A stretch of DNA of 64,000 bases from positions 58,966 to 122,965 of the IMG/VR virus record IMGVR_UViG_3300045988_148355; one strand, given 5' to 3'. Shown here one piece after another: positions 1 to 64,000 of the stretch (within the stretch, counting starts at the first letter, position 1; the number at the start of each line of letters is the position of its first letter). The translations under genes were made by a program, and so were the position numbers. Below the pieces are notes generated by a model. The model had not been told where the DNA came from. It ran no database searches and worked only from the letters and a program-made list of their open reading frames with translations. The stretch is from a virus.

Positions 1-2
1 CT

Positions 3-773
3 GGATATATTATTAATAATAAATTAAATACTATTACTAAAGATACAACTCTTAATGATAGTATTAGCAAGTTAATTGATAATAGCGACAGTAAATATAA
101 TACTTTATTAGGTCAAACTAATAATAGTTTCGGTAAAGATGCTGTTCCAACTCTTTATGGCTTAAGACAAGGAATTAATAGCGATAGAGATAGTATTAGT
201 AATTTAAGTGATAAAATTGATGTTCTGAACGGAGCAGAATCTACAACGAATTCTGTGACTTATAGTATTAAGTAGGCTATTAATAAATTAGATAAAGCTG
301 ATAATAAGGTAGATAAACAATTTGTCACCGCTGTTGAGGAAAAAGATGGTCTGATAACTGTTTCAAGAAGCGCCTTACAAGAAAGCGATTTACCTATTAC
401 TTTTGATGGAACTTATAGTAATAGTAATAAAGTTGCTACTATGAGTAGTTTAAATACTTTGAAAACAAATCTTTTAGGTGGTTATACTGGTACATTAGCT
501 GATGTAAATACTCTTGCAAGTAGTAAATTAAATGAAAACGCGGTGCGTGATCTTACATATAATGCGACTTCTGGAAATAATGGAGCTAAAACAATAACAG
601 GAATGTTTGATTTAATTGTAGAATTATAGAGTAAAAATACACAGTTAAATACAACTATTAAAGCATTATAGGATAAAGATACGGAATTAAATAAATTGAT
701 TACAGAATTAAGAACAGATGTTGATGAATTAAAAAAGAAAATAAATGCTAATACTCCATCTGAAACAACTTAA
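3..773 (+). CDS. 3' part of a coiled-coil tail fiber/structural protein (5' end outside window); in-frame TAG at 273, 627, 669; stop TAA 771
   Basis: Frame 0 is open from the window start to TAA 771 apart from three TAG codons. Residues are Ser/Thr/Asn-rich with a C-terminal heptad-like stretch. Track ORF 441..629 is one fragment of it. Confidence 0.55.
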
Positions 774-780
774 TTTAAAT

Positions 781-815
781 AAAGGGTTTGGTCTTAATAG
801 GCCAAACCCTTTTAG
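781..815 (+). terminator. rho-independent terminator
   Basis: Hairpin aaagggtttggtc / gaccaaaccctttt followed by a T-rich run directly after the TAA. Confidence 0.5.
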
Positions 816-861
816 TATTAATTAAAAAGATTTTATAAATAATAGAAAGGAGTCGATTATC

Positions 862-1443
862 TTGCCTAATACATTAAATAAATATGTAAAATTTGTCAGA
901 GGTTCTAAAGTTGCTTTTGAAAATTTAGGAACAAAAAGAGACAATGATACTTTATATTTTATTTATGGAGAAAATGATTCTTCTGGAGAACTTTATTTGG
1001 GTAATCGTCTAATTTGCGGTGGAATTAGTTCTGCAGGTAAGTTAAGCGATTTAAGTGATATTGTTCTTAATGAAGTTAAAGCGAATCAAGTTTTAATTTA
1101 TGATGAAGGACAAAAGAAATGGATTAATTAGGGTTTAGAAAATAATGAAACCTTAATCAATTCTATTGTTGAAAAATTATCTACAGAAGAGAATTTAGCT
1201 AAATTAGCTCCTGTTTTTAAGGGCGTAGTTCCAGGTTTAGTTCCTGTTTCCTTGCATGAAACTAAAGGAAAACATATTCTTACCGATGCAGGTACTTGGG
1301 TGAATATGCCAGTGGGAACATTAACTTAGGGAGATATTGAAACAATTAATATAGCTAATAAATATTTAGTAGATAAGGGTCCTGATAATTTGGTAACTCG
1401 TGTTGAAGCAGTTGAACAAACTGTTTCTTGGGCTGATATTTAA
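862..1443 (+). CDS. tail-fiber-like protein carrying the phage fiber N-terminal motif (KFVRGSKVAFENLG...LYFIYGE...GELYLG); TTG start; TAG at 1129 and 1327; TAA 1441
   Basis: RBS aaggag 8 nt upstream of the start. Track ORF 862..1131 continues in the same frame through two TAGs to TAA 1441. Confidence 0.55.
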
Positions 1444-1457
1444 AGGAGTGAAAAAGA

Positions 1458-3125
1458 TTGAACGTTAAGTTTTTAAAAGGCTCTCAAGCCGAATTTGAAA
1501 GAGTGGCAGGTAGATATAAACCTGGTGCATTTTATTTAGTAATTAATGATGATAAGTCCGCTGAGGATTATAAAAAACCAAGTCGTCTTTATTATGGTGT
1601 AGATGAAAATAATTGCGTTCCTGTAAATCAAGGTATTAATGTAATTAATACTACCGCAGATTTACCTCAAAGTTTTACTCAAAACACCGCTGGCGAATTT
1701 TATTATGTAAAAGATAAAAATATTTTATGTATTAATAATGGTAAAGATTGGATCCAAACTAATACCGATACTGTTTTAGATACTGATAAGAAGAATAGTA
1801 ATGTATCAGTAAATAGTAATCCTGAAAAACCTAATGGAGTTTCTATAACTAATACTATTGCTGATAGTAGTGGTAATATTATTACTGAAACTTATGATGT
1901 TGTTGGCAGTGATTATATTCAGGTTGAAGCTGTTCCCGCAGTTGGTGATAAAGGCGTAGATACTGTTAAACTAAGTTTAAAAGGAATTAATTATCAATTA
2001 GGTTCTTCTTTAAATAAAAAAACTTTAAATGTTAATTTAAAGAATGATGATGCTGATGCGGGTAATTTTAATATTATTGCTGGTAGTAATGTTAATATTG
2101 CTGAAACTTCCACAGGAAATTATACTTTAAGTGTAGACAAAGCGGTCAATGAATTTGCCATTAACAATCATGCTACTGGTACTGGTTTTACTGCTTCTAT
2201 TACTGGTCCTGGTATTGAAGGAAAAAATAGCACAACTTTATCTGCGGATATCGATCCAGAAATTGCTTTAGAAGGTAAAAGCGGTGGTTATAAGTTCAAG
2301 AATGGCGTTTTAACTCTTCCTGTTTATAGTAAGCAAGATATTGATAATCAACTTAGAACCATTAATGCTATGGTGTTTCGTGGTGGATTTTAGATTACCA
2401 ATGGAGCAATTGTATATGATGATACAAAAATTAATACAAATCCTAATATTGCTAAGGGTAATACTTTTATTTACACTGGAGCTGATGATGTTCTTTGGGA
2501 TGGCCATTATTTACGTACCGGAGATTTAATTATTGCTTCTGGCGAAGAGGTTGAAGGAATTATTACTGGTACTATTAAATGGACTTATGTGCCTTCTGCT
2601 GATGATCCTGTTACTGAAGTTGAAGGAGCCAGTGATAATAGTACTACTGGTTTTATTATTAAACTTGGTTCTACTAAAGAACTTTTAGATTACACTCTTA
2701 ACGGCGAAAGTGGTATTGTTTTAGAAACAAAAGTTTTAGAAGATTTAAAAGGTCAACCTACTAATTCTAAAGTTGTTACTATTAAACATAGCAATACTTT
2801 AACTGTAAATGATCCAGTCCCTCAAGATTATGCTGATGAACAAACTATTACTATTAACGAGCCAACTGAGATTGATGCCCAAGGACATGTGGTAAAATCT
2901 ACTCAAAAGACTTTTACAGTAAAAAATACTCACCAAGAAATTTTGGCGAATGGCTATACAACGAATGGAACTGATACTTTAATTCCTAGACTTAAAATTG
3001 CTGGTGCTGATTTTGAAAATGAACCAATTACTTTTACTAGTGATAGTTTAAAAGTAAATGTTTCTGCAACAGCTGAAAAATCTAACGCTAAAGTCAATTT
3101 TGAGTTAGAGTGGGGAACATTCTAA
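1458..3125 (+). CDS. tail fiber protein (~555 aa) formed by merging track ORFs 1458..2393 and 2589..3125 across in-frame TAG 2391
   Basis: Both ORFs are in frame 0 and the stretch between them has no TAA/TGA. N-terminal motif FLKGSQAEF...LYYGVDENN matches the phage tail-fiber N-terminal domain. RBS aggag upstream. Confidence 0.6.
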
Positions 3126-3186
3126 GGGCAATACTATTTAATAATAAATATAATTTTTTCTATTTTATATAGAAGAATGTTTTTAT

Positions 3187-3226
3187 GGGGAAAGATGAAA
3201 TATTCTTTCCCCATATTTTTTTTAGG
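3187..3226 (+). terminator. rho-independent terminator
   Basis: Hairpin ggggaaagatgaaatattctttcccc followed by a T9 run. Confidence 0.5.
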
Positions 3227-3243
3227 ATAGAAAGGAGTAAATT

Positions 3244-6200
3244 ATGTCTAAGATACGTTTTCGTCCCGTTTAGGGCCCAGAAGAAAAAATAAAGGCATAT
3301 CCTCAAACTGATGGATATTTTTATGTGGCAACAGATACAGGACGAGTTTATTTAGATACAGCGACTGAGAATAAAATACCGATAGGCTCAAGCGGAGTTT
3401 AGGTAATTTATGGAACTGAAAAAGAAGTCGAAATTGATTATGATGCAGATGAGAATCCAATTGGATATTCAATTCATTTATCTAATTTATCAAGTTCTAA
3501 TCCTCATATAAATGATTTAATTTTAAATAGCGATGGAGCATTTTATCGTATTAAAAAATTTAAATTAAATGATGATAAAGAAAAAGTTGCAAGTTGTGAA
3601 AAATTATTGGCGGGTGGTGGAAATCAAGACCAAGAAATTAAAGTAAATGGTACTGTTTCTTTAACTTTAGATGGTCCTACTGATGTGCTTAATGGTGAAT
3701 CAGTAAGTGTAACCGCTCTTGTAAAATGTAGAACAATAAACGGAGATCCAGTTCTTGATTCTGTTGAAGGCACTTTAACTATTAGATAGAAAAAAAGTGA
3801 TGGTTCTTGGGAAGATATTTATAGTGAAGCAAAAACTTATCAACATAATAAACCAATTACTATTGATATTTCAGCTCATTTAAGAAAATCTTCCACACAT
3901 GAAATTGAGTTTATTGTTAGTAAAAATAGTGATCCTACTAACAATCATTTTTCTACAACTAAGAAAACTCAATTTATAACTACTCATGAATTAACTCTTT
4001 AGTGGTAGGAAAGTAAATTTAATAATAATTTGCCTTTTGACAATGGTTAGATTAATATTACTTGGTTAATGTCCAATAAAGTAAATAGCGCTATTGAAGT
4101 TTATTTTGATAATTATTTAGTTTTAGATAAAGAATATGATAATACTAATACTAGAAATGAAGATAGTATTACTATAACAAAGAATACAATTATTTTAAAT
4201 AATAATAATGATTCTATAATAACTTTAGCAAATTATTTTCTTCATGGAGAACATACCATTAAAGCTAAACTTTATTTAGTTAATAGTGGTGAAAAAGGAA
4301 ATGGTACTGATTTTATTGAGAAAGAAATTGTTATTTTAGATAAAAGTAGCAAAACTCCTTTAATTTGGACTGGGGATTTTAAAACTGAATATTACACTTA
4401 TGAAACTATTAGAATTCCTTTTAGAGTATATGATCCCAATGTAATAATTGCGAAAGTTAGCTTGTATAAAAATGGTGTCTTATTAAGTACTCGTGAAATT
4501 GCTGATTAGACTATATGGCAATATTGGGAAATTACTAATCTTTCTGTTAATGATAGTTCCTATTATACAATTAAAGTAGGAACTGAGCCATATGATTATT
4601 CTCGTAATTTTACTTTTACAATTAAAATAGACCCATTGAGAAATATGGAATTGGCTAGAAGTAATGATTTAAAAGTTAATTTTGTTGCTACTGGACGCTC
4701 TAATTCTGAGAGTAAATTAAGCCGTGAAACATTAGAAATTAATGGTAAATATGCGGAATTTAAAAACTTTAATTGGTATAATAATGGTTGGGTTTTTGAT
4801 GATAATAATACTACTTGTTTAAGAGTTAGTAATGGAGCTGAAGTCTCTATTCCTATTGGATCATTATCTTTTGATAATAGTTCTTCTACTCCTACTCATA
4901 GTATTGAAATTCAATTTAAAATTAGAAATCCACAAAATTATTCTAAAGTAATTACAAAGTATACTCGTTATAAAGCAAGTGATGATTCTGGAAAATCTTG
5001 GACTGATAGAGACGCTTGGAATGCATTTAAAGATTAGTCTACTTATGTTAATTATGATGAATTCTTAACAAAAAAATATTTACCAGAACATCCAGAAGCA
5101 CCAAGTTATGATGAATTAACTTATAATGGATTAGATCAAGATTTTAATTTAAATAATCTTGTTTGTGCTTACGGTTCTTTAAAAAATCCTTTAGGTATTT
5201 ATTTTAGCCCTCAAGATGCTGTATTTACAGCTAATGGCGATGAAGAGACTGTTTCAGTTGATTTTGTAGAAGATGAAATGTTATATTTAACATTTGTTTA
5301 TACAAGTTCTAAGCCTGGCCATACTGGTGGAGATTCTAAATTATTAGAAATTTTTTTAAACGGTGTTTTAACTAGTGTAGCTCGTCGTTCTGATAAATCT
5401 AGCAATTCTGCTTGGACAATTGATTCTGATGTGATTAAATTTATGTCTAATACTTGTGATATTGATATTTATAGTATTAGAGTTTATGATGCTAGCTTAA
5501 CTATTCCTGACGTAGTTTAGAATTATGCTTTTGATAAAAAAGATATTAATCAATGGGACCAAAAAGATTTATATGATTATAATACTATTTTAAACGATTA
5601 CGTATTTTCTTATCGCAAAATGCTTGATTACAATACTGACCATAGTGATAAACCATTAATGCCATATATTATTTTAAAAACTACTAAAAATAATAGTGAA
5701 AGCACTGATAATAGACTTCCATACTCTAAAGAGAATGGTGCTCAAAAAGGAACTATGGAATTCGTAAATGTCCCATTAGATATTGCTTATGCTAAGGGCG
5801 AACTTGATAAAATAGTTGAAAAAGAGGGTTGGAAACCAGTAATAGATGAAGAAACTAAGGAAATAAAATATACTGCGGTATAGAATTATTATTTACATCA
5901 TTGCCCCAGCTTTATAACTCTTTTTGATAAAGCAACATTTTAGGTTTAGGGAACTTCTTCTCGTAATTATCCAAGACGTAATTATAAGGCTAAATGTAAA
6001 GAAGCTATGTTTATGAATAGAGGACCTTTTGAATCTATTTATAAAGAAGAAGAAGCAAATAATAATTTAAATACAAAAAGTAAGAGTTATCTTAAATTTT
6101 TCTATATGGATAATAATACTGTTGGTACTACTAAGTTTACTCTAAAAATTGATTTTATGGAATCTTCTGGAGATTATAATAGAGGATTTGCTAATTTAGT

Positions 6201-9200
6201 TAATGAAACTTATTCTAAGCATCCAATAGAAGATTATCAGGAGTCTTTTGATAAATATGATTTATATGAAAATGCTGATGATTATAGAACTTCTATGAAA
6301 GGATATCCTGTTTTAGCATTTCATTGGCCTTCAACTAATGACAATGAATATAGTGAAAATGATATTATTTATATTGGAAAATATAATATGTTATTAGATA
6401 AGGGGTCTGATGAATGTTTTGGATTTAAACCTGATAAAAAGGTTTTATAGAATCAAATTAATGGAACTCCAAAAGTAAGAGATATTGCTGAATGTTGGGA
6501 ATTTTAGAATAATTCAAGAACATATTGTTCTTTCCGTGATCCTTGGAATAGATATAAATTATCTTTTAGACCTCCATTAATGGATGATAAAAATTCAACA
6601 GGTTACTTAACTTCTGGCGGAGCTCCAATAGTTGCTGACTCTTTCGAAGTTAGATATAACTCTAATGATGATTTAATCACAGACCAATTATTTAAGTGCA
6701 TTTCAGCGGAAGCTACCGACGCAGATAAGATAATTGAATTTACTGACGCAATAAATAATACAGTTCCCGATAGATTAAAATCAGAAACCATTATTGATAA
6801 TTCTACTGGCATTAAACATAAACAATGGACTATTACTAATCCAGGACAAAATCCTATCATCTTTGATATGAAGAATAGAAATACTTCTCGTGAATTACTT
6901 CTTGCATTAATGTCAAATTGGGAAGATGCCGTAAGTTGGGTTTGGAGTACTTGTTTAGATTGTAGCATTGATTTTGATGGAGTTTTATATGAAATTCCTT
7001 CAATGGGTCAATATGAGAAAATAGATTTAGCTGAAGCTAAGTATGAGCCAAATAAATATTATCTATTTGATAAAGTTGATGAAAATGGTAGCGAAACTTA
7101 TAAAATTGCCACTGAAGATTTTAATTTAGAAGAAAAATATTATATTTATAATAAAGACAGTAAAGTTTATAGTATAATTAAATTAACTGATGATGATAAT
7201 AAAGTTTATTAGATAAATAAATACTATATTTTATAGAATTAGGATAATAAAATTTATATCTTAGATTCTGAAAAATATAATCCTTATACAACTTATTATT
7301 CTTTTATTGAAGATGAGAGCCAAATTGATGATAGATGGTTATTACCTACACCGATAACTTATAACTCAATTACTTACCATAAAGATAGTAAGGAATATCG
7401 TCAAGCTAAATTTAAAAATGAGTTAAGCAATTATTTTAATATTGAATATTTAGCTACTTACTTTTTAATGACTGAAATTTTTGAATGTTATGACTCTCGT
7501 GGTAAAAATGCGATGTTTGCTTCTTGGGGTCCTCAAAAAGGAAATATTGAAAAAATCACTGGAATTCAACATTATATTTGGTATCCTATTTTTTATGATA
7601 TTGATACTCAATTAGGTATTAATAATACTGGTATTCCATCATTTGAATATTATGTTGATGCTACTGAAGATGGTAGTTATTCTACTAATGATAGTGTATT
7701 ATGGAATAATTTCTATACTTTCTTTAAGAGCAAAATTGTTGATAAATACAAGCAATTAATGGGTAAGCCAAATGGATCTTATGATTAGAGCCAAGTAAAA
7801 CAAATTTTTAAGAAAGAATCTGGAACTTCCTCTAAAAAAAGTGATGTTGTTGATAAATGGTATAAAACAGATCCTTCTTTATTCCCAGGTAGTTATGCTG
7901 TATAGGGAGAGCGTCCTATTATTGCTTTAAATTTAGATGAAGAATATAAATATATTATTCCAACTAATTCAGCGGCCAAGGATACTATTTTTGGTCGTAT
8001 TACTAATGGTGGTTAGTATGAAGTAGAAACTGATTAGTATTTTTATGCTTTATAGGGTGACCGCAATCTTTATCGTTCTCAATTTTTAACTAATCGTCTT
8101 AATTATATTGACTCTTGGTTAACCGTAGATGAATATTCTGGAGATAGTGGTAGTAATAATATTATAAGTCGTATTTCTGCTAACAATCCGAATACTACAT
8201 CTGATGAATGGATTGAAGGAACTAATAATTAGGGATTAACTAATTTAATACCAAATTCTCCTTATTGGAAAGATGGAGTTGAATTTGGCGCTAAAAATCA
8301 TATGTTCGATGGTGAATATTGGATTGAGATGGAACCAGCACGTCGTTCTTATGTTACTGTTGGAACAGACGGAGCAAATTTCCCATCTTAGAAATATGAT
8401 GGTTTAACTCCAGTTAGATTTACTGCCCCAGACTTAAAAAAAGGTATTATGTCAAGTGGTAATTATCGCGAACAATTATATTATATTTACGGACTAGAAC
8501 AAATGAAATCTCTTGGAGATTTAAGTAAATTATATTTCCAAGAATTATTCATTAGAGGTAAAGCTAATAAATTAGTAGATTTATTATTAGGATATGATGG
8601 TCTTTCCGAGCAAGGAAAAGAATATAAAAATAATGATGTAAATAATTGGAGTTATCCTAGTGAAGGTATGCCTCTATTAAAAGAAATGAATCTTTGTAAT
8701 ATTAAATTTTTAAATCCAGTAGCTTTAGATTTAACTAAAAGTGAAAAATTAGAAAACTTTAGAAATACCGGTTCTAATGTTACTAAAGTTTAGTTTGCTG
8801 AAGGAGTTGCTTTAAATACTTTATATTTAACTGATTATACAAATTACTTAAGTTTAATAGAAGCAAATCTTTTAACTAAATTAGTTACTAAATATGTATA
8901 TCCTACAGTTAATCCTATTACTAATCGTCTTGAGGTTGCAGAAGAAAATAAGGGGTTATATATTAAGAATCTAACGGATGTCGGAGATACCGCAATTACA
9001 ACAAGTATAAAAACTTTTGATATCCGTGGTGGTAATTTAGATTATTATTCTTATGAATTATTAAGACGTTATTATCTTGGGTGTGAAAAAAGTAATTTAA
9101 TGGGATGTGAAATTAATTTAACTAATGTCCAATGGAGTCCTTATAGACTGTTAAATGATGATAAAACAGAATTGAATAGTAATATTGAGTATTATAAAGA

Positions 9201-10944
9201 TAATGGACACTTCCAATTAGAAAAAATTAATATAGAAGATATAAGTAAAATTACTCCAAGTGAAATAAAGAATAATTTAATTTATTATTATGATAATAAT
9301 ATAAATGGATATAATGATATTCATAATAAAATTACTGATTATACTTTATTACGTAATTTATATAATAAAGCTCCGGTTTATTTCAAAGGTATTAATTAGA
9401 CTCATCCTAATATAACTGGTGTTATTTATATTGAAAATGCTCAAGAAATAGAAGAACATGTGATTCAAGAAGAACTGCAAAGTATTTATCCTAATTTAAT
9501 TATTTTTGTAAAAAATGTTAAAAAAGAATATTCTGCTAAATTTGTTCTTGAACAGGAAAATACGGATGGAGTACTAACTCAAGAAATTTTAAAAACTTAG
9601 AAATTACCTTTATCAAGCACTAAGTTTTTTGATAATCCTACGAATTCTTCAAATGAGACTTATATTTCTTTTGGCAGCTTGCAAGAAAAAATGCCTACTT
9701 ATGACTTTAAAGGTTGGGAAGATGATACTGGTGAATTAATAATTACAATTGGAAAAGATGTAAATGAAAAAGATATTGTTTTAAAAGATAATTGGGATTC
9801 TTTATCTTTGCGATCTGATAAAATAGATTATATTTTTAAAGCGAGATTTGAGCGTAAATCTTATACAATTACTTTTGTTAATGGCGATCGTGTTATTGAT
9901 GATTCAACTGTAAAGAAAGTATTTAATTATGGTGAAAGAATTACTGTTCCAGAAGAATTCTATTATTTTAATAATACAGAAGTATCTGATTTACCAAAAG
10001 GTGAAGACTCATTAGAATGGACTTGGAGATAGACGGGATGGGCAGATAAAGATGGAGTTAAAATTGATTTAACTAAACAATTAGCTTATTCCGACCGTGA
10101 ATTCTATGCTGTTGGAGAGCCGATTAGTGTTTATGATAATATTTTAACTAATGATTCTACTCATAAATATTATGATATTATAAATTCTGATGGAGAGTTA
10201 TCATTTGTAATGACTGACTTAGCTAAGAATTTAAAAGGCAAAGTTACTTTACCTACAACCTATAATGGCTAGCCAATTACAAGGATTAGATATACTTAGG
10301 TGAATCCCTCTGCAGCTGTTGGTATTCAAGTAAATCCTAATATTACAGCAATATTTTTTGCTCCAAAAGATAGTAATAAAGTTTCTGTAATAGATGATTA
10401 TGCTTTTATTTTAGATGAAGGATTAGAATATTTCCAATTTAGTAATTGTTTAAAGAAAATTGGTATTAAAGCATTTTATAGATGTCCTTTAAGTTATAAC
10501 AATATAATTCCTTATTCTTCTTCAACTGAAGGATTAAGTTTTGGATCTCAAGCATTTTATCAAAGTAAGATGGGATCTTATTCTCCTTATAATTTAATTA
10601 TAGAAGGATGTAAAGATGGTATTCTTAATTTTGATTTAAATGCATTTTCTGGTTAGACAATTTTAAATATGTCTGGTAATCAATTTAAAGGATATACAGG
10701 AGCTATTTAGATATAGATTGGTACAAATAAACATCCAATTAAACAAATTACTGTTGATAGTTCTGGTAATATTTTTACCCCTAGTCGTACTGGTATGCCT
10801 ACTATTGTTAATGGATATACTGGTCGTTTTAGATATTATTATGTTGGTAGCTATGGTGAAAATGTTAAAAATACTTTACACAATATTTATGAGGCAATGA
10901 TATCTAATAGAGCGAACTTTGAAGAAGAACCTATTGTAAAGTGA
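3244..10944 (+). CDS. giant structural protein (~2,566 codons; tail fiber, host-specificity or tail-associated protein) containing ~33 in-frame TAG codons; ATG 3244, stop TGA 10942
   Basis: Fourteen track ORFs (4069.., 4636.., 5278.., 5620.., 6007.., 6580.., 7468.., 8449.., 9100.., 9679.., 10300.. and others) all lie in frame 1 (start mod 3 = 1). They are separated only by TAG. The first TAA/TGA in this frame after 3244 is TGA 10942. RBS aaaggag at 3231-3237. Confidence 0.55.
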
Positions 10945-10953
10945 GGATAAATT

Positions 10954-11155
10954 ATGGAAAAAGAAATTGTTTATAGATATATGGGTTCTAATGGTATTAT
11001 TGAATCTTCTATATAGTTATCAGGAATTTCTGCAACTACTTTATATAGATTAATAGCAGATTACAATAAAAAATTAACGAGAGATGGAAAAGAGTTTTTT
11101 TTCATCTCTCCTTTAGTTCCTGAAAATGAATTAAAAGAGTGGTATGAGGTTTAAA
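10954..11155 (+). CDS. small hypothetical protein (66 aa, one in-frame TAG)
   Basis: An ATG follows the TGA of the giant gene after a ggataaatt spacer. The frame is open to TAA 11153. Confidence 0.35.
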
Positions 11156-11188
11156 TAGGCCAGAATACATTGATTTAAATATAAAAAA

Positions 11189-11232
11189 AATTAGGTTAAA
11201 TAGGAAAAGAAACTATTTAACCTAATTTTTTT
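11189..11232 (+). terminator. rho-independent terminator
   Basis: Inverted repeat aattaggttaaata...tatttaacctaatt followed by a T6 run. Confidence 0.45.
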
Positions 11233-11250
11233 AGAAAGGAAGAGATAGAT

Positions 11251-12927
11251 TTGATAGTTAAAAATGATAGCGTTATCGAGCAAGCTAAGTGGGAAGAACT
11301 TCAAAAGAAAATCAATACTTTAGCTAAAGATAACAAAATAAAAAACGTTAATGGAAAAATCGTTGAAATAAAATCTATTGAAGACTATTATAGTAACATC
11401 ACTGGTATTGTTCAAATGAAGAAGCTAGATCCATCTGTTCTTCGTATACCTTTAGATGAGCCTATTATAAATATAAATGCTGATACTCGTCAAATTGAAT
11501 TAACTAAAGAGTTTGGAAAAACTCAATTGCTTACTGTTGAAAATGATCATTTGGCAGAAACAATTTATTTTCAAATTGATAGATATTTTGATTTATAGGA
11601 TTTGGCGGCTGATGATATTAAAATTTATATTTAGTATTATTTAAACGATCAAATTCAAGGTTATTCTGAAGCTATTTGCCCTGATATTGGTACTGCTGGA
11701 AAATTAATTTTTGGTTGGCAAATTAGTGATGAAGTAACTAGTGAATCTGGTACTTTATAGTTTTCTATTATTTTCTTCAAAAAGAATCCAAAAGATAATA
11801 ATAATTTAATGTATGTATTTAATACATTACCTGCGCAAATGGTTATTAATAAAACTTTAGACATTGATGAAGATTTAGTTACTGCGCAACCTGTTGATTA
11901 TTTAACTGGGTATTTAGAAAGCTTAATTGATTCAAAGAAATCCGCAGGCTTTGGAGTTCCTGATAATGTGGCTTTCTTGACAAGTATTTTGAATAACAAA
12001 TCAGTTTATTTAACTGGTGATAAATTATATGCTTTAGCTTATAATGATACTTTAAATAATCCAGATAATACTACTATTGAGTATAAATGGATTTGTAATT
12101 ATAGAGGAACTAATACTGAATTAAAAAATGGTATTGGTTATGAATATAAAAAAATTGTTGATGATAATAGTATTTTTAGTGGAGATATGGCTTATAATGA
12201 AAAATTGACCTATTTTACTAAAAATGGAGATACTTATATTAATAGTAGTAGTGATATTAATCTTGAAAATTATGTTGCTAAAAAGAATGACCTTTATTTA
12301 AAAGTTCAATATTGTGAAGTTGATGGATGTGGAAGTTATAGTGTGACAGCATTTGGCGCAACCGCGAATCAAGTAAGTAAAGAAGTTAAATGGGTAGGAT
12401 TAAGTGTTGTTGTGGAAGGTATCAGTGAAGATTTTAAAATTATTCTTGATCCCTCTCCTGATAATGGATGTTATTATGGCTCTTCTAATACAATTACTGC
12501 TATTGGATAGAATGATGAGGGAGTTCAATGTACTTATCTTTGGACAAAGAATGGATCTGAATTTAGTAATGAAAAAACTGTAACTTTAACTCAAGAAGAT
12601 AATTACACTTTAACAGTTCATGGGTATAAAAATAAAGATAATATAGATTATGGTCCAATTAATTTTACTAATTATTTTGATCCTATTAATTTAGTGCCTA
12701 CTGGTGAAGTAAAAACTGAAAATGGAAAATATATTGTTAATATCACTAATACTAGTGAGTTGGGAAATGGAATTTATGAATATTAGTGGAAAAATGCTGA
12801 AGGTGTTACTCAAATAACTACTTCTGGAACTAATAATGCAATAGAAATAAATGAAAATATTACTCAAGTGGCTGTCATTATCAAAAAAGGCGAAAGAAAT
12901 TCAAAGCCAGGAGTACTTACGATATAA
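11251..12927 (+). CDS. structural protein (~558 aa) with a conserved VENDHLAETIYFQIDRYFD motif; several in-frame TAGs; TAA 12925
   Basis: Track ORFs 11251..11598 and 11809..12510 share a frame and are joined through TAGs. TTG start preceded by RBS gaaaggaag. Confidence 0.5.
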
Positions 12928-12939
12928 GAGGTAAGATAA

Positions 12940-13560
12940 ATGATAACTAATCCAACTGATTATTATAGCGTTTTACATCAAATACAAGATGAAAATTTCC
13001 CGGTAAAATATCCAGCTCTTCCGGCTCCAGAAGATGAAAAATTAGTTTAGGTAAATTTAAATTCAAGGACTATTAGTAATGAAAATAATTATATTACAGT
13101 TGAGGGTGATCACGCTGCTGAAATTATTTATTTTGAAATAGATAGATATTTTGACACTATGGATTTAACTAATATGATGTGTATTATTCAGTATATTAAT
13201 GCTGATAATGAAAAACGCATTTATCCAGTTCCATATTATGATACTTTGACTCATAAAGATAAAATTATTTTTCCTTGGGTTTTAAATTATAGCGCTACTA
13301 AAAAATCTGGTAATTTAAATTATATGATAACTTTTTACAGAATAGAAAAAGATTCTAATAATTTATTATATAATTTAAATACATTACCAGCAAGTCTTCA
13401 GGTTTATTCTAAACTTAATTTAGATTCTATCGTAAAAGAAGAAGATTATTATGTAATTGATGATAGCCAAGTAGTTCAACAAATTTGGGAGCGTTTAGCT
13501 CGTTTAGAAGGATTTGTTGGTGGTAATGGGTTGGATGTTTATTGGATTGTTCTTGAATAA
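12940..13560 (+). CDS. paralog of the preceding gene (motif VEGDHAAEIIYFEIDRYFD); one in-frame TAG
   Basis: ATG 12940 preceded by RBS aagagg. Same frame as track ORF 13159..13560. Shares N-terminal architecture with the 11251 gene. Confidence 0.5.
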
Positions 13561-13568
13561 ATAAACTA

Positions 13569-13605
13569 AATGGTATAGAATTATTAATTTAATTCTATAC
13601 CATTA
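13569..13605 (+). terminator. hairpin / putative terminator
   Basis: Inverted repeat aatggtatagaatt / aattctataccatt directly after the TAA. Confidence 0.4.
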
Positions 13606-13633
13606 ATTTATAGAAAGGAGTTATTGAAGATCG

Positions 13634-14662
13634 ATGGCTCTATTTAAAATTTTAAAAGGAGACTCAAATAATTTAGTTTCCTATGACAATGCTGAAGTGG
13701 TTAATGGTAAAGTTCCTTTTCCTGCCTTGGGTTCAGGAAAAACTTTATTTACAACAATAGACAGTACTCCTATTACAGAAGGATATGCTTATTTCACAGA
13801 AGATACTCATAAATTTTATATTGATACTAAAGACAAAAGATTAAATTTATATACTGATCACTCGGATTATGCTACTTATGATGAAAATGGACGTAATTTA
13901 GCAGAATTATCAGAAGTATCTTATGAAAATATTGATGATACTGGAAGTAAAATTGGTACAATAAATATTAATGGAATTGAGCATAATGTTACTTGTCCTA
14001 CTAATATAGTAAACAAACCTATAAATAAATATGTGTTTACAGCAAAAGCAAACTAGAATACATTTACAATTCCTTTCGATTTTGATGATAGTAGCGCTTT
14101 AACTTTATATTATAATGGTATTATGTTAAAAGAAACAGATCATTATACCATTAAAGGAAAAGTTATTACTTTAAATGGATGGACTAGTGAAGCTAATGAT
14201 TATCTTGCGGTTATGGGTATTGAAGGAGCTGCCGCGATCAACGTAGATGAAAAAGTTGCTTAGATTTAGGAAGCAGTAGACAATGCTGAAGTAACTATTA
14301 ATAATAAAGTAAGTAGCGCTATTAAACAAATTGATGATAAATTAGCAACTGTTCCCGATGACGTAACACAAGCAATTTATAAAAATAAGTCTAATATAAT
14401 GACTAAAGATGGTAAAATTACCATGGATAATACTTATGTTCCTATCGCGGATATGGATTTAGCAACTAAAAAATATGTTGATAATGCCACACCTCCTACA
14501 GTTGGAACTACTACTGATTATTCTATTTATATTGGATCTACTCAACCCGCATCTGGGACCGCACCTTTAGTGTGGATAGATACAACTGCTAAAACTGGTA
14601 CTTTTAAATATAGAACTTCTACCACAGGCACTTGGACACCTGTTCCCGTGGCTTGGATTTAA
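13634..14662 (+). CDS. tail-fiber-like protein (~342 aa); N-terminus MALFKILKGDS...GYAYFTEDTHKFYID resembles the phage fiber N-terminal domain; three in-frame TAGs
   Basis: Track ORFs 13634..14056 and 14399..14662 are in the same frame. RBS aaaggag upstream. Stop TAA 14660. Confidence 0.5.
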
Positions 14663-14696
14663 TATAAATTTATTGTAAGAAAAAGGAGATAATATT

Positions 14697-15107
14697 ATGG
14701 ATCAAAATTTAATTAATCAGTTATTCCAAGTATGTTTGATTCCTATGCTTGGCGCTTTAACTACTTTTATAGTTATTTGGATTAAAGCAAAAAGTACAGA
14801 ATTACAAAAGAAAACTAATAATGATATTTTGAATAAATATGTACAAATGGCTACTGACACAATTACCAACTGTGTTATTGCCACTAATCAAACTTATGTA
14901 AATTCTCTTAAAGAGCAAGGTAAGTTTGATGAAGCTGCTCAAAAAGAAGCATTTTAGAGAACTTATCAAGCGGTATTACTTATTTTAAGTGATGACGCTA
15001 AAGAGTATTTAAATAATGCTTTTGGTGATTTGAATAAATATTTACAAGAAAAGATTGAATCTACAGTAAATAATTATCGTACTCCAAGTGATGATTTAAA
15101 ACAATAA
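14697..15107 (+). CDS. small membrane protein (single TM helix LIPMLGALTTFIVIWI); one in-frame TAG; TAA 15105
   Basis: Track ORF 14697..14957 extends through a TAG. Hydrophobic N-terminal segment followed by a charged tail. RBS aaaaggag upstream. Confidence 0.4.
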
Positions 15108-15111
15108 AAAT

Positions 15112-15152
15112 AAGGGAGACATTCTTAATTGAATGTCTCCCTTATTTTTTTT
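15112..15152. terminator. bidirectional rho-independent terminator between convergent transcripts
   Basis: Hairpin aagggagacattc-ttaatt-gaatgtctccctt. A-run on one side and a T10 run on the other. Confidence 0.6.
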
Positions 15153-15476
15153 TTATCTAAATGGATTTTTCCATCGTCGATTAATTTCTTCATAGCCTTT
15201 TTTAGGAAAGTATAAAACTTCACCATTTTTAAAAGTTAAATTATCTTTATTCATTATTTTAATTTGATTTAAATTAATAATTAAACTTGGTGGGATAAAG
15301 ACAAAATCTGGATGGTAAACTAAAGTCCCTATATAATTTTTAAAAGAAGTTTTTAAAGTTTTACTATTTAAAACCTCATTTTCTAAATGGCAACATAAAT
15401 TTCGTTTTTGGATGTCAGCATATAATACTTTATTCAAATCAATTTTTATTTCTCCATTAGGAGTGTCTAAATATTT
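15153..15476 (-). CDS. LytTR DNA-binding domain, reading frame offset -1 relative to the upstream REC domain ORF
   Basis: Track ORF 15153..15437 shows LytTR signatures: LYADIQ..., FVFIPPSLIINLNQI..., TFKNGEVLYF. Its frame is open upstream to ~15476, where the domain begins (EIKIDLNKVLY). Confidence 0.5.
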   Translation of the reverse strand, partial: KYLDTPNGEIKIDLNKVLYADIQKRNLCCHLENEVLNSKTLKTSFKNYIGTLVYHPDFVFIPPSLIINLNQIKIMNKDNLTFKNGEVLYFPKKGYEEINRRWKNPFR

Positions 15477-15808
15477 TTATATTCACGTCTTTTTTCTTCT
15501 CTAATTTCATGTAAAATAGAAAAAATTTTTTCTTTATTAACAGGTTTTTTGACAAAATTAAATGCTTTTACTTCATAAGAAGCCACTCCATAATTTATTT
15601 GAGAGGAAACAAAAATTATTTTTCCAATATAGCTATTTACTCTTAAGAGATGAGCTATTTCAATACCATCCATTTTTTTAAATGTAATTCCTAAAAAAAT
15701 TGCATCATAATCAATATTAGAGTTAATTAATTTTTCAGGATCGGTAAATTTATATACATATCCTGGTAAATTAAAATCTTTAAAATACTGATTTATTATT
15801 TCTTCCAA
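15446..15808 (-). CDS. response-regulator receiver (REC) domain protein; the track ORF ends at TAG 15467, and reading that TAG as sense gives TAA at 15446
   Basis: Motif DAIFLGITFKKMDGIEIAHLLR...IIFVSS matches REC beta3-alpha3, but the phosphoacceptor Asp is replaced by Gly (FLGI). Confidence 0.5.
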
Positions 15809-15949
15809 TGAGTCATTTTGCTAATCGCTATTGTCGCAAACACCTACGATAAAAATTTTAATCACCTTCATTTTGTTTATTTTAGAAAAAATTTTTCTAT
15901 CTTTATATTCTTTCTACATTATAATTATACAAAAATTTTTAAATATTGT

Positions 15950-16100
15950 AAAATAAAAAATTATAAAGTGTCAAATTTATTTAATTTTAAGTAAGTGAAA
16001 TTTTTATCCAAAAAGTGTCAGTAATTATAATATATTTACACAAAATAAAAGTTATATATTAATGAAAGGAAAAGATAAAACCTTTCATTAATATATTTCT
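15950..16100 (+). promoter_or_regulatory. AT-rich divergent promoter region with a repeated aaagtgtca motif and a hairpin immediately upstream of the RBS
   Basis: Intergenic region between the - strand regulator and the + strand genes. Candidate -10 TATAAT at ~16027. Hairpin tgaaagg...cctttca at ~16061-16088. Confidence 0.25.
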
Positions 16101-16114
16101 CCGGAGGTAATAAC

Positions 16115-16561
16115 ATGAATACTTATGGTTATCCATAGCAGTAGTATCCAATAGGTAATAATAGACCTATTTATGGAACAACTGCTACACCTGTGATTCA
16201 AAACAATACTGCATAGCGAATTAGACCTGTTGCTTCTTTAGAAGAGGTTCGAGCTATGAGTATAGATTTTGATGGTTCAGTTTTTTATTTTCCCGACTAT
16301 GCTAATCGTAGAATTTATACAAAACAAATAAATATGGATGGAACGGCTTCTATTAATATGTATGAATTAAAGGAAATCCCGAATTCTTCTTAGCCTAACA
16401 ATGATTATATAACACGAGAAGAATTCAATACTACTCTAACTTCTATTAAAGAAGTATTCGCATAGATCATGGGATCTAATAACGCGGTTGCGCCGTCTCA
16501 GGGGGCGGATTAGCCAGCTCAATAGCAACCAGTAGAGAGCAAACCGCAGTTTAATTTTTAA
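16115..16561 (+). CDS. Gln-rich hypothetical protein (YPQQQYP and PAQQQPVE once TAG is read as Q); 8 in-frame TAGs
   Basis: RBS ggagg then ATG. The frame is open to TAA 16559 only if TAG is read as sense. Confidence 0.45.
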
Positions 16562-16573
16562 GGAGAGTTTCAA

Positions 16574-16822
16574 ATGATGCAATCAATGAATCCAATGCAG
16601 ATTATTGCTATGATTAAAAACGGTCAAAATCCATAGCAATTAGTTTTATCTATGCTTGAAAATCAAATGGGTGGAACGCCAATGGGTAATAATTTATTAC
16701 AAATGGCACGGAACGGTCAATCCGATGACATTGAAAAATTTGCTCGTAATTTGTTTGAATCAAGAGGCTTGAATTTCGATAAAGAATTTAATAGTTTTAA
16801 GTCCCAAATGGGGTTTAAATAA
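16574..16822 (+). CDS. small hypothetical protein (82 aa, one TAG)
   Basis: RBS aaggagag then ATG ATG. Stop TAA 16820. Confidence 0.4.
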
Positions 16823-16848
16823 ATAAAATTATAGAAAGAGGTTTTGTT

Positions 16849-17730
16849 ATGTTTAATTACAATTATCCGATGAGCACGCCGAATTATTCATTATCTGATA
16901 TTGCTGCGGCTTCTGGAAATGGCTATCGTAATAATGATGGCGGAATGTGGGGAGACGGAGCATGGTGGATTATTATCCTGTTCTTATTCTGCTTCAATGG
17001 TTGGGGCGGTAATGGCTGGGGTAATAATGGTGCTAATGGTTCTGGTTTCCAAGGCACTACAACCAGAGAAGAAATTGGTTATGGCTTTAACATGAGCGAT
17101 CTTAAATCTGGGGTTAACGGTTTAGCTTCTAGCCTTTGTAATGGTTTTAGTGGAGTAAATACTAATCTTTTAAGTGGCTTTGCTAATCTTGCTGAAACTA
17201 ATAATGCTAATACTCGCACTTTACAGAGTGATATCTGTAATATGGGTATGAATAATATGCAAAATACCTTTAGTATCACTCAGGCTATTAATGCTGATAC
17301 TGTAGCAAGTATGCAGAATACTAATAATTTAACTCAGCAATTAAATAATATGGCAGCTACTAATGCTCAATGTTGCTGCGAGAATAAACAGTTAATTCAA
17401 TCTAGCTTTGCTGATCTTAATTACAATCTCGCTAGTATCGCTTGCCAGAATCGTTAGGCTACCGTTGATGGTGTCCGCGATATTATTGACAACAATAATG
17501 CTAATATGCGTTCTATTCTTGACTTCCTTGTTCAAGATAAAATTGAGACTCTTACCAGCGAAAATAGCACTCTTAAAAATTAGATTTCTCAAAATCTTCA
17601 AAATGCTTATCTTATTGATCAGTTGTCTCCAAAAGCAACTCCTGCTTATATTGTTGCTAATCCTTATACCGGTGTTAGCTATACCAGTTATGGATGGGGA
17701 TATGGTTCAGGATGCGGTTGCAATTCCTGA
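16849..17730 (+). CDS. Gly/Asn-rich structural protein (GWGGNGWGNNGANGSG) with a Cys-rich C-terminus; two TAGs; TGA 17728
   Basis: Track ORF 16849..17457 continues in frame through TAGs at 17455 and ~17581. Confidence 0.45.
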
Positions 17731-17751
17731 TTGAAGAAAGAAGGTTAAATT

Positions 17752-18174
17752 ATGGAAATAACGGCTAATGCTTTACAATCAGTCGCTACTGGTTCTAATG
17801 TAGTATTTACTAACATCGCTGTTGCTGGAAACTATTCCATAATGTATCGCGAGGGTAGCGGTTTAGTTACCCTCCGCGGTCTTACGAACGGTCAGCGCAG
17901 AGCTCGTTTCCGCATTTCATTTGGAGGTAATATAGGACTTCCAACTACTGGAACTGCGGGAGCTATTTCTTTGGCTATAGCCATTAATGGAGAGCCAGTT
18001 ACTACTTCTACGATGATTTCTACTCCTACGGCTACTGGACAGTTTAATAATGTTTCACGTGCTTTATTCCTCGATGTGTTAGGCGGTTGTTGCACTCAAA
18101 TTAGTATTGAAAACACGAGTTCATAGGCTATTGATGTTGAAAACGCTAGCTTAATTATCGAGAGAGTGGCATAA
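17752..18174 (+). CDS. C1q/BclA-C-terminal-like jellyroll protein (putative capsid or fiber decoration); one TAG
   Basis: Segment ISFGGNIGLPTTGTAGAISLAIAINGEPVTTSTM resembles BclA/C1q-type trimeric domains. Track ORF 17752..18126 extends through a TAG to TAA 18172. Confidence 0.4.
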
Positions 18175-18187
18175 GGAGGTTTTTTAA

Positions 18188-18421
18188 ATGTGTGATAAAT
18201 TCCAAGAAATTAAAAAACAATTATTAGCTCAAGTAGAAAGCCAAATGGCTCATTTAGAATGTGTTGATACAAAGGAAATGGGCGAAGTAATAGATATGAT
18301 AAAAGACCTTGAAGAGGCTATTTATTATTGTACTATTACTGAAGCTATGAATGAATTACCTGAAACCACACATTATTATACTGAAAAATATAAATCTCCT
18401 CATAAAAAAAAGAATCTATAA
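18188..18421 (+). CDS. hypothetical protein
   Basis: RBS aaggagg then ATG. Standard TAA stop. Confidence 0.4.
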   Translation: MCDKFQEIKKQLLAQVESQMAHLECVDTKEMGEVIDMIKDLEEAIYYCTITEAMNELPETTHYYTEKYKSPHKKKNL

Positions 18422-18425
18422 ACCT

Positions 18426-18734
18426 ATGACATATGATTATGATTGGGAAGATTATGATTATGATGAGCATGAATATGAAATGCCAACGAGTGGAAAATCT
18501 CATGAAACCCATGATAGTAGAGAAGGGCGTAGTGGTATTCATAGAAAGATGTATATAGAAGCCAAAGAACTTCATAAAGATAAGAGTGTTTAGATAAAAG
18601 AATTAGATAAGTATCTTCAAGAATTAAGCTCTGATATAGTAGAAATGATTGAAGATGCATCTAATGATGAACGTTCTTATATGGAGAAGAAAATTTAGGC
18701 TTTAGCATCTAAAATTGGATCTATGAATGGTTAA
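18426..18734 (+). CDS. acidic hypothetical protein (two TAGs)
   Basis: ATG 18426. Same frame as track ORF 18351..18593. Open through TAGs to TAA 18732. Confidence 0.35.
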
Positions 18735-19026
18735 TATTAATAATAGGAATTGGAGGATACTATTAGTATCTTCCAATCATCCTATGTTGATGCGACCTTC
18801 TGGAATATATACTTTAGGTTCTTGCGATGATCCTACTTCAACAATTTATATTAATGAAAATGTTAGTAATAAAAAATTAAAAAAAGTATTAGCACATGAA
18901 CTAACTCACGCTGCTATTTTTAGCTATAATATTTCATTAAAACCAGAAGAAGAAGAATTGATTGCGGATTTGGTGGGAACTTATGGTGAAGAAATTATAA
19001 ATAATACTAATCTTTTATTTAAATAG
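18727..19026 (+). CDS. SprT-like zinc metallopeptidase domain protein (HELTHA motif); ends at TAG 19024 or, with TAG read through, at TGA 19045
   Basis: HExxH motif in the context VLAHELTHAAIFSY. Confidence 0.4.
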   Translation: MVNINNRNWRILLVSSNHPMLMRPSGIYTLGSCDDPTSTIYINENVSNKKLKKVLAHELTHAAIFSYNISLKPEEEELIADLVGTYGEEIINNTNLLFK

Positions 19027-19034
19027 ATAAAAAA

Positions 19035-19080
19035 AATAAGGGAATGAAACTATTTTTGTTTCATTCCCTTATTTTTTTTT
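19035..19080. terminator. bidirectional rho-independent terminator
   Basis: Hairpin aataagggaatgaaac / gtttcattcccttatt followed by a T10 run, between convergent genes. Confidence 0.6.
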
Positions 19081-19081
19081 A

Positions 19082-19510
19082 TTAGTCTTTAAGCGGTAAT
19101 TTTAAAGTCCTTTCATAGTACTCTTTAGCCTATCCATTTCCACCTAAACCTGCATATACTTTAAAGAATTCGACTAACTATTCATACTGTCCTGAAGTCA
19201 TATATCCCTGTTTTAAGAAACTTTGACATAATTGAATTAATCTAAATCTATAAGAAGCAAGAATTATTTCAATATATCTCTCACTAATCTTCTTTTCTTC
19301 TAATACGAAAGATCTTAAATTATTTAGATCTTCTTTAATTGGAGCTATGTGTTCTTCAATTAATTCTTCTAATTGTTCATCTTTCTTTTCCTCTGCCAAT
19401 TTTTGATACATTTTCATTTGAGTATAAATATATCTACAAAAGGCTAAGAGGCCAGCAGAAATAAGACCAAAAAATATTTCTATAAAATGCTAGGCAATAA
19501 AAGTAGACAT
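19082..19510 (-). CDS. membrane-anchored hypothetical protein (N-terminal TM helix, three in-frame TAGs, stop TAA 19082)
   Basis: Track ORF 19178..19417 extends upstream to an ATG at ~19508 (RBS ggaaggagg). Downstream it runs through TAG 19178 and TAG 19130 to a TAA abutting the terminator. Confidence 0.4.
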
Positions 19511-19587
19511 AAAAAATACCTCCTTCCATTAACTTCTAATATATTTTAAAAGAAAGGAAGGAGGATTATTTATTTAAGGCCTATTTA

Positions 19588-20100
19588 TTATTCCCAATTA
19601 AAATCATTATTGGAACTTTCTTTCGTAAAATATGCGGTATATAAACATATAGCATCACATATATCATCATTGGCTTTTATATTATATTTTTGCTATACAA
19701 AATCAATATCGGCTTGTTTGAGAGTTTCACGTTTAATACTGCGACCGGTTTTAATTCCAAGTTTTTTGCGCCACTCGCTAGCCTACATTAACTCTAATGT
19801 TTTGGAAGTAAATGAAGAATTAACTCCGTGCGCTCCTAGCATTACTGCTCCTTGAAGCCACATTAATAAACGTGAAGTGTCAGAATACCCATAAGTTTCA
19901 GGATGAACATCTTCCGCTACTATCTTTTCTATATTATATTTTTTTACTAACTCAACAATCTAATTTTGTATTTTTTGTATTCTATCTAAATTATTAGAGG
20001 AAATCGCGGTTAGCAGTCCATAATCTAACATTTCTCCCTCGCTATTAGATACACAATAACCAGTAGATTTAGTAGATAAATCTAAAAAGAGGATATTCAA
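19588..20100 (-). CDS. ruvC: RuvC-like Holliday junction resolvase (phage-type); TTG start; three in-frame TAGs
   Basis: Motifs LFLDLSTKSTGYCV and C-terminal NDDICDAICL. RBS ggagg. The ORF track misses this gene because of the TAGs. Confidence 0.55.
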
Positions 20101-20133
20101 GTAATTACCTCCTTTCTTTAAGGTTTGAGGTAA

Positions 20134-20652
20134 TTACTTTGAAGTTGAGCCAAATCCTCCAAGGCGATCACCAGAAGCATTATCATCTTCGGTGATTAAA
20201 TAAGGTTTAATAATACCTTGACCAATAACATCACCTTTATGAAGTTGAATATCAAAAGGAGATAAATTAATCATTTGAAAATAAATATGTCCTTCATTAT
20301 CAGAATTATTATAATAATCTGCATCAATAATTCCTACACCATTGGCAAGAATAAGCCAATATTTTAAAGGACAAGAACTACGAACTGATAATTCAAGATA
20401 TGTATTATCATTTAATTCACATTTAATTCCAGTAGGCACAAGAGTTGGTTTTGCTTTAAGATTTTTTGTCATATTACCCATATCTTCAAGAGAAATTGAA
20501 TCAAAATAACGTGTTGGAAATCTATTTAACAAATTCTTGTATGCTGGAATTACAATATCTTCCGCTACTGTAAAATCGTAGCCTGCGGATTTTGCTGTTT
20601 TTCTTACAGGCAAAACCGCATCAGGATATTTGCTTACTCGTTCAAACTTCAT
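20134..20652 (-). CDS. dut: dUTP diphosphatase
   Basis: dUTPase motifs AGYDF, LVPTGI, GVIDADY and RLGGFGSTSK. Confidence 0.75.
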   Translation of the reverse strand: MKFERVSKYPDAVLPVRKTAKSAGYDFTVAEDIVIPAYKNLLNRFPTRYFDSISLEDMGNMTKNLKAKPTLVPTGIKCELNDNTYLELSVRSSCPLKYWLILANGVGIIDADYYNNSDNEGHIYFQMINLSPFDIQLHKGDVIGQGIIKPYLITEDDNASGDRLGGFGSTSK

Positions 20653-20900
20653 TAAAAGCTTACCTCATAATTTACATCAATATTACTAATAGGATCTTTT
20701 TCATCATTGAATTTCTTAACAAGAGTGACTTGATACCATTCATCGACAATTTCACCCTTAGCCTTTTTTTCTTTCTTTACTGAACTATACTTAGCTAAAA
20801 TATATTTAGTTTCAGCCTTAGCCTCATCAATAAGCGCGGCCGCACTTTCCTCATTATCTACACGATAAACTTCTGTAGCACTTACAAGATACTTATTCAT
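20652..20900 (-). CDS. hypothetical protein
   Basis: Track ORF with a TAA stop. Confidence 0.3.
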   Translation of the reverse strand: MNKYLVSATEVYRVDNEESAAALIDEAKAETKYILAKYSSVKKEKKAKGEIVDEWYQVTLVKKFNDEKDPISNIDVNYEVSF

Positions 20901-21160
20901 TAACCTACCTCAACTTTAATTTCTTTTCTATTGGAATAATTTAAACTATTACTTTCATAAATTTTTGGAATTAATTCATTAATAAAATCTTCAATACCAT
21001 ATAAACGTATAGTATCAGTATCGTTCTTATAACAAGATGCTACTAAAACATTTGGAAGATCAGAAATACTACAAGTTCCAATAGTTACTGCCATTCCGTC
21101 ATCATAAGTTTTAAAAACATTTTGTTCCATTGAAAATAAATTAATATTACAAACAATCAT
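20900..21160 (-). CDS. hypothetical protein
   Basis: Track ORF. Confidence 0.3.
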   Translation of the reverse strand: MIVCNINLFSMEQNVFKTYDDGMAVTIGTCSISDLPNVLVASCYKNDTDTIRLYGIEDFINELIPKIYESNSLNYSNRKEIKVEVG

Positions 21161-21694
21161 TTAATTACACTCCACAATACCAGCATCATATTGGAATAAA
21201 TAAAAACAATAAGATTCATTATCAATATTTATCCAAATTTCAATAGCGCCATCATTATTTTTTTCCCAACCAACAATACTTCCTAATTCTTGACAAAGTA
21301 TAATTACCATACTCGCTACAGAACCAGTTGAAATAATTGGAGGAATATTTTTGTGAAAAATGGTATAATAATTATAATCTTTACATAATAACATATAATA
21401 CATTCCATATTCACTCATTTCATTGATACTACTCATTAATTTATTTAATTCTTCTTCATTGATTGGATTCATTTGTATCATAATATTTTTATTAAAATCA
21501 TATAAATTCATTCCAGTTTGAAATGTAGTAGAATTATCTGATAAACTGTTAGTAGTAGTTCCTATCATTACCCATTCATTTCCCGTGTAATAATATTGTT
21601 TCTGATCTTCACCAGAAATGGCAATAGTTCCTTCTTCGAATTTACGAGGAGAATTATATAATTCTCCCATTGTATTAGTATAAAAAACATTCAT
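21161..21694 (-). CDS. hypothetical protein
   Basis: Track ORF. Confidence 0.3.
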   Translation of the reverse strand: MNVFYTNTMGELYNSPRKFEEGTIAISGEDQKQYYYTGNEWVMIGTTTNSLSDNSTTFQTGMNLYDFNKNIMIQMNPINEEELNKLMSSINEMSEYGMYYMLLCKDYNYYTIFHKNIPPIISTGSVASMVIILCQELGSIVGWEKNNDGAIEIWINIDNESYCFYLFQYDAGIVECN

Positions 21695-21775
21695 CGTTAT
21701 ATAATCTCCTATCTATTTCATAGAAAAATTATATCACAAATTTTCTTTTTTGTCAAGTTTTAAATTAATAATGTT

Positions 21776-22228
21776 CTAATTGCGGGAACCGCGCAAAGGT
21801 AAAGTAATATCCCTTTCCTTTTGGATATATGGTCCATCAATTAGATAATCAGCGGTTTTTAGTATATTCTTAATTCTAATATTATTACTATTCTTTAAAT
21901 CATCGTAAACATATCCAGTCCATATATATATTTTAATGTTTGGATATATTTTTTTAATTTCAGTAATAACTAAATTAGTTAAAAATTCGTTTTCAGGGCA
22001 GAGAGGTTCTCCACCCATAATACAAAGATTGCGCTCAACATTATTTGCATTAATAGCAGTAATTAATTCATCTAATACTTTATTAGTAAATTCTTTACCG
22101 CCATTAAAATCCCACGTTTCAAGATTCTGACATCCTTCACAATGGTGCGGACACCCTTGTGTAAAAAATGATACACATACTCCGGGTGCCGCTGCCAAAT
22201 CATTCTTTATAATTCCTGCATATTTCAT
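21776..22228 (-). CDS. nrdG: anaerobic ribonucleotide reductase activating protein (radical SAM); terminates at TAG 21776
   Basis: Cluster CPHHCEGC matching CxxxCxxC. Size matches NrdG. Readthrough of the TAG would add 13 low-complexity codons before a TGA. Confidence 0.75.
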   Translation of the reverse strand: MKYAGIIKNDLAAAPGVCVSFFTQGCPHHCEGCQNLETWDFNGGKEFTNKVLDELITAINANNVERNLCIMGGEPLCPENEFLTNLVITEIKKIYPNIKIYIWTGYVYDDLKNSNNIRIKNILKTADYLIDGPYIQKERDITLPLRGSRN

Positions 22229-24495
22229 TCTAATGCTCCTGTATGTTTTACTCTTGCTTCGACTTCTTTTTGTTTACCCCAGTTAAAAGCAGTTTTATAA
22301 TTGCCTGTAAGATAGCCAGTTACACGACGTAATTGTTGAATATTGTGGCTCCCGCACTCAGGACAAGAATCATTAAATTCATCACAATAACCACATTCAA
22401 GGCAAGTATCATTAGGAACATTTACTGCGAAATAAGGAATATCTTTATCCATTGCATAATTAACGATAGTTTCAAGAGCATCAATATTATGTTTTACAGT
22501 AGAATCAAGTTCGACATAGGTAATACATCCCGCAGAAGAATAACCAGTTAACTCAGATTCGATATCAATTTTATCAAAAGGACTCATTTCTTTCCATACT
22601 GGAACGTGAATACTATTGGTAAAAAATTCTTTATCACTAACATTAGGAATTTCGCCATATCTTTCTTTAAATTTTGTCATAGCTGTATAACATAAATTTT
22701 CTGCGGGCGTATAGTATACACCAAAATTTAATTTATATTTTTCTTTATATTCAGCGCATCTTTCTTTAAATAATTGTTCAATTTGTTTAGCTAATTCCAT
22801 TCCTTCTGAAGTGGTATGGTCTTTACCAATGAGAATTTGAAGAGTTTCTGCCAAACCTAACTGACCAATAGCAAGAGTTCCATGTTTAAGAGCAGAACGA
22901 ATTCCCTCTTCTGGGATATAGCCTGCCATAACATTATTTTCATACATAAATTTCGCGGAGCCTGGATCTTGAGAACAAATCCATTCAAAACGTTCCATTA
23001 ATTGAATACGTGCTTCATTGATTTTTCTATCGAGTAAAGACATAAATCGTTCTACGCCAATTTTAGTCCGCTCTTCTTGAGACAATGATTTATAGTCATC
23101 CCAATTATCATTTTCATTTAGAGTAACGGCCATCATTGCAAGAGTTGGAAGAATAATAGTAACTGGACAAATATTTCCACGTCCATCTTTAAGCTGGCCG
23201 AATCCATTAATATCCCATCCATTCGCAGTTCTACATCCCATTGTGGAAAAATAAGTGCGAGGATCATTAATATCATATCCCGCATTACCAGACCAATCAA
23301 CATTTGCATAATTAGGATAAAGGCGTCTCGCGGTGCTTTCTAATGCTAATCTATATAAATCATAGTTAGGATCACCAGGTTTACGGTTAACACTTTTCAT
23401 ACATTGGAAAATTCCACAGGGAAAAATTGAAGTCTTATGCAATTTACCAAGACCTTCAATGGAGACGTCTAATAATGCCTTAGTTACCATTCTACCTTCA
23501 GACTTGGTGCAAGTGCCATAGTTAATGCTTGTAAATGGTAATTGGTTACCACTACGAGATTGTAAAGTATTAAGATTATGATAAAGACCTTCTGCAGCTT
23601 GATGAGTCTCACGAGTAGTCATTTTCATAGCATACTTATATGCTTTTGGAAATGATTTATAAAAATCATCATCAATAGGAGTTTCTTTACTATAACAACC
23701 ATCATACTTACTCATATCTAATCCTTCATATAAAAATTCAATACCATCATTGAAATGTTTAAAGAAAGATTTTCTTACATAAGGAACCATAGTCCAATCT
23801 AAGTGAGTGGCACTAACTCCGCCAAACTAACAAAGACTTTGGATTTGAAAAATAACAGCAATTAATTGAAATGCTGTATTAATTGAGCCTGCTGGACGAA
23901 CATCTGCTTGACGAGTATTAAATCCATTAGCAAGCAAATCATCAAAAGGAATACTTAAACAGTTATGAGAACCGACATAATAAGAATCAAGATCGTGAGT
24001 ATAAATAATATTATCAATATGGTTCTTACGAGCCATAGGTGAAAGTAAATAATCAAGTGCAAGTTGTTTGGTGACAACACTACTTGCTTCACCTATACGA
24101 CCACCAAATGAATGTTCATCAACGTTAGCATTTTGATTTTTTACATTATTACCATCAAGTTTTTCACGAATGGCTTTAATAAAATCATCTTTTTTATTAC
24201 GAGCAACTTCTTTCTTATATCTATATCTGATATAAGCACGAGCAACATCGCGTCGCTCAGAACGCATTAGATAATCTTCAATCCAATCTTGAAGATCTTC
24301 TACTCCAACACTTCCATCAGGGAAATGATTTATTTGTCTTTCAATGTCTTCTGCGATATCTTTTGCGGTATCATCTTCATATAGTTTACCATCAACTTCA
24401 ATAAATGCTTTATTTATTGCGTTAATAATTTTCTTTTTATTAAATTGAGTTATACTTCCATCACGTTTAATAATATACAATTTTTTTGCCTCCAA
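22225..24495 (-). CDS. nrdD: anaerobic ribonucleoside-triphosphate reductase NrdD, a single ~755-codon gene with one in-frame TAG at 23827-23829
   Basis: Track ORFs 23827..24495 (ATP-cone, N-terminal region) and 22225..23790 (glycyl-radical C-terminus, CxxC and RVTGY) are in the same frame. They are joined by TAG plus 12 sense codons. Stop TGA overlaps the nrdG start. Confidence 0.85.
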
Positions 24496-24554
24496 ACTAA
24501 ATATAGTAGTTCTTTTAGAATATTCTACTATATTTAGGTTTTGTTAGTAAATAA

Positions 24555-25160
24555 TTATTTATCTTGGTCCATTTCCGCCCATTGCTTAACTTTTTGAGTT
24601 AAAAGGTTAACAATATTATTGTAATCTTCTAATGTTTCATTTGTCATAATATTGCATTTAATATCATTCATTAGTTGAAATTGAATTTCATCAGTAGTAT
24701 ATCTTCTAATGATTTCATTTACATCAGGGTTTTTTTCTCTATTTAATTGTCTAATTAAGCGTGTCTTTCCTTTAGCGGTGATATAATATATCTCCAATTC
24801 AATTCTATCATCTTTAAGAAGACTTATAATTCCTTCAGGATTAAAAACACCAATATTAACTTTACTATCAGACAAACTATCAATACTTGTACCATAATAC
24901 CAATTATTAAAAGAAGTGGTTTCTAACATTTTATTTTCATCAATTAAAGTTAAAAACTGATCATCTGAAACAAAATGATAATTTTTGTCTGCTATTTCTT
25001 TTTCACGCTTCGGGCGCGTAGTGTGGCTTATAATAGGATTTAAATATTCTTCTAAGTGAGAAAAGGTAGCCATCATTAGGCTATCTTTTCCCGCACCAGA
25101 TTTTCCACATAATGCAATAATTTTATACATCTTCTTCAATTCCTCCTTGATAACGAGCAT
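24555..25160 (-). CDS. guanylate kinase-like nucleoside monophosphate kinase
   Basis: P-loop GKSGAGKDS and the TTRPKR...YHFVS signature. Confidence 0.65.
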   Translation of the reverse strand: MLVIKEELKKMYKIIALCGKSGAGKDSLMMATFSHLEEYLNPIISHTTRPKREKEIADKNYHFVSDDQFLTLIDENKMLETTSFNNWYYGTSIDSLSDSKVNIGVFNPEGIISLLKDDRIELEIYYITAKGKTRLIRQLNREKNPDVNEIIRRYTTDEIQFQLMNDIKCNIMTNETLEDYNNIVNLLTQKVKQWAEMDQDK

Positions 25161-28100
25161 CTTTTAAAACTAAATCGCCATTGGATAAAATTTCATCAAT
25201 TTTATATAATTGATGTCCTCCAGAAGAAGCATATTTTTTTGACATGAAATTATCTCCATTGCGGATTCCAGAGACTACAATCATATTTCCGCGATTAAAC
25301 CAAGATTTTTCAACAATATGTTTGGTTCCATCTGCACCGCGCTCTGAAATTTGTTTATCAAACAAACTAAAATATTCTTTTCTAAATTTTACTTCTACAG
25401 GACCAGTAGTAGTAAGAATAGTTACGGTGCTTTTAGTTTTATTTTTTGCAATACAAGTCCCGCAAATCTTAAATAATTTATAAATATGAATAGTATGATT
25501 TCCTTTAGTGAAACTTCTGTCAACTATTGGATCTTCTGGAAGTTTAAAGAAATCTACAAATCCATATTTATCATTGTTAATATTATTCAATTCATGAGTA
25601 TGATAATAATAACAAAGAACTTCCATTTCCCAAGCAGATAAATTATTTTTATTAGCATATTTATTCCAATCATCTTTAAATATTTTTATATTTAGATTAT
25701 TTAAAATTTCATCTTTGTTATTAGCAATCCAAGTGCGAAATATATCCATCCATTTTTGGTATATACCATTCCAAATATTCTCACTTAAAGAATAATTAGT
25801 TCCATCAAATTGAATATTATTATCTTCTCCAATTTCTACTAAGAAATTAATAGCTCGTTCATCAAGTTGATATAGACCATTATTTTTTGTAGTTTTACAA
25901 ATTGCTTTTAAATATCTATTAAATTCATAAATACGGCGAGCCATAATTTGACTTTCATTTTCTTCTGGAAGAAGATCATACTTCATAAGTCCGCCCATAT
26001 TTTGAAGAGTAATTCTTTTCTTTTTATCGCAAGTTTCCCAAATATACCAAACCATTAATTCTTTTCTATCCATCATATTATCAAAGGCTCCGCCTTTAAT
26101 AAGAGAAATCATAGCTTGTTTACCTGGCTTAATACGGTATAAAAATTCTTTAGGATTTGAATAAGGACGATTAGCAATGATTGTATTAACTAATTCATCA
26201 CCAACATTCAGCATACCTTTTAATCCGAAAAGAATTTTATTATTTTCAATATCAGGAGCAAATCCAAATTTAGATTTGTTAATATCAGGAAGACCTACTT
26301 CAATTCCTGCTTTTTGAATGTCACTAATGGCCTTAGCAATTTTTCCATAATCAGTGGCCGCGGTTTTGCGGATTTTACCACTTTTATCAGGGAGATCTTC
26401 AAATGTTACTCCATTAGCTAAATCATCACCTTCAGGAGCATAAATATCTACAATCTCTTCTTCACTATTATCTTCAAGGGAACCGCTATTGACAATTAAG
26501 CAAGCAGTATCCCAATAGATGGGATTAAAATGAATTACTAAGTAAATCATTTGAATTGCCACAAATGAATAAGGAAGAGAGTGATTAAGACTAAATGCGT
26601 ATCCTAATTGAGGAGCAACGGCGATTTCCCAAAAGTATTCAGCAGATTTTTCATTATCAAATTTACTAAATACTTGCTCTCTCAATTGTGGAATTTTAGC
26701 CATTTGTTTTTTAGCAACAATCTTACGCGCAGTATTAGCTTCACCAAGAGTAAAATGAGCCACATCCATAAGGATTTCCATCATTTGCTCTTGGATAGGG
26801 CAACATCCATAATATTTATCACAATGTTTATGCATCTTATCAATTAATTCTTGTGGAAGATGCTGAGCTTTCATTTCATTATCAAATACTTTAATGCCTG
26901 AATGCTGAATGCGATAATATCTATCCTGCTGTGATTCCTTACCTTTTTCAGACATAAGACGCATCATAGCATTGGCTGCTGTCATTTCCATAGGGTCTTG
27001 GGGTTTAAGGCGTTTCGCAATCGCCAAACCAACACCCGTAGAAAATTGGAATACATCTAATACATCACCGGCAGCGAGGTGATCCCAAATTGCTTGATCG
27101 GTTGTATCTATTACTTCTGGATGAATATATTTATTATAAAATTCTCGCAAAGATAATTCTGGAATCTGTTTATCTTTTAGAAGTAATTGATAACAAGTAA
27201 TAATTTTGTCAGAAGCTTCAGTTACGAGGAAATCATATTTTGTATCTCCTGCGGCTTCCGCTTTATGAAGATCCCAACAAGTAATCATATCTCCGCTAGG
27301 AGTTCTCATAAATGATGCGGTATCAAATGGATCGTCACCATATAAAATAACGCCAGAAGCATGAGAAGAACGTTTATTAACCATTCCTTCAATATATACA
27401 ATAATATCCAAAAGACCAGGATATTGATTTACTTCTCGAATAAATGCTTGAACGGGTTTACGGTCTTTTTCCTCATTACCATAAATAACATCATGGATAG
27501 GCCATAAAAATCCACGCTCTTGAGGAATTAACGAAGACATATATTGAGCATTATCAACATCGATTCCTTCTGGAAATTCTTCACTTCTATATCCACGACA
27601 AGCAGTTAAAATACTCTGTTTAGTGCCTTCTGTTCCAAACGTAGCAACTTGAACCAGTCCTAATTCTCCGCGTTCTTTTCTAATTGCTTTAAAAATTGCG
27701 GGGCGTTTACTTGGAGCAAGGTCAATATCAATATCAGGTAATTCTGCGCGCTCCTTATTTAAGAATCTCCAATAAGGAAGTCCCCAACGAATTGGGTCTA
27801 ATTGAGTAATACCTAAAAGATAATTAGATAAAAAACCAGTCGCAGAACCACGTCCAGGTCCTACAATACTTCCACACTCCCAAAATAAATTAATATAGTG
27901 TTGGAAAGTATTAAAATAAGCGAAAAGACAGTCATCTAATTTTTCACCAATATCTTTTATAATATCAGCTTCAATTTCAAGTCGTTCCAAATAATTTTTA
28001 TTATCATAAAGTTGCTTTTCTTGTAAAGCTTTAATACATTCATTTACCCAATATCGTTCTTGAATATTGTCGCTATTAATTAAAGAACAGATAATTGGAT

Positions 28101-29136
28101 ATTTATCGAACCAGTTTGAAGGAATAAATCCTTTCTTATAATCCTTTACTTCAACTTTTGGAATAATTTGTTTTCTTTCTAATGAATAAAAAGAAATTTT
28201 ATTTTGAATCTCTTGAGTGTTATCAAGAATCCAATTTATCAATTCTTTTCCTGTTTTATTACCTTTATCCCAATCATTAGCATAAGGTTCCATTAATTCA
28301 AGAATTTCATCACTTGTCATTAAGTAAGTAAATTTATAGAAATCGTCAACTTCTCTTTCTCCTGGCTTAGAAGTAAGATATGCTTTATGAATGGGTCTAT
28401 CTTCTTTAGTTAAATAATGCGCATCTGTTCCAACTACCATTTTTAAATCAAATGCCTTGGCGATTTGATAAATTTTATGATTTACAATTATTTGCTCAGC
28501 ATCAGTAGACGGCGCACATTCAAGATAAAAATCATCTTTTCCAAATACTTTAATACAAAAATTGATATAATCAATTATTTGATTATAATATTTAGTTTGA
28601 GTTTCAATATCTTTATTTAATTCAGCTTGGAACATTGGTAAAATACAACTACCAAGTTCTCCACCAATACAGGCAGTCGTTGCTATAACATGCCCTTTAT
28701 ATTGTTCCATTACCATTTCAAGTTCACTTTTTAAAGTAGGAACTCGTTCCATTCGTCTATCAACATAACTATGAATCCAAGCAATAGAACTTAATTCTCT
28801 TAATGCTTTATGTCCAAGAGCATCTTTAGCAATAAGAATAAAGTGGTAATATTTTTGTCCGCTATCTCTTGTATCAGTAAGATAAATTTCATTACCAAGA
28901 GCAATAGTAAAATCAGGATTTTTTTCTCTTAATTTCTGCGCATATTGATTTACTTCCATATGCGCAGAAAGGCACTCATGATCTGTAATAGTTATTCCTG
29001 ATAGCCCTAATTCTATTGCTTTGTCAATAAGGGCTTGGGGTCTATTAATACAATCTAATAAACGCAAATTAGAATACATTGTATGATTGTGAATCCCGAA
29101 ATATGATCTCATTCGCACATTCCTTTCATCTTTCAT
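25123..29136 (-). CDS. dnaE: DNA polymerase III alpha subunit (C-family, DnaE-like) with an N-terminal PHP domain; zero TAG codons in 1,337 codons
   Basis: PHP motifs GIHNHTMYS and DHECLS. Catalytic PDIDIDL motif. Confidence 0.85.
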   Translation of the reverse strand: MKDERNVRMRSYFGIHNHTMYSNLRLLDCINRPQALIDKAIELGLSGITITDHECLSAHMEVNQYAQKLREKNPDFTIALGNEIYLTDTRDSGQKYYHFILIAKDALGHKALRELSSIAWIHSYVDRRMERVPTLKSELEMVMEQYKGHVIATTACIGGELGSCILPMFQAELNKDIETQTKYYNQIIDYINFCIKVFGKDDFYLECAPSTDAEQIIVNHKIYQIAKAFDLKMVVGTDAHYLTKEDRPIHKAYLTSKPGEREVDDFYKFTYLMTSDEILELMEPYANDWDKGNKTGKELINWILDNTQEIQNKISFYSLERKQIIPKVEVKDYKKGFIPSNWFDKYPIICSLINSDNIQERYWVNECIKALQEKQLYDNKNYLERLEIEADIIKDIGEKLDDCLFAYFNTFQHYINLFWECGSIVGPGRGSATGFLSNYLLGITQLDPIRWGLPYWRFLNKERAELPDIDIDLAPSKRPAIFKAIRKERGELGLVQVATFGTEGTKQSILTACRGYRSEEFPEGIDVDNAQYMSSLIPQERGFLWPIHDVIYGNEEKDRKPVQAFIREVNQYPGLLDIIVYIEGMVNKRSSHASGVILYGDDPFDTASFMRTPSGDMITCWDLHKAEAAGDTKYDFLVTEASDKIITCYQLLLKDKQIPELSLREFYNKYIHPEVIDTTDQAIWDHLAAGDVLDVFQFSTGVGLAIAKRLKPQDPMEMTAANAMMRLMSEKGKESQQDRYYRIQHSGIKVFDNEMKAQHLPQELIDKMHKHCDKYYGCCPIQEQMMEILMDVAHFTLGEANTARKIVAKKQMAKIPQLREQVFSKFDNEKSAEYFWEIAVAPQLGYAFSLNHSLPYSFVAIQMIYLVIHFNPIYWDTACLIVNSGSLEDNSEEEIVDIYAPEGDDLANGVTFEDLPDKSGKIRKTAATDYGKIAKAISDIQKAGIEVGLPDINKSKFGFAPDIENNKILFGLKGMLNVGDELVNTIIANRPYSNPKEFLYRIKPGKQAMISLIKGGAFDNMMDRKELMVWYIWETCDKKKRITLQNMGGLMKYDLLPEENESQIMARRIYEFNRYLKAICKTTKNNGLYQLDERAINFLVEIGEDNNIQFDGTNYSLSENIWNGIYQKWMDIFRTWIANNKDEILNNLNIKIFKDDWNKYANKNNLSAWEMEVLCYYYHTHELNNINNDKYGFVDFFKLPEDPIVDRSFTKGNHTIHIYKLFKICGTCIAKNKTKSTVTILTTTGPVEVKFRKEYFSLFDKQISERGADGTKHIVEKSWFNRGNMIVVSGIRNGDNFMSKKYASSGGHQLYKIDEILSNGDLVLKDARYQGGIEEDV

Positions 29137-29161
29137 TTATAATTATATAATATCATATTAT

Positions 29162-29425
29162 TTAATAATAATCAAATCGAGAGATATAATTATCGCATAT
29201 ACTACGAATATCTTTTAAAAAATCAGCAAATTCCCTTGACCGAGATGATATCTTATGCATATTATCATGAACCATAGAATTTAATGTATCTAATTCTACA
29301 TTTAAGTCATGGGTAAAAAGTTCTAAATTAGAATTTAAATCCTAAGCTAAATCTGCGTCTTTAAGAAACATGTTATTTTCAAGTATAGCATTAATACTTG
29401 AATTTAAATTAGATATATTTAACAT
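29162..29425 (-). CDS. hypothetical protein (87 aa, one TAG)
   Basis: RBS aaggaag then ATG. Open through one TAG to a TAA. Confidence 0.3.
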
Positions 29426-29426
29426 A

Positions 29427-30626
29427 TTACTTCCTTATAATTACTAATTTATCACTGGCTCTAGTAGCCATAGTATATAAATACTTTTTATGTTCTTCTC
29501 GATCAAAAGGATGATTTTCTTCAAATCCTAATACTTTTCCATACTCGCTACCTTGCGCTTTCCAACAAGTAATAGCATAAGCATAAGAAAAATCAAATGG
29601 AGGATCGAGACATTGTTTGTTATTTCTTAATTGATAACATTGACTACCTGTAAGAGTTCCTTCGCCAGTAATAAGTTGTTTATAATCAATAGGAGTTCCA
29701 CAAAATTTATCTCCATCGCTTAAAACAATTTGAGTAAACATATAAGTAATGGGAACTTCTGAAATATAATAAGGGACTCGAATGTCTTCAGTATAAAAAT
29801 CTTCAATAGTCCCAACAGTGCCATTAGTTAAAGCCCATACTCGATTCTCAGACATAAAGTCCCAGTTATTATGTAATCCGATAATTTTATCTCCAATTTG
29901 AGGAGTATTAGGATCAAATCCTTTTCTCAATCGAACTTCGTTATTAATTTTAGTTCTTGTGGCATTTTTAGCACAAATAATCTAATCAGCCCAATCATAC
30001 ATTTCAGGTATAATTTGACTTTTATCATATACCCTTACTTGTTTTCCTTCTGGACGATAAGAAATTAAAGATTTACCTTCTCTAATCCACATTGAGAAAC
30101 GAATAATCTCACTATCTTGTGCTTGACGCATAATTTCATCAAGAAAAATGTGTGGTTTATCTAATACATGATTATTTTCATTAGGATCTACAGGAGGCAA
30201 TTGACCTGGATCGCCGGCCGCGATAATATAAATACCATGAGTTAGCATTAAGTCCCATAACTTTTTAGGAAGCATTGATACTTCATCGACAACAATTACT
30301 TTATATTGGGCTAATTCACTATTATCTTTTGGAAAAAATTTAAAGGTTCCATTAGCCATCATTTTAGCTTTATATAAAAGTTTATGAGCAGTCGTTGCAT
30401 TTGGGCAACCTTTTTGTTGAAGCACGGTCGCGGCCTTACCCGTAAATGCCACATAACAAACTTCTTCTTCTGGATCGACATTAAGAGCAGAAATAATAAA
30501 CTTAATCAAAGTGCTCTTTCCACTTCCCGCGTATCCAGCTATACAAGTCCAGCGTTCATGGGCGTAATAGCGCTCAACCGCAATTTTCAATCCTTCTTCT
30601 TGTTTACGAGTTAATTCCATCTTCAC
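29427..30626 (-). CDS. Dda/RecD-like SF1 DNA helicase, a single gene with in-frame TAG at 29982
   Basis: Track ORFs 29982..30626 (Walker A GYAGSGKST, VDEVSM, GDPGQLPPV) and 29427..29930 share a frame. The 51 nt between them are sense codons. Confidence 0.7.
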
Positions 30627-30825
30627 ACTCTCCAGGGTTTAATCTATAATATTTATTTTCATCAACTATAAAATAATCACAAGTCCATTTCAATGTTCCA
30701 TAAACACCTGTCGTATGTCTATCTATACTATCTAATTTAGAAATTAATTCTTGAACTTTATTATAATAAGAACAATTCTCATAATTAGAACAATAATCAC
30801 ATTGTTCTTTCCAATAAATCCACAT
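30604..30825 (-). CDS. hypothetical Cys-rich protein
   Basis: Track ORF. Confidence 0.3.
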   Translation of the reverse strand: MWIYWKEQCDYCSNYENCSYYNKVQELISKLDSIDRHTTGVYGTLKWTCDYFIVDENKYYRLNPGECEDGINS

Positions 30826-31103
30826 TAGTCATGTTCTCCAATTGCTTCATCGAGAATTTGATAAAAACGCATACAATCTCTTTCATAAAGTTCCATAGCT
30901 GTATTTTCAGCTTCCTTTTTAGTATATCTTCTACTATTAATATACTTTTCAATATCTTCCTTCATAGCTTTATAGCGAGCTAATTGATATCTATAGCAAA
31001 GACTATCATATATATAGCCTTTAGTATGTTTTTCTCTTTCTTCAAAAAATTCTAAACTATTATCGTATTTATGAGCTTTATCAATCATTTCTTTTAAATC
31101 CAT
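30825..31103 (-). CDS. hypothetical protein
   Basis: Track ORF. Confidence 0.3.
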   Translation of the reverse strand: MDLKEMIDKAHKYDNSLEFFEEREKHTKGYIYDSLCYRYQLARYKAMKEDIEKYINSRRYTKKEAENTAMELYERDCMRFYQILDEAIGEHD

Positions 31104-31247
31104 AATATTTTTCTTCTTTCTTCATTTATATTTATATAATACCATATTTTAATTATTTAGTCAAATTTAAAATATAATAAACTCATTATTTGTGTTGTCA
31201 GCTTTAATTGTCATAGGCGGTCCAAAAGAAATAGTTGTTGTATGTGG

Positions 31248-31610
31248 CTAATTAGATTCAGAAAAAATTTCAGATTCAAGTTTTTCTCCAAAAATTTCTA
31301 AATCACTTTTTTCATTTGACTTGTCGGTTTCTTCGTCTGTTCCCGGCCCGAGCAACCACCCTTCTTCTTTATAGCCAGTGGTAGAAGCTTTAATCCATAA
31401 GTCTGCGATTTCATCTAATACCTTGAACAAATCGTCTTTAGAAGAAATCCCCAGTTCATTTAATTGTTTATTTATTCTATTGTTCACTTCATTATATGTA
31501 TACCCATATGATCCTAAAGATTCTAAAATTTTATAAAGTGCTTTACCACTTTCTTGTGGGGTTGCCTAATATACCATATTAATGTCATCAGCATAATAAT
31601 TAAATTTTCC
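31248..31610 (-). CDS. hypothetical protein; ends at TAG 31248 (readthrough would add 27 codons to TAA 31167)
   Basis: The track ORF extends upstream through a TAG to an ATG with RBS ggag. Confidence 0.3.
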
Positions 31611-31625
31611 CATAATCTACTCCAT

Positions 31626-31670
31626 AAATAAAAATAATGGCTATATGAAGAAATAAATCTTCATATAGCC
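31626..31670 (-). terminator. rho-independent terminator
   Basis: Hairpin ggctatatgaag / cttcatatagcc followed by a T-run on the - strand. Confidence 0.5.
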
Positions 31671-31676
31671 GTAAAA

Positions 31677-32516
31677 TTAATTAGTAAAATAATTATAAGC
31701 AGTGGTCGCATTCTTTTGTCTTTGATTTAAAGAACTTGATCCACAACGCTCATAACATTTTGCAAAAGCTTTAGCAACTTCTTTTTCATCATTTAAATTT
31801 AAAAAAGAATTAAAATTAAATCCTCTTTTATATGAAGAACCAAAAGTATTAAATTCATATTCAATAGTATTTATTAAGAATTCACATTGTGTGTCTAAAT
31901 TAGAATACCAAACACTTGAATATCCTTTACTCCATTGACAAATTCCATAATAATATTTATTAGAAGCAGTTGGCTGTAAAGATAAAGTATGACCGCCACA
32001 TTCTGCCATCATATTACCTAAAATACCTGCGCAAACCGCGTCATTCCATCCTTGGTCTTTCATATAAAGCCAAATTTCTGTCGCTACTGGATAAGTAGAT
32101 GATTTATCACTCCATTGAGAATTAATTTTATCTAAACGATTCTGATAAATTTCTAAATATCCATTAGCAGTTTCATATTCTTTTTTAGCAAATTCAATAA
32201 TAGGATGATTTTCATCATACCCTAATGCTCTTGTTGCTTCGGCTAAGTCATGAGCACTATTCACAATCTCTTGATATTCTTGGATTAGAGATTTGAGCTC
32301 TTTACGATTAACTGTATCATTAATTTCTCTATCCATAGGCTCCATATCAATAGTTTCTTCTGGTAAGAAATTATATACAGTTGATGATTCAGAAGGGATG
32401 TAAGCTTCCGAAAAAGTAGTGATTTCGCTATAATTTAAAGCAAGAGCTGATGTTTGTAAAATAAAAATTAATACAAAACAAATAATGCTTCCTGCTAAAA
32501 TCTTATATCTTTTCAT
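31677..32516 (-). CDS. secreted protein with a phage-tail-lysozyme-like domain (GILGNMMAECGG...YYYGICQW)
   Basis: N-terminal signal peptide/TM. Motif similarity to the N-terminal domain of the endolysin at 55575..56878. Confidence 0.45.
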   Translation of the reverse strand: MKRYKILAGSIICFVLIFILQTSALALNYSEITTFSEAYIPSESSTVYNFLPEETIDMEPMDREINDTVNRKELKSLIQEYQEIVNSAHDLAEATRALGYDENHPIIEFAKKEYETANGYLEIYQNRLDKINSQWSDKSSTYPVATEIWLYMKDQGWNDAVCAGILGNMMAECGGHTLSLQPTASNKYYYGICQWSKGYSSVWYSNLDTQCEFLINTIEYEFNTFGSSYKRGFNFNSFLNLNDEKEVAKAFAKCYERCGSSSLNQRQKNATTAYNYFTN

Positions 32517-32689
32517 AAATGATTTTCTCCTAATAGGTTTTTTAAGTCTATTAGTCGTAGTGTCAATTATTAAAAATAATAAGCAGCCCTATCTACAATT
32601 TCGTAATCTTCTATAATAATCTAAGGACTAATGTTATTATTCCATATATTTCGTTCGCATTTACCAACGATATTAATTGTCACATAACC

Positions 32690-34318
32690 CTATTCAGAAT
32701 ACAATTTCTCGTATTCCTCCTCGGACGACTTAAACTTGATTAAACTGATGCCATCTGGCATAGTTATCTTCAAGGTAGGATTTTTATCTTTTGACATTAA
32801 AGTTAAGTTATTTGATGCAACTTTTATTCCTTCAACGGCAATAGATGCTTCTTCTACCCCTTGGCCCCAAAGTGGTTTAAGTTGAGCGATATCAATAATA
32901 TCTTTTCCAACTAAATCATTAGTGTGATAAATAAAATCAACACTATAAATTGGGGTGAAATCAAAATCTTGTAAAGCAGAATTCGCATATTCAATAAATT
33001 TATCAAAATTATCATCAATAATACCAAATCCAAAAGCGTTAGGATGTCCTTCTGCATACATAATTAGATTTGATTTTTGACAAAATTCTCTAAAGTCTTT
33101 AAGCGCGGATTTGTCGTATCCTCTGCCGGAGCCTTCCCAACAAATTTGTTGAGTTTCTTCATCTATTGTTTTATTAAGAATTAAAACAGGACGTTGATAT
33201 TTGCTCATTAATTGATTGGCCATTAATCCAGTCAAATTTTTATCAGCAGCAAATCCATCTAACTTAATTCCTAAGATTTTATTACTTAAAAGATTTTGAT
33301 TTGCGATTATCTATTCAATTTTTTCCAAGCTAGTGTCTCTGATTTTAGTTTGCCTATTCTTGATATTAGTACAATTACGACAAGCTTGTTCTACTCTTGT
33401 TTCTGCTTGACCTTTACATCCACGTTTTGTTGAAGGGACAAGTTCGTATCCCTTAAAATCAAGCATTGACTCGAATAGCATGAGCTTTTCTTCTTGCGTC
33501 CCAACACGAGTAGTTGCATTAACTAAAGGAGCAATATAGAAAGCTACTCCAATAGGCGTAATCTCATTATTAAAATGAAACTAATCTCTATTGATTATGC
33601 CTCTGAAGTAAGGATTGGTGATTTGTTGTAAGCCTTTATTAATTAAATGTTTTGTTTCAAAATCACGCATATCCATCATGTCGGCCACCATTCCAAGAGC
33701 AACTAAATCCAATATATGATCCGCGTATTGAACGTTCATAAGTTCATCAATATAACAACAAAACTTATAAACCATTCCTACGCCAGATAAAGATTTAGTT
33801 GGATAATCACATAATTGATTGTTAATAATACAAGCATACTATGATATTTTATCAGCTTCATGGTGGTCTATTACCAACACATCAATACCATTTTTATATA
33901 AATATTCGTGTTCTAAATAATCATTTGATGAAGAATCTGGAGCAATTACTAATTTAATATCTTTATCAATACTATCTGGTATAATTCCGTGTTGTTTTCC
34001 TGCATGGACACGATAAAAAATATTGTTTTGCACAAACGCAGGAAAAAGACAGTATAAGTAATTCATGAGCGCGGCCGCCGAAGTATAGCCATCACAATCA
34101 CTATCTACCTATATAAGAACTTTGTCATTTTGTGCAATATGTTTGACGAGCATTTTTGCGCCATTTTCTATTCTGTCAATAGTTGCTGGTTCTATAATGT
34201 CGTCATCAGTGGTATTAAGATAATGAGGAATATCTTGTAATTTAATCCCTCTATTGGTTAGCACCTGTTCGACCGCTGAATACTGCGGGATGCGAGGAGC
34301 TTTTAGTTGATAGTCCAT
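32690..34318 (-). CDS. DHH-DHHA1 phosphoesterase (RecJ/NrnA-like), ~542 codons with four in-frame TAGs
   Basis: Track ORFs 34109.., 33839.., 33581.. and 32690.. are all in the same frame. Motifs DSDCDGYTSAA (DHH motif I), VLVIDHH and GHPNAFGFG (DHHA1). The 345-nt gap 33236-33580 has no TAA/TGA. Confidence 0.7.
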
Positions 34319-34387
34319 AGGCTATTCAACCTCCTTTCATAATACCACCACTATTATTTAAGAATTTCTATAATTTACTTATTCATA

Positions 34388-34705
34388 TCAGTCCTCTCCT
34401 ACTGGATCACCATAATAATGATAAGCAGTATAAGGAAGGGCTCTTGTGCATGGAAAAATAATAGTTTCAATAACTGAAAGAGGGGTTTGACGAGAAATAT
34501 AAGAAATATTACATTTATATCCTCTTGCGCTATCAGTAGAAATAACTACTTTCCAATAATCTTCATTTTCAAAAATTATAGAATAACGATTGATAGATTT
34601 ATTTTTTTCTATTACTTTTATATCCATTGCTTTATATTGTTCTTCAATTCTTTCTAATTGTTCAATTCCTTCAATGAAAGTATTACACCAAACAATACCT
34701 ATCAT
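34388..34705 (-). CDS. hypothetical protein
   Basis: Track ORF. Confidence 0.3.
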   Translation of the reverse strand: MIGIVWCNTFIEGIEQLERIEEQYKAMDIKVIEKNKSINRYSIIFENEDYWKVVISTDSARGYKCNISYISRQTPLSVIETIIFPCTRALPYTAYHYYGDPVGED

Positions 34706-34992
34706 AAACCACTCTCTCCCATCTTATGGCCTAATGGACAAATATGAAAAAGAACAGGAATTTCCATTTCCGTATATCCTTTTTCCAAATCTCCATTATA
34801 TTTAATTATTTTTCGAGTTTCAATTCTACTTGAGATACAATTACTGGTTTTATCATAATATTTATTACATTTATCACAATAAATACAACTCCGAAGCAAA
34901 CTATCTCTTTGCTTTTTTAATCCTTCAATCTGTGCGCTTAATGAAATAATTGTATCATTTACAGAAATAGGAATATCATAATCATCATTCAT
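34702..34992 (-). CDS. Cys-rich (zinc-ribbon-like) hypothetical protein
   Basis: Track ORF with a CxxC...CPLGH pattern. Confidence 0.3.
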   Translation of the reverse strand: MNDDYDIPISVNDTIISLSAQIEGLKKQRDSLLRSCIYCDKCNKYYDKTSNCISSRIETRKIIKYNGDLEKGYTEMEIPVLFHICPLGHKMGESGL

Positions 34993-36092
34993 ATAAATAT
35001 TCTTTCCTTATATAATTGTAAAAATTTTTCTTTACCGTCATCAATTGGCGAATCCTTATACTTTGTAATCATATTTTTATCAAAAATAAAAGATATAAGC
35101 ACATCATTTTTAAATTTAGTTCTAATCTTTAAAAGATTTAATTTTAAGTGTTGAAATTCCGCGTCTCCAATTTCTTGGAATTGCCTATCAAAAGCAATTA
35201 TAATTTCCTGCGCACCGCTATCTAACAATAGTTGAATTTGATGCGAAGAAACATTGCTTCCGCAACAAGCTACTGATATATTATTATTCCAACCAAAATC
35301 AGTTGCATATTTTAATACTGATTTTTCGCTTTCAAAAATAATTGCTTTTTTCATTATGCTAATGGCATTTTTAGACCAATTTAATCCATATAAGTTCATT
35401 CCAAGAGGATGATTATATAATTGATTATTTATTTTCATTGGTCTATATTTTCCATATAGTTCCGCCTCGTCTTTGCACATAGTGCGTCCGCGCAAGCCTA
35501 CAAATCTTCCACTAATATCATAATGAGGAATTGTAATTTGATCTGCTCCTGGATAAAAACCAATACGCGCTTTATCAATTACTTCTTGAGAAATCCCTTC
35601 ATCAAGCCAAGGAACTATTTTAATATTATAATTTAATCTATTTAAAATAGAATCATCATAATCTTTTAAAATAATTTTGTTATTTTTTAATTCAATCTCT
35701 TGAATACGAGAATAATTTGATAAAATTTTCCAATCATCTAAAGTTTTACCCATATCGTCATCTTTTATCATACCTGATAAACCAAAACGACGAGCAACCC
35801 ATAAAACTGAATCATTTAAATCAAATTCTTCATCATATTGAATTTTCATTACCTTAGAACATAATTCAAAAATATCAAAAGTTGAATCGCATCCTGTGTA
35901 GCATTTAAATAATCCTGTATTTTCATAAAAATAAAGTTTTCTACTACCTTCTCCAGGAGGATTATGACAAATGGTGGAAGAGAGAATCCCGAATTCTGTA
36001 TATTCAGGATCTCCGCCCCATTCAATTAATAAATCATAAATATTTTCAAGCCCAAGAGCTTGACGAATTTCTGATTTATCAAATACTATCAT
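34989..36092 (-). CDS. DNA primase (DnaG/T4 gp61-like: zinc-binding domain plus TOPRIM)
   Basis: Zinc-finger pattern CHNP...CYTGC. TOPRIM acidic motifs ESEKS and DSGAQE...AFD. Confidence 0.7.
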   Translation of the reverse strand: MIVFDKSEIRQALGLENIYDLLIEWGGDPEYTEFGILSSTICHNPPGEGSRKLYFYENTGLFKCYTGCDSTFDIFELCSKVMKIQYDEEFDLNDSVLWVARRFGLSGMIKDDDMGKTLDDWKILSNYSRIQEIELKNNKIILKDYDDSILNRLNYNIKIVPWLDEGISQEVIDKARIGFYPGADQITIPHYDISGRFVGLRGRTMCKDEAELYGKYRPMKINNQLYNHPLGMNLYGLNWSKNAISIMKKAIIFESEKSVLKYATDFGWNNNISVACCGSNVSSHQIQLLLDSGAQEIIIAFDRQFQEIGDAEFQHLKLNLLKIRTKFKNDVLISFIFDKNMITKYKDSPIDDGKEKFLQLYKERIFI

Positions 36093-36261
36093 AAGTAATT
36101 ACTTTAGAACAATTTCTCATAAGTCCACACTGTTCATTAACATAATGGACAAGCATTTCCTGCGGACGAAGCTTAGCAAGACTGGGAATGGCTTTATAAG
36201 TACGAATAATCTCTTTAGCCATTCTATTGCTCATCTTATATTCAACATTACCACTCTTCAT
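36079..36261 (-). CDS. hypothetical protein
   Basis: Track ORF. Confidence 0.25.
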   Translation of the reverse strand: MKSGNVEYKMSNRMAKEIIRTYKAIPSLAKLRPQEMLVHYVNEQCGLMRNCSKVITYDSI

Positions 36262-36386
36262 AATTTTTCTCCTTAATTTTAAATTAAATCATTTAATGAA
36301 ATATTATCTTTATTTAAATATGAAATTCTAATTAAAGGAATTCCATGTTCTTTACAATAATTATTTTTTAATTCATCACATTTTTG

Positions 36387-36983
36387 CTAATACATAATTT
36401 TTTCTTTAGTATTCCATCCTCCAATATAGTTTGTTGAATGTGTTTCTCCATCATATTCGATTAATTTTTTTACCATATTATCATCATCTAATATAGCAAA
36501 ATCAAATCTTAAATAACCATTTTTAGGAGATAATAAATCAGAAAAAACGTATTTTTTTTTATAACTAATATTATTTTTCTTAAGGATATTTTCTATAATG
36601 TACTCCCCTTGCGATTGTTTCAGGCAACCACAAGACATAGTAGTTTTTTGTTTTAAACTATTTGAAGATACTTCTGTAATTTTTCCACATTCACATTGGC
36701 ATTCCCAAATAATACCTCTTTCTTTAGTCCTTTTTCCGCTATCTTTTAAAACTGTTAATTTACCAAATTTCTAGCCCACTAAATTATTTGAAATTTTTTC
36801 TTTGCGTAAACACCCACAAGATTGAGTTAAACCAGAAACTAAGTTTGCTCTTTGTATACTTTTTATTGTACCACAAGAACATTGACAAATCCAATATTGT
36901 TGTTTGGATTTTCTTTCTGTATCTAATTTCAATACCGTTAATCTATTAAAAATTTGTCCTGTTAAATCTTTCATTAAATTCAT
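36387..36983 (-). CDS. putative homing endonuclease: tandem zinc-ribbon repeats (LTVL...WxCxCxCG...SCGC) plus a PD-(D/E)XK/DUF559-like domain (RFDFAI...IEYDGETH); one in-frame TAG
   Basis: Track ORFs 36771..36983 and 36387..36638 are in the same frame and joined via a TAG. The gap encodes a second copy of the zinc-ribbon motif. Confidence 0.5.
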
Positions 36984-37037
36984 CTCCTCTATTATTTTTA
37001 AATGAATAGGAGAGCATTTTAAGAAAAATTGTCCTTG

Positions 37038-38570
37038 TCAAAAAGCACTTTCTTCTTCAAGAGTAATTTTTATATCATCGATAGGAACAAGTTCATAAGC
37101 ATATGTAGTACAAAACATAGGAATAATTCTACAAGTTCCTAAATCTGCTTTACACCATAAAATAACTCCTTTATATCTACCGCGTCTATTTTTATAAATA
37201 GACATTTTAATAGTTGGAGTATCAAATAATTTTGTGTTTAGTATTTTTTCTAATGAAATTAAGTCATCGTCTTGAACATTTAAAAGAATTGAACCATAAT
37301 CTACTTTATCAGCTATGGATTTTGCTCCACGCAAAAGATTTTGGTCTGGGGTTTTAGAATCAACATAATCACCATTTAATTGAGTTGCTGACATAATAAA
37401 AACGCCATACTGATTACAAATATCTTTTAATTTGTTAGATAGCATAAAAAGTATATTATCTTCACGAAGTTTTACTCCACCGCTACGACGAGTAATTTCT
37501 TCAAGAATTTTCATACTTGTATGAATATAGTCATGAAATATATATTTTACATCATGGTCGCGAATGCCTTTTTTGATTTCATTTTCGACATCCTGCAATG
37601 AAAAATCAGGTAATTCACGAATATACAATGGACTATCTTTAAGAATTTTCGCAGCTTCTATTACTCGTTCTTTTTCATTTCCTTGATATTCATTATAAAT
37701 AATATGTTCTTCATTCACATTAGAAAGAAAAGCAAGCATCATTGTTTGAATTTCATTTTTATCTTGCTCTGTAGTTATATACAATACTGGTTCTTGAATT
37801 CCGTTTTTAATCCAACTTCCAAAAGTATCATCATATATTTTATTACAAGCAATATAGCACGAATCCGCAATCATAGAACGAGTTTTACCTACACCGGTGG
37901 CCGCGGAGCGCAAGTAAAACTTTTTAAGTCTTGCGCCACGAGTAACTGTATTAATTAATGGCCCATATAGAGGACTTCCTGCTATTGGATGTTGCTCTAA
38001 ATCGTCAAGTAATTCAAAAATTCCATCACCTGCTTGAACAGCAACTCCCTCAACGTCATTTACATACTCATATTTAATTTGTTCTACGCGGTCATCAATT
38101 AATTGTGCGATATGTTCTAATGAAGAATTATCAAGATTATCTTCTTGTAATTGTTTTTTTTCAGTATCTAAAATATTATCAGGGTCATAAATAAAAGAAA
38201 CATCAATGCCATATCTATCATAAGCACGAAGTAGAGACATTTTTTTTAAACGACCATAATAATAATCAAATGATAAAGGTTTCGCATTCTCAGAAACTTT
38301 TAATAGCCATTCTTCACCTTTATTGACTTTAAATGTAGCTTCATATTTAGGTCGAGAAGAAAGAAAATCACTAATATTTTCTAAAGTAATTTTCTAAGCT
38401 CCTAATTCATGAATTTTATATATTGCTCCAAAAACAATTCTATGAAATTCATCAGCAAAATCTTCGTCAGTTATTGTATATCTATCAGTAAAATCCAAAA
38501 GCTAAGGAGTATTATATACACACCCTATAACTTGTGTAATTGCTGTTGGATCTACATACTTACTCGGCAT
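37038..38570 (-). CDS. dnaB: replicative DNA helicase (DnaB/T4 gp41 family), ~510 codons, two in-frame TAGs in the N-terminal domain
   Basis: Walker A SAATGVGKTRSM and the IFHDYI and SATQLNG motifs. The track ORF extends upstream through TAGs to an ATG with RBS ggagg. Confidence 0.8.
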
Positions 38571-38580
38571 TTAACTCCTC

Positions 38581-39128
38581 CTATTCATCTAAAAATGTAA
38601 AAACTGATCTTTTTCGAGGTTCTTTTTTAGGAATAGGAATTTTTATTTCCTTTAATTTAGGAACGTAATCAATAATATTTTTATCTTTATTGGATTGTTG
38701 AATCATCCAAAGATTATAATAATAATTGTAAGCGTCTTTATAAATAAAGGGTATAATACCAATTCCACCATTAGCTTTATTTTTATTATTTCCTTTAACC
38801 TCATAAAAATAAACTAAGGCTTTTAACATTCCAGAATATGTATATTGATATTCTTTAATATAGTCATTCATTTGCTTGCGGACGCGAGCGTTAATATATG
38901 ATTCTCCTAATAAATTTTTTACATATTCTTCAAATTTTTCTTTATCTAAATCTTCTTTTGTCTTTACTTTTTCAGGTGGATTATGAACTTGTAAAGGAGT
39001 GTCTTCATTTTCAGCCTATTTAGCACATTCAGGGTGCGCATATCTTCGAGATTTTATTTGAACATAAGGAAACTTATCTCTATCAAAAGTTTGCTGACAA
39101 TAAATACATTTAACTTTATGTATATAAA
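38581..39128 (-). CDS. hypothetical protein with an N-terminal CxxC...HPEC zinc finger; start codon uncertain (no in-frame ATG near the RBS; possible ATA/ATT start)
   Basis: Track ORF 38581..38871 extends upstream through one TAG to a TAA at ~39131. RBS aaaggag is present. Confidence 0.3.
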
Positions 39129-39185
39129 TTACTCCTTTCCATTACTTTATATAAATATTATATAATATTTTTAAATAAAAGTCAA

Positions 39186-39211
39186 ACCGGAGCGACTTTT
39201 ATCACTCCGGT
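39186..39211 (-). terminator. hairpin terminator downstream of the Sak4-like gene
   Basis: Stem ccggag...ctccgg followed by a T-rich run on the - strand. Confidence 0.4.
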
Positions 39212-39228
39212 TATAAATTATATTTTAT

Positions 39229-40224
39229 TTACTTACTTTCCATTTGAGGAAGAAGATCATCTTTAATTTCGCCAACAATTAAAGATACAAATTCTGCCTG
39301 TTCAGGAGTGGCGTCAGAAATTTTCTTACCTTTACCCAAATATTTATCAATAATTTGAGTGATACGAGGACCAAAGAATCCAGGATTCTTATTCATCATA
39401 TCTCCAGCAAGATTTTGGAATTCGGCCATAAGTGCTTCATAATCATAAGTAGGAGCTTCAGGGGCAACAACCATCTTTTCATCAGTGACAAATTTACCAC
39501 CATTGTCAGCAGCTTCCTTGTCAATAGCCTCATGGATGGCGTTAATAAGACTATCATAATTCATAGGAATTTCACTCTCAATATACTTAAAACGACCGCC
39601 ACAGTCAATGAGATCATTACCAGAACGAAGAGTTAGAACAGACATTTGACCTGCCGCTTTTTGATGTGCATATCCATAAACATCAGCCATACCGGTAATA
39701 ATAGTACGAGTGGATTGAGAAAGATTTGGTCTTACTGCTACAACCTCAGTACCATCAGGGCGAGTTACAGTTTGTTCTTTTTCATGTCCAATAAAGAAAA
39801 CGGCATAACCAAGACGAGTTAAACCTCTAAAAACTTCATTAAATTCATCTTTGAACTTAGACCAACCCTTACCATAACCAAGGTCTCCAAGAGATTCAAT
39901 CTGATTTTGATTACAGATATATTTCTCACAATACTTAGCAGCTTCATCAATAGTATCTACAATAATAGCATTATACATTGCCTTTACTTCTGGACGCTTC
40001 AAATCACGATAGACTTGCTTCATTTCTGCCCAAGAAGTAATATCCGCGGCCATAACACCAGGAAGGCAGTTATAACCTTGTTCAAAAGCTAAAAGCAAAG
40101 AATTCGGCATTTGAGTTGCTAAAGTAGTCTTGCCGGTCTTAGGCTTGCCATAAATAAAAGTAATATAACCAGAAAGATCTTTACTTACCTTATGAGGTTG
40201 AATTTTAGTTAAATCAATAGGCAT
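39229..40224 (-). CDS. AAA_24-family RecA-like ATPase (Sak4-like phage recombination protein)
   Basis: Walker A ITFIYGKPKTGKTTLA. Walker B at IIVDTIDE. GC content is higher than in flanking genes. Confidence 0.55.
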   Translation of the reverse strand: MPIDLTKIQPHKVSKDLSGYITFIYGKPKTGKTTLATQMPNSLLLAFEQGYNCLPGVMAADITSWAEMKQVYRDLKRPEVKAMYNAIIVDTIDEAAKYCEKYICNQNQIESLGDLGYGKGWSKFKDEFNEVFRGLTRLGYAVFFIGHEKEQTVTRPDGTEVVAVRPNLSQSTRTIITGMADVYGYAHQKAAGQMSVLTLRSGNDLIDCGGRFKYIESEIPMNYDSLINAIHEAIDKEAADNGGKFVTDEKMVVAPEAPTYDYEALMAEFQNLAGDMMNKNPGFFGPRITQIIDKYLGKGKKISDATPEQAEFVSLIVGEIKDDLLPQMESK

Positions 40225-40320
40225 TATGTTATTTCTCCTTATTTGTTTTAATTATTATCTCTTTAAGTATTTCTTCTAAATTTAGTATATTACAAAAATC
40301 ATCATATAAATTAACTTTAG

Positions 40321-40351
40321 CGCGATGACCTCTTATTGAGAGGTCATCGCT
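40321..40351 (-). terminator. rho-independent terminator (12-bp stem)
   Basis: Inverted repeat gcgatgacctct-tatt-gagaggtcatcgc. Confidence 0.5.
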
Positions 40352-40371
40352 ATTTAATGGCTAATTCATGA

Positions 40372-41319
40372 TTAGAATTTAAAACCTTCTGTAGCAGTGG
40401 ATGCGACAGTAGTAGCAGTAGTAGCATTCTGCTTAGAAGCTTTATATTCATCTTGACGCTGCTTCAAAGTAGCAAGGTAAGTCTCACGTGCGGCCATAGC
40501 TTCAGTAAGCTCTTTTGCAGTAATAGAACTTTCATCATCCCAAACATAAGGCTCCTTGGCACCACCGGTAATGACAAAATCCTTACGAGTACTCTGAACC
40601 TCACGAACATTATCGTCACCGAACGCAGATTCTTCACGAATCTCGCGCTTAATTACTTCAGATACCTGACGACCCCAAAGCTTTGTAAATACAGGCTCAG
40701 AAGGAGAGGCTCCAAGACCTTCGTAATAAGCCATAGCTCCAGGATTAGTAGCTGTAAACTCAACAGGAAGCAAAGACTTGCGGAAATCAAAAATTGCTCC
40801 CTTAACAATTACCTTTTCAGGAACATTATGCTCTTCATCAGCATCAATATGAGTTACATTAGTGATAATCATATCACACTTAAAAGTATTGCGCTGTTTT
40901 TCATCATCAATAAGAGTGGTAGTAGTATGAACAAATCCGCCCTCATTGCGCTTAGTGCTTACAAGCTCTTCCTTACCATTACGGTCAGAATAAAATTCAT
41001 TAAGACCAATCGCGGAATCAACACGAAGCTTAGCAGCTTTATCTTCTCCATCAGCCATATAATTACCAATTGTACCATCAATAATATTCTGAAGAATACT
41101 ATATGTAGCATTGGGAGTACCCTTGGTAGTGGTTTGAGTTACATAAGTAAAGTGAACCTGGACGATATTAGTAAGAGCATTATCAGTAGCAATACTAATA
41201 GTACCAGAAATAAAAGGAGTGCCGGGATTCTTAGAATTTGGTCCGGTTACCTTATTTTCCAAAGCATGTTCGTACAAGATACCTTCAATATGAGTAGCAT
41301 TTTCCATTACTTTCTTCAT
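40372..41319 (-). CDS. hypothetical protein, possibly an abundant DNA-binding/SSB-like partner of Sak4; GC-rich codon usage
   Basis: Track ORF. Function assigned from position only. Confidence 0.3.
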   Translation of the reverse strand: MKKVMENATHIEGILYEHALENKVTGPNSKNPGTPFISGTISIATDNALTNIVQVHFTYVTQTTTKGTPNATYSILQNIIDGTIGNYMADGEDKAAKLRVDSAIGLNEFYSDRNGKEELVSTKRNEGGFVHTTTTLIDDEKQRNTFKCDMIITNVTHIDADEEHNVPEKVIVKGAIFDFRKSLLPVEFTATNPGAMAYYEGLGASPSEPVFTKLWGRQVSEVIKREIREESAFGDDNVREVQSTRKDFVITGGAKEPYVWDDESSITAKELTEAMAARETYLATLKQRQDEYKASKQNATTATTVASTATEGFKF

Positions 41320-41333
41320 AAATAAATTTCTCC

Positions 41334-41711
41334 TTAATTAAATAAATTCAATAAATTAATATTTTTTCCTTTTTCTGTTAAAGTATAAATAATTGGATCT
41401 TGACTAACTTTTTCTACGAAACCATCAGATACTAATTTGCGCATGGAACCCGCAACTCCACGGCTAGACACACCGAGATATTCGGCAATTTCTCTTGATT
41501 TAACAAGAGGAATATCTTTATTATTATCTTGCATCCATTTAATAATGGCTTTTCCGCCCTCAGTAAATAGAGGCTTTTCAGTTTCTTCTTTAGCTTTTAA
41601 CGCTTCCCAATAGATACGAGCATCTTCACTCATTACTACTGGATAGCGATTTTCATTAGTGGCAACAATTAATTCTTCAACATAATCAATAAATGCTTGT
41701 TTCTTACTCAT
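41334..41711 (-). CDS. winged-helix DNA-binding protein (putative transcriptional regulator)
   Basis: HTH-like segment REIAEYLGVSSRGVAGSMRKLVSDGFVEK. Confidence 0.4.
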   Translation of the reverse strand: MSKKQAFIDYVEELIVATNENRYPVVMSEDARIYWEALKAKEETEKPLFTEGGKAIIKWMQDNNKDIPLVKSREIAEYLGVSSRGVAGSMRKLVSDGFVEKVSQDPIIYTLTEKGKNINLLNLFN

Positions 41712-41872
41712 TTTAAAAAGTTTATAACCTTTCTTTATCTTATATAAATATTATATAATATTTATTTAGAAAAATCAAGTTATGATTAATTTACCAATAG
41801 TTCTTCCGCATAAGGAAGAGTTTCAATCCATCTACAGAATTCTCTCCATTCGGGAAGACGATGGTTTTTTCT

Positions 41873-42448
41873 CTAAATATATATGTTTCTTAAACATCTA
41901 TAATTAGTAGTTAATCTTGCGGTAAGCAAAAATCCAGCGGGATTAGAATATAGAATTTCAAGATATTTTTCTTTTCTAATTTCCTCTAACTGCTCAAGCA
42001 TTTTAATTTTCTCATTTTTATTTTCAGTTTCACAATGCTTAATTCTATCAATAATACTTAAAAGTTTATTATAAATATCAACTTTCTCACGCATTATTTC
42101 AATGATTCTTGAATCAACATATTCATTATATTGTTCATTTAAATCAAATTTAGTAATGCAATGCATTGTGGATTGTGAAGATACAAATTCAAGGAATCTA
42201 TATCTTTCTGCTTCGACCCAAGCCTTATTGGAAAAAGTTAAATCAAAATTAACTCTAATACCAGTTAAAAATTGAGCATGAGCCATATTGCCACTTTTTG
42301 TGGCAGATACAAGATTCTAACATCTTGTCATATCTTTATCATTAATTGGATGTTGCTCAGTATCCGTTCTCATTGGATATCCAGAAGCAACCATACTTTC
42401 TGGCAAGTCATAGACTCTCACATTACTGACGATTTTATTATTTTTCAT
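41873..42448 (-). CDS. hypothetical protein (191 aa, one TAG)
   Basis: Track ORF 41873..42286 extends upstream through a TAG to an ATG overlapping the upstream gene's stop. Confidence 0.3.
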
Positions 42449-42450
42449 AA

Positions 42451-42729
42451 TCAATCCTCATTACTTAAAGTATATCCACTTAGATTGTGCCCAAGAGAAC
42501 GAACAAAACAATCAAGTTCATCAATAAATACCATACTGCCTTTTGGATAATTTCCATTTATATAGTCATGATATGAAATAAAATTAATTCCAGAAATTCC
42601 GTATCCTTCTGACTTAATTCTCATAGCATTAGGATTAGAACAAGCAATAATAGCATTTTTCTCTTTAGCTAACAGTATTAATCTACTCGTTTTTCCTGTT
42701 CCACGTTTATCAATTATTCTATACATCAT
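42451..42729 (-). CDS. small P-loop NTPase-like protein
   Basis: Motif DKRGTGKTSRL. Confidence 0.3.
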   Translation of the reverse strand: MMYRIIDKRGTGKTSRLILLAKEKNAIIACSNPNAMRIKSEGYGISGINFISYHDYINGNYPKGSMVFIDELDCFVRSLGHNLSGYTLSNED

Positions 42730-43151
42730 TTTATACTATACCCGAATTCCTTAGCTTTAAAATAGTCTTGCCAATAATCTTCTCGCGCATCTAACTCTTC
42801 ACGAGAGCATTCTTCTATTACTTCAAAACTAAAATTTTCTACTCCAATAGCTAACATAGCAGGATAAAGTTTATTGCGAGTGGCGGGTTCTGCACCAATT
42901 CCGCGTTTAATATGTTGTTTCCAACGTGCAGAAAGATCAACTGCTTGACCCACATAACACATTTGATTTTCTAAATTAGTAATTTTATAAATTCCTGTGT
43001 GGATTCCAGAGCCAATTACTCGACCAATTAAATCTGTAGTTGGTTTTTCATAATAACTTTTCCAAATTACTTTATTTAAAATATCTTTATCACGAAGTTT
43101 CGGCTCAATAGAGCGAAGAAGACTGATTTCATCAATATCTATTTGAGGCAA
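42726..43151 (-). CDS. GIY-YIG nuclease domain protein (GIYKITNLENQMCYVGQA...RWKQH); in frame with the upstream coiled-coil ORF across TAG 43152
   Basis: GIY-YIG motifs. TTG start immediately after the TAG. Confidence 0.55.
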   Translation of the reverse strand: MPQIDIDEISLLRSIEPKLRDKDILNKVIWKSYYEKPTTDLIGRVIGSGIHTGIYKITNLENQMCYVGQAVDLSARWKQHIKRGIGAEPATRNKLYPAMLAIGVENFSFEVIEECSREELDAREDYWQDYFKAKEFGYSIK

Positions 43152-43739
43152 CTATAATTTATAGAAATCAGCTTGGTTTTTAATTTCTTCGGCACGTTTC
43201 GCAGCATCAACTGCGGCCGCGACTTCTCTACTATGTAATTGGATTTCTTCATCTAATTTATTTAATTCTTCTTTTTTAGAATCAATTAAATTAGATAATT
43301 CTAAAGAACAATCAACAAGAGTTGATTGATATTCATTTTCATATTCTTCTTTAGCTTTTGTATATTTAAATTCTTGTTTATTTAAATCATATTCAAGACG
43401 AACACGAGCATTTTCCATTGATTGCTGATAGAAAATATCCGCTGATTGCTTTGCTTGATTCTATAAAGAATTTAAACTATTTTCAACTTCGTCTCTTTTG
43501 GACTAAAGAATATTTAAATTATTTTCTACTTCTTCTTTTCTGGAAGTAATACTTTTTACTGCCGTTGATAATATTGTATACTAATCATCTAAATCTGAAT
43601 TTTTATATTCAAGTTCTTTATTTTGTTTTATTATTTCTTCATTAAGCTTTTGAATATTATTTAGTCGTGGACGTAAAATAAAATATATTAAAAATCCACC
43701 AATAATAAACGCCAGTATAGCAATTATTAAAGTAAGCAT
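43152..43739 (-). CDS. membrane-anchored coiled-coil protein (N-terminal TM helix MLTLIIAILAFIIGGFLIYFIL) ending at TAG 43152, in frame with the downstream GIY-YIG domain
   Basis: Track ORF 43152..43418 extends upstream through three TAGs to an ATG at ~43737. No TAA/TGA until the end of the GIY-YIG ORF. Confidence 0.4.
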
Positions 43740-43752
43740 AAATATTTAAAAA

Positions 43753-43783
43753 AGAAGGGGCAGATATTAAATATCTACCCCTT
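43753..43783. terminator. hairpin terminator
   Basis: Inverted repeat aaggggcagatatt / aatatctacccctt. Confidence 0.45.
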
Positions 43784-43798
43784 AATAATTTATATTAA

Positions 43799-44068
43799 TT
43801 ACTCCGCGTCAGGAGCGTCGGGATCAAAGCTCATGCCAGCGGGAGTGAGAGAGAGGAACTTGACCTGCTTATGAGTACCATCCTCAAGCTCAACCTCAGC
43901 GGGAGTGCGAAGACCGAGACCCTTGCGCTGAATAGCACTGGTAAAGATACCATCAACAGAACGCTTCTCGAGACCGAGAGCCTCAGCAACATCAGCAGCG
44001 GTAACTTCCTGACCGTTAACTTCCTTCAAATAATTAAGAACCTTCTTAGAATTTTCCTTCATAGCCAT
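43799..44068 (-). CDS. small winged-helix DNA-binding protein; strongly GC-rich relative to neighbours
   Basis: HTH-like segment EVTAADVAEALGLEKRSVDGIFTS. RBS aaaggag. Driven by a consensus promoter. Confidence 0.5.
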   Translation of the reverse strand: MAMKENSKKVLNYLKEVNGQEVTAADVAEALGLEKRSVDGIFTSAIQRKGLGLRTPAEVELEDGTHKQVKFLSLTPAGMSFDPDAPDAE

Positions 44069-44141
44069 AATAATAATAATCTCCTTTAAATAATTAAATA
44101 TTTTTTTTATTTTTTTCTTTTAACCTTTAGGTTATGTAAAT

Positions 44142-44170
44142 ATTATAGTAAAAAATTTTTTATTTGTCAA
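44142..44170 (-). promoter_or_regulatory. consensus sigma70 promoter (TTGACA-17-TATAAT)
   Basis: On the - strand: TTGACA, 17-nt spacer aataaaaaattttttac, then TATAAT, upstream of the 43799..44068 gene. Confidence 0.55.
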
Positions 44171-44360
44171 GAATTTTTCCAAGAATTTCTTGAACCATTT
44201 CATCAATGGTTGTAATATCATCAAGACTGTGAACATGGCTCGAAAGTTCCATAATTTGATTCTGGGCTTTATGAACAGCTTGCGGGTCTTCACTTGTCTG
44301 AACGACTAATTCTGCATTAGCAATTTTTTTTGCGAGATTCTTGAGTTCTTTTGTTTTCAT
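44160..44360 (-). CDS. hypothetical protein (66 aa)
   Basis: Track ORF preceded by a near-consensus promoter. Confidence 0.35.
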   Translation of the reverse strand: MKTKELKNLAKKIANAELVVQTSEDPQAVHKAQNQIMELSSHVHSLDDITTIDEMVQEILGKILDK

Positions 44361-44393
44361 TTAAAAATTTTCTTCCTTAATTTTTACAAGTTT

Positions 44394-44422
44394 ATTTTAC
44401 AAAAAATTTTTTTATTTGTCAA
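44394..44422 (-). promoter_or_regulatory. near-consensus sigma70 promoter (TTGACA-17-TAAAAT), a repeat of the promoter at 44142
   Basis: The same aataaaaaaatttttt spacer is repeated. Confidence 0.5.
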
Positions 44423-44472
44423 AACATTCCGCCAAAGTGCAGTCGGTAATGTTCTTATCATCGCGAAATCCT

Positions 44473-45039
44473 TTAAATTAAATAAACTGATGATTGAGGA
44501 ACCAAATCTTCTAATTGTATTTTATCAATAACTGTATAAGGAATTCTGATAATTGGAATATTATTTATCTTACAATAATTATTCCTCATTTTATCTCGTT
44601 CTTTCGTTTTTAAAAAATTATCTCTATTGTTCCAGCCTGTTTTATCATATGAAAAATGCTATCTACCATCAAATTCAATAATATATTTATCATTAACATA
44701 TAAATCAAATTTAATTGGTTTTTTACTTTCTTCATAATAAAAATCATCAAAAGATTTCTCTGAAATATAAGAAATATTATTTTCTTCTAAAATCTTTTTT
44801 ATTTTTGTAATACCTTGAGAATCATGAGAACACAATCCACAACTTTTAGTATTTCCACTTTTAAGGCTAGATCCTCTAATATATTTTAAATTGCCACACT
44901 CACACTAACACAACCAAGTATAACATCCATGATTATCTAATGGGCCCACATCTAAAACAGTTAATTTATCAAAAACTTGATTCCTTAAATCTAATCTTAA
45001 TTTAGTCCCTAATTTTTGAGACTATTTTTTCTTTTCCAT
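44473..45039 (-). CDS. putative homing endonuclease (zinc-ribbon LTVL...WLCQCECG...SCG plus a PD-(D/E)XK/DUF559-like domain FDLYV...IEFDGRQH); three in-frame TAGs
   Basis: Paralog of 36387..36983. Missed by the ORF track because of the TAGs. Confidence 0.5.
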
Positions 45040-45056
45040 AAATAACTACCTTCTTT

Positions 45057-45084
45057 CTCCATAAATATTTAAATATTTATGGAG
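45057..45084 (-). terminator. palindromic hairpin terminator downstream of the ligase
   Basis: Perfect palindrome ctccataaatattt / aaatatttatggag. Confidence 0.45.
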
Positions 45085-45089
45085 AAAAA

Positions 45090-46304
45090 TTAGTTAAAAA
45101 TGTCCTTAATAGTACAATCTTTAGAATTTTTATCATCTCTAAAAGACTTAAAAAAGCCATGTCTTAAAGTATGCTCTTCATTATTACGTTGCATACATTG
45201 TATGGCAACTACTCGATTAAGGTATTTTTCAGGTTCTTTAGCAAAAGCTTCTTTAAGTTCATCAGTTAATCCAGAGGATACCGTTCCGATTTCAATAAGA
45301 TTTCCTTTATCATCATAGGCGCCTAACTTCATAGATGTCTTCCATCCATAATAATAGCCTTTGGTAACTGGCATATAGTATCTTTCATCATCGTTTATTA
45401 GTTGAGACCTACAATTTGTATTATTACAATTTTGAGTATACTTATAATAATAATTACCACTTAACAATTTAGGATTAATCCAACCAGCAAAACAATGGTC
45501 TTCTTCAAAGCAATCATAAAAACTTGGTTCTTTTACTTCCCAATACTGCCAGCTTTGAATTTCTTTACCATCATAATATTTAGTTGCCTCTTCAAATCCA
45601 ATACAAATACAATCAACATAGTCCATTTTTTTAATTTTAATAGAAGACCATGCCGGTCGCTTATCTGGAACATACGGAGCATCTTTTTTCTTTAAAACGG
45701 CGCCTTCTTCACCCGCAGTAAGAGCGGCCGCAGTAAATTCTTGAATATTATCAAGAACCGCATCCGCCAGTTCCATATAAGAATATTGGCTTAAATTAAA
45801 TTTATCCCAAATAGCTTTTAATACCTGATAACGTGTCCAAGCACCCTCATTTTGAATATTAATTCCATTATATTTAATAACATCATGTAAATAATAATGG
45901 ATTAATCCACTGGACTGCTGACGTTTAATCGCTTCAGGTGCTAAACATCCCATAATTTTAGTCACATCTTTAGAAGTTTTACCTGGATAATAAATTTCAC
46001 CTATTAAAATAGTGCCGGAAGGTAAATCTTTGAGTGCTTCATGAATATGAGGGACATTTGCTAACTTTTCAGTTAAAATACCAGTATTTGCACTTATATT
46101 ACGACTAAATAAATAATCATAATGTTCTGTCTTTTCATACTGATACCAATATCCATCTTTCTTTAATTCAGCAAAATATTCACCGCCATTACAAACAACG
46201 GGGAAAAGACTCTCTTTACCATCAGGCAATTTCCAAATCTTCATCGCTTGGATACAATCTGCTTCTGGAGCATACTTATCAAGCAATTCTTTAGAGAAAC
46301 TCAT
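45090..46304 (-). CDS. ATP-dependent DNA ligase (a nucleotidyltransferase-family RNA ligase cannot be fully excluded)
   Basis: Motif I AELKKDG. Motif IV EGAVLKKKD. Motif V WSSIKIKK. Confidence 0.65.
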   Translation of the reverse strand: MSFSKELLDKYAPEADCIQAMKIWKLPDGKESLFPVVCNGGEYFAELKKDGYWYQYEKTEHYDYLFSRNISANTGILTEKLANVPHIHEALKDLPSGTILIGEIYYPGKTSKDVTKIMGCLAPEAIKRQQSSGLIHYYLHDVIKYNGINIQNEGAWTRYQVLKAIWDKFNLSQYSYMELADAVLDNIQEFTAAALTAGEEGAVLKKKDAPYVPDKRPAWSSIKIKKMDYVDCICIGFEEATKYYDGKEIQSWQYWEVKEPSFYDCFEEDHCFAGWINPKLLSGNYYYKYTQNCNNTNCRSQLINDDERYYMPVTKGYYYGWKTSMKLGAYDDKGNLIEIGTVSSGLTDELKEAFAKEPEKYLNRVVAIQCMQRNNEEHTLRHGFFKSFRDDKNSKDCTIKDIFN

Positions 46305-46333
46305 TGATTTATTTCCGTCCTATCTTTAAATAT

Positions 46334-46386
46334 ATTATAGAAAAATTTTTTAAAAAAATCAAGTAAAGGAGGATACAATCCTCCTT
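46334..46386 (-). promoter_or_regulatory. terminator hairpin (aaaggaggatacaatcctccttt) followed by a promoter (ttgatt-17-TATAAT) upstream of the ligase
   Basis: Intergenic region between the gyrA-like stop and the ligase start. Confidence 0.4.
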
Positions 46387-46395
46387 TATAAGATT

Positions 46396-48819
46396 TTATA
46401 CCTTAGTTACTGACTTAATCTTACTAGACTTAATAATCTGATTACCAACAGAAATACGTCCAAGAGCAGGAATGTCTTTCGCGGAAACGCAAATAGATGC
46501 TTTATCCCCTGTAATAAGTAGATTATCTTCGTCAGCAATTAGCGCGGTTGCGGTCAATGGACCGGTAGACCCACTCGTTTTATATATATTAAGTCCTTTA
46601 CCACCACGTTTTTGTAAAGTCAATTCATTTAAAGACAACTTCTTTCCTAAGCCATTTTCACTAAATACTGCGATAGAATCAGTGTCATGTCGAATTGGCA
46701 TAGTAGAAATTACTTCATCACCTTCATTAAGATTAATACCTTTAACTCCAGCAGTAGCACGAGAGGTCGCAGTAATGTCTGTGGAATTAAATTTAATTCC
46801 CATACCATTTTTAGTTGTTAATACAATAGGCTCATCTTTAATTAAACACACAGAGGCTAAGCTATCACTTTCGCGCAAATTAATTGCGACAATACCAGTC
46901 TTTTTCTTCGTATTAATATACTCTTCCAGAGCAGTCTTTTTTACAAGCCCATTCTTAGTGGTAAATAATACATATTTAGCATCAGTATCTCTATAAATTG
47001 AATACATTGTTTCAGGACTTTCATCAGGAGCCATATTTACAAGACTCTTAATAGATTGACCTTGTGAACTATTTGTTCCTACTGGAATATTATCAACTAA
47101 AAGACGATACATTACACCTTTATTTGAGAAAATCATTAAAGAATCAATAGTATTAGTTCTTAAAACACAAGAGGTAATATCTTCTTGAGATTTAATACCT
47201 TTACCATTTTTCTTTTGCGTGCGATAGGAAGCTGTCGGAATACGCTTAATTGTTCCGCCTTCAGTCATTACAACAACGCACTTCTCAGGTTCAACATATT
47301 CAATTTCTTTATCTTCTTTTTCCACTGGAGCTTGAATGATTTTAGTAATACGTGCATCACCATAAGTATTTTTAATAGTAATGAAAATCTTTTCAAGTTC
47401 ATCAGTGGAATCTTTAAGAATTAAAGCTAAACGCTCACTCTCTTTAATTAAATTATCTCTTTCCTCTTGGATTTCAACTTTTTCTAAACGAGCTAATCTA
47501 CTTAATTTAATATCAAGAATTGCTTTAGCTTGATCTTCATCTAACTTATATTGAGTCATTAAAGCTTGACGAGCAACAATGGCGCTTTCGCTCTTTTTAA
47601 TAAGAGCAATTACGTTATCAATATCTTCAAGTGCTTTAAGAATACCATTTAAAATATGAATACGAGCTTGTGCTTTATCATATTCATATTTTGTTTTTCT
47701 TAATATTACATCTTTTTGATGACTAATATAAATTTCAATAAGTTGTTTAAGATTTAAAAGTTTTGGTTTCTTATTAACAAGAGCAACTTGATTAAAACTA
47801 TATGTTTCTTCAAGACGAGATAATTTATAAAGTTTAGAAATGATAGGTTGAGCACTAACGCCCTTATCAAGTTCAATTACAAAACGCACTCCATCTTTAG
47901 TGCTTTCATCTCTAATGGCAACAATACCATTTAATTTACCCTCTTCACAAAGTTTATCAATATCTTCACAAAGAGTATCTTTTGAAACTTTATAAGGAAT
48001 TGTAGTAAATACAATTAAATCATGTGTTTTTTCATGCTCAATTACATAATCAGCCCTCATACGAGCTCGACCCTTACCAGTTAAATAAGCAGTCTTTAAT
48101 TCATCTTTATTAATAACAGTTCCACCAGTAGGGAAATCAGGGCCTTGAACAAATTGAAGCAAATCTTCAACTTTACACTCGCTATTGCGCAAAGTGTAAA
48201 TAATTGCATCCATAATTTCAGTTAAATTATGTGGAGCAAAAGAACAAGCCATAGCGACTGCAATACCAGTAGTGCCATTTACAAGAAGATGCGGAATTCG
48301 GCCCGGCAAATATACTGGTTCATTTTCAACATCAGTATAAGCTAATTGCCAATCACAAGTATTCTTTTTAATGTCAGCAAGCATTTCTTCGCCAACTTTA
48401 GATAATTTACATTCAGTATAACGATATGCTGCTGGCTCTCCACCATCACGACTACCATTATTGCCATGGAATGAAATTAATGGATAACGCATCGTCCAAG
48501 GTTGGCTTAAAAGACATAAAGCTCCATAAATAGAACTATCGCCGTGAGGATGAAAACGACCCATTGCATCACCGACAGGCTGAGCGCACTTAACAAACTT
48601 CTTATTATTAAAGTATCCTTTATCGAACATATCATAAAGAATACGTCTTGCAACTGGTTTTAATCCATCTTCTGCAGATGGAATTGCTCTATCAGTTATT
48701 ACACTTAAAGAGTAATCCAGGAAGGATTGCTCCACTTCATTAACTATTGGAGTTTTTAGAATCTCTCCCATATTTTTTAAGGACCTCCTCAGCTGTAATT
48801 TTTCCAGTGGCAAGACCAT
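46396..48819 (-). CDS. type II topoisomerase subunit A (GyrA/ParC/T4 gp52-like)
   Basis: Motifs EDGLKPVARRILY and HPHGD. Active-site Tyr region AAYRYTE. Confidence 0.85.
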   Translation of the reverse strand: MVLPLEKLQLRRSLKNMGEILKTPIVNEVEQSFLDYSLSVITDRAIPSAEDGLKPVARRILYDMFDKGYFNNKKFVKCAQPVGDAMGRFHPHGDSSIYGALCLLSQPWTMRYPLISFHGNNGSRDGGEPAAYRYTECKLSKVGEEMLADIKKNTCDWQLAYTDVENEPVYLPGRIPHLLVNGTTGIAVAMACSFAPHNLTEIMDAIIYTLRNSECKVEDLLQFVQGPDFPTGGTVINKDELKTAYLTGKGRARMRADYVIEHEKTHDLIVFTTIPYKVSKDTLCEDIDKLCEEGKLNGIVAIRDESTKDGVRFVIELDKGVSAQPIISKLYKLSRLEETYSFNQVALVNKKPKLLNLKQLIEIYISHQKDVILRKTKYEYDKAQARIHILNGILKALEDIDNVIALIKKSESAIVARQALMTQYKLDEDQAKAILDIKLSRLARLEKVEIQEERDNLIKESERLALILKDSTDELEKIFITIKNTYGDARITKIIQAPVEKEDKEIEYVEPEKCVVVMTEGGTIKRIPTASYRTQKKNGKGIKSQEDITSCVLRTNTIDSLMIFSNKGVMYRLLVDNIPVGTNSSQGQSIKSLVNMAPDESPETMYSIYRDTDAKYVLFTTKNGLVKKTALEEYINTKKKTGIVAINLRESDSLASVCLIKDEPIVLTTKNGMGIKFNSTDITATSRATAGVKGINLNEGDEVISTMPIRHDTDSIAVFSENGLGKKLSLNELTLQKRGGKGLNIYKTSGSTGPLTATALIADEDNLLITGDKASICVSAKDIPALGRISVGNQIIKSSKIKSVTKV

Positions 48820-49264
48820 CTGCTAATTCATTCCACAAATGGCCATCGTGCCCGGAAATTTTTCTTAAATCAATTTTAACTTCTTTTTCTGTTTCATAAT
48901 AATCTTTAATTAAATCAAGATTTTCTGGAGCTTTTTTATTAGATTTAATCCAATTATTACGTTCCCATCCATACATCCAATTAGTAAAAGTATTTACACA
49001 ATAGGCTGAATCACTATATACAGTAGGGATATCATTAGTCCATTCTCCATTGTCATGCTTGCCATATTTTTTCAATACATGAAGAATAGCTTTAATTTCT
49101 TCGCGGTTATTGGTAGTATCTTCAAAAGCGTTTATTTGACAAGCATCAATTACAACACCGTTTTCAGGATTGCTATCATATTCAATAACAACAAACCCAT
49201 AACCACCGCTATTATTTATTTGTCCGTTTTTACGACACGAACCGTCCGTATAAATTGCTATCAT
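48740..49264 (-). CDS. rnh: ribonuclease H
   Basis: Motifs IYTDGSC, YSDSAY and GHDGH..NELAD. The 3' end overlaps the annotated topo A start. Confidence 0.7.
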   Translation of the reverse strand: MIAIYTDGSCRKNGQINNSGGYGFVVIEYDSNPENGVVIDACQINAFEDTTNNREEIKAILHVLKKYGKHDNGEWTNDIPTVYSDSAYCVNTFTNWMYGWERNNWIKSNKKAPENLDLIKDYYETEKEVKIDLRKISGHDGHLWNELADGLATGKITAEEVLKKYGRDSKNSNS

Positions 49265-49362
49265 TATTTTTTATACCATATTTTATTAAATCCACTTAAA
49301 GAATAGATATTTTTATAATCATTATATACATCTAATCTTTTTTCTTTATTTTCTTTTCTTCG

Positions 49363-49950
49363 CTAAATTTCTATCCAAATTTCTTGTTGATTAGAACTAA
49401 TTTGACTTTTTCTAGCAAAACTTCTTACTTTAGATAAATATTCTTTTGATTTAACATATTCTATAGCTTCAGGACATATATCTATCCAACTGTCGCCCTT
49501 CCAAATATGTTTAAATCCTGATAAAGAAATTTTTTTACTATATAAAGGATAAACTTCAGACAACATTTTCCCCTAAAGTAATAAAGTTCTAATGTTTTGG
49601 ACTTCTTGTTCAGTTAAAGAAGAATTTGGATTTTTCTCTCCAGGTAAAGAAGGCCCTCCTTCTCCCCCTTTAGTTTCATTATAACCATTATTATAAGAAC
49701 CATAATATTCAATCCAATATTTCTCACGTTCAAATAATTTTTCTTTTGAAGTTAATTCAATTATTTCAAAAGAAAAATTATCAATTCCATATTTTCGGAA
49801 TGCTTTATGAATACTATAATTATACTAAGGATTTTTTTCTAATATTGATTCTGATTTATGAGAAATCCATCTACGTTCTATATTAACAGAACATCCTATA
49901 TAAATTTTTTTATTTATATTATTAGTTATTTTATAAATACCACAGCTCAT
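49363..49950 (-). CDS. GIY-YIG homing endonuclease with two in-frame TAGs
   Basis: N-terminus MSCGIYKITNNINKKIYIGCS...RRWISH. Track ORF 49363..49566 is its C-terminal DNA-binding part. Paralogous to 50785..51300. Confidence 0.6.
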
Positions 49951-49993
49951 ATTCTATTCACCTCATAAGAATATGAAATTATGAATGATTGCC

Positions 49994-50311
49994 TTAACAA
50001 AATTTGTCCGGGCAATCATGTGATGGCCTCCCTAAAAATTCATTTTCTCCACAATCAATATGAAAAGAAGTATTAGTAAAAATAGTAATTTTATCAATAA
50101 AATAATCGTTAATAATATTTACTTTATTATCTGGAAATAACTTTTGTAATTGCTCATGGAGGTCTCTACAAGTAATTATATCAATATCTTTATTAACATG
50201 AGCTAAAATAACGTCATCTTTACGAATAGGAATTATTTCAATAGGTGTTCCTTTATAATTACTTACATATCCCTTATCAGTTTTATACATCAATATTGGC
50301 CCTTTCTGCAT
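49994..50311 (-). CDS. hypothetical protein
   Basis: Track ORF. Confidence 0.25.
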   Translation of the reverse strand: MQKGPILMYKTDKGYVSNYKGTPIEIIPIRKDDVILAHVNKDIDIITCRDLHEQLQKLFPDNKVNIINDYFIDKITIFTNTSFHIDCGENEFLGRPSHDCPDKFC

Positions 50312-50495
50312 TTAATTCAATGAAAGATTTACGAGGGCCAACTGATTCACCCATTAAATCCATAAATGTTTTATTTACAAGATTCATATCATCCATTGTA
50401 ATCTGTTTTAAGGTGCGAGTTTCTGGATTCATAACCAATTCCATTTCATGAGTATCCATTTCACCTACATGTTTCTCCAATATTACTATTGGCAC
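50283..50495 (-). CDS. hypothetical protein (overlaps the previous ORF by 29 nt in a different frame)
   Basis: Track ORF. Confidence 0.25.
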   Translation of the reverse strand: MPIVILEKHVGEMDTHEMELVMNPETRTLKQITMDDMNLVNKTFMDLMGESVGPRKSFIELNAERANIDV

Positions 50496-50784
50496 TGACT
50501 ATTTCTTCGCTCCGGCTAACGTATTAACTGCCATCATCACGCCTACCTTTTTGAAAGTATGTATCAATAATACTTCCTACTCCCCGACAAAGGGGATAGT
50601 CGATACAGGATTAAACTACGATATTTTTCCAATTCTAATAACTCCATATATTTGTAAAAGAACCATATGTAAGTTTATTAGAATAATCTTTATAAACTTC
50701 TCTTATATTTTCTCCATTTTTACGACGTAATCTTATTTGATAAACATCTTGCTCAGTCATTTTAGAACGTCCATTTTTACTTCC

Positions 50785-51300
50785 CTAATTAGAAGTATTA
50801 TGTTTATGAAAATTTTTATTTTCAATACTATACACTTCTGGCATGATATTTTTCCAAGTATCACCATTCCAAATTTTATGGAAACCAGACTCACCAATTA
50901 AATTTTTATAATCTTCATAAACCTCATTTTTTCTTTCTTGATTATTATAGCGAGTTCTAATATCAATAACATCTTGCTTAGTTAACTTATGACTCGGATG
51001 GCTTTCTTCAGCATTAAATTGTCCTCCAGGAGTCATATTATACTAATCAGGATAAGTATTATAATACTTTATATAATACTATTCTTTATCATTAAGCTCT
51101 TCTATAGAACATTCTTCCAATATTTCAAAAGAAAAATTATCTATTCCATATTCTAATATGTCTTTATATAACTTTTTATTTTTTTCTCTATACCAGTTAT
51201 ATGATTTTTTATGTTCTCTAAAACGCTATTCTATTTGTGTGCTTTGTCCTATATAAGATAAGTTATTTATTTTATTGGTTATTTTGTAAATACCAATCAT
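50785..51300 (-). CDS. GIY-YIG homing endonuclease with three in-frame TAGs
   Basis: Reverse-strand translation reads MIGIYKITNKINNLSYIGQSTQIE-TAG-RFREH...DKE-TAG-YYIKYYNTYPD-TAG-YNMTPGG. The TAGs sit at positions occupied by polar residues in paralogs. Confidence 0.6.
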
Positions 51301-51451
51301 TTTAATTACCTCACTAATTATAAGTAAGATAATATCGCAGTTCTTCCCACGAGATTATCTCCACTAATATTTAACGCTTATTCATTTCAATTTTTCCTGA
51401 AATGTCCTAAATATTAGCAAGACTGCCTCGTTAGCCGCCAACTGGAAAATT

Positions 51452-53266
51452 TTACCAATTCGCGACCCCGCCGATCAGCGGAAAAGTAGGTAAGGGCCAG
51501 ACTTTCTCGTACCCTTTCATACGTCCTAATTCAAAGTTTTTGCTTTTCATAGTTTTTCTGAATGTTTCAAGAGCGACGTCATCTTTAAGATATTTAATAT
51601 TTGTGCCCCAAGTCGCTTTATAAAGAGGTGGAACCGCAGCATAAATATAACCTTTTTCAATTAATTCAGGTGCAAATTTCCAAATAAATGTAAGAAATAG
51701 AATACGAATATGGCTACCATCAACATCAGCATCCGCTGTGATAATAATCTTACCATAACGTAATTTAGATTCGTCCACAATTACTTTACCATCTTTAACC
51801 TCAAGACCAAAAGCATCAATCATCGCACTAATTTCTTTATTTCCTAATGCTTTATGCAAATCTGTTTTTAAAGTATTAAGGATTTTACCTCTTACAGGCA
51901 AAACTGCTTGTGTATTACGGTTACGAGCTTCTTTAGTAGGGCCTTCCGCGGAACGGCCTTCAACAATAAAAATTTCACATTCGCTTCTATTTTTACTATT
52001 GGCATCACTTAGTGTGCCGGGTAGAATGGTTCTTTTCTTTGTATCAACTTTACGAACGGTTTCTTTAGCCTTTTTCGCTTTTTCGCGTGCCGCACGCGCC
52101 AGCATTGCCTTATCTACAATAGCTTTAGCATCTTTTGGATTATTGTCGAGCCAAACTTTTAAATCTTTTGAGACAAGACGTTGAACAATAGTTCTTGCTT
52201 CACTACTGGATAAAACATCTTTGGTTTGACCAGAGAAAACCGGATCAGGCATAATAAATGAAAGAACAAGACTTAATCCTTCTTTAAGTTCTTCACCAGT
52301 GATATTAGCATCTTTCTCTTTTAAAAGACCTTTATCACGAGCATATTCATTAATAGAAGTAGTAAGTGCTGTTCTAAAACCGGTTAGATGTGTTCCACCA
52401 CTATTAGGAATTGAATTAGTATAAAGTTTATAAGTATCGCTATAGGTATCATTATATTCCATAGCAATTTTTACACCAATTCTATCTTCAATATTTTCAG
52501 TATAAAAAATTGAAGTAAGAGAAGTTTTATTGCTATTTAAATCTTTAATATAATCAAGAATACCATTTTTTGAAGTAATCTCTTCTTCTGGCTTATCAAG
52601 ATAAGTAAAATGAAATACCATACCAGGAGAAAGATAAGCTAATTCTTGAATTTGTTTTCTTAAAGCATCATAATCAAGAAGAATACCTTCTTTAAAAATA
52701 CTTTCATCTGGCAAAAATTTAACCCAAGTTCCAGTCTCTTTACCAGTCCATTTTTCTTCTTGATAATCTTTTAATTTTCCTTTTTCAAAAGATGCAACTG
52801 CGTGTTTACCATCACGGAAAGACGCTACTTGAAAATAACGAGAAAGAGCGTTAGTGGCTTTAGCGCCAACGCCATTCATACCACCAGATGTATTATATCC
52901 AGTTTTTCCGTTGCTATCAAATTTTGCACCGGTATGTAGTTTTGTATAAATATTTACCAATGTTTCACTACCGTCTTTAGCTTTTCCAAAAGGAACACCA
53001 CGTCCATTGTCGCGGATTTCAACATAACCATCTTTAGATACTGAAATATCGCAACGAGTACAATGACCATTTAAATATTCATCAACCGCGTTTGAAATAA
53101 TTTCAAGAGTAATATGTTTAACTCCATCGGGTCCAGTAGAACCGATAAACATACCAGGTCTAAGACGAATTGCCTCCATCCCTTCTAAAGTTTTTATATC
53201 TTTAATACCATAATCATCTTTTCCTCTTTTGAGGATAATTTCTTGACTCAATCTAAATACCTCCAA
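51452..53266 (-). CDS. type II topoisomerase subunit B (GyrB/ParE/T4 gp39-like: GHKL ATPase plus TOPRIM)
   Basis: Motif EGRSAEG. ATP-lid segment GGMNGVGAKATN. Confidence 0.85.
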   Translation of the reverse strand: MEVFRLSQEIILKRGKDDYGIKDIKTLEGMEAIRLRPGMFIGSTGPDGVKHITLEIISNAVDEYLNGHCTRCDISVSKDGYVEIRDNGRGVPFGKAKDGSETLVNIYTKLHTGAKFDSNGKTGYNTSGGMNGVGAKATNALSRYFQVASFRDGKHAVASFEKGKLKDYQEEKWTGKETGTWVKFLPDESIFKEGILLDYDALRKQIQELAYLSPGMVFHFTYLDKPEEEITSKNGILDYIKDLNSNKTSLTSIFYTENIEDRIGVKIAMEYNDTYSDTYKLYTNSIPNSGGTHLTGFRTALTTSINEYARDKGLLKEKDANITGEELKEGLSLVLSFIMPDPVFSGQTKDVLSSSEARTIVQRLVSKDLKVWLDNNPKDAKAIVDKAMLARAAREKAKKAKETVRKVDTKKRTILPGTLSDANSKNRSECEIFIVEGRSAEGPTKEARNRNTQAVLPVRGKILNTLKTDLHKALGNKEISAMIDAFGLEVKDGKVIVDESKLRYGKIIITADADVDGSHIRILFLTFIWKFAPELIEKGYIYAAVPPLYKATWGTNIKYLKDDVALETFRKTMKSKNFELGRMKGYEKVWPLPTFPLIGGVANW

Positions 53267-53269
53267 ATA

Positions 53270-53997
53270 TAATTTTTATGGGTATTTCTTTTACCTCTAC
53301 AAACAGCGGATATAGTAGAAGAATTTCCTTCACAAAATTGTGCTGCTAATTGTAAACTATCGAATTCTTTTATAAGATTATTATTTTTATCAAATGCTCC
53401 TACTTTACGGCTTGTTTTTATTATTCTATTAGACTAAATTTGATTAGTCTTTTTTTCAGGTTCAATAATTTGATTTTCTTCATCTAAAAATCTAAATACT
53501 CTATTTCCTGTAGTTAGTCTAATCCCATTACATACGTTACTAATTTTAAATCTATCTAAATTAGTCTATTCTCCTGCGTCAGCCAATGAATTCCAAATAT
53601 TTAAAATATTTTTATTTTTATCAATTTCACAAACTTTTTTTCCATATTTTTTTCTTTTTGTATCACTCATTTTTGAAGCAATTTTAGGATCAAACATAGG
53701 ACTTTCTGTATTATCAGTCTAATTATAGCCTTTTGGAAAAATACAGTCTTCTTTAATAATATAATCATGCTCTATTTTAATCATATCTTCCCAATTTTTA
53801 GCATTACTAATAATTTCAAATGTAAAATTATTTATCCCGTATTCACGGAAATCTTGCATCAGTGGATAATTATAACGATGATCTTTCGGATTTTTAGAAG
53901 CTCCAATATGATGTCTCCAACGTCTATGCACATCAATCGAAGAACCAATATATATTTTGTTATTTATTTTATTAGTAATTTTATAAATTTGATACAT
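53270..53997 (-). CDS. GIY-YIG homing endonuclease with three or four in-frame TAGs; 3' end overlaps the topo B start
   Basis: Track ORF 53719..53997 (MYQIYKITNKINNKIYIGSS...RRWRHH) continues through TAGs to a TGA at ~53270. Confidence 0.55.
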
Positions 53998-54069
53998 AGA
54001 AATTCACAACCTTTCTATTATATCTTAAAATTTATTTAGACATTTTTTACATTCCTGTCCCATTCCTGG

Positions 54070-54294
54070 TCAACCGCACTCATATTCATTATAAACAATT
54101 TTTTCAAAATCTTCTTTAGAGATTTCGGGTAAAGTATATAAATAACCATTAGCTTTATCATTATAATAAAATAAAAAACTATTATAATCATGATTTTCTA
54201 ATGCTTTTTCGATACTATTAATTACTGTTGGAATATAATCTCTAGAAAGATGGTCATACCAATAATAAACGATACCTTCAGTTGTCGTTGCCAT
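54070..54294 (-). CDS. hypothetical protein
   Basis: Track ORF. Confidence 0.3.
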   Translation of the reverse strand: MATTTEGIVYYWYDHLSRDYIPTVINSIEKALENHDYNSFLFYYNDKANGYLYTLPEISKEDFEKIVYNEYECG

Positions 54295-54988
54295 TAGATT
54301 CCTCCTTAGTTTTAGGAATAATTTGATTCAATTTATGACCATAAATTGAATTATTAGCTAATTCTTCTAAATATTGTTTATTATTAACTAATTCTTCAAT
54401 TTGATTTAATTTATAATCATAAACTAAATCATCGTATAATTTCTTTAAATATTTTTTATTAAGTAATTCTTCAATAGGAGTTCCATTTTTCCATCTGAGA
54501 AAAATTACATTAACAAAAGACTTAACAGCTGGATGCATTAAGACCTCTTCACGCTTTTTAAGCCACCAATTTAATTCACTTTCTGCATTGAATTTGTCTT
54601 TCATATAGGCGGCTCCCGCGCCCAAATAATCACAAAGAAGTTCAACGGTATCTTCATAGGGCATTAATAGTGCTTTTGGATGACCTACTCCACCATCTTT
54701 AATATCATCAATCCAATACTCCCAATGATGAGTATTGTGGCCTTTATGATGTTGCCATGCTTTACTAAATCCATTAACATCTTTACAATTATCAATTGGA
54801 GAACGATTACCGGTCCAATAATGAGCGGATTCAATGAATTCAATAGGAGTGAACTTGGATAAATCATGTTTAATACCGCGCCAAGGGATACCAGCCATTT
54901 TACAATATTTAAATACATATTTTTTATGTATTAAAACAGTATTTAAATGATTAATATAATTACTCATATTTTTTTTCTCCAATAACAT
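54278..54988 (-). CDS. His-rich hypothetical protein (HHKGHNTHHWEYW), possibly a metal-dependent hydrolase
   Basis: Track ORF. Confidence 0.3.
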   Translation of the reverse strand: MLLEKKNMSNYINHLNTVLIHKKYVFKYCKMAGIPWRGIKHDLSKFTPIEFIESAHYWTGNRSPIDNCKDVNGFSKAWQHHKGHNTHHWEYWIDDIKDGGVGHPKALLMPYEDTVELLCDYLGAGAAYMKDKFNAESELNWWLKKREEVLMHPAVKSFVNVIFLRWKNGTPIEELLNKKYLKKLYDDLVYDYKLNQIEELVNNKQYLEELANNSIYGHKLNQIIPKTKEESNGNDN

Positions 54989-55177
54989 ATTTCTTTATTT
55001 TATAAATATATTATAACAAAAATATTTTGGAAAGTCAAAAATCGTGGCTTAAAATGTCAATTTAAATAAAACTTGACAGAGATAAAAAATTTTTTGTATA
55101 ATATATTTAAGGGAAACGCCCAGAGATATAAATAAAAAAAATTGGATAGTATATAAAATATACTATCCAATTTTATA

Positions 55178-55573
55178 TTAAATACCATAATCAGTATTTA
55201 TAGGGGCACTATTATCGCTATAATCGTCTTCGGTGTAATAATTCATAGAAGTAGTTTCAGTATTATCTACTACTGGTATATTATTTAATTCTTCTTTATA
55301 ATTATTATAAGCTTCATCAAGCTCTTTCATAACTGAAGCATATTTAACGCCATCTTTAGTATTTTCAGCCATTGATTTTTTATAATAGTATACTTGGCTC
55401 ACGCCATATGCTGCCCAAGGAAGACTTGCGCTTGCAGTAAGCCAGGGTAAAGAACCCATATATCCATTATAAATACAATAAAATGCTAAAACAATATATG
55501 CTAATGTTGAAATCCAAATTAAAGCAGATTCTTGAATTAATAAAGTCTTAGAAAATTCTCTTTTTTGTTTCAT
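55178..55573 (-). CDS. holin (two TM helices plus a charged C-terminal tail), immediately downstream of the endolysin
   Basis: Hydrophobic segments ALIWISTLAYIVLAFYCIY and LPWLTASASLPWAAYGV. Its start overlaps the endolysin stop. Confidence 0.5.
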   Translation of the reverse strand: MKQKREFSKTLLIQESALIWISTLAYIVLAFYCIYNGYMGSLPWLTASASLPWAAYGVSQVYYYKKSMAENTKDGVKYASVMKELDEAYNNYKEELNNIPVVDNTETTSMNYYTEDDYSDNSAPINTDYGI

Positions 55574-55574
55574 C

Positions 55575-56878
55575 TTACACCAATCCTTTATCTTTCATAA
55601 TTCTATAAAGAACTACAATCATTTCTTCACGAGTCATAAATTTTTTATACATTTTACGATTTAAATTATCGCCTTTAATATATCCTTTGCTTTCAGCCCA
55701 AGTTCTTTCCGTATCAGACCAAGAACTTGCGTTTTTTTCAGCTTGTTGATTTAAATAAACTTCCATCATTTCATTAAATTTATCCTAAGTCATATCGTCT
55801 TCATCCTCCTCATTAATATTTATATTATCACCAATTTTTTGTTTAAATAGCTACCATTGGTAATCGCCACTTGTTTTATAATAACTATTCATATCAGTTC
55901 CGCACAACGGACGAGGGCATAATTTACCAGTTACGTCATAGTGACGAATAACACGATTCGCAGGTATATTGTATTTCTACATTAATTGCTTTACTAATTG
56001 TACTGTATTTTCTAATGCTCTTGGATCGAAATACCAATCAGTATCACTGGCTACAATATTAGATTTATTTATTTTACAGGGTCTTACTTCAATTCCAATA
56101 GAATTAGCATTTCTACATTCAGGATGTTTATATCCTTTTCTTGTGCCGCAGTGCCAAGCAATATCTTCATCTTTAACACTACGATAAATAATATCTTTTT
56201 CATCAACACAATAATGGGCTGATGATTTAGCGACAGGATTTTTAAAATAATTACTAATATTTTTTGCCGTTCCCAAAGAACCAAAATAATGTATTACAAT
56301 ATATTTTATTTTTCTATTATTGCCTTTTTGATAATTAGATGTTGTTAAATTATCTACAATTTTCATATCTTCACCTTTTCCTATAAATTGGTCATATATT
56401 TCAACCCCATAATATAATCTCTACTATTGGATTTTTAAACTCTAATCTTTTGGTCGTTCAAACTATGTTAAAACTATATTTGAAGCAGTCTATATATCTT
56501 TACAATTTATTAAAGTATTCCAAACGGTAGGATAATATGTAGAAAGTTGATAAATTAAAAATTCAAGTTGTGTATTTAAGTTTCCTATTGAAGTATTTTT
56601 CTTTTTTGTAAAATCATATAATTGTTTTTTAAGACTCCAATAAGTCCATTGAGCTAAACCATATCCAACTTTATCATAAATGAAATTAGTATATTTACCA
56701 TTATCTACTTGTTTTGTATACTATTCATCATTTAATCCAAGTGTTTTTTCAAAACTATTTTGAAGATTTTTTGGATTAAAATTTGATTCAGCTTTTAAGT
56801 TTCCCATTAGCCCGGCTGTTCCATAAGGATTTTTTATTTGTTTATACAAATAATTCCAAGTTATTTCAATGTTAGTCA
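55575..56878 (-). CDS. three-domain endolysin: phage-tail-lysozyme-like N-domain, Amidase_2/PGRP N-acetylmuramoyl-L-alanine amidase, C-terminal SLH-like cell-wall-binding module; about five in-frame TAGs
   Basis: Track ORFs 55977..56366 and 55575..55769 lie in the same frame. Amidase motifs IVIHYFGS, HYCVD, AWHCG and HYDVTGKLCP. SLH-like segment SWSDTERTWAESKGYIKGD...TREEMIVVLYRI. Confidence 0.65.
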
Positions 56879-56898
56879 TATTATCCTCCTTTCTATAA

Positions 56899-56938
56899 AA
56901 TAAAAAAAGAAAGAGAAGAAGTAAATCTTCTCTTTCTT
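56899..56938 (-). terminator. rho-independent terminator
   Basis: Hairpin aagaaagagaag / cttctctttctt followed by a T7 run on the - strand. Confidence 0.5.
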
Positions 56939-56942
56939 ATAA

Positions 56943-58205
56943 TTACATATGTTCAGCTAATGCTGCAATTTTAGAACGATGAATTTGTTTTAATTCAATT
57001 TCGCCATATACATCCGATCCTCTAAATACTTTAGAAGCACGACGCATACCATTATTGGCTCCGGCAAAAGCAATATCATCAACTTGAGTTTTATCATCGC
57101 CATCAATGATACAAATGCCATCTTCACCGATACGCTGTAAAGTCAATTTCATAAGCGAAATATCCATATTTTGGGCTTCAGAAATATAAATACCTGCTTT
57201 CATTCCAGTAGTGTCATAACCACGAATATCACTTAACGGCAAAAGAACTAATTGTTCATTTTCAATCATGCGTTCAACAGCTAAGCGACCACCAAATTTA
57301 CTAATTAAAAGATTGCCAATTTGGCTATCAAGTAATTTTTCATCTCGGGTGCCAGGATAAAAGCCTAATTTTGCAGAATTTTTAGTGGCAATTGTATTAC
57401 AAAATACAATGATTTTATCAATGCGTCCACGCTCAAATTGATTCATTAAGAAAGCTAAGCTTAAATAAGTTTTACCTGAACCCGCAGGGCCACGAACCAT
57501 AGTAATAGTATTATTAATAAGGCTATCGGCGAATAAAGCTTGGTAAGGGTCATCTTTCATAGGTTTTACTTTTCCAAATTGAGCAGAATCAAAATTACCA
57601 AATGAAATAGGACGATAACCATCACCAGTATAACATACTTTATCAACGATATTATTATCTTTGTCTTTTATAATTAAATATTCATTAATATGTAAATTAT
57701 AAATATTTTCATATTGGGTAGAATAAAAATCAGCCATTTCCGCATCTGACATTGTAATTTCTACATATCCCTTATATTCATCAATTAATTCTTCATCTAT
57801 ACTTTGGATATGATCTTTATCAAAGAAAAGATTCGCCATCGCTTTTAATGATAAATCATTAGTGATAAATATAGTATTTGGATGGGCTAATTTAAATTCA
57901 ATTGCGGTAGATAAAATTTTACTATCATCAGTAATTGGAAGGTTAGAATCTTCAATTATTTTTAATCCATCTAATTTGAATAGTTGGATAATATAATTAT
58001 CAGGGTTTTCATTCAATTTATGTAATACTTTACGAGCTGAATATTTAACATCAGCATCTTTATTTGATGATGTTTTTATATTTTCTAATTCTTTTAAAGT
58101 AATAGAAGATATAACAGGTGTATATTCTTCCTCTTGGAGGAATGTATCAACCGTCATCAGCAAACTACAAGTATCATAGAATTTATACATCTTCGTACTC
58201 ATCAT
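56943..58205 (-). CDS. phoH: PhoH-like ATPase with an N-terminal PIN domain
   Basis: Walker A GPAGSGKTYL. PhoH signature downstream. Confidence 0.7.
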   Translation of the reverse strand: MMSTKMYKFYDTCSLLMTVDTFLQEEEYTPVISSITLKELENIKTSSNKDADVKYSARKVLHKLNENPDNYIIQLFKLDGLKIIEDSNLPITDDSKILSTAIEFKLAHPNTIFITNDLSLKAMANLFFDKDHIQSIDEELIDEYKGYVEITMSDAEMADFYSTQYENIYNLHINEYLIIKDKDNNIVDKVCYTGDGYRPISFGNFDSAQFGKVKPMKDDPYQALFADSLINNTITMVRGPAGSGKTYLSLAFLMNQFERGRIDKIIVFCNTIATKNSAKLGFYPGTRDEKLLDSQIGNLLISKFGGRLAVERMIENEQLVLLPLSDIRGYDTTGMKAGIYISEAQNMDISLMKLTLQRIGEDGICIIDGDDKTQVDDIAFAGANNGMRRASKVFRGSDVYGEIELKQIHRSKIAALAEHM

Positions 58206-58497
58206 CTTCTTCCTCTTCTATGTTTGGTATAGCAAATCCGACTGCGTGAATTGAAGTCTTTGTATCGGTTGCTAATTTTTCGATTTGGGAATTATACTCT
58301 GCTATTTTTAGAGTTAATTTTCCCTTTACCAATTCGAGAAAAGTTGTCAATAAACTAACTAAACTATCTCCTATTGGGTATAAAAATGCGATAAATATTA
58401 TTCCGAATATAAATGTTAAAATAAATATTCACCCTTTCATTAGGGATTTGAAGATTTTTACCTCTTAACATTTATAAAAATTTATATATTTTTATTT

Positions 58498-58935
58498 TTA
58501 ATTCTTGGCCTCATTACGATGTTTACGAATACTTTGGTAAAATTTATCTTTTTCTTTTATGATATAATTTAATTCATTTTTAGCATTTTTAATAGAATCA
58601 TTTACATAACTAATATCTTCTTGTCTTTGGCGAATTTGTCTTTGAAGCATTTTATTTTCATAAGATTTAGGATTAAAATATTTGCTTCTATTCATTGAAT
58701 AATATAATTGATTTAAAGCTCCAAGTTGAATTTTTAATTCTTTTTTATATGCTTGTAAAACTTTAATATAAGCTCGTTTATAAGCAAAATTACATCCAGT
58801 TTTTTCATTTGCCATATCCATATCATCAGGATGACATTTAGCGATACCATAAATAATATTACCATCTTTGTCTTCAATTAAACAAGAAGCTTCGCCTGAT
58901 TCAGGATTATAACTAAATAAAGGTTCTTTTTTCAA
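58498..58935 (-). CDS. hypothetical protein
   Basis: Track ORF. Confidence 0.3.
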   Translation of the reverse strand: MKKEPLFSYNPESGEASCLIEDKDGNIIYGIAKCHPDDMDMANEKTGCNFAYKRAYIKVLQAYKKELKIQLGALNQLYYSMNRSKYFNPKSYENKMLQRQIRQRQEDISYVNDSIKNAKNELNYIIKEKDKFYQSIRKHRNEAKN

Positions 58936-59073
58936 AGTAGTAGAACTCCTTTCTATCTATTTCTATAAATATATTAACATAAAAATTATTAAAAGGCAAG
59001 TTTTAGGATTTTTGTTAAAAAAATTTCTATGGGTGTGAGTAATTGGAACTACGGCCGATCGCGTTAATCAGGG

Positions 59074-59113
59074 CAAAAAAATAGACACTATGAAATAAAT
59101 CATAGTGTCTATT
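59074..59113 (-). terminator. rho-independent terminator downstream of the flotillin gene
   Basis: Hairpin atagacactatga / tcatagtgtctat followed by a T7 run on the - strand. Confidence 0.55.
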
Positions 59114-59117
59114 TAAA

Positions 59118-60503
59118 TTACTTATTCAATGCCTTTGTAAGCATTTCCTTAATGTCGATGCCATTTTCAGACATTGCTTCGATAACCTGGTTTGCGGAAC
59201 CCATAACATCCTTTACAAGACGAGCAGAGTTTCCATCGCCATACTGGACGATCTTATCCACATTGGTAAGAGGGGCCGCTGCATTTGCCACGATTTGAGG
59301 CATTGCATTGAAATACATTTCAATGATAGAAGCTTCACCCATCTTCTTCTGCGCTTCTGCTTTCTTGTCGATTGCTGCGGCTTCGGCTTCACCAACAGCT
59401 GCGATACCGGCAGCTTTCTGTTCGGCTGCAAACTTTTCTGCTTCAGCGCGAGCACGCATAGCTTTTGCTTCCTGCTCGATCTCATAAGCCTTAGCTTCGG
59501 CATCCTTCTGACGACGAATCAGATCTGCTTCAGCGGCCTTTTCCGCAGCATACTTATCAGCATCGGCCTGCTTACGAACCAATGCAGTCAGTTCGTATTC
59601 CTTAAGCTCGATTTCTTTTTGCTTCAGCTCAGCTTCGCGCTCGGCCTTTGCGATATTCGCATTAGTTGCAGCGACATCCTTGAGCTTACGCTGATTTTCA
59701 GCCTCAATGCCAGCCGCAGCTTCAGCCTGAGCTTTCTTAGTATCAGCTTCCTGCTTCAACTGAGCCTGCTTGATAGCAAGATCATTATTGCGGATTGCAA
59801 TTTCCTCAGCAGCCTTGACCTTGGCGTCATTGGACTGCTTAGCATTTTCCGCACGAGCGACCTCAATCTCACGTTCCGCATTGGACTTAGCGATCGCCGC
59901 GTTCTTGCTAATCTGAGCGACATTATCAATACCAAGGTTAGTGATAACATCATTATCATCAGAGAAGTTCTGAACGTTAAAGGTAATCAGCTCAAGACCA
60001 TAACGCGCCAGATCGGGAACTGCGTTCTCCTGGACTTTCTCGCTAAACAACTTACGATCGCTAACCATATCAGTCAACTTCATCTGACCGACGATCTCAC
60101 GGATATTACCCTCAAGAAGGTCGTTAATCTTACGAGAAATTTCATCACGGCCTACATTAAGGAAGTTCTGAGCGGCGAGTGCAATCATTTCAGGATCTCT
60201 ACCAACACGTACAGAAACCGTAGAATCAACACGAACGTTAATGTATTCGGCAGTAGGAACCGCAGATCCAGTCTTTACATCAATTTGAATAGCTCCAAGA
60301 GCAAGCTTATCCAAACGTTCGAAGAAAGGAATCTTCAAGCCAGCTTTACCAACAAGAATTCGAGGTTTCTTATGGACACCACTGATGATATAAGCCATAT
60401 CAGGCGGGGCCTTTACATAACCATTGAGGAAAATGAAAATTACCAGTAGTACGATAAGAACTACAGGAATTGCCGGAAGGATAAATGAAATAATAGCGGG
60501 CAT
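59118..60503 (-). CDS. flotillin-like SPFH/band-7 membrane protein (N-terminal TM helix, SPFH domain, Ala/Glu-rich coiled coil)
   Basis: Coiled-coil EA-repeat region (AEAKA..., EAEAAAIDKKAEAQ). GC content ~50% versus ~30% in the backbone. Confidence 0.75.
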   Translation of the reverse strand: MPAIISFILPAIPVVLIVLLVIFIFLNGYVKAPPDMAYIISGVHKKPRILVGKAGLKIPFFERLDKLALGAIQIDVKTGSAVPTAEYINVRVDSTVSVRVGRDPEMIALAAQNFLNVGRDEISRKINDLLEGNIREIVGQMKLTDMVSDRKLFSEKVQENAVPDLARYGLELITFNVQNFSDDNDVITNLGIDNVAQISKNAAIAKSNAEREIEVARAENAKQSNDAKVKAAEEIAIRNNDLAIKQAQLKQEADTKKAQAEAAAGIEAENQRKLKDVAATNANIAKAEREAELKQKEIELKEYELTALVRKQADADKYAAEKAAEADLIRRQKDAEAKAYEIEQEAKAMRARAEAEKFAAEQKAAGIAAVGEAEAAAIDKKAEAQKKMGEASIIEMYFNAMPQIVANAAAPLTNVDKIVQYGDGNSARLVKDVMGSANQVIEAMSENGIDIKEMLTKALNK

Positions 60504-60805
60504 AAATAATTCTCCTTATTTATTTAATTTTAAATTTTATACTTATATTTGAATAATGCTTCAATAGCATCATCAATCGAATTATAGTATCCATTGTGTT
60601 CAAATTCTCCATCTTCATCCCATAAGAAAGAGATTTCTACACCTAATGGACCTTGTTCCAATTTTTCTTTTACTTCTTTGTAAATTGCTTCTTCCATTTA
60701 TCTTGTTATTAATTTTTCCCAATCTTCATAGGACCATTTTTCCAGTAATGAGTTTTTTTGTTAAATCATTACCTTTATAATCATAAAGTGCCATTTAGTT
60801 TTTCC

Positions 60806-61366
60806 TCATTCATCAAGGAATGATTTACATTCCTCAACTTTGGCTTTCATAGCATCAATGATTACATCAAGATTAATGGGATATCCATGGTGAGAATCAA
60901 CACCTACATGATACATATAAGGTCGATCTTCAAAGAAATTAGTAGTTTGATGAGTATGACCGTAAAGATTCAAAGTCATTTGATGAAGATTTTCTCTTTC
61001 AAGATTACCAGTCATACAAGGGAAATGGGTCATAAAGAAATGGTATTTACGATAATTTAGCATAATTGCCCAGTCCATTTCAACAACATTAGGCAAATCC
61101 GCGTAAAGCTTCTGCCGAGTCGTTGTATCATGATTGCCAAATACAATATGGAATTTACCCTTAAGACGTTTAACATATTCAATATTAGAAGGGTCTCCAA
61201 GCATTAGATCACCAAGAATATAAACGTCATCTTCATCAGAAATGATGCTATTCCATTTCTCGATGTAATCTTCATTCATTTCTTTAATTGAAGAATAACC
61301 ACGAGCTTTCCAAATAAATTCTCGATCATGTCCAAAGTGCATATCACTGGTTAAAAAGATTGCCAT
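60806..61366 (-). CDS. calcineurin-like metallophosphoesterase
   Basis: Motifs SDMHFGH, GDL and GNHD. Confidence 0.65.
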   Translation of the reverse strand: MAIFLTSDMHFGHDREFIWKARGYSSIKEMNEDYIEKWNSIISDEDDVYILGDLMLGDPSNIEYVKRLKGKFHIVFGNHDTTTRQKLYADLPNVVEMDWAIMLNYRKYHFFMTHFPCMTGNLERENLHQMTLNLYGHTHQTTNFFEDRPYMYHVGVDSHHGYPINLDVIIDAMKAKVEECKSFLDE

Positions 61367-61870
61367 GTATGAATCACTTCTCCTTTTTCGTTAACCTCTT
61401 GGATAAGGTTATATTTAATATATTCTTTAAAAGTGGGAGGAGTAAAAGAATTTGCCATACTCCGAATCACTTCTTCTGGAACCTGTGCTCGACCATCACG
61501 CTGTTTATTGCGCTCAATACAAACTTCAACAGGAACATTAAAATAAATAACATTCACGTTAAGATTTGTATATCCTTTTGCGTTAATTGCTTTGAGAAGT
61601 TTCTTGCGGGAGCCGGGTCCAAGATGCGTGGCATCCGCATATACATCATCATAGTCTCTTAAAGAAAGAGTAATTGCTTCAACAAAAGCATGCCATACAC
61701 TTTCCTCTTTGGCAAAATAACTTTCATCATCATTTAACATTTGAAAACGAATTGCATCACGAGAAACAATACAACCACATTGAGGCCAACGGTTTTTAAG
61801 CCAAGTGGATTTACCCGAGCCGAGACTAAGGAATACCAGACATAATCCAAAGATTCTTTCTAGTATTCAT
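61351..61870 (-). pseudogene. polynucleotide-kinase-like P-loop kinase, interrupted at Walker A by a 7-nt TAG-containing insert (needs a +1 frameshift or is inactivated)
   Basis: Frame A reads MNTRKNLWIMSGIP-TAG-SRLG-TAA. Frame B reads LSLGSGKSTWLK...FQ and joins track ORF 61351..61740. Deleting tagtctc would restore GIPGSGKST. Confidence 0.45.
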
Positions 61871-62352
61871 TTAATCATCCCCTTTCTTTTCTTTGCTATG
61901 AATTTCTCTATGACAATTAGCACATACTAATTGACATTTATCTAATTCTTTTTTAATAACTTGCCAATCTAAAATTAAATTTCTATCACTTAAATTAAAA
62001 TCTTTTTCTTGAGGATCTAAGTGATGAAAATCAAGTACTTCAGAACATTTATTATATCCGCAAATCTCACATTTATTTCCTTTATATTCTAAGGCCCATT
62101 TTTTTATTAATGCTCTTTGTCCTGCTCCAGATTTCGGCACTAATGGAACACATTCATAACAATATCTTCTATTATAAGCATTTTCTTTTGCTATAAATTT
62201 TTTTCCACATTTAGCACAAATTTTTTCAGAAATATTTATGCCTTGACTTCGACGCAATCTTGAAGCTTTCGCCTAACAAGATTGAGAACAATATTTAGTG
62301 TCTCTACGGGATCCCTCAAACTCTTTACCACAATGCTAACAAACTAATTTCA
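61871..62352 (-). CDS. HNH endonuclease with N-terminal zinc ribbons; two in-frame TAGs in the N-terminal extension
   Basis: C-terminal HNH region DFHHLDP...NL..LCANCH. The track ORF extends upstream through TAGs to an ATG at ~62350. Confidence 0.55.
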
Positions 62353-62409
62353 TATAATAATCTCCTTTATATTGAATTATTATATTTAAAATTTATTTAA
62401 TAATGATTG

Positions 62410-62676
62410 TTAGGTTTTGCCAAAAGAGGTATTCCGGACATAATCCAAAGATTCTTTTGCTTCATCTTTATACACCCCATTCTCAAAATTTTCTTTAAAC
62501 TCTTCCACTTCTTCTGGAGTTCTACATTCGATATGATTTACTTCTTCTTTGCAATAAATACAATACAACTTTTTACGATGAAATTTACCATGCTGAAGAC
62601 TTACTCGACGAGATAAAGGAATTCCTTTTCGTCCACAATTCATACAGTAAAAATCATGGTTTTCATAAGAGGCCAT
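62410..62676 (-). CDS. zinc-ribbon hypothetical protein
   Basis: Track ORF with CxxC...CxxC. Confidence 0.3.
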   Translation of the reverse strand: MASYENHDFYCMNCGRKGIPLSRRVSLQHGKFHRKKLYCIYCKEEVNHIECRTPEEVEEFKENFENGVYKDEAKESLDYVRNTSFGKT

Positions 62677-62681
62677 TTATA

Positions 62682-62888
62682 TCACTCCTTTAAATTTGAA
62701 CGAGAAGGAATTGCAATATTAATAAAAATCTTAATGACAAACATCTGCCAATAAGTAATGCTTGGAAAGCAAAACCAAGGAATAAGAGCAGTATTCCAAA
62801 TAAGTAGCATGATAGCTACTTCAATGAACATAAAAGCTATACCCGCAAGTGCCATAGAAATATCATCATAATCGTTCATTTTTATCAA
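62682..62888 (-). CDS. small membrane protein
   Basis: Track ORF, hydrophobic. Confidence 0.3.
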   Translation of the reverse strand: MIKMNDYDDISMALAGIAFMFIEVAIMLLIWNTALIPWFCFPSITYWQMFVIKIFINIAIPSRSNLKE

Positions 62889-62950
62889 TTCCTTTCTTAA
62901 CCTTATATATATATTATATATTATTTTTTATAAAAAATCAATAAAGATCT

Positions 62951-63229
62951 TTATACTTCCTTTAAATGATTTTCACATTCTTCAGCATCATATTCAACAG
63001 TTAAATTTGTAGCATCAAGATAACCACCATCATAGTAAAGTATATCGTGTTTAACAGTAGCATTTTTATAAATTTCTTCCTCGTTAGTATCTTTTACAAT
63101 TTTAAAAAGATCACATAAAAATCTACAAGCAGATTCAATAGTGTCAAATTTAAGAGCTTTATCATCCCAACAGAGTGGATTAACACCCTCTTTTGTTTCA
63201 TAAATATGATATTTCATACCTCTAACCAT
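62951..63229 (-). CDS. hypothetical protein
   Basis: Track ORF. Confidence 0.3.
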   Translation of the reverse strand: MVRGMKYHIYETKEGVNPLCWDDKALKFDTIESACRFLCDLFKIVKDTNEEEIYKNATVKHDILYYDGGYLDATNLTVEYDAEECENHLKEV

Positions 63230-63240
63230 TATTTTTCTCC

Positions 63241-63960
63241 TTACATAGTAAATTCAATAGTCTCGAACGTATCAAGGTCAATAAGACAAGTTTTTCCAGT
63301 AGCAAAAGAACCATTATCAATATCGCATTTATGTCCATCGCAATACCAAAAATGATTCATATTTTCCAAATCAAAATCTTTATAACTTTTGCCTACTGCG
63401 ATATAAGGATCATAATTAGGCATCAGCAGAAAAGGCGTATGGCCATGAATACAGAAAGTGCGGTCTGCGGATGAATCTTCGGGCCACGGATCATAAAAAT
63501 GATCTCGACTCCAAATTAAATTATAAGAATTAGGGCTATCGCCAAGAGTATAACCGGCATGAGAAAGAAGAATAATTTGATTATCCTTATTCACATAGGT
63601 TTCTTGCAGAGGAAGTTTAGCAAGTTCACGATACCATCCAGGATTAGCATGTTCTCCAATTTGCCAATCTTCAAATGTTTTTGCTCCACTATTATTACAA
63701 AGAAGAGCATATGCTCGACTAAAATTTTCATCTTTAAGATAATCTTTCATAGCTTCAAATAACATATCTTCATGATTACCTTTAAGATAAATAACTCTTT
63801 TGTCCGCAAGAGCATTTTTAATAATTTCCCAACCATCATTTCCGCGGTCTGCGCAATCACCCAGACAATAAAGAGTATCAGTCGGATCAAGATATTTCAT
63901 AATTTGATCCCAAAGGGGCTTCATACCATGAATATCACTAACCGCATATGTTTTATTCAT
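63241..63960 (-). CDS. Ser/Thr protein phosphatase (lambda-PPase-like metallophosphatase)
   Basis: Motifs DIHG, GDCADRG and GNHE. Confidence 0.7.
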   Translation of the reverse strand: MNKTYAVSDIHGMKPLWDQIMKYLDPTDTLYCLGDCADRGNDGWEIIKNALADKRVIYLKGNHEDMLFEAMKDYLKDENFSRAYALLCNNSGAKTFEDWQIGEHANPGWYRELAKLPLQETYVNKDNQIILLSHAGYTLGDSPNSYNLIWSRDHFYDPWPEDSSADRTFCIHGHTPFLLMPNYDPYIAVGKSYKDFDLENMNHFWYCDGHKCDIDNGSFATGKTCLIDLDTFETIEFTM

Positions 63961-64000
63961 AAAATATCAATCCTTTTTTAATTTATATATATATTATAGA

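What the first reader, a model, noticed from the sequence alone, without database searches (positions are those of the whole stretch)
1..64000. TAG is a sense codon throughout (likely Gln, genetic code 15); the ORF track fragments essentially every large gene
Seen directly: adjacent track ORFs separated only by TAG are in the same frame with no TAA/TGA between them. Examples are 1458..2393 plus 2589..3125, and fourteen fragments between 3244 and 10944. Conserved enzymes also read through TAG with uninterrupted domain order. NrdD continues across TAG 23827 from the ATP-cone/N-domain into the glycyl-radical domain. The Dda helicase continues across TAG 29982. The DHH esterase spans four TAGs. 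DnaB, the endolysin and RuvC do the same. Every gene terminates at TAA or TGA. TGA is not recoded: stops are followed directly by an RBS and a start, as at 10942. Gln is favoured because TAG falls in Q-runs (YPQQQYP, PAQQQPVE) and aligns with E/M/N/K/R positions among the GIY-YIG paralogs (GYN-E-T, QYN-M-T, GYN-TAG-T). No suppressor tRNA was found in this window.
Basis: partly seen in the sequence, partly recalled or inferred. Interest (0 to 1): 0.9.

Follow-up and report, generated by a model that had tools for sequence, protein, structure and literature searches.

The report
Gut phage reads TAG as glutamine
This 64-kb stretch comes from a large human-gut phage that reads the stop codon TAG as glutamine, mostly in its late virion and lysis genes; this is a real but already well-described kind of genetic-code change.

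Summary

- **Coding density:** with only TAA/TGA as stops it rises from 75% to 94%. Making TGA sense gives 77%. One 2566-codon ORF holds 33 in-frame TAGs.
- **Amino acid:** in about 20 independently assembled relatives (95-96% nucleotide identity), window TAG sites are TAG (372), CAG (13) or CAA (4), and nothing else. More distant relatives, some using the standard code, mostly carry CAA/CAG there. The NrdD TAG aligns with Gln in two of three solved NrdD structures.
- **Not uniform:** 30 of 73 genes, and 8 of 19 genes of at least 300 aa, have no TAG. These include DnaE, GyrB, ligase, a probable primase and PhoH. TAG makes up 31% of Gln codons in the virion block, 36% in the endolysin and 14% elsewhere.
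- **Suppressor tRNA:** the window has no tRNA. Walking along relatives found a tRNA with anticodon CUA in all 10 near-identical genomes reached. It lies in a tRNA array of at least 20 genes, about 41 kb past the window's right end.
- **Family:** syntenic relatives include standard-code and probable TGA-recoded members.

This matches the published picture of alternatively coded gut phages. It is a new member of a known kind, useful for annotation but not surprising.

The parts
1..64000 (.). Window of a roughly 195-kb phage genome in which TAG is a sense codon. There are 136 in-frame TAGs in 43 of 73 called genes. Stops are TAA (56) and TGA (17).
3..19047 (+). Virion (tail or tail-fibre-like) gene block of 15 genes. 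It holds 64 TAGs, which is 31% of Gln-type codons and 11.2 per 1000 codons.
   Evidence: Fisher P=5e-7 against the rest. Upstream neighbours in relatives carry 10-22 TAGs each, and one hits a PHROG 'tail protein' family.
1458..3125 (+). 555-aa virion-block gene with a TTG start after AAGGAG and one TAG at 2391-2393. Table 11 splits it into 1458..2393 and 2589..3125.
3244..10944 (+). 2566-aa giant virion-block protein with 33 in-frame TAGs (41% of its Gln-type codons). It ends at TGA 10942-10944, followed by a ribosome-binding site and ATG 10954.
   Evidence: phrog_14959, E=8e-56
16115..16561 (+). In relatives these TAGs are replaced mainly by CAA/CAG.
22225..24543 (-). Anaerobic ribonucleotide reductase NrdD, with one TAG at 23827-23829 and a TGA stop.
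   Evidence: Pfam NRDD 2-562/562. The site reads CAA 14, TAG 13, CAG 10 in relatives. It is Gln in T4 NrdD 1h78 and in 9d3x, and His in 8p23.
25123..29136 (-). DnaE-type DNA polymerase III alpha, 1337 aa. None of its 51 Gln-type codons is TAG, so it is readable in the standard code.
   Evidence: P=2e-5 under uniform TAG use
29427..30620 (-). SF1 (Dda/RecD-like) helicase, with one TAG at 29982-29984.
   Evidence: Pfam AAA_30/UvrD_C_2. The site reads TAG 18, CAA 9, CAG 8 in relatives.
32570..34318 (-). RecJ-like DHH phosphoesterase, with 6 TAGs in the called gene and 7 in the stop-to-stop ORF.
37038..38570 (-). DnaB-type replicative helicase, with 2 TAGs (38502, 38394) and a TGA stop.
55575..56879 (-). 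Endolysin (Phage_lysozyme2 plus Amidase_2) with 9 TAGs, which is 36% of its Gln-type codons.
42726..43739 (-). Gene with a C-terminal GIY-YIG homing-endonuclease domain, 4 TAGs. Three further GIY-YIG genes at 49264-49950, 50611-51300 and 53248-53997 carry 3-5 TAGs each.
51452..53179 (-). GyrB N-terminal part, 575 aa, no TAG.
45090..46304 (-). ATP-dependent DNA ligase, no TAG. Other TAG-free genes of at least 300 aa are 34989-36092 (probable primase, no Pfam hit), 39229-40224 (AAA_24), 40372-41319, 56943-58205 (PhoH/PIN) and 59118-60503 (flotillin/SPFH).

Best explanation
The window is part of a roughly 195-kb tailed phage from the human gut. Its host is probably a Clostridia-class Firmicute.

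In this phage TAG is decoded as glutamine (translation table 15), while TAA and TGA remain stops. Decoding is most likely done by a phage-encoded amber-suppressor tRNA with anticodon CUA and Gln-type features: U1 unpaired, G73. In all near-identical genomes reached, this tRNA sits in a large tRNA array about 41 kb beyond the window's right end.

TAG is used unevenly. Core replication and nucleotide-metabolism genes have none or one, so an unmodified host ribosome can translate them. These include DnaE, GyrB, ligase, a probable primase, AAA_24, PhoH, dUTPase and a guanylate-kinase-like gene. Virion genes, the endolysin and the homing endonucleases are rich in TAG. Full-length late proteins therefore need efficient TAG decoding, most likely by the suppressor tRNA.

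Shown: TAG is sense, it equals Gln, its use is uneven, and tRNA(CUA) is present in relatives. Inferred: the window's own genome carries that tRNA, a host enzyme charges it with Gln, and the uneven use acts as a timing or safety device for late and lysis genes.
For: - **TAG is sense:** frame-specific counts. Density rises from 0.747 to 0.936 under table 15, against 0.771 under table 4. Pfam domains run through the TAGs in NrdD, RecJ-like, GyrA, DnaB and Dda.
- **TAG is Gln:** codon table against 43 related loci. At >=95% identity: TAG 372, CAG 13, CAA 4. At 60-80%: CAA 60, TAG 42, CAG 21, GAA 12. The reverse test agrees. So do the NrdD site in PDB homologues and endolysin site 365.
- **Uneven use:** (dispersion test: none of 20,000 simulations reached the observed value; 10 genes rich in Gln-type codons have no TAG, against 3.5 expected).
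- **Suppressor tRNA:** tRNA(CUA) found in 10 of 10 close-clade contigs. Both alleles fold as cloverleaves with loop CUCUAAA, U1 unpaired and G73. Allele A shares its acceptor stem and D arm with a tRNA-Gln(UUG) of a related phage.
- **Phage identity and host:** endolysin, tail and homing-endonuclease hits. IMG/VR contigs of 190-197 kb, one with DnaE split across its ends. DnaE is 39% identical to SPbeta-like Bacillus phages. Shine-Dalgarno motifs precede 43 of 72 genes, against 7% by chance. Cellular homologues of the flotillin gene are in Oscillospiraceae and Lachnospiraceae. Relatives occur in Hadza gut assemblies.
- **Literature:** the pattern matches Borges et al. (bioRxiv 10.1101/2021.08.26.457843). 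Gln at TAG was shown by metaproteomics in crAss-like phages (PMC9523058, abstract).
Against: - The window itself has no tRNA, and its exact genome was not found. The best relatives are 95-96.5% identical, so presence of the suppressor in this genome is an inference.
- No RF2, GlnRS or other code-change protein was seen in the roughly 125 kb of the genome type examined. About 70 kb was not examined.
- Some replication genes do carry TAG (RecJ-like 6, DnaB 2, NrdD 1, Dda 1), so the early/late split is statistical, not clean.
- Expression timing was not measured.
- If the host lacks GlnRS, as many Firmicutes do, the route by which a CUA-anticodon tRNA gets Gln is unknown.
Confidence: 0.92

Rival explanations
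1. TAG is a sense codon but encodes another amino acid: pyrrolysine, or Ser/Leu/Tyr through a long-arm tRNA, or Trp, Glu or Lys.
For: ARAGORN labels CTA anticodons 'Pyl'. Suppressor allele A has an extra arm in the variable region, like class II tRNAs. At weakly conserved sites TAG aligns with E, K, N or D.
Against: At >=95% identity the only replacements are CAG and CAA. TAG falls on conserved Gln positions in NrdD and the endolysin. The tRNA has U1/G73 and a Gln-like acceptor stem and D arm. Its extra arm is a 3-4 bp hairpin inserted in an otherwise Gln-like tRNA. No pyl genes were seen.
Confidence: 0.03
2. The TAGs are true stops. On this view the genes are pseudogenes or fragments, or the TAGs are sequencing or assembly errors, or only rare read-through occurs.
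For: Table 11 is the default for bacteria and phages. No suppressor tRNA lies in the window.
Against: The same TAGs recur in about 20 independent contigs and four ENA assemblies. No TAA or TGA accumulates in these frames. Homology continues across the TAGs. With 33 TAGs in one ORF, low-efficiency read-through would give essentially no product. TAGs are spread evenly along genes. A tRNA(CUA) is conserved in relatives.
Confidence: 0.01
3. The sequence belongs to a low-GC bacterium, for example a Mollicutes-like organism, that uses code 15 genome-wide, rather than to a phage that switches the code inside a standard-code host.
For: 95% identical contigs are deposited in genome bins labelled 'uncultured Mollicutes bacterium' and 'Clostridium sp.'.
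Against: The gene content is phage-like: tail-like proteins, endolysin, homing endonucleases, and DnaE/DnaB/Dda/RecJ/NrdDG modules syntenic with IMG/VR contigs of about 195 kb. About 40% of genes avoid TAG entirely, which is unexpected for an organism-wide code. Syntenic relatives use the standard code or TGA recoding. No ribosomal or other cellular core genes were seen.
Confidence: 0.03

Closest known systems
Alternatively coded (TAG to Gln, code 15) gut phages of Borges et al. 2021/2022, especially the large clades with scattered recoded modules (Jade, Sapphire, Agate)
   Same: Low GC (30%). TAG read as Gln. Virion and lysis genes are recoded while replication genes are variably recoded. Suppressor tRNA(CUA) is present. 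Relatives in one clade use codes 11, 15 and 4. Genome size is 150-210 kb. Structural genes lie in several modules. The phage occurs in non-westernised (Hadza) guts.
   Different: Clade membership was defined there by a terminase tree, and the terminase is not in the window, so it was not tested. No RF2 or aaRS 'code-change module' next to the lysis gene was found here. In this genome type the suppressor sits in a distant tRNA array.
crAss-like phages using code 15 (metaproteomic proof, Peters et al. 2022, PMC9523058) and Lak megaphages
   Same: TAG reassigned to Gln in late genes of uncultured human-gut phages.
   Different: Those infect Bacteroidetes, and their genome types are unrelated. This phage has strong Shine-Dalgarno sites and an SPbeta-like DnaE, and its genome is about 195 kb rather than about 100 kb or about 550 kb.
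phAss-1 / proposed Phassvirus (PMC10607447)
   Same: Human-gut phage with in-frame TAG in many characteristic ORFs and with suppressor tRNA genes.
   Different: That genome is 136 kb. No nucleotide match to any GenBank phage was found for window 22000-46000. Relatedness was not tested further.
SPbeta-like Bacillus phages (YorL DNA polymerase)
   Same: They are the closest cultured relatives of the DnaE-type polymerase, at 39% identity over 98-99% of its length.
   Different: They use the standard genetic code, are temperate siphoviruses of 125-135 kb, and share no nucleotide similarity with the window.

Membership tests
Code-15 (TAG to Gln) alternatively coded phages | In-frame TAG inside conserved genes, with homology continuing across it | tested here: met
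   NrdD Pfam profile 2-562/562; RecJ-like, DnaB, Dda and endolysin domains all span TAGs.
Code-15 (TAG to Gln) alternatively coded phages | Clear gain in coding density and gene length under table 15 but not table 4 | tested here: met
   Density 0.747 under table 11, 0.936 under table 15 and 0.771 under table 4. Mean length 169, 274 and 171 aa.
Code-15 (TAG to Gln) alternatively coded phages | TAG aligns with Gln (CAA/CAG) in homologues | tested here: met
   P0001's Gln residues were excluded as circular, because they are code-15 translations of TAG.
Code-15 (TAG to Gln) alternatively coded phages | TAA and TGA remain stops | tested here: met
   56 TAA and 17 TGA stops. A ribosome-binding site and start follow TGA 10942. 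NrdD ends at TGA with the full profile covered.
Code-15 (TAG to Gln) alternatively coded phages | Phage-encoded suppressor tRNA with anticodon CUA | tested here: inconclusive
   Absent from the window. Present in 10 of 10 contigs of the 95-96% identical clade, about 41 kb beyond the window. The window's own genome was not available.
Code-15 (TAG to Gln) alternatively coded phages | Recoded codon enriched in structural and lysis genes, with a set of genes compatible with the standard code | tested here: met
   TAG share is 31% in the virion block and 36% in the endolysin, against 0% in DnaE, GyrB, ligase and PhoH.
Code-15 (TAG to Gln) alternatively coded phages | Phage-encoded RF2 and/or Gln-tRNA synthetase (optional, seen in a minority) | tested here: inconclusive
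   None among annotated window genes. None in the tRNA-array ORFs judged by eye, without a family search. About 70 kb of the genome type was not examined.
Code-15 (TAG to Gln) alternatively coded phages | Gln found at TAG positions in the proteins | not testable with these tools
   Needs metaproteomics.
Named clades Jade, Sapphire or Agate (Borges et al.) | Placement in the large-terminase phylogeny | not tested
   The terminase is not in the window or in the loci fetched, and the reference sequences are not held.
Pyrrolysine (TAG to Pyl) decoding | pylT/pylS/pylBCD genes, and TAG at Pyl sites of methyltransferases | tested here: not met
   No such domains in the Pfam scans of the window's larger genes. 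TAG exchanges with CAA/CAG. The tRNA(CUA) alleles are ordinary cloverleaves with Gln-type ends.
crAss-like phages / Lak phages | Bacteroidetes-type translation signals and their hallmark gene sets | tested here: not met
   Shine-Dalgarno motifs precede 60% of genes. The replication module is of DnaE/SPbeta type. No nucleotide match to any GenBank phage record for window 22000-46000.

The most novel reading that the evidence does not exclude
The suppressor gene in this lineage may be a fast-evolving, swappable cassette, and its charging may be unusual.
- Genomes that are about 95% identical carry two unrelated tRNA(CUA) genes at exactly the same site.
- Allele A has an extra variable-region hairpin. 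Allele B has an aberrant T-loop.
- Both have an unpaired U1 and G73, and both lack the encoded CCA that about 85% of neighbouring tRNAs have.
- Syntenic relatives use the standard code, or carry a TGA suppressor at a different site.

If the host is a Clostridia species without GlnRS, Gln would have to reach a CUA anticodon through non-discriminating GluRS plus GatCAB, or through an unknown phage factor. That route has not been shown. Together this would give a natural series for watching gain, replacement and loss of a genetic-code switch.
Probability: 0.15. Interest if true: 0.55.

Novelty: new member of a known kind. Interest (0 to 1): 0.3.

Why it matters
**Practical.** Under the default table 11, about a fifth of this sequence is mis-annotated and its largest virion genes are shredded. 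Near-identical contigs are filed in public genome bins as 'Mollicutes' or 'Clostridium' bacteria. Recognising code 15 fixes gene calls, protein catalogues and binning.

**Biological.** The window adds a well-resolved, Firmicute-type example of TAG-to-Gln recoding. It has a clear split between TAG-free replication genes and TAG-rich virion and lysis genes. It also has close relatives in all three coding states. This supports, but does not extend, the published idea that recoding gates late gene expression.

Tried and rejected
- **Megablast to GenBank phages:** window 22000-46000 gave no match.
- **P0001 as evidence for Gln:** rejected. This endolysin homologue (95% identical, Gln at all 9 sites) has TAG at those sites in its DNA, and the public catalogue translated it with code 15, so the evidence is circular.
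- **Exact-sequence look-up of the window's DnaE:** nothing found, so the window's own contig is unknown.
- **tRNA searches near the window:** empty in the window, in DnaE +/-10 kb of relatives, and at +/-10 kb beyond both window ends.
- **Syntenic site of the TGA suppressor:** in distant relatives it lies at the junction of the two convergent gene blocks. That site is only a 35-bp gap in the window.
- **Similarity ranking of the suppressor against about 1000 phage tRNAs:** ambiguous. Ser, Lys, Trp and Gln scored alike because of the insert. The direct alignment to tRNA-Gln was more telling.
- **Group I intron in the split gyrB:** no Rfam hit.
- **RuvC label for 19588-20031:** not confirmed by Pfam, and only weakly by PHROGs.

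Full report
**1. The observation**

The window has 30.4% GC. If only TAA and TGA are stops, long open frames appear that table 11 breaks up. The extreme case is 3241..10944 (+), 2568 codons with 33 in-frame TAGs. In 25 long ORFs, frame 0 holds 84 TAG. The two other frames hold hundreds of all three stop triplets.

A simple greedy gene call gives these figures:

| Table | Coding density | Mean length | Genes of at least 300 aa |
|---|---|---|---|
| 11 (standard) | 74.7% | 169 aa | 12 |
| 15 (TAG sense) | 93.6% | 274 aa | 19 |
| 4 (TGA sense) | 77.1% | 171 aa | 12 |

The Pfam NRDD profile is matched from position 2 to 562 of 562 straight across the TAG. RecJ-like, DnaB, Dda and endolysin domains also span TAGs.

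TGA is a real stop. TGA 10942-10944 overlaps a ribosome-binding site, with ATG at 10954, and NrdD ends at TGA with its whole profile covered. Stops are 56 TAA and 17 TGA. TAGs are spread evenly along genes.

**2. Which amino acid**

I fetched 43 loci around DnaE homologues from IMG/VR. I then read the codon opposite each window TAG.

| Identity band | Codons opposite window TAG |
|---|---|
| >=95% | TAG 372, CAG 13, CAA 4, nothing else |
| 80-95% | TAG 207, CAA 15, CAG 10, GAT 8, GAC 5 |
| 60-80% | CAA 60, TAG 42, CAG 21, GAA 12 |

Conserved sites are clear. The NrdD site reads CAA 14, TAG 13, CAG 10; the Dda site reads TAG 18, CAA 9, CAG 8. In reverse, at >=95% identity every relatives' TAG that is not also TAG in the window lies opposite a window Gln codon (29 of 29).

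Independent homologues agree. The NrdD TAG aligns with Gln in T4 NrdD (1h78) and in 9d3x, and with His in 8p23. Endolysin site 365 is Gln in 108 of 120 database homologues.

One apparent proof had to be discarded. The 95%-identical endolysin P0001 has Gln at all nine sites, but its DNA has TAG there. The public catalogue had simply translated it with code 15.

The same TAGs recur in about 20 independent contigs and four ENA assemblies. That rules out sequencing errors and pseudogenes.

**3. TAG use is uneven**

43 of 73 genes contain TAG, and 30 do not. Eight of the 19 genes of at least 300 aa have none:
- DnaE (0 of 51 Gln-type codons, P=2e-5)
- GyrB N-terminal part
- ATP-dependent ligase
- 34989-36092 (probable primase, no Pfam hit)
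- AAA_24
- 40372-41319
- PhoH/PIN
- a flotillin-like gene

TAG makes up 31% of Gln-type codons in the plus-strand virion block (1-19047), 36% in the endolysin, 33-42% in three free-standing GIY-YIG homing endonucleases, and 14% in the rest overall (Fisher P=5e-7). A dispersion test rejects uniform use: none of 20,000 simulations reached the observed value.

So 'essentially every large gene' is overstated. The pattern is the early-compatible, late-recoded one described for alternatively coded phages. It is statistical rather than clean. RecJ-like has 6 TAGs, DnaB 2, and NrdD and Dda one each.

**4. What the sequence is**

Gene content found:
- tail-like proteins and an endolysin
- four or more homing endonucleases
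- DnaE, DnaB, Dda, RecJ-like, NrdD/NrdG, GyrA/GyrB and ligase
- dUTPase, a guanylate-kinase-like gene and PhoH

Near relatives are IMG/VR contigs of 190-197 kb. One has DnaE split across its ends, so the genome is circular or circularly permuted. They are 95-96.5% identical to the window in nucleotides, and none is identical.

The closest cultured polymerase is that of SPbeta-like Bacillus phages, at 39% identity. No nucleotide match to any GenBank phage was found. Shine-Dalgarno motifs precede 60% of genes, against 7% by chance. Cellular homologues of the flotillin gene are in Oscillospiraceae and Lachnospiraceae. Relatives occur in Hadza gut assemblies.

I infer a Clostridia-type host in the human gut.

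**5. The suppressor tRNA**

The window has no tRNA by ARAGORN or by Rfam at E<=1. Relatives have none within DnaE +/-10 kb, nor 10 kb past either window end.

I walked along the relatives from the right end. The walk passed these features in order:
- TAG-free genes
- a small tRNA group: Thr, Ser, Ser, Leu, Gly, Lys, Cys
- a variable cluster of TAG-containing tail-fibre-like genes
- a large tRNA array of at least 20 genes

In all 10 close-clade contigs reached, a tRNA with anticodon CTA lies between tRNA-Val and tRNA-Tyr. In contig 3300045988_118370 it is near 77.6 kb, about 41 kb beyond the window's right end.

Two unrelated alleles occupy the same site. Allele A is 89 nt with a small extra hairpin in the variable region and occurs in 7 contigs. 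Allele B is 72 nt with T-loop AUCGACA and occurs in 3 contigs. Both fold as cloverleaves with anticodon loop CUCUAAA, an unpaired U1 and discriminator G73. From established knowledge of tRNA-Gln identity in E. coli, a weak or open 1-72 pair and G73 are Gln-type features.

Allele A shares its acceptor stem and D arm with a tRNA-Gln(UUG) of a related phage. A global similarity ranking was ambiguous. No release factor or aminoacyl-tRNA synthetase was evident among the array ORFs, which I read by eye only.

**6. Family context**

Synteny of the replication block is conserved down to about 50% protein identity. Within that set:
- Some relatives are more heavily TAG-recoded. L010 and L035 rise from 0.40 (table 11) to 0.86 and from 0.38 to 0.83 (TAG sense) in the ORF-coverage measure.
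- Some use the standard code: L015, L018, L023, L031, L037, L042 and L043.
- Some look TGA-recoded. L021, L022 and L030 also carry a tRNA(UCA) at the junction of the two convergent gene blocks.

Clades mixing codes 11, 15 and 4 are what Borges et al. report.

**7. Mechanism and confidence**

- Shown: TAG is a sense codon and equals Gln. TAA and TGA are stops. TAG is concentrated in virion, lysis and homing-endonuclease genes. Near-identical genomes encode a tRNA(CUA).
- Inferred: this genome has the same tRNA, a host enzyme charges it with Gln, and late proteins therefore depend on it, giving a timing or safety function.
- Unknown: whether RF2 or GlnRS is encoded in the roughly 70 kb not examined, and how Gln reaches a CUA anticodon if the host lacks GlnRS.

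**8. Novelty**

TAG-to-Gln recoding in uncultured gut phages is established, including by metaproteomics (PMC9523058). Its bias to late genes and the role of suppressor tRNAs are also established (bioRxiv 10.1101/2021.08.26.457843; PMC10607447). Public pipelines already translate this lineage's genes with code 15.

The finding is correct and matters for annotation. It is a new member of a known kind.

Noticed in passing
window 50283-53275 (-): gyrB is interrupted. The N-terminal part (51452-53179) runs through Toprim and ends near the RMKG motif. A GIY-YIG homing-endonuclease gene follows (50611-51300). The GyrB C-terminal domain resumes inside ORF 50283-50666 (VGEM...). This is either an undetected group I intron or a gene split into two polypeptides. 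Rfam gave no intron hit.
   Followed up: partly
L282-L291, for example L286 9681-9770 and L287 9716-9788: The amber-suppressor tRNA has two unrelated alleles at the same site in genomes about 95% identical. Both lack an encoded CCA, while about 85% of tRNAs in the same array encode it. Both have U1 unpaired and G73.
   Followed up: partly
L021 12245-12316, L022 12269-12340, L030 22168-22239: Syntenic relatives (DnaE about 53% identical) carry a tRNA with anticodon TCA (opal suppressor) at the junction of the convergent replication and virion blocks. They gain ORF length when TGA is read as sense. The same phage family therefore seems to hold TAG-recoded, TGA-recoded and standard-code members.
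   Followed up: partly
L148 5402-5474; L143 4643-4716, 8602-8675, 17465-17555: One related contig has a tRNA with anticodon TTA (ochre suppressor). Another has a 39-tRNA array with two TCA suppressors and one CTA suppressor.
   Followed up: no
L074 591-730 and L078 3188-3327: A tRNA-Lys(UUU) gene carries a 65-nt insertion in its anticodon loop. The insert itself looks like the 3' half of a tRNA (T arm, acceptor strand and CCA). ARAGORN misses the gene, but Rfam tRNA scores it 59.9 bits.
   Followed up: partly
L142 about 11430-11550: A tRNA-Tyr-like 3' half (anticodon arm GTA, T arm, ACCA) is followed directly by a matching 5' half (acceptor strand, D arm). This is a permuted or broken tRNA, flanked by repeated promoter-like elements.
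   Followed up: no
L078 1983-2111: Rfam RAGATH-33 RNA match at 126.8 bits (gathering score 120.4), inside the tRNA region of a close relative.
   Followed up: no
window 59118-60503 (-); L296, L297: The flotillin/SPFH gene has no TAG and an atypical Gln codon choice (CAG 18, CAA 3), suggesting recent capture from a Clostridia host. Contigs 95% identical to the window sit in GTDB genome bins labelled 'Clostridium sp. SUG910' and 'uncultured Mollicutes bacterium' (163.9-kb contig). These are probably phage contigs binned as bacteria.
   Followed up: partly
L024 14644-17597; L017, L026, L029, L031, L037, L040, L043: In one relative nrdD is split by a GIY-YIG endonuclease gene. In seven relatives the DnaE match spans 1-1.9 kb more DNA than in the window, which suggests inserted introns, inteins or endonuclease genes.
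   Followed up: no
window 36279-36983 and 44473-45039 (-); L049 2097-2888, L049 4413-5210, L078 5487-6254: A family of paralogous small genes with CxC zinc-ribbon repeats and a DUF2726-like C-terminus is scattered through the genome type. All contain TAGs. They are possibly another mobile nuclease family.
   Followed up: no
L142 1-9300, L274 1200-9300, L277 270-9500: Between the two tRNA groups lies a cluster of tail-fibre-like genes containing TAGs. It differs strongly among genomes that are otherwise about 95% identical, so it is probably a host-range cassette.
   Followed up: no

What the first reader, a model, noticed from the sequence alone, without database searches (positions are those of the whole stretch)
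1..29136. Strong asymmetry of TAG usage: late/structural genes are saturated while core replication genes are free of it
The giant ORF carries ~33 TAGs in ~2,566 codons (~1.3%), and the other + strand structural genes carry 1-8 each. In contrast the 1,337-codon DNA polymerase, topo A (807), topo B (604), ligase (404), primase, Sak4, dUTPase and Gmk have none, while NrdD, Dda, DnaB and RuvC have 1-3. This matches the model in which early genes are translatable with the unmodified host code and late genes require a phage-supplied suppressor, acting as a translational timing switch and host-takeover lock.
Basis: seen in the sequence. Interest (0 to 1): 0.7.

Follow-up and report, generated by a model that had tools for sequence, protein, structure and literature searches.

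The report
Uneven amber-codon use in recoded phage
This is part of a roughly 195-kb gut phage that reads the stop codon TAG as glutamine and uses it heavily in tail, lysis and homing-endonuclease genes but almost never in its polymerase, gyrase, ligase and primase genes, which is a clear example of a pattern already described for such phages.

Summary
With TAG read as sense, the window has 75 genes and 125 in-frame TAGs. The + strand tail/lysis block plus the endolysin use TAG for 31% of Gln codons (73 TAG in 6,186 codons). Replication and nucleotide-metabolism genes use it for 5.9% (14 in 7,021; Fisher p = 4e-13). Pol III alpha, GyrA, GyrB, ligase, primase, Sak4, RNase H, dUTPase and Gmk have 0 TAG in 136 Gln codons.

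TAG aligns with CAA/CAG in relatives and with the conserved Gln of NrdD, so this is genetic code 15. There is no tRNA in the window. All seven close relatives examined carry a tRNA(CUA) about 41 kb beyond the right end.

The split is by gene, not by module. RecJ (6), RuvC (3), DnaB (2), NrdD, NrdG and Dda (1 each) carry TAG, and all seven homing endonucleases carry 2-5. A sister lineage keeps the same ranking (RecJ 14, Dda 8, NrdD 7, Pol 1).

The timing-switch reading is the published model (Borges et al.). It fits the data but is untested here, and "replication needs no suppressor" is not correct. This is a new member of a known kind, of modest interest.

The parts
3..19047 (+). Tail-fibre/host-recognition and lysis block of 16 + strand genes (two - strand genes, g11/g12, are embedded in it). 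64 in-frame TAGs, about 31% of Gln codons. It continues leftward out of the window.
   Evidence: gene table. (holin phrog_13712; giant ORF phrog_14959). (giant-ORF homologue sits after the tape measure in Bacteroides phage BKO1-TP4). (left-flank genes hit tail PHROGs and use TAG for 30-75% of Gln codons).
3244..10944 (+). Giant ORF of 2,566 codons with 33 in-frame TAGs (41% of its Gln codons). Probable tail-tip or host-recognition protein.
   Evidence: most of its TAGs are CAA/CAG in relatives..
14697..15107 (+). Holin with 1 TAG, followed by a hairpin plus T-run at about 15110-15155.
   Evidence: phrog_13712, E = 1.3e-35. (sequence).
55575..56879 (-). Endolysin (Phage_lysozyme2 + Amidase_2) with 9 TAGs in 434 codons. 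It is the most TAG-dense annotated enzyme on the - strand.
25123..29136 (-). DNA polymerase III alpha (YorL-like), 1,337 codons, 0 TAG among 51 Gln codons.
   Evidence: 0-2 TAG across 43 relatives.
46396..48819 (-). GyrA/ParC-like topoisomerase subunit, 807 codons, 0 TAG.
51452..53266 (-). GyrB N-terminal part (ATPase + Toprim), 604 codons, 0 TAG.
50283..50483 (-). GyrB C-terminal piece, separated from the N-part by a GIY-YIG gene. No TAG in the homologous part. Three TAGs lie upstream in the same ORF, and its start is uncertain.
   Evidence: GyrB_C match at residues 67-117 of ORF 50283..50666. (no intron model matched).
45090..46304 (-). ATP-dependent DNA ligase, 404 codons, 0 TAG.
34989..36092 (-). 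DNA primase, 367 codons, 0 TAG.
   Evidence: phrog_47, E = 6e-34..
39229..40224 (-). Sak4-like AAA_24 ATPase, 331 codons, 0 TAG.
20134..20652 (-). dUTPase, 0 TAG.
24555..25160 (-). Guanylate kinase, 0 TAG.
48740..49264 (-). RNase H, 0 TAG (only 2 Gln codons).
22225..24495 (-). NrdD, 1 TAG at codon 223. This codon aligns with the Gln of the QYGG motif in T4 NrdD and in 9d3x.
   Evidence: CAA in 14, CAG in 10 and TAG in 13 relatives.
21734..22228 (-). NrdG activase, 1 TAG (codon 151; CAA/CAG in 16 relatives).
29427..30626 (-). Dda-like SF1 helicase, 1 TAG here and 6-8 in sister lineages.
37038..38570 (-). DnaB helicase, 2 TAGs (codons 23 and 59), both inside the N-terminal domain match.
32570..34318 (-). 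RecJ-like ssDNA exonuclease, 6 TAGs in 582 codons (20% of Gln codons). An outlier within the replication class (p = 0.001).
   Evidence: (phrog_2484, E = 2e-153). (14 TAGs in L017).
19588..20031 (-). RuvC-like resolvase, 3 TAGs in 147 codons.
36279..36983 (-). Homing-endonuclease family gene, 2 TAGs.
   Evidence: phrog_374, phrog_9084.
42726..43739 (-). GIY-YIG domain protein, 4 TAGs.
44473..45039 (-). Homing-endonuclease family gene (paralogue of 36279..36983), 3 TAGs.
49264..49950 (-). GIY-YIG homing endonuclease, 3 TAGs.
50611..51300 (-). GIY-YIG homing endonuclease inserted between the two gyrB parts, 5 TAGs.
53248..53997 (-). GIY-YIG + NUMOD homing endonuclease, 3 TAGs.
61871..62353 (-). 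HNH endonuclease, 2 TAGs.
   Evidence: phrog_2255.

Best explanation
The window is about one third of a roughly 190-197 kb human-gut tailed phage that uses genetic code 15 (TAG = Gln).

TAG use is set gene by gene:
- About 30% of Gln codons in tail, host-recognition, lysis and homing-endonuclease genes.
- About 14% in a second tier: RecJ, RuvC, DnaB, NrdD, NrdG and Dda.
- Essentially none in Pol III alpha, gyrase, ligase, primase, Sak4, RNase H, dUTPase and Gmk.
- Essentially none in the block of small genes at and beyond the right end of the window.

Decoding depends on a phage tRNA(CUA). It lies outside the window, in a tRNA array at the upstream end of the - strand transcription direction.

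The most likely function is the published one. Proteins whose mRNAs contain TAG cannot be completed until the suppressor has reached sufficient efficiency. The yield of a protein with n TAGs scales as e^n, where e is the per-codon read-through efficiency. Zero-TAG genes are therefore made at once, 1-2-TAG genes soon after, and 6-33-TAG genes (nucleases, lysin, tail proteins) only when suppression is nearly complete.

Shown here: the code, the bias, its conservation in relatives, and the presence of the tRNA in relatives.

Inferred: the temporal order, the standard code of the host, and the adaptive value.
For: Code 15:
- ORF restoration when TAG is read as sense.
- NrdD TAG223 aligns with the conserved Gln of QYGG.
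- Window TAGs align mainly with CAA (367) and CAG (93) in relatives; the next most frequent are AAA and GAA.
- New TAGs in the Pol gene of relatives fall on Gln codons of the window in 5 of 8 cases.

Bias: 31% versus 5.9% of Gln codons, p = 4e-13. HEGs 29%, p = 6e-7 against replication.

Not due to composition: out-of-frame TAG is present in Pol.

Gene-specific and conserved. In sister lineage L017/L042 (Pol 82% identical) RecJ has 14 TAGs, Dda 6-8, NrdD 6-7 and RuvC 5. In the same lineage Pol has 1-2, primase 2, dUTPase 2 and Gmk 1. Core versus the rest gives p = 1e-5, and the Spearman correlation with the window is 0.52, p = 0.008.

The pattern extends beyond the window. Four large left-flank genes, two of them with tail-protein PHROG hits, use TAG for 30-75% of Gln codons. 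The 25 kb to the right is almost TAG-free, including an 832-aa protein with 0 TAG in 28 Gln codons.

Suppressor. tRNA(CUA) is present in 7 of 7 close relatives and in 3 more distant ones. It has an unpaired U1 and G73, which are Gln-type identity features (identity rules from general knowledge). An HDV-like ribozyme candidate starts within 1-2 nt of its 3' end.

The model itself is published for other clades, including preferential recoding of lysis genes and of an intron endonuclease.
Against: - There are no expression or proteomic data. Early and late classes are inferred from function and position.
- DnaB, NrdD, NrdG and Dda carry TAG, so the boundary is not early versus late, and replication itself would depend on the suppressor.
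- Pol has one TAG in some near-identical relatives, so avoidance is a strong bias, not a rule.
- One lysozyme-domain gene (31677..32516) is TAG-free while the other has 9.
- g03, a tail-fibre-like gene, has only 1 TAG in 16 Gln codons.
- The ten-gene "core" set was defined after seeing the counts.
- The tRNA was found in relatives (Pol 98-99% identical), not in the window's own record.
- The host and its genetic code are unknown.
Confidence: 0.6

Rival explanations
1. There is no regulatory role. After the code change, TAG simply accumulates by C-to-T mutation of CAA/CAG. It accumulates fastest in rapidly evolving or recombining genes (tail fibres, HEGs, accessory nucleases). Strongly constrained or recently acquired genes lag behind, so the asymmetry is a by-product of evolutionary rate and gene age.
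For: TAG/CAA polymorphism is very frequent among close relatives in the giant ORF. For example, codon 269 is CAA in 16 relatives and TAG in 2. Some TAG-free genes have atypical CAG-rich Gln usage and lie in GC-richer segments, which suggests recent acquisition: the SPFH gene has 18 CAG against 3 CAA, and g46 has 7 against 2. TAG load in replication genes differs between lineages, as expected for an ongoing spread.
Against: CAA-to-TAG is synonymous under code 15, so protein constraint should not slow it. Pol uses the phage-typical CAA (44 CAA, 7 CAG), so it is not a recent import. It stays at 0-2 TAG in lineages 18% diverged in protein, where the neighbouring RecJ and Dda reach 14 and 8. The ranking of genes is reproduced in the sister lineage.
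Confidence: 0.2
2. This is toxicity or containment gating rather than a clock. TAGs are concentrated in products that damage DNA or the envelope: RecJ, RuvC, seven homing endonucleases, the endolysin and the holin. These cannot be made in any cell lacking the phage suppressor, for example after an abortive or partial infection, after transfer of DNA to another host, or from leaky early transcription.
For: On the - strand nearly all annotated TAG-rich genes are nucleases or lysis enzymes. RecJ, RuvC and the seven HEGs together have 31 TAG in 115 Gln codons. All other annotated replication genes have 5 in 200 (computed). Borges et al. also found lysis genes and an intron endonuclease to be preferentially recoded.
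Against: Other nuclease-type genes are TAG-free: RNase H, PhoH/PIN and two metallophosphoesterases. Tail-fibre proteins are not toxic, yet they are the most recoded. This reading overlaps with the main model and cannot be separated from it by sequence alone.
Confidence: 0.3
3. The pattern is an artefact of gene models, frameshifts or assembly errors. The apparent in-frame TAGs would be real stops between separate short genes.
For: Start codons of several genes are uncertain. TAGs near the 5' ends of the longest ORF versions of GyrA, PhoH and g25 disappear when the likely start is used.
Against: Pfam and PDB alignments run straight across TAGs: NrdD 8-754, the RecJ PHROG 2-577, the DnaB N-domain 13-96, and the endolysin domains. 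The same positions are CAA/CAG in relatives. An independent assembly is 100% identical over 20 kb. The public gene calls already use TAG-sense models of the same lengths.
Confidence: 0.02

Closest known systems
Stop-codon-recoded (code 15, TAG to Gln) gut phages as described by Borges et al. 2021/2022 (Lak, crAss-like, Jade, Sapphire, Agate, Garnet, Amethyst clades).
   Same: - Low-GC gut phage.
- In-frame TAG concentrated in structural and lysis genes.
- Replication genes variably recoded.
- Phage-encoded suppressor tRNA.
- About half of the genes (36 of 75) contain TAG, within the published 26-71% range.
- Relatives in the same clade use code 11, 15 or 4.
- A homing endonuclease is preferentially recoded.
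(searches compared)
   Different: Nothing in kind. Details specific to this case:
- A graded three-tier pattern inside the replication strand, conserved in a sister lineage.
- All seven HEGs are recoded.
- One of two lysozyme-domain genes is TAG-free.
Clade membership (Jade, Sapphire or other) was not tested, because no terminase sequence is in hand.
crAss-like phages with proteomically verified TAG to Gln (Peters et al. 2022, PMC9523058).
   Same: The same reassignment, and the same idea that recoded structural proteins appear late.
   Different: A different phage group. This one has a Pol III alpha replicase (39% identical to SPbeta YorL) and a genome of about 195 kb. There are no proteomic data for this phage.
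Theta (minimal HDV-like) ribozymes adjacent to phage tRNAs, including suppressor tRNAs (Kienbeck et al. 2024, PMC10879173).
   Same: In relatives, a 55-nt HDV-like motif starts within 1-2 nt of the 3' end of tRNA(CUA). This is the arrangement reported for theta ribozymes.
   Different: It scores only 26 bits against an Rfam HDV family whose gathering score is 44. It was not compared with the authors' own motif. It lies outside the window.
phAss-1 / 'Phassvirus' TAG-recoded gut phages (Babkin et al. 2023, PMC10607447).
   Same: A human-gut phage with TAG in many characteristic ORFs and with suppressor tRNA genes.
   Different: phAss-1 is 136 kb. No nucleotide similarity between window 1..25000 and any GenBank phage record was found. 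Relatedness was not otherwise tested.

Membership tests
Genetic code 15 phage (TAG reassigned to Gln) | In-frame TAGs interrupt conserved genes, and reading them as sense restores full-length homologues. | tested here: met
   NrdD, RecJ, DnaB, Dda, NrdG and the endolysin all align across TAGs. A 2,566-codon ORF is restored.
Genetic code 15 phage (TAG reassigned to Gln) | TAG positions correspond to Gln in homologues. | tested here: met
   CAA+CAG = 460. They are by far the commonest of the roughly 1,070 non-TAG codons aligned to window TAGs. QYGG motif of NrdD. 5 of 8 TAGs in relatives' Pol fall on Gln.
Genetic code 15 phage (TAG reassigned to Gln) | Suppressor tRNA with anticodon CUA encoded by the phage. 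| tested here: inconclusive
   None in the window, even at relaxed ARAGORN thresholds or in Rfam. Present in 7 of 7 close relatives about 41 kb beyond the right end. The window's own genome beyond 64 kb could not be read.
Genetic code 15 phage (TAG reassigned to Gln) | Gln incorporated at TAG in the protein. | not testable with these tools
   Needs proteomics. This has been done only for crAss-like phages.
Recoding as regulator of late/lysis genes (Borges model) | Structural and lysis genes enriched for the recoded codon relative to standard Gln codons. | tested here: met
   31% versus 5.9% of Gln codons, p = 4e-13. Endolysin 36%. The holin is only 8%.
Recoding as regulator of late/lysis genes (Borges model) | A set of genes, including those expressed first, readable in standard code. 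| tested here: met
   39 of 75 genes (8,655 codons, 250 Gln codons) have no TAG. The right-flank block of small genes is nearly TAG-free. That these genes are expressed first is an inference.
Recoding as regulator of late/lysis genes (Borges model) | The host uses the standard code. | not tested
   Host not identified.
Recoding as regulator of late/lysis genes (Borges model) | TAG-containing genes are translated later than TAG-free genes. | not testable with these tools
   Needs an infection time course.
Theta / HDV-like ribozyme linked to tRNA(Sup) | HDV-like double-pseudoknot fold with its cleavage site abutting the tRNA 3' end. | tested here: inconclusive
   L096:1068-1122 gives 26.1 bits against RF02682 (gathering score 44), E = 0.0018 in a 106-nt search. 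It starts 1-2 nt after the tRNA.

The most novel reading that the evidence does not exclude
The number of TAGs per gene acts as an analogue timer. Protein yield falls as e^n, where e is suppression efficiency and n is the TAG count. The conserved ranking would then fix a multi-step order of appearance as tRNA(CUA) accumulates:
- Pol, gyrase, primase and ligase: n = 0.
- DnaB, NrdD, NrdG and Dda: n = 1-2.
- RecJ, RuvC and the HEGs: n = 2-6.
- Endolysin: n = 9.
- Giant tail protein: n = 33.
On this reading nucleases and lysis functions are deliberately placed behind the highest thresholds. That would make stop-codon load a tunable, evolvable expression parameter rather than a binary early/late switch.
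Probability: 0.2. Interest if true: 0.6.

Novelty: new member of a known kind. Interest (0 to 1): 0.3.

Why it matters
For annotation, this phage must be called with table 15, otherwise about half of its genes are fragmented.

For biology, it is a clean additional case for the idea that recoded stop codons gate translation of tail, lysis and selfish-endonuclease genes. Its relatives offer a natural experiment. There are more than 40 related contigs with code 15, code 4 or an apparently standard code, and with different TAG loads in the same genes. These could be used to test whether selection, rather than drift, keeps TAG out of the polymerase.

It does not open a new question. The model, including the bias in lysis genes and in a homing endonuclease, is already in the literature.

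Tried and rejected
- Nucleotide search of window 1..25000 against GenBank phages found nothing. Annotation had to come from HMM libraries.
This blocked direct retrieval of the window's own left flank.
- Pfam gave nothing useful for the + strand block. Its structural nature rests on PHROG and synteny hints only.
- ARAGORN at relaxed thresholds gives only false positives inside coding regions and no CUA anticodon.
- The Trp-like tRNA(UCA) of TGA-recoded relatives has no counterpart in the window.
- No group I intron or other Rfam family was found around the split gyrB.
- I considered that TAGs near 3' ends (NrdG 151/164, g43 97/103, g12 151/157, g16 125/140) might be true stops. I rejected this because relatives have sense codons there and the alignments continue.
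- I considered composition or strand bias as the cause. I rejected it because the coding strand is G-rich in both blocks and out-of-frame TAG is present in TAG-free genes at about 11 per kb, against about 16 per kb in the late genes.
- I did not attempt clade assignment, host prediction or structure prediction.

Full report
**What the window is**

The sequence is 30% G+C. Genes run on the + strand from 1 to 19047. They run on the - strand from 19082 to 64000, so the two blocks converge at about 19.06 kb.

Under the standard code the + strand block breaks into short ORFs. With TAG read as sense, a 2,566-codon ORF with 33 in-frame TAGs appears at 3244..10944. I curated 75 genes with TAA or TGA stops. 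I checked starts against public gene calls on an independent assembly that is 100% identical over window 8188..28421.

HMM searches identify the following on the - strand:
- RuvC, dUTPase, NrdG, NrdD and guanylate kinase.
- A 1,337-aa Pol III alpha, 39% identical to SPbeta YorL.
- A Dda-like helicase, a RecJ-like exonuclease, primase, DnaB and Sak4/AAA_24.
- ATP-dependent ligase, GyrA, RNase H and a split GyrB.
- PhoH/PIN, an SPFH protein and phosphoesterases.
- An endolysin (lysozyme + amidase).
- Seven homing-endonuclease genes: four GIY-YIG, one HNH and two of a further HEG family.

The + strand block is poorly annotated. It has a holin and several proteins with tail-fibre-like N-termini. 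The giant ORF has its only informative homologue directly after the tape-measure and tail genes of a Bacteroides siphophage. The four large genes just left of the window, read in a relative, include hits to tail-protein PHROGs. I therefore accept "tail/host-recognition plus lysis module" as the likely label. It is an inference.

**TAG is glutamine**

- NrdD codon 223 (TAG) aligns with the Gln of the conserved QYGG motif in two solved NrdD structures.
- Across 95 loci from relatives, window TAG codons align with TAG (1,016), CAA (367) and CAG (93). The next most frequent are AAA (87) and GAA (58).
- At conserved sites the alternatives are almost only CAA/CAG: NrdD 223, NrdG 151 and Dda 215.
- In the opposite direction, the few TAGs in the Pol genes of relatives fall on Gln codons of the window in 5 of 8 cases.

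This is genetic code 15.

**The asymmetry**

| Class | Genes | TAG / codons | TAG as share of Gln codons |
|---|---|---|---|
| Late (+ strand block plus endolysin) | 17 | 73 / 6,186 | 31% |
| Replication and nucleotide metabolism | 16 | 14 / 7,021 | 5.9% |
| Homing endonucleases (every one has TAG) | 7 | 22 / 1,625 | 29% |
| All other genes | 35 | 16 / 5,151 | 10% |

Source.

- Late versus replication gives an odds ratio of 7.3, p = 3.6e-13.
- The result survives removal of the giant ORF (p = 1.3e-7). It also survives replacing annotation with strand alone (p = 2e-8).
- Ten replication genes have 0 TAG in 136 Gln codons. The other six have 14 in 102: RecJ 6, RuvC 3, DnaB 2, and NrdD, NrdG and Dda 1 each.
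- The ten were picked after seeing the data, so I looked for independent support.

In the sister lineage L017/L042 (Pol 82% identical) the counts are as follows:

| Gene | TAGs in L017/L042 |
|---|---|
| RecJ | 14 |
| Dda | 6-8 |
| NrdD | 6-7 |
| RuvC | 5 |
| Pol | 1-2 |
| Primase | 2 |
| dUTPase | 2 |
| Gmk | 1 |

Core versus the rest gives p = 1e-5, and the per-gene rank correlation with the window is 0.52, p = 0.008. Pol is stop-free in most of 43 relatives, down to 43% identity.

The pattern also holds outside the window. Left-flank genes use TAG for 30-75% of Gln codons. The 25 kb to the right consists mostly of small genes with almost no TAG.

- The split is not "structural strand versus replication strand". 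RecJ, RuvC, all HEGs, the endolysin, g20 and g34 on the - strand are as TAG-rich as the tail genes.
- DnaB, NrdD, NrdG and Dda need read-through. A full replication apparatus cannot be made with the host code alone.
- Pol carries one TAG in some 98-99% identical relatives.
- One lysozyme-domain gene (31677..32516) has no TAG, while the endolysin has nine.
- For the short TAG-free genes, zero TAG is not individually significant.

**The suppressor**

The window has no tRNA. I walked outward through IMG/VR relatives. A tRNA array lies on the same strand as the - strand genes and upstream of them.

All seven close relatives that reach the far part of the array carry a tRNA with anticodon CUA, between tRNA-Val and tRNA-Tyr. 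In genome 118370 this is about 41 kb beyond the window's right end. Three more distant TAG-recoded relatives have one too.

The tRNAs start with an unpaired U1 and have G73. From general knowledge these are Gln-type identity features.

Within 1-2 nt of the 3' end lies a 55-nt match to an HDV-family ribozyme. It scores 26 bits, below the gathering score, with E = 0.0018 in a local search. This is the arrangement reported for theta ribozymes next to phage suppressor tRNAs.

Still more distant relatives instead carry a Trp-like tRNA(UCA) and gain ORF length under TGA-sense. The clade therefore contains both TAG-recoded and TGA-recoded lineages. Some relatives show no gain in ORF coverage under either reassignment in the region examined.

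**Mechanism**

The best-supported explanation is the published one. TAG-free genes can be translated immediately. TAG-containing genes wait for the phage suppressor.

Simple arithmetic shows why counts matter. At 80% read-through per codon a 2-TAG protein is made at 64%, a 9-TAG protein at 13% and the 33-TAG protein at 0.06%. Even at 95% the giant protein reaches only 18%. So late in infection suppression must be nearly complete. Genes with more TAGs should appear later.

This graded reading, and the concentration of TAG in nucleases and lysis enzymes, go slightly beyond the literature and are untested.

The main rival is drift without function. It is weakened because CAA-to-TAG is synonymous, yet Pol stays nearly TAG-free in lineages where its neighbours have many.

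**Comparison with what is known**

Borges et al. describe, for several clades of gut phages, all of the following:
- Alternative code in structural and lysis genes.
- Variable use in replication genes.
- 26-71% of genes with in-frame stops.
- Suppressor tRNAs.
- Mixtures of codes 11, 15 and 4 within clades.
- Preferential recoding of lysis genes and of an intron endonuclease.

Peters et al. showed Gln at TAG by proteomics in crAss-like phages. The present case fits this description in every tested respect. It is a further member, not a new kind. I could not assign it to a named clade.

**Verdict**

Novelty: new member of a known kind. Interest: 0.3.

Noticed in passing
window 50283..53266 (-): gyrB is split. 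The N-part (ATPase + Toprim, to about residue 586) ends at a TAA. A GIY-YIG endonuclease gene follows. The roughly 60-aa GyrB C-terminal tail is then encoded in a separate ORF. No group I intron or other Rfam family matched. From general knowledge, this resembles the T4 gene 39 / mobA / gene 60 arrangement.
   Followed up: partly
L096:978-1067 versus L101:479-551 (relatives, outside the window): Two quite different tRNA(CUA) bodies occupy the same locus with identical flanks in closely related genomes. One is a 90-nt form with a roughly 21-nt extra arm in the variable region. The other is an ordinary 73-nt form. The long-arm form is unusual for a Gln-type tRNA, and its charging identity is unknown.
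   Followed up: partly
L096:1068-1122 (relative, outside the window): A candidate minimal HDV-like (theta-type) ribozyme starts 1-2 nt after the 3' end of tRNA(CUA). It scores 26 bits, below Rfam's gathering score.
   Followed up: partly
L028:12245-12316, L029:12269-12340, L037:22168-22239: Distant relatives (Pol about 53% identical) carry a Trp-like tRNA with anticodon UCA. It sits just beyond the homologue of window gene g20, close to where the two gene blocks converge in the window. Their ORFs lengthen with TGA as sense. The clade therefore has both amber- and opal-recoded lineages.
   Followed up: partly
L024, L033, L036, L038, L040, L041, L043, L044, L047, L050 (Pol gene): In many relatives the Pol III alpha gene is interrupted by insertions of about 0.3-1.8 kb (mostly 1.0-1.2 kb) at two recurrent sites (near residues 458-481 and 845-851), presumably introns or inteins with endonucleases. 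The window's Pol is uninterrupted.
   Followed up: no
window 15153..15919 (-): A response-regulator receiver gene (3 TAGs) and a following 94-aa ORF lie on the opposite strand inside the + strand block, between the terminator-like hairpin after the holin and the next + strand gene. They may be one disrupted regulator. The function is unknown.
   Followed up: no
window 59118..60503 (-) and 40372..41319 (-): The SPFH/Band-7 gene and the 315-aa gene use CAG far more than CAA (18:3 and 7:2). The rest of the window uses CAA almost exclusively. Both lie in GC-richer segments. They are possibly recent acquisitions, which would by itself explain their lack of TAG.
   Followed up: partly
L001:14945-17901 versus window about 59000: Relatives 96% identical to the window carry an extra 3 kb between the SPFH and PhoH genes. 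It includes a radical-SAM protein and is absent from the window.
   Followed up: no
L001:1-1332, L066:8834-11332 (right flank): An 828-832-aa protein with a major-vault-protein shoulder domain lies about 9-11 kb beyond the window's right end. It is TAG-free and, like the window's SPFH gene (about 12 kb away), lies on the - strand.
   Followed up: no
window 31677..32516 (-) versus 55575..56879 (-): Two genes share the Phage_lysozyme2 domain. One has no TAG in 11 Gln codons. The other, which also has an amidase domain, has 9 TAGs in 25 Gln codons. They may act at different stages, for example entry versus lysis.
   Followed up: no
L099:2249-18635 (relative, outside the window): A cassette of about 16 kb (roughly 9-17 kb in different relatives) of tail-fibre-like, TAG-containing genes is inserted between two halves of the tRNA array. 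It is on the same strand as the otherwise TAG-poor genes.
   Followed up: no

What the first reader, a model, noticed from the sequence alone, without database searches (positions are those of the whole stretch)
3244..10944. Giant ~2,566-codon ORF in the tail module, invisible to the standard-code ORF track
Fourteen same-frame fragments are joined solely by TAG codons from ATG 3244 (RBS aaaggag) to TGA 10942. It is preceded by a terminator and followed immediately by a new RBS and start. The size and Asn/Tyr/Thr-rich composition suggest a host-recognition, tail-fiber or tail-associated multi-domain protein. It is a single transcript and translation unit that only exists under the recoded code.
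Basis: seen in the sequence. Interest (0 to 1): 0.6.

Follow-up and report, generated by a model that had tools for sequence, protein, structure and literature searches.

The report
Giant TAG-recoded phage tail adhesin gene
This is one real 2,566-codon phage gene that can only be read if the stop codon TAG is translated as glutamine. It encodes a roughly 295 kDa multi-domain tail adhesin from a large, already noticed but unstudied family, so it is a solid but fairly ordinary example of a known phenomenon.

Summary
The ORF is real. It runs from ATG 3244 to TGA 10942-10944, 2,566 sense codons, with no in-frame TAA or TGA (chance about 1e-80). It holds 33 in-frame TAGs, so 34 fragments, not 14.

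TAG means Gln. All 16 TAG differences from a 93%-identical relative are swaps with CAA or CAG. Two TAGs sit on Gln residues conserved across the family. One of them, in the (V/I)QGTSS motif, is CAA or CAG in four standard-code phages. Uninterrupted 2,516-aa and 2,598-aa homologues exist under the standard code. dN/dS is 0.09 along the whole length.

The protein belongs to a family of giant phage proteins of 2.0-2.9 kaa (phrog_14959; 1,656 cluster representatives). The family includes the Hankyphage putative tail fibre that is a DGR (diversity-generating retroelement) target.

Architecture:
- conserved N-terminus
- beta-rich region
- LamG-like lectin jelly roll
- CotH kinase-like core with invariant Asp, Asn and Lys residues
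- LRR solenoid
- InlB B-repeat
- variable BspA-type LRR head

Position fits a tail-tip adhesin: a holin lies 3.7 kb downstream, and a relative has tail genes upstream.

Verdict: new member of a known kind, with modest interest. The open question is whether the CotH module is an active enzyme.

The parts
3184..3225 (+). Intrinsic-terminator-like hairpin (12-bp stem, 5 GC pairs) followed by T8. It closes the preceding gene (1458-3125).
3231..3237 (+). Shine-Dalgarno AAAGGAG, 6 nt upstream of the ATG
3244..10944 (+). Giant gene: 2,566 sense codons with 33 in-frame TAG read as Gln, ending in TGA. Predicted 295 kDa, pI 5.0.
3271..3273 (+). First in-frame TAG (codon 10). Under the standard code, translation would stop after 9 residues.
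3244..3633 (+). Conserved N-terminal domain (residues 1-130; the first 50 residues average 42% identity to distant homologues). It is the presumed attachment domain. The fold was not modelled.
   Evidence: A distant family member, P0065, has BppU_N at this position.
3634..4650 (+). Beta-rich, weakly Ig-like region (residues 131-469). Not modelled.
   Evidence: phrog_24896. Blocks colinear with Hankyphage and NatCom proteins. Only faint Ig hits.
4651..5493 (+). LamG/ConA-like lectin jelly roll (about residues 470-750)
5881..7803 (+). CotH kinase-like core (about residues 880-1520), with a variable insertion at about 1111-1370. Invariant motifs are VQGTSS..YPRRNYKAK (901-919), YDSRGKN (1416-1422) and FYDIDTQLGINNTG (1450-1463).
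5947..5949 (+). TAG at codon 902. It encodes the Gln of the (V/I)QGTSS motif: Q in 52/52 homologues, and CAA or CAG in four standard-code phages.
8053..8055 (+). TAG at codon 1604. It encodes the Gln of ALQGDR: Q in 49/52 homologues, and CAA in L004 and L005.
8494..9303 (+). Conserved region of short periodic beta-strands (about residues 1751-2020). Its sequence pattern and the generic LRR matches of the C-terminal model suggest an LRR-type solenoid. Which part of the model each match covers was not resolved.
9496..10143 (+). Region with InlB B-repeat-like domain(s) (about residues 2085-2300)
10171..10941 (+). Variable C-terminal BspA-type LRR head (about residues 2310-2566)
10954..11154 (+). 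Conserved 66-aa ORF (1 in-frame TAG) starting 9 nt after the giant gene's stop. A syntenic small ORF (66-73 aa) follows the giant gene in L003, L004 and L005.
14697..15107 (+). Holin, as context: it marks the end of the late structural block.
   Evidence: phrog_13712, E 1e-37

Best explanation
A single late gene of a TAG-to-Gln (code 15) recoded phage encodes a roughly 295 kDa distal-tail adhesin or receptor-binding protein. The phage is low-GC, and relatives sit on contigs of about 193 kb.

Shown:
- The 34 fragments form one reading frame under purifying selection.
- TAG stands for glutamine.
- Orthologues of the same length and architecture exist, some under the standard code.
- The protein combines a LamG-like lectin domain, a CotH kinase-fold core, an InlB B-repeat and a BspA-type LRR C-terminus.

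Inferred:
- Early in infection the host reads the TAG at codon 10 as stop, so nothing is made.
- Once a phage suppressor tRNA-Gln(CUA) acts, the full protein is translated together with other TAG-rich late genes such as the endolysin. That tRNA is not in this window and is presumably elsewhere in the genome.
- The conserved N-terminus docks the protein on the tail tip.
- The lectin-like domain and the variable C-terminal LRR head bind the host surface and set host range.
- The conserved CotH-like core is either an enzyme or a rigid scaffold.
For: One gene:
- No TAA or TGA in 2,566 codons, with a chance probability of about 1e-80.
- 64 homologues of 2.0-2.8 kaa (plus one 1,677-aa entry), with up to 100% coverage.
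- L004 and L005 homologues are intact standard-code ORFs with 0 in-frame TAG.
- dN/dS is 0.086 overall and 0.045-0.116 in each 320-column window of the codon alignment.

TAG = Gln:
- 16 of 16 discordant TAG sites against L003 are CAA or CAG.
- TAG codon 902 is Q in 52/52 homologues and codon 1604 in 49/52. Codon 902 is CAA or CAG in L004, L005, Hankyphage and NatCom; codon 1604 is CAA in L004 and L005.
- Gln codon use is CAA45/CAG2/TAG33 here and CAA40/CAG44/TAG0 in L004.

Tail adhesin:
- phrog_14959 hits are colinear.
- Homology to the Hankyphage DGR target and to a NatCom protein, both located after TMP, hub/Dit and minor tail protein.
- The Hankyphage gene is called a putative tail fibre in PMC12135933.
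- Holin downstream and a phrog_1887 tail protein upstream in L003.
- Conserved N-terminus and variable C-terminus.
- LamG and CotH folds; LRR and B-repeat folds.

Late gating: TAG density is highest in this gene and in the endolysin, and zero in the DnaE polymerase, primase and GyrB-like genes. This matches the pattern reported for recoded phages in bioRxiv 10.1101/2021.08.26.457843.
Against: - No suppressor tRNA and no Rfam match were found in the window or in the 27-kb loci of relatives, so the decoding machinery is not seen.
- There is no virion proteomics, and no tape-measure or baseplate gene lies inside the window itself.
- Some replication genes also contain TAG (RecJ-like 6, DnaB-like 2), so the early/late split is not clean.
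- The N-terminal 470 residues were not modelled.
- The Pfam LRR_5 hit in the window protein is below the cut-off.
Confidence: 0.78

Rival explanations
1. Under the standard code the region is a string of separate small genes, or a decayed pseudogene. The long frame would then be an accident of low GC content.
For: Standard-code ORF calling gives only fragments of up to 210 aa. No tRNA(CUA) was seen in the window.
Against: - Chance of no TAA or TGA is about 1e-80, and the other two frames are full of TAA/TGA.
- dN/dS is 0.09 across all fragments, including 1-19-aa pieces that could not be genes.
- Intact standard-code orthologues of the same length exist.
- TAG sits at invariant Gln positions.
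Confidence: 0.01
2. It is a single gene, but TAG is decoded as an amino acid other than Gln (for example Tyr, Trp, Leu, Ser or pyrrolysine), or is bypassed.
For: At many TAG columns distant homologues carry K, S, T or E rather than Q. No tRNA is available to read an anticodon or identity elements from.
Against: - 16 of 16 TAG differences from the closest relative are Gln codons.
- Codon 902 is Q in 52/52 homologues and codon 1604 in 49/52.
- Q is 4-5 fold enriched at TAG columns in distant homologues: 12-16% against 3% background.
- TAG-to-Gln has been shown by metaproteomics in other gut phages (PMC9523058, listed).
Confidence: 0.02
3. It is a virion-associated protein but not the primary receptor binder. 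It could be an accessory fibre or decoration that adheres to glycans or mucus. Alternatively its main job could be enzymatic, through the CotH-like module, which would phosphorylate phage or host proteins during assembly or entry.
For: - The strongest conservation is in the CotH-like core, with invariant D1417, N1422, D1452, D1454 and K915/917/919. That pattern is typical of an active site rather than a scaffold.
- Several other fibre-like genes flank it (862-1443, 1458-3125, 11251-12927, 13634-14662), and any of them could be the true receptor-binding protein.
- LamG and BspA-LRR modules are generic glycan and protein adhesins.
Against: - The homologous Hankyphage protein carries the DGR-diversified head, the hallmark of the host-range determinant (PMC6199706, PMC12135933).
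- The C-terminal head is the most variable part, and family members swap heads: LRR_5, DUF6273, Lcl_C, C-type lectin. That is the pattern expected of receptor-binding proteins.
- ATP is not available outside the cell for a kinase acting at adsorption.
Confidence: 0.15
4. It is not a virion component. It would be a giant secreted or cell-surface protein made late in infection, for example for superinfection exclusion or host-surface remodelling.
For: BspA-LRR and InlB B-repeat modules are typical of bacterial surface proteins. No signal of virion incorporation was measured.
Against: - It lies inside a same-strand block that runs from tail-like genes to the holin.
- Synteny with tail modules holds in two annotated phages.
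- PHROG membership is a phage family.
Confidence: 0.04

Closest known systems
Hankyphage (Bacteroides phage p00, BK010646) 2,245-aa DGR-target 'putative tail fibre', and the 'category f1' DGR targets of Wu et al. 2018 (about 2,000 aa, with CotH and Laminin_G_3 motifs)
   Same: - Giant size.
- Colinear beta-rich, LamG and CotH-like blocks with the same motifs: (V/I)QGTSS..YP.KN and D.R.KN.
- Position at the distal end of the tail module.
- The architecture was noted in PMC5758913 and PMC8008677.
   Different: - Only about 22-24% identity over parts of the protein.
- Hankyphage uses the standard code (0 in-frame TAG).
- Hankyphage ends in a DGR-diversified variable repeat. The window protein ends instead in an LRR-like solenoid, InlB B-repeat(s) and a BspA-type LRR, and no DGR was looked for or seen near it.
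Code-15 (TAG to Gln) recoded gut phages: crAss-like, Lak, and the Jade/Sapphire/Agate/Topaz clades (Borges et al.; Peters et al.)
   Same: - In-frame TAG is concentrated in structural and lysis genes and absent from several replication genes.
- TAG behaves as Gln.
- Close and distant relatives use the standard code.
- The relatives' contig size of about 193 kb lies in the range given for the large recoded clades.
   Different: - The clade was not assigned.
- No suppressor tRNA or release factor was seen in the 64 kb available.
- Some replication genes carry TAG too.
CotH atypical protein kinases (PF08757; B. cereus CotH, PDB 5JDA)
   Same: - A family member (P0067) hits Pfam CotH above the cut-off, exactly in the stretch aligned to residues 1378-1502.
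- Invariant Asp, Asn and Lys residues are spaced like a kinase catalytic loop and metal-binding motif.
   Different: - 10% identity.
- No Pfam CotH hit for the window protein itself and no sequence-level hit to solved CotH.
- A roughly 260-residue insertion splits the two lobes.
- The domain is embedded in a 2,566-aa virion-type protein rather than being a 360-aa spore-coat enzyme.
- Activity is untested.
BspA-type LRR surface proteins (PF13306; TpLRR 6MLX, BACOVA_04585 4FS7, PcpA 4CP6)
   Different: Here the module is the variable head of a phage protein. The window protein's own Pfam score (18.9 bits) is under the 27.7-bit cut-off.

Membership tests
TAG-to-Gln (code 15) recoded phage gene | Long frame interrupted only by TAG, never by TAA or TGA, far beyond chance | tested here: met
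   33 TAG, 0 TAA or TGA in 2,566 codons; P about 1e-80
TAG-to-Gln (code 15) recoded phage gene | TAG aligns with Gln or Gln codons in relatives | tested here: met
   16/16 TAG to CAA/CAG swaps against L003. Codon 902 is Q in 52/52 homologues and codon 1604 in 49/52; codon 902 is CAA or CAG in four standard-code phages, and codon 1604 is CAA in L004 and L005.
TAG-to-Gln (code 15) recoded phage gene | Phage-encoded suppressor tRNA(CUA), or release-factor manipulation | tested here: inconclusive
   No tRNA or Rfam hit in the 64-kb window or in L003/L004. About two thirds of the roughly 193-kb genome is not available.
TAG-to-Gln (code 15) recoded phage gene | Recoded codons concentrated in late (structural or lysis) genes | tested here: met
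   Giant gene 33, endolysin 9; DnaE polymerase, primase and GyrB-like 0. Exceptions: RecJ-like 6, DnaB-like 2.
Giant LamG+CotH phage tail proteins (phrog_14959; Hankyphage-type) | Significant colinear match to the family profile or its members | tested here: met
   phrog_14959 at E 1e-36 and 7e-24, colinear. tblastn and blastp to Hankyphage and NatCom proteins in 3-4 colinear blocks.
Giant LamG+CotH phage tail proteins (phrog_14959; Hankyphage-type) | LamG-like jelly roll followed by a CotH-like domain | tested here: met
   [not shown]
Giant LamG+CotH phage tail proteins (phrog_14959; Hankyphage-type) | Gene located after the tape-measure, distal-tail and tail-associated genes | tested here: inconclusive
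   The window starts only 3.2 kb upstream. In L003 a phrog_1887 tail protein and a Dit-like protein lie upstream, and a holin lies downstream. No tape-measure gene was identified.
Giant LamG+CotH phage tail proteins (phrog_14959; Hankyphage-type) | C-terminal C-type-lectin variable repeat diversified by a DGR (this defines the DGR-target subset only) | tested here: not met
   The C-terminus is a BspA-type LRR. The protein is therefore a family member but not a member of the DGR-target subset.
CotH kinase family (PF08757) | Pfam CotH match above the gathering score | tested here: not met
   No CotH hit at E <= 1 for the window protein. Only the distant member P0067 passes: 25.9 bits against a 23.8 cut-off.
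CotH kinase family (PF08757) | CotH-type atypical kinase fold | tested here: met
   [not shown]
CotH kinase family (PF08757) | Catalytic Asp and metal-binding Asp (B. subtilis D228 and D251) conserved | tested here: inconclusive
   Invariant D1417..N1422 and D1452/D1454 exist. Their residue-level equivalence to the CotH residues could not be established, because no alignment output was available and no sequence hit was found.
CotH kinase family (PF08757) | Protein kinase activity | not testable with these tools
   Needs a biochemical assay
BspA-type LRR (PF13306 LRR_5) | Pfam LRR_5 above the gathering score | tested here: not met
   Window protein scores 18.9 bits against a 27.7 cut-off. Homologues P0029, P0025 and P0049 pass.
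BspA-type LRR (PF13306 LRR_5) | BspA/TpLRR-type solenoid fold | tested here: met
   [not shown]
Phage tail fibre or receptor-binding protein | Presence in the virion tail and a role in adsorption | not testable with these tools
   Needs virion proteomics, EM or adsorption assays

The most novel reading that the evidence does not exclude
The CotH-like core could be a catalytically active kinase carried on the virion. This family of giant tail proteins would then do chemistry as well as bind. It might phosphorylate virion proteins during assembly, in the way CotH patterns the spore coat. Or it might modify a host envelope or cytoplasmic target at entry. That would make it a widespread, previously uncharacterised class of enzyme-bearing phage receptor-binding proteins, with 1,656 cluster representatives.
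Probability: 0.25. Interest if true: 0.65.

Novelty: new member of a known kind. Interest (0 to 1): 0.35.

Why it matters
- It is a clean worked example of how standard-code annotation shreds a recoded phage's largest structural gene into 34 pieces. It also shows how comparative codon evidence alone can fix the meaning of TAG: swaps with CAA/CAG, and TAG sitting on a family-invariant Gln.
- It places the gene in a large, unstudied family of giant LamG+CotH tail proteins. That family includes the Hankyphage host-range determinant, and its members swap C-terminal heads. This is useful for predicting the host range of gut phages.
- The invariant kinase-like residues make a concrete, testable hypothesis.

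None of this overturns current understanding.

Tried and rejected
- blastn of the gene against 50,697 phage records found no real relative, only a 145-nt chance-level hit.
- Pfam on the window protein gave only sub-threshold V-set and LRR_5 hits.
- PHROG scans of the neighbouring genes mostly returned nothing.
- Family-profile and single-sequence searches of PDB sequences never reached CotH. The CotH link rests on fold and on the transitive Pfam hit.
- A 60-sequence full-length alignment failed.
- I suspected a shared Mtd_N/BppU_N-like N-terminal motif between the giant protein and neighbours 862-1443, 1458-3125 and 13634-14662. blastp support is only E 0.009-0.2, so I dropped it as evidence.
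- No tRNA or tmRNA was found in the window, L003 or L004.
- No internal + strand terminator was predicted inside the ORF. Promoter-like hits are at background level for this AT-rich DNA: 76 observed against 61 +/- 8 expected.
Full report
**Observation**

- The stretch 3244-10944 (+) is 7,701 nt. It starts with ATG and ends with TGA.
- It contains 33 in-frame TAG codons and no in-frame TAA or TGA.
- An in-frame TAA at 3238 makes ATG 3244 the first possible start.
- AAAGGAG lies 6 nt upstream of the ATG. A 12-bp GC-containing hairpin with a T8 tail lies at 3184-3225.
- Nine nucleotides after the TGA a 66-codon ORF starts at 10954.
There are 34 fragments, of 1 to 234 residues. The lower number matches the pieces long enough to appear as standard-code ORFs.
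- With the local base composition, the chance of 2,566 codons without TAA or TGA is about 1e-80. The two other frames of the same DNA hold 130 and 434 such codons.

**One gene, and TAG = Gln**

- A search of 5.8 billion proteins returned 64 homologues of 2.0-2.8 kaa (plus one 1,677-aa entry). These range from 93% down to about 25% identity, many covering 94-100% of the query.
- The closest homologue is P0001, on 192-194-kb contigs. Its DNA (L003) also has 33 in-frame TAGs.
- P0029 (L004, 2,516 aa) and P0025 (L005, 2,598 aa) are uninterrupted ORFs under the standard code.
- In a codon alignment of the window and L003, 25 TAGs are shared. All 16 discordant sites are TAG against CAA (15) or CAG (1).
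- Nei-Gojobori dN/dS is 0.086 overall, with dS 0.38. It stays between 0.045 and 0.116 in every 320-column window of the codon alignment, so selection acts on this frame across every TAG.
- At TAG codon 902 all 52 aligned homologues have Gln; at codon 1604, 49 of 52 do.
- Codon 902 is the Gln of the family motif (V/I)QGTSS. It is CAA or CAG in L004, L005, Hankyphage and NatCom_3357.
- Gln codon use is CAA 45 / CAG 2 / TAG 33 here and CAA 40 / CAG 44 / TAG 0 in L004. TAG has in effect taken the place of CAG.

**Genomic context**

- The window is 30% GC.
- Reading TAG as sense raises ORF coverage from 13.7k to 20.7k residues.
- The giant gene sits in a + strand block that ends with a holin at 14697-15107.
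- In L003 the genes upstream include a Dit-like protein and a 778-aa phrog_1887 'tail protein'.
- The rest of the window, on the - strand, encodes:
  - a DnaE-type polymerase
  - NrdD, a Dda-like helicase, RecJ, primase, DnaB, PhoH and an endolysin
- TAG use per gene is highest in the giant gene (33) and the endolysin (9). It is zero in the polymerase, primase and GyrB-like genes, but RecJ has 6.
- This is the late-gene recoding pattern described for gut phages.
- No tRNA or Rfam family is present in the window or in L003/L004.

**What the protein is**

- PHROGs gives colinear hits to phrog_14959, a 2,494-position profile of unknown function.
- tblastn finds the 2,245-aa Hankyphage ORF that carries the DGR variable repeat and follows the tape measure, baseplate hub and minor tail protein.
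- It also finds a 1,673-aa NatCom_3357 protein that follows the tape measure and Dit, upstream of holin and endolysin.
- The shared blocks are colinear and include the same motifs.
- The literature calls the Hankyphage gene the putative tail fibre (PMC12135933).
- It had already been noted that DGR targets of about 2,000 aa carry weak CotH and Laminin_G_3 motifs (PMC5758913). CotH-domain phage proteins were described there as 'currently unstudied' (PMC8008677).

**Domain architecture**

- Conservation against distant homologues is high at residues 1-50 and across 350-2100, with peaks at 950-1100, 1400-1500 and 1600-1650. It is lowest in the last 470 residues.
- An AlphaFold2 model of residues 470-1660 of the 93% proxy P0001 has pLDDT 74.7 and pTM 0.70.
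- A distant family member, P0067, passes Pfam CotH exactly where it aligns to residues 1378-1502.
- Invariant columns in 22 sequences down to about 35% identity include VQGTSS..YP.RN.K.K, D-S-R-G-K-N and Y-D-x-D-T-Q-L-G-x-N-N. This is the pattern expected of a kinase catalytic loop and metal-binding motif. Residue-level equivalence to CotH D228 and D251 could not be checked.
- The family profile hits the same LRR proteins by sequence, at E 3e-21.
- Other family members carry different C-terminal heads (DUF6273, Lcl_C, and the DGR variable repeat in Hankyphage). One has a BppU_N baseplate domain at its N-terminus.
- A profile of the CotH-like C-lobe finds 1,656 cluster representatives at 50% identity (865 at E <= 1e-10). 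Most are proteins of 2.0-2.9 kaa with the domain in the middle.

**Mechanism**

- Shown: a single frame under purifying selection; TAG = Gln; membership of the giant LamG+CotH family; adhesin-type C-terminus; placement in the late block.
- Inferred: the TAG at codon 10 blocks synthesis until a phage suppressor acts.
- Inferred: the conserved N-terminus anchors the protein at the tail tip.
- Inferred: the LamG domain and the variable LRR head bind the host surface.
- Inferred: the CotH-like core is either enzymatic or structural.

I put about 0.78 on this overall reading. Within that, I am near certain on 'one gene' and 'Gln', and at about 0.75 on 'tail receptor-binding or adhesin protein'.

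**Novelty and score**

TAG-to-Gln recoding of late phage genes is established. The LamG+CotH giant architecture has been noted before. Full-length orthologues are already in public protein sets. This is therefore a new member of a known kind, with an interest score of about 0.35. The most novel reading that remains open is an active virion-borne CotH-type kinase (probability about 0.25).

Noticed in passing
window 55575-56879 (-): The endolysin (phrog_20388 plus amidase families) carries 9 in-frame TAG in 434 codons, 36% of its Gln-like codons. That is the second-highest TAG load among the larger genes, and it fits lysis timing being gated by the code switch.
   Followed up: partly
window 25123-29136 (-), 34989-36092 (-), 51452-53266 (-) versus 32570-34318 (-), 37038-38570 (-): The DnaE-type polymerase (39% identity to SPbeta-group phage polymerases), the primase and a GyrB-like gene have no TAG. 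The RecJ-like exonuclease has 6 and the DnaB-like helicase 2. The early/late split of recoding is therefore not clean.
   Followed up: partly
window 3244-10944 versus L004 10001-17551: CAG is almost absent from the giant gene (CAA 45, CAG 2, TAG 33). The standard-code homologue uses CAA 40 and CAG 44. TAG appears to have replaced CAG specifically, which is a single C-to-T transition.
   Followed up: partly
window 59118-60503 (-): This 461-aa ORF has an N-terminal hydrophobic segment and a long Ala/Glu/Lys-rich coiled region, and no PHROG hit. Its Gln codon use is inverted (CAG 18, CAA 3, TAG 0), unlike the rest of the window, so it may be a recent acquisition.
   Followed up: no
window 10954-11154 (+): A 66-aa ORF with one in-frame TAG starts 9 nt after the giant gene. 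A syntenic small ORF (66, 73 and 68 aa) directly follows the giant gene in L003, L004 and L005. It could be a chaperone or assembly partner.
   Followed up: partly
window 11251-12927 (+) and 12940-13560 (+): These adjacent genes share a domain of about 140 residues (blastp E 1e-15, 36% identity). They are tandem paralogues downstream of the giant gene, with the same arrangement in L003, L004 and L005.
   Followed up: no
window 15446-15919 (-): A response-regulator-like gene (phrog_8810; PF00072 on the L003 orthologue) lies on the opposite strand just after the holin, inside the late block. It has 3 in-frame TAG.
   Followed up: no
window 862-1443, 1458-3125, 13634-14662 (+): Three neighbouring ORFs begin with a motif that loosely resembles the giant protein's N-terminus (hydrophobic-x-F/L-x-x-G ... 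G-x-F/Y-Y ... L-Y). This hints at several fibres sharing one docking domain, but blastp support is only E 0.009-0.2.
   Followed up: partly

What the first reader, a model, noticed from the sequence alone, without database searches (positions are those of the whole stretch)
15153..43739. ORFs that end exactly at TAG: stop, readthrough or fusion? This includes a possible membrane-anchored coiled-coil::GIY-YIG fusion
NrdG (21776), the REC-domain ORF (15467), the SprT-like protein (19024), ORF 31248 and the coiled-coil ORF at 43152 terminate at TAG, not TAA or TGA. For NrdG the readthrough extension is 13 low-complexity codons, so TAG probably still terminates or gives a minor extended isoform. 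At 43152 the TAG is followed in frame by a TTG and a complete GIY-YIG nuclease domain (42726..43151). Sense decoding would therefore yield a 338-aa protein with TM helix, coiled coil and nuclease, which is an unusual architecture such as a membrane-tethered nuclease or superinfection-exclusion factor. Otherwise this is a two-gene arrangement relying on TAG ambiguity.
Basis: partly seen in the sequence, partly recalled or inferred. Interest (0 to 1): 0.65.

Follow-up and report, generated by a model that had tools for sequence, protein, structure and literature searches.

The report
TAG means glutamine in this phage
The window comes from a gut phage that reads TAG as glutamine, so these ORFs do not stop at TAG; four of the five TAGs are ordinary glutamine codons (one joins a membrane anchor, a long helix and a nuclease into a single conserved protein), and the fifth is a side effect of a 2-base frameshift.

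Summary
With TAG read as sense the window is 93.5% coding and every gene ends in TAA or TGA. This is a TAG-to-glutamine (code 15) phage, a known phenomenon.

- **nrdG:** the TAG is the invariant Gln of the RGSxNQ motif. It is CAA or CAG in 59 of 80 relatives, and all relatives continue 6-22 codons further.
- **HExxH ("SprT-like") protein and ORF 31248:** both TAGs are sense codons followed by conserved tails.
- **REC ORF:** the TAG is out of frame, created by a +2 insertion (A3 to A5) that splits a REC-LytTR regulator which is intact in 17 relatives.
- **43152:** the TAG lies inside one 337-aa protein. Relatives have CAA, GTA or ACA at that codon and carry TAG inside the nuclease core.
- **The fused protein:** about 280 cluster representatives share an N-terminal transmembrane segment, a helix of about 187 residues and a C-terminal I-TevI-type GIY-YIG domain. 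This resembles the SNIPE defence nuclease, but no DUF4041 domain is detected.
- **Decoder:** a tRNA with anticodon CUA lies about 40 kb beyond the window in 11 of 11 close relatives.

This is a new member of a known kind, of modest interest.

The parts
42726..43739 (-). One gene for a 337-aa protein: N-terminal transmembrane segment, a helix of about 187 residues, a small helical domain and a C-terminal GIY-YIG nuclease. It has four in-frame TAG (Gln) codons and a TGA stop at 42726-42728.
43152..43154 (-). Junction TAG (codon 196). It lies in the loop between the long helix and the small helical domain and is decoded as Gln.
   Evidence: Relatives have CAA (L001, L238), GTA (L237) or ACA (L004) at this codon. 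In the AF2 model the helix ends at residue 188 and the next domain starts at 199.
43461..43583 (-). Three further in-frame TAG codons of the same gene (43581-43583, 43503-43505, 43461-43463), all in the long helix.
   Evidence: They align with Q in close relatives.
43671..43736 (-). N-terminal hydrophobic transmembrane segment (about aa 2-23), followed by R-P-R.
   Evidence: Sequence. 68 of 71 family representatives have an N-terminal 19-aa window with Kyte-Doolittle hydropathy of at least 1.6.
42729..42995 (-). GIY-YIG catalytic domain of I-TevI type (aa 249-337). Residues invariant in the family: G249, I250, Y251, Y262, G264, R272, H276, E320.
   Evidence: Pfam E=1e-9. TIGR01453 68 bits, above the 56 cut-off. 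Foldseek hit to 1LN0, TM-score 0.80 (normalised to the target), rmsd 1.9 A. Invariant columns.
21734..22228 (-). nrdG, 164 codons. The TAG at 21776-21778 is codon 151, the invariant Gln of the RGSxNQ motif. The true stop is TGA at 21734-21736.
22225..24495 (-). nrdD with one in-frame TAG (23827-23829) inside the conserved core.
   Evidence: The TAG aligns with the Q of SSQYGG in PDB 9d3x and with M in 8p23.
18727..19047 (+). The TAG at 19024-19026 is codon 100. The true stop is TGA at 19045-19047.
   Evidence: The site is CAG in L020 and R, K or G elsewhere. All relatives continue past it.
31167..31613 (-). ORF of unknown function (148 aa counted from MGKF...). In-frame TAGs at 31566-31568 and 31248-31250. 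The 27-aa tail after the second TAG is conserved down to the same TAA.
   Evidence: No Pfam or PHROG hit.
15153..15871 (-). REC-LytTR response-regulator gene split by a +2 insertion. The A-run at 15474-15478 has 5 A's, where relatives have 3. The TAG at 15467-15469 lies in the shifted frame. The LytTR half is ORF 15153-15476.
25123..29136 (-). DnaE-like DNA polymerase III alpha (SPbeta YorL-like). None of its 51 Gln codons is TAG. It is the clearest TAG-free, probably early, gene.
   Evidence: (p=4e-5)
3244..10944 (+). 2566-aa ORF with 33 in-frame TAGs. It is the strongest single sign of genome-wide recoding.
   Evidence: 33 of 80 Gln-type codons, p=5e-6

Best explanation
The window is part of a gut phage genome of about 195 kb and 30% G+C, with an SPbeta-like replication module. 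In it, TAG is a glutamine codon (genetic code 15) and only TAA and TGA terminate translation.

The five sites:
- The TAGs in nrdG, the HExxH protein, ORF 31248 and the gene at 42726-43739 are ordinary Gln codons inside genes.
- The TAG after the REC domain is an out-of-frame triplet. It was exposed by a 2-base insertion that splits a REC-LytTR regulator gene.
- The coiled-coil and GIY-YIG parts are one protein. It has an N-terminal membrane anchor, a helix of about 187 residues, a small helical domain and a C-terminal I-TevI-type nuclease.

How it is decoded:
- Shown in relatives only: a phage-encoded tRNA with anticodon CUA lies in a large tRNA array about 40 kb beyond the right end of the window.
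- Inferred: a host enzyme charges this tRNA with Gln. TAG-free genes (DnaE, GyrA, GyrB, ligase, YorF, AAA_24) can be translated before the suppressor accumulates. TAG-containing genes give full-length products only afterwards.

Inferred function of the fused protein, at lower confidence (about 0.3): a nuclease held at the cytoplasmic face of the membrane that cuts incoming foreign DNA, as SNIPE does. The confidence value given for this explanation refers to the recoding, the reading of the five sites and the single fused protein, not to this functional guess.
For: Recoding across the window:
- ORF coverage rises from 51.9 to 69.1 kb when TAG is read as sense.
- There are 136 in-frame TAGs. Stops are 57 TAA and 17 TGA, and coding density is 93.5%.

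TAG means Gln:
- In alignments of at least 85% identity, window TAG sites are TAG 671 times, CAA 48, CAG 22 and GAT/GAC 14 (the REC artefact). Nothing else exceeds 1.
- Below 85% identity, 43.5% of TAG sites align with CAA, CAG or TAG. The figure for control CAA/CAG Gln sites is 48.9%.
- No relative has TAA or TGA at a TAG site inside a genuine gene.

nrdG:
- The site is CAA 29, CAG 30 and TAG 21 times in 80 relatives.
- All relatives extend 6-22 codons further, to a TAA or TGA.
- TIGR02491 scores 135.4 bits over model positions 1-154 of 154 when TAG is read through. Truncated at the TAG it scores 124.5 bits over positions 1-147. The cut-off is 126.1.

HExxH protein and ORF 31248: a relative has CAG or CAA at each site, and the tails are conserved.

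REC: GAATATAAAAATATTTAGAC in the window against GAATATAAATATTTAGAT in relatives. The downstream ORF is a LytTR domain.

Fusion:
- Full-length homologues of 322-337 aa exist.
- The junction codon is CAA, GTA or ACA in relatives, and relatives have TAG inside the GIY-YIG core at Q265 and Q275.
- 281 cluster representatives match at E<=1e-30. Nearly all of the best 150 carry the match at the C-terminus of proteins of 280-392 aa.
- The AF2 model has mean pLDDT 91.6.
- Synteny is conserved: gyrB, gyrA, ligase, two small genes, the fusion, YorF, AAA_24, DnaB.

Suppressor tRNA:
- A tRNA with anticodon CTA lies between tRNA-Val and tRNA-Tyr in 11 of 11 relatives. It scores 57.8 bits on the Rfam tRNA model.
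- Where they overlap, relatives are mostly 87-96% identical to the window in DNA and colinear (about 81% in part of the structural region).

TAG use differs between genes (chi-square p=6e-11). DnaE has 0 of 51, the 2566-aa ORF 33 of 80 and the endolysin 9 of 25.
Against: - No tRNA or other Rfam family was found inside the window itself. The decoder is inferred from relatives.
- There is no protein-level evidence for this genome. The amino acid is inferred from alignments.
- Suppression by a tRNA is rarely complete, so some termination at TAG is expected, especially early in infection.
- The functional reading of the fused protein rests on architecture alone. Pfam DUF4041 and T5orf172 were not detected in 15 members at E<=5, and no PD-Lambda-1 model was among the PADLOC hits.
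- Conserved placement of the gene inside the replication module could equally point to a role in replication, recombination or host-DNA degradation.
Confidence: 0.92

Rival explanations
1. TAG has two meanings over the course of infection. Before the suppressor tRNA accumulates it terminates, giving NrdG(1-150), a 54-aa membrane stub of the fused gene, and other truncated products. Later it is read as Gln. Some of the truncated forms, such as NrdG lacking its last 14 residues, would be functional isoforms.
For: - TAG-free against TAG-rich genes differ strongly.
- The published model for recoded phages proposes a switch from standard to alternative code during infection (bioRxiv 10.1101/2021.08.26.457843).
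- Truncated NrdG still scores 124.5 bits against the NrdG model.
Against: - TAGs show no enrichment near gene ends (15 of 136 in the last tenth, p=0.38).
- The nrdG site is an invariant Gln followed by conserved residues in all 80 relatives.
- nrdD, the partner of nrdG, has a TAG at codon 223 of 756. It cannot work when truncated, so an early NrdG isoform would have no partner.
Confidence: 0.12
2. TAG remains a true stop at the five named sites, with at most minor readthrough. The coiled-coil ORF and the GIY-YIG ORF are two genes, the second starting at TTG 43149-43151.
For: - Under the standard code the ORFs end there.
- Public records do annotate a stand-alone 141-aa 'GIY-YIG nuclease family protein' (MCI7444382.1, WP_444210283.1, DAU68657.1).
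Against: - The junction codon is CAA, GTA or ACA in relatives, and relatives carry TAG inside the nuclease core.
- The upstream 'gene' would itself be cut by three more TAGs.
- Nearly all of the best 150 family representatives carry the N-terminal extension.
- The tails after the other TAGs are conserved.
- The 141-aa database entries are what standard-code gene callers produce on recoded DNA.
Confidence: 0.02
3. TAG encodes an amino acid other than Gln, for example pyrrolysine. ARAGORN labels the CTA tRNA 'tRNA-Pyl'.
For: ARAGORN's label for the CTA tRNA.
Against: - 'Pyl' is only ARAGORN's default name for that anticodon.
- Among near-identical relatives TAG exchanges almost only with CAA and CAG (70 of 75 changes once the REC artefact is set aside).
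- TAG occupies invariant Gln positions: NrdG RGSxNQ, GIY-YIG Q275 and NrdD SSQYGG.
- No pyl genes were seen in the annotated parts of the window. This was not an exhaustive search.
Confidence: 0.02
4. The REC ORF is a real stand-alone receiver-domain gene, and the LytTR ORF is a separate gene. They would be either a functional split or joined by programmed frameshifting at the A-run.
For: Both halves remain open reading frames. The shift lies in an A-run.
Against: - 17 of 17 relatives encode a single REC-LytTR protein.
- The sequence T-AAA-AAT is not a canonical X-XXY-YYZ slippery heptamer (read; the heptamer rule is from my own knowledge).
- A 2-base homopolymer difference is also what an assembly or sequencing error looks like.
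Confidence: 0.1

Closest known systems
TAG-to-Gln (genetic code 15) recoded gut phages: crAss-like, Lak, the Sapphire, Jade, Agate and Garnet clades, and phAss-1 (bioRxiv 10.1101/2021.08.26.457843; PMC9523058; PMC10607447)
   Same: - In-frame TAG in conserved genes, aligning with Gln.
- TAA and TGA as the only stops.
- A phage-encoded tRNA(CUA).
- TAG enriched in structural and lysis genes and avoided in some replication genes.
- Relatives have genomes of about 190-197 kb, close to the roughly 200-kb sizes reported for the Jade and Sapphire clades.
- The 90-nt form of the CTA tRNA closely resembles the second Sup-CTA tRNA of phAss-1.
   Different: - No megablast match to any record in the phage collection.
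- The replication module is SPbeta-like: the DnaE-like polymerase is 39% identical to YorL, and Pfam YorF and YorH families hit.
- Membership of a named clade such as Sapphire was not tested. The only hint is that one relative comes from run SRR1747062 and the Sapphire representative is named SRR1747018_scaffold_13.
SNIPE / PD-lambda-1, a membrane-bound GIY-YIG nuclease that cuts phage DNA during injection (PMC13190303)
   Same: - Order of parts: N-terminal single transmembrane segment, elongated helical region, C-terminal GIY-YIG nuclease.
- Positive residues just after the transmembrane segment predict a cytoplasmic nuclease, the topology shown for SNIPE.
- The published SNIPE model is that tethering to the membrane keeps the nuclease away from the cell's own DNA.
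   Different: - No DUF4041 domain was detected, and no PD-Lambda-1 model was among the PADLOC hits.
- The nuclease is of I-TevI type (TIGR01453, PDB 1LN0).
- The protein is 337 aa, against about 500 aa for SNIPE.
- It is encoded by the phage itself, at a fixed place in its replication module, not in a bacterial defence island or prophage.
- Its function is untested.
I-TevI-type GIY-YIG homing endonucleases
   Same: - The catalytic domain matches in fold and motifs: GIY, YxG, then R 10 residues and H 14 residues after the second Tyr, and E 48 residues after the Arg.
- It is 38-42% identical to the catalytic domains of three free-standing GIY-YIG endonucleases in this same window: 53248-53997, 50611-51300 and 49264-49950.
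   Different: - The domain is at the C-terminus, not the N-terminus.
- There is no linker or DNA-binding domain (NUMOD or HTH).
- It is preceded by a membrane anchor and a helix of about 187 residues.
- Its genomic position is conserved and syntenic rather than sporadic.
RmuC (a comparison from my own knowledge, not tested here)
   Same: N-terminal membrane anchor, then a coiled coil, then a C-terminal nuclease.
   Different: RmuC's nuclease has the PD-(D/E)xK fold, not GIY-YIG. No sequence similarity was seen.

Membership tests
Code 15 (TAG-to-Gln) recoded phage | In-frame TAG in many genes, including conserved ones. Reading TAG as sense restores long ORFs. | tested here: met
   136 TAGs in 43 of 74 genes. 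A 2566-aa ORF has 33. RecJ, DnaB, NrdD and a RecD-like helicase are restored.
Code 15 (TAG-to-Gln) recoded phage | TAG positions align with glutamine in homologues. | tested here: met
   Codon tally. NrdG invariant Gln. GIY-YIG Q275 and Q265. NrdD Q in PDB 9d3x.
Code 15 (TAG-to-Gln) recoded phage | TAG is not used as a terminator; genes end in TAA or TGA. | tested here: met
   57 TAA and 17 TGA stops. No C-terminal excess of TAG. No relative has TAA or TGA at a genuine TAG site.
Code 15 (TAG-to-Gln) recoded phage | A suppressor tRNA with anticodon CUA. | tested here: inconclusive
   Absent from the window. Present in 11 of 11 close relatives about 40 kb beyond the window's right end. Published surveys find one in only 35-40% of recoded phages.
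Code 15 (TAG-to-Gln) recoded phage | Peptides with Gln at TAG positions. | not testable with these tools
   Needs proteomics.
SNIPE / PD-lambda-1 | N-terminal transmembrane segment. | tested here: met
   A hydrophobic stretch of about 22 residues followed by RPR. 68 of 71 family representatives have such a segment.
SNIPE / PD-lambda-1 | Central DUF4041 domain. | tested here: not met
   No DUF4041 hit in 15 family members at E<=5 or in the window protein.
SNIPE / PD-lambda-1 | C-terminal GIY-YIG nuclease with a catalytic Glu. | tested here: met
   Pfam and TIGR01453 hits. E320, R272, Y251 and Y262 are invariant. The subtype is I-TevI-like.
SNIPE / PD-lambda-1 | A match to the family's defence-system HMM. 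| tested here: not met
   The PADLOC scan returned only HEase, UzuA, JetC and LmuB models.
SNIPE / PD-lambda-1 | Cleaves injected phage DNA at the membrane. | not testable with these tools
   Needs experiments.
GIY-YIG homing endonuclease (I-TevI type) | GIY-YIG catalytic domain. | tested here: met
   TIGR01453 68 bits against a 56 cut-off. Foldseek hit to 1LN0, E=1e-5, TM-score 0.80 normalised to the target.
GIY-YIG homing endonuclease (I-TevI type) | N-terminal catalytic domain joined to a C-terminal DNA-binding domain. | tested here: not met
   The domain is at the extreme C-terminus. TIGR01453 matches only model positions 2-87 of 215.
NrdG (TIGR02491 equivalog) | Full-length match above the curated cut-off. 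| tested here: met
   135.4 bits over model 1-154 of 154 when TAG is read as Gln. 124.5 bits, below the 126.1 cut-off, when truncated at the TAG.
LytTR-type response regulator | REC and LytTR domains in one polypeptide. | tested here: not met
   Split in the window by a +2 frameshift. Intact in 17 relatives.

The most novel reading that the evidence does not exclude
The 337-aa protein is a phage-encoded counterpart of SNIPE. It would be an I-TevI-type nuclease held at the inner face of the membrane on a helical stalk of about 187 residues, and it would destroy the DNA of competing phages as it enters. The phage's own replicating DNA would be spared because it is not at the membrane. The gene's four TAG codons would delay production of the protein until the phage has switched the cell to TAG=Gln.

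The family has about 280 clusters at 50% identity. Every member checked at the DNA level sits in a TAG-recoded phage, including the distant phAss-1, where the gene lies just upstream of the suppressor tRNAs.
Probability: 0.25. Interest if true: 0.55.

Novelty: new member of a known kind. Interest (0 to 1): 0.3.

Why it matters
- **Annotation.** Standard-code gene calling splits this genome into fragments and creates false proteins. The 141-aa 'GIY-YIG nuclease family protein' in NCBI records is the tail of a 337-aa membrane protein. The phAss-1 GenBank record also lists only fragments of its homologue. Any functional or ecological reading of such contigs needs code 15.
- **Biology.** The window adds a well-resolved example of uneven TAG use, with none in DnaE and the gyrase subunits and many in structural and lysis genes. 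This fits the proposed timing role of recoding.
- **A lead.** It brings out a large, uncharacterised phage protein family whose layout parallels a recently described membrane-bound defence nuclease. That idea can be tested by experiment.

Tried and rejected
- Megablast of 22225-29136 against the phage collection found no match.
- A PDB sequence search with NrdG matched only the N-terminal part of pyruvate formate-lyase activase. It says nothing about the C-terminus.
- The first AF2 run, with 15 sequences and X at the TAG positions, gave low confidence for the C-terminal half. It was replaced by a 71-sequence alignment.
- The afdb50 fold library was unavailable, so SNIPE-like AlphaFold models could not be compared.
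- The suppressor tRNA was not within 10 kb of either window end, of nrdG or of the fusion gene in relatives. It was found only after three further walking steps to the right.
- DUF4041, T5orf172 and PD-Lambda-1 membership of the fused protein was sought and not found.
- I considered and rejected programmed frameshifting at the REC A-run. The site is not a canonical slippery heptamer, and relatives simply have A3.
- TGA recoding was rejected. Reading TGA as sense does not lengthen the longest ORFs, and 17 genes end in TGA.

Full report
**1. Observation**

Under the standard code the listed ORFs do end at TAG at the stated coordinates. These are 21776-21778 (nrdG), 15467-15469 (REC), 19024-19026 (HExxH protein), 31248-31250 and 43152-43154. 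The last TAG is followed in frame by TTG and a GIY-YIG domain.

These sites are not special, however.
- Reading TAG as sense raises the summed length of ORFs of at least 100 aa from 51.9 to 69.1 kb. It also produces a 2566-aa ORF (3244-10944) with 33 in-frame TAGs.
- A simple gene map with TAA and TGA as the only stops gives about 74 genes covering 93.5% of the window. Stops are 57 TAA and 17 TGA. There are 136 in-frame TAGs in 43 genes, against 577 CAA/CAG codons.
- TAG positions are spread evenly along genes. 15 of 136 lie in the last tenth (binomial p=0.38; KS test p=0.10). TAG close to a gene's end is what chance gives.

**2. TAG means glutamine**

I fetched about 150 loci from close and distant relatives. 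For every window TAG covered by an alignment I recorded the relative's codon.
- In alignments of at least 85% identity the aligned codon is TAG 671 times, CAA 48, CAG 22 and GAT/GAC 14. Nothing else exceeds 1. The GAT/GAC cases are the REC artefact described in section 3.
- Below 85% identity, 43.5% of TAG sites align with CAA, CAG or TAG. For control sites where the window has CAA or CAG the figure is 48.9%.
- No relative has TAA or TGA at a TAG inside a genuine gene. The two exceptions lie upstream of a probable start codon and in a doubtful 59-aa ORF.
- TAGs also restore RecJ (6 TAGs), DnaB (2), NrdD (1) and a RecD-like helicase (1). In NrdD the TAG aligns with the Q of SSQYGG in PDB 9d3x and with M in 8p23.

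**3. The five sites**

*nrdG.*
- The TAG is codon 151 in …LRGSRN-TAG-NIINLKLDKKENL-TGA.
- In 80 relatives this codon is CAA 29 times, CAG 30 and TAG 21.
- It is the invariant Gln of RGSxNQ, and every relative continues 6-22 codons to a TAA or TGA.
- The NCBIfam NrdG equivalog matches residues 2-157 over model positions 1-154 of 154, at 135.4 bits (cut-off 126.1). Cut at the TAG, it reaches model position 147 and scores 124.5 bits, below the cut-off.
- The '13 low-complexity codons' are therefore the real C-terminus.

*HExxH protein (18727-19047).*
- The TAG site is CAG in L020 and Arg, Lys or Gly in others. It is followed by a conserved (I/L/M)K.
- All relatives read on past it.
- The SprT-like Pfam hit is below threshold. 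DUF2268 and Peptidase_M78 pass.

*ORF 31248.*
- The TAG site is CAA or CAG in L014 and His in L020. It is deleted in four relatives.
- The 27-aa tail (…TISFGPPMxIKADNT..EFIIF) is conserved down to the same TAA.

*REC ORF.*
- Close relatives and two distant ones encode a single REC-LytTR protein of about 235-250 aa.
- The window reads GAATATAAAAATATTTAGAC where relatives read GAATATAAATATTTAGAT. This is a +2 insertion in an A-run (15474-15478).
- The downstream ORF 15153-15476 is the LytTR domain.
- Whether A5 is a real mutation or an assembly error cannot be decided here.

*43152.* Covered in section 4.

**4. The fused protein**

Evidence that it is one protein:
- Reading through the four TAGs gives a 337-aa protein.
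- More than 5,000 database proteins match. The best are single proteins of 322-337 aa on contigs of 100-340 kb.
- At the DNA level all looked-up relatives are themselves recoded. At the junction codon they have CAA (L001, 91% identical; L238, 65%), GTA (L237, 64%) or ACA (L004, 57%).
- Several relatives carry TAG inside the nuclease core. Examples are RWK-TAG-HIKRG at invariant Q275 and YVG-TAG-A at Q265. The nuclease would not survive if TAG were a stop.

Extent of the family:
- A search of 1.84 billion cluster representatives with the 141-aa C-terminal part gives 281 hits at E<=1e-30.
- Nearly all of the best 150 are 280-392 aa long, with the match at the extreme C-terminus.
- 68 of 71 have an N-terminal transmembrane-like segment.

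Structure and catalytic residues:
- AlphaFold with 71 sequences gives mean pLDDT 91.6. The query was P0001, which is 96% identical to the window protein.
- The model has one helix over residues 2-188, a small helical domain at 199-241 and an alpha/beta domain at 249-337.
- The closest solved structure to the alpha/beta domain is the I-TevI catalytic domain (1LN0). The match has E=1e-5, TM-score 0.80 normalised to the target, and rmsd 1.9 A.
- Invariant residues are G249, I250, Y251, Y262, G264, R272, H276 and E320. Their spacing matches what I remember of I-TevI's catalytic Tyr, Arg, His and Glu (R27, H31, E75). That comparison is from memory.
- TIGR01453 passes its cut-off, but only for model positions 2-87 of 215. 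There is no DNA-binding domain.
- The nuclease domain is 38-42% identical to three free-standing GIY-YIG homing endonucleases in the same window.

Genomic position:
- The gene sits at a fixed place: gyrB, gyrA, ligase, two small genes, the fusion, YorF, AAA_24, (YorH), DnaB.
- The distant code-15 phage phAss-1 has the same transmembrane / helix / GIY-YIG ORF with 10 in-frame TAGs. It lies directly upstream of tRNA-Leu, two tRNA-Sup-CTA genes, nrdD and nrdG.
- The phAss-1 GenBank record lists only fragments of this ORF.
- NCBI records hold the truncated 141-aa form as 'GIY-YIG nuclease family protein [Clostridium sp.]'.

**5. How TAG is decoded**

- The window has no tRNA and no Rfam match.
- I walked along relatives, which are mostly 87-96% identical to the window in DNA and colinear with it (about 81% in part of the structural region).
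- Nothing turned up within 10 kb of either window end.
- A first tRNA array (Thr, Ser, Ser, Leu, Gly, Lys, Met, Cys) lies about 16-25 kb to the right.
- A second, larger array follows. In it a tRNA with anticodon CTA lies between tRNA-Val(TAC) and tRNA-Tyr(GTA) in 11 of 11 relatives. This is about 40 kb beyond the window's right end.
- The CTA tRNA comes in two forms, of 73 nt and 90 nt. The longer form has a long variable arm and closely resembles the second Sup-CTA tRNA of phAss-1. It scores 57.8 bits on the Rfam tRNA model.
- Both forms have a mismatched 1:72 pair and G73. From memory, these resemble identity features of bacterial tRNA-Gln. I did not test this.
- Charging with Gln by a host enzyme is inferred.

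**6. Pattern of TAG use**

- TAG makes up 19% of Gln-type codons overall, but genes differ strongly (chi-square p=6e-11).
- TAG-poor genes: the DnaE-like polymerase has 0 of 51 (p=4e-5). GyrB, ligase, YorF, AAA_24, the SPFH protein and PIN-PhoH have none. GyrA has one, at its extreme N-terminus.
- TAG-rich genes: the 2566-aa ORF has 33 of 80 (p=5e-6) and the endolysin 9 of 25.
- This fits the published view that late genes depend on the code switch.
- Replication genes are mixed. DnaB, RecJ, NrdD, NrdG and the fused nuclease all need suppression.

**7. Comparison with what is known**

- TAG-to-Gln recoding in gut phages is established (bioRxiv 10.1101/2021.08.26.457843; PMC9523058; PMC10607447). 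This genome is another member.
- Its replication module is SPbeta-like. The DnaE-like polymerase is 39% identical to YorL over 99% of its length.
- Its genome size, about 190-197 kb in relatives, is close to the roughly 200 kb reported for the Jade and Sapphire clades. I did not test clade membership.
- The fused protein's layout matches SNIPE (PD-lambda-1). SNIPE is an inner-membrane GIY-YIG nuclease that cuts phage DNA during injection (PMC13190303).
- It fails two SNIPE membership tests. No DUF4041 domain was detected, and no PD-Lambda-1 model was among the PADLOC hits.
- I therefore say it may work like SNIPE but is not a demonstrated member. I put the probability of that function at about 0.25-0.3. 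Alternatives are host-DNA degradation or a role in replication or recombination.

**8. Verdict**

- Interest is modest. The items worth keeping are the conserved membrane-anchored nuclease family, the annotation errors it exposes, and the broken REC-LytTR gene.

Noticed in passing
window 15153-15871 (-), A-run 15474-15478: A REC-LytTR response-regulator gene is split by a +2 insertion (A5 against A3 in 15 close relatives). It could be a real pseudogene or split gene, or an assembly error.
   Followed up: yes
window 49264-53997 (-): gyrB is split. The N-terminal 575 aa are at 51452-53179 and the GyrB C-terminal piece is within 50283-50666. A GIY-YIG homing endonuclease (50611-51300) lies between them, and two more flank the region (53248-53997 and 49264-49950). 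All three carry in-frame TAGs.
   Followed up: partly
window 25123-29136, 45090-48846, 51452-53179, 39229-41319, 56943-58205, 59118-60503 (-): Several large genes are TAG-free or nearly so: the DnaE-like polymerase, ligase, GyrA (one TAG at its extreme N-terminus), GyrB, AAA_24, YorF, PIN-PhoH and an SPFH/Band-7 protein. By contrast the 2566-aa ORF 3244-10944 has 33 TAGs and the endolysin 55575-56879 has 9.
   Followed up: yes
window 44142-44170 (-) and 43755-43783 (-): A perfect sigma-70 consensus (TTGACA, 17 nt, TATAAT) lies upstream of gene 43799-44068. A strong terminator-like hairpin with a T-run ends only about 15 nt before the ATG of the fused nuclease gene.
   Followed up: no
relatives L263-L273 (e.g. 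L270 7133-7222) and L239-L262: Close relatives carry two tRNA arrays, about 16-25 kb and about 33-45 kb beyond the window's right end, with up to about 20 tRNAs. The CTA-anticodon tRNA occurs as two different alleles, of 73 nt and 90 nt, at the same position.
   Followed up: yes
L268 7962-8041; L269 7962-8041: Two relatives also have a tRNA with anticodon TCA (ARAGORN calls it 'SeC'), next to tRNA-Tyr. It could be an opal suppressor, although 17 window genes end in TGA.
   Followed up: no
L252 12192-12320; L256 11461-11589; L262 11655-11783; L247 2384-2512: A RAGATH-33 RNA (Rfam RF03102, 123-127 bits, above the gathering score) lies inside the tRNA array. In L256, L262 and L247 it sits directly downstream of tRNA-Leu(TAA).
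   Followed up: no
L252 13397-13536: A tRNA-Lys(TTT) carries an insertion of about 69 nt in its anticodon loop. Other relatives have the uninterrupted gene. ARAGORN missed it and the Rfam tRNA model found it (59.9 bits).
   Followed up: partly
L098 5443-6447 (phAss-1, OQ749652.1): phAss-1 encodes the same transmembrane / helix / GIY-YIG protein with 10 in-frame TAGs, immediately upstream of tRNA-Leu, two tRNA-Sup-CTA genes, nrdD and nrdG. GenBank annotates only two fragments of it.
   Followed up: partly
window 42726-43151 (-): NCBI, RefSeq and UniRef hold the truncated 141-aa ORF as 'GIY-YIG nuclease family protein' (MCI7444382.1, WP_444210283.1, DAU68657.1). This is a product of standard-code gene calling.
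   Followed up: yes
window 31677-32516 (-) and 55575-56879 (-): There are two Phage_lysozyme2-domain genes. One has no TAG and lies inside the replication block. The other also has an amidase domain and carries 9 TAGs.
   Followed up: no
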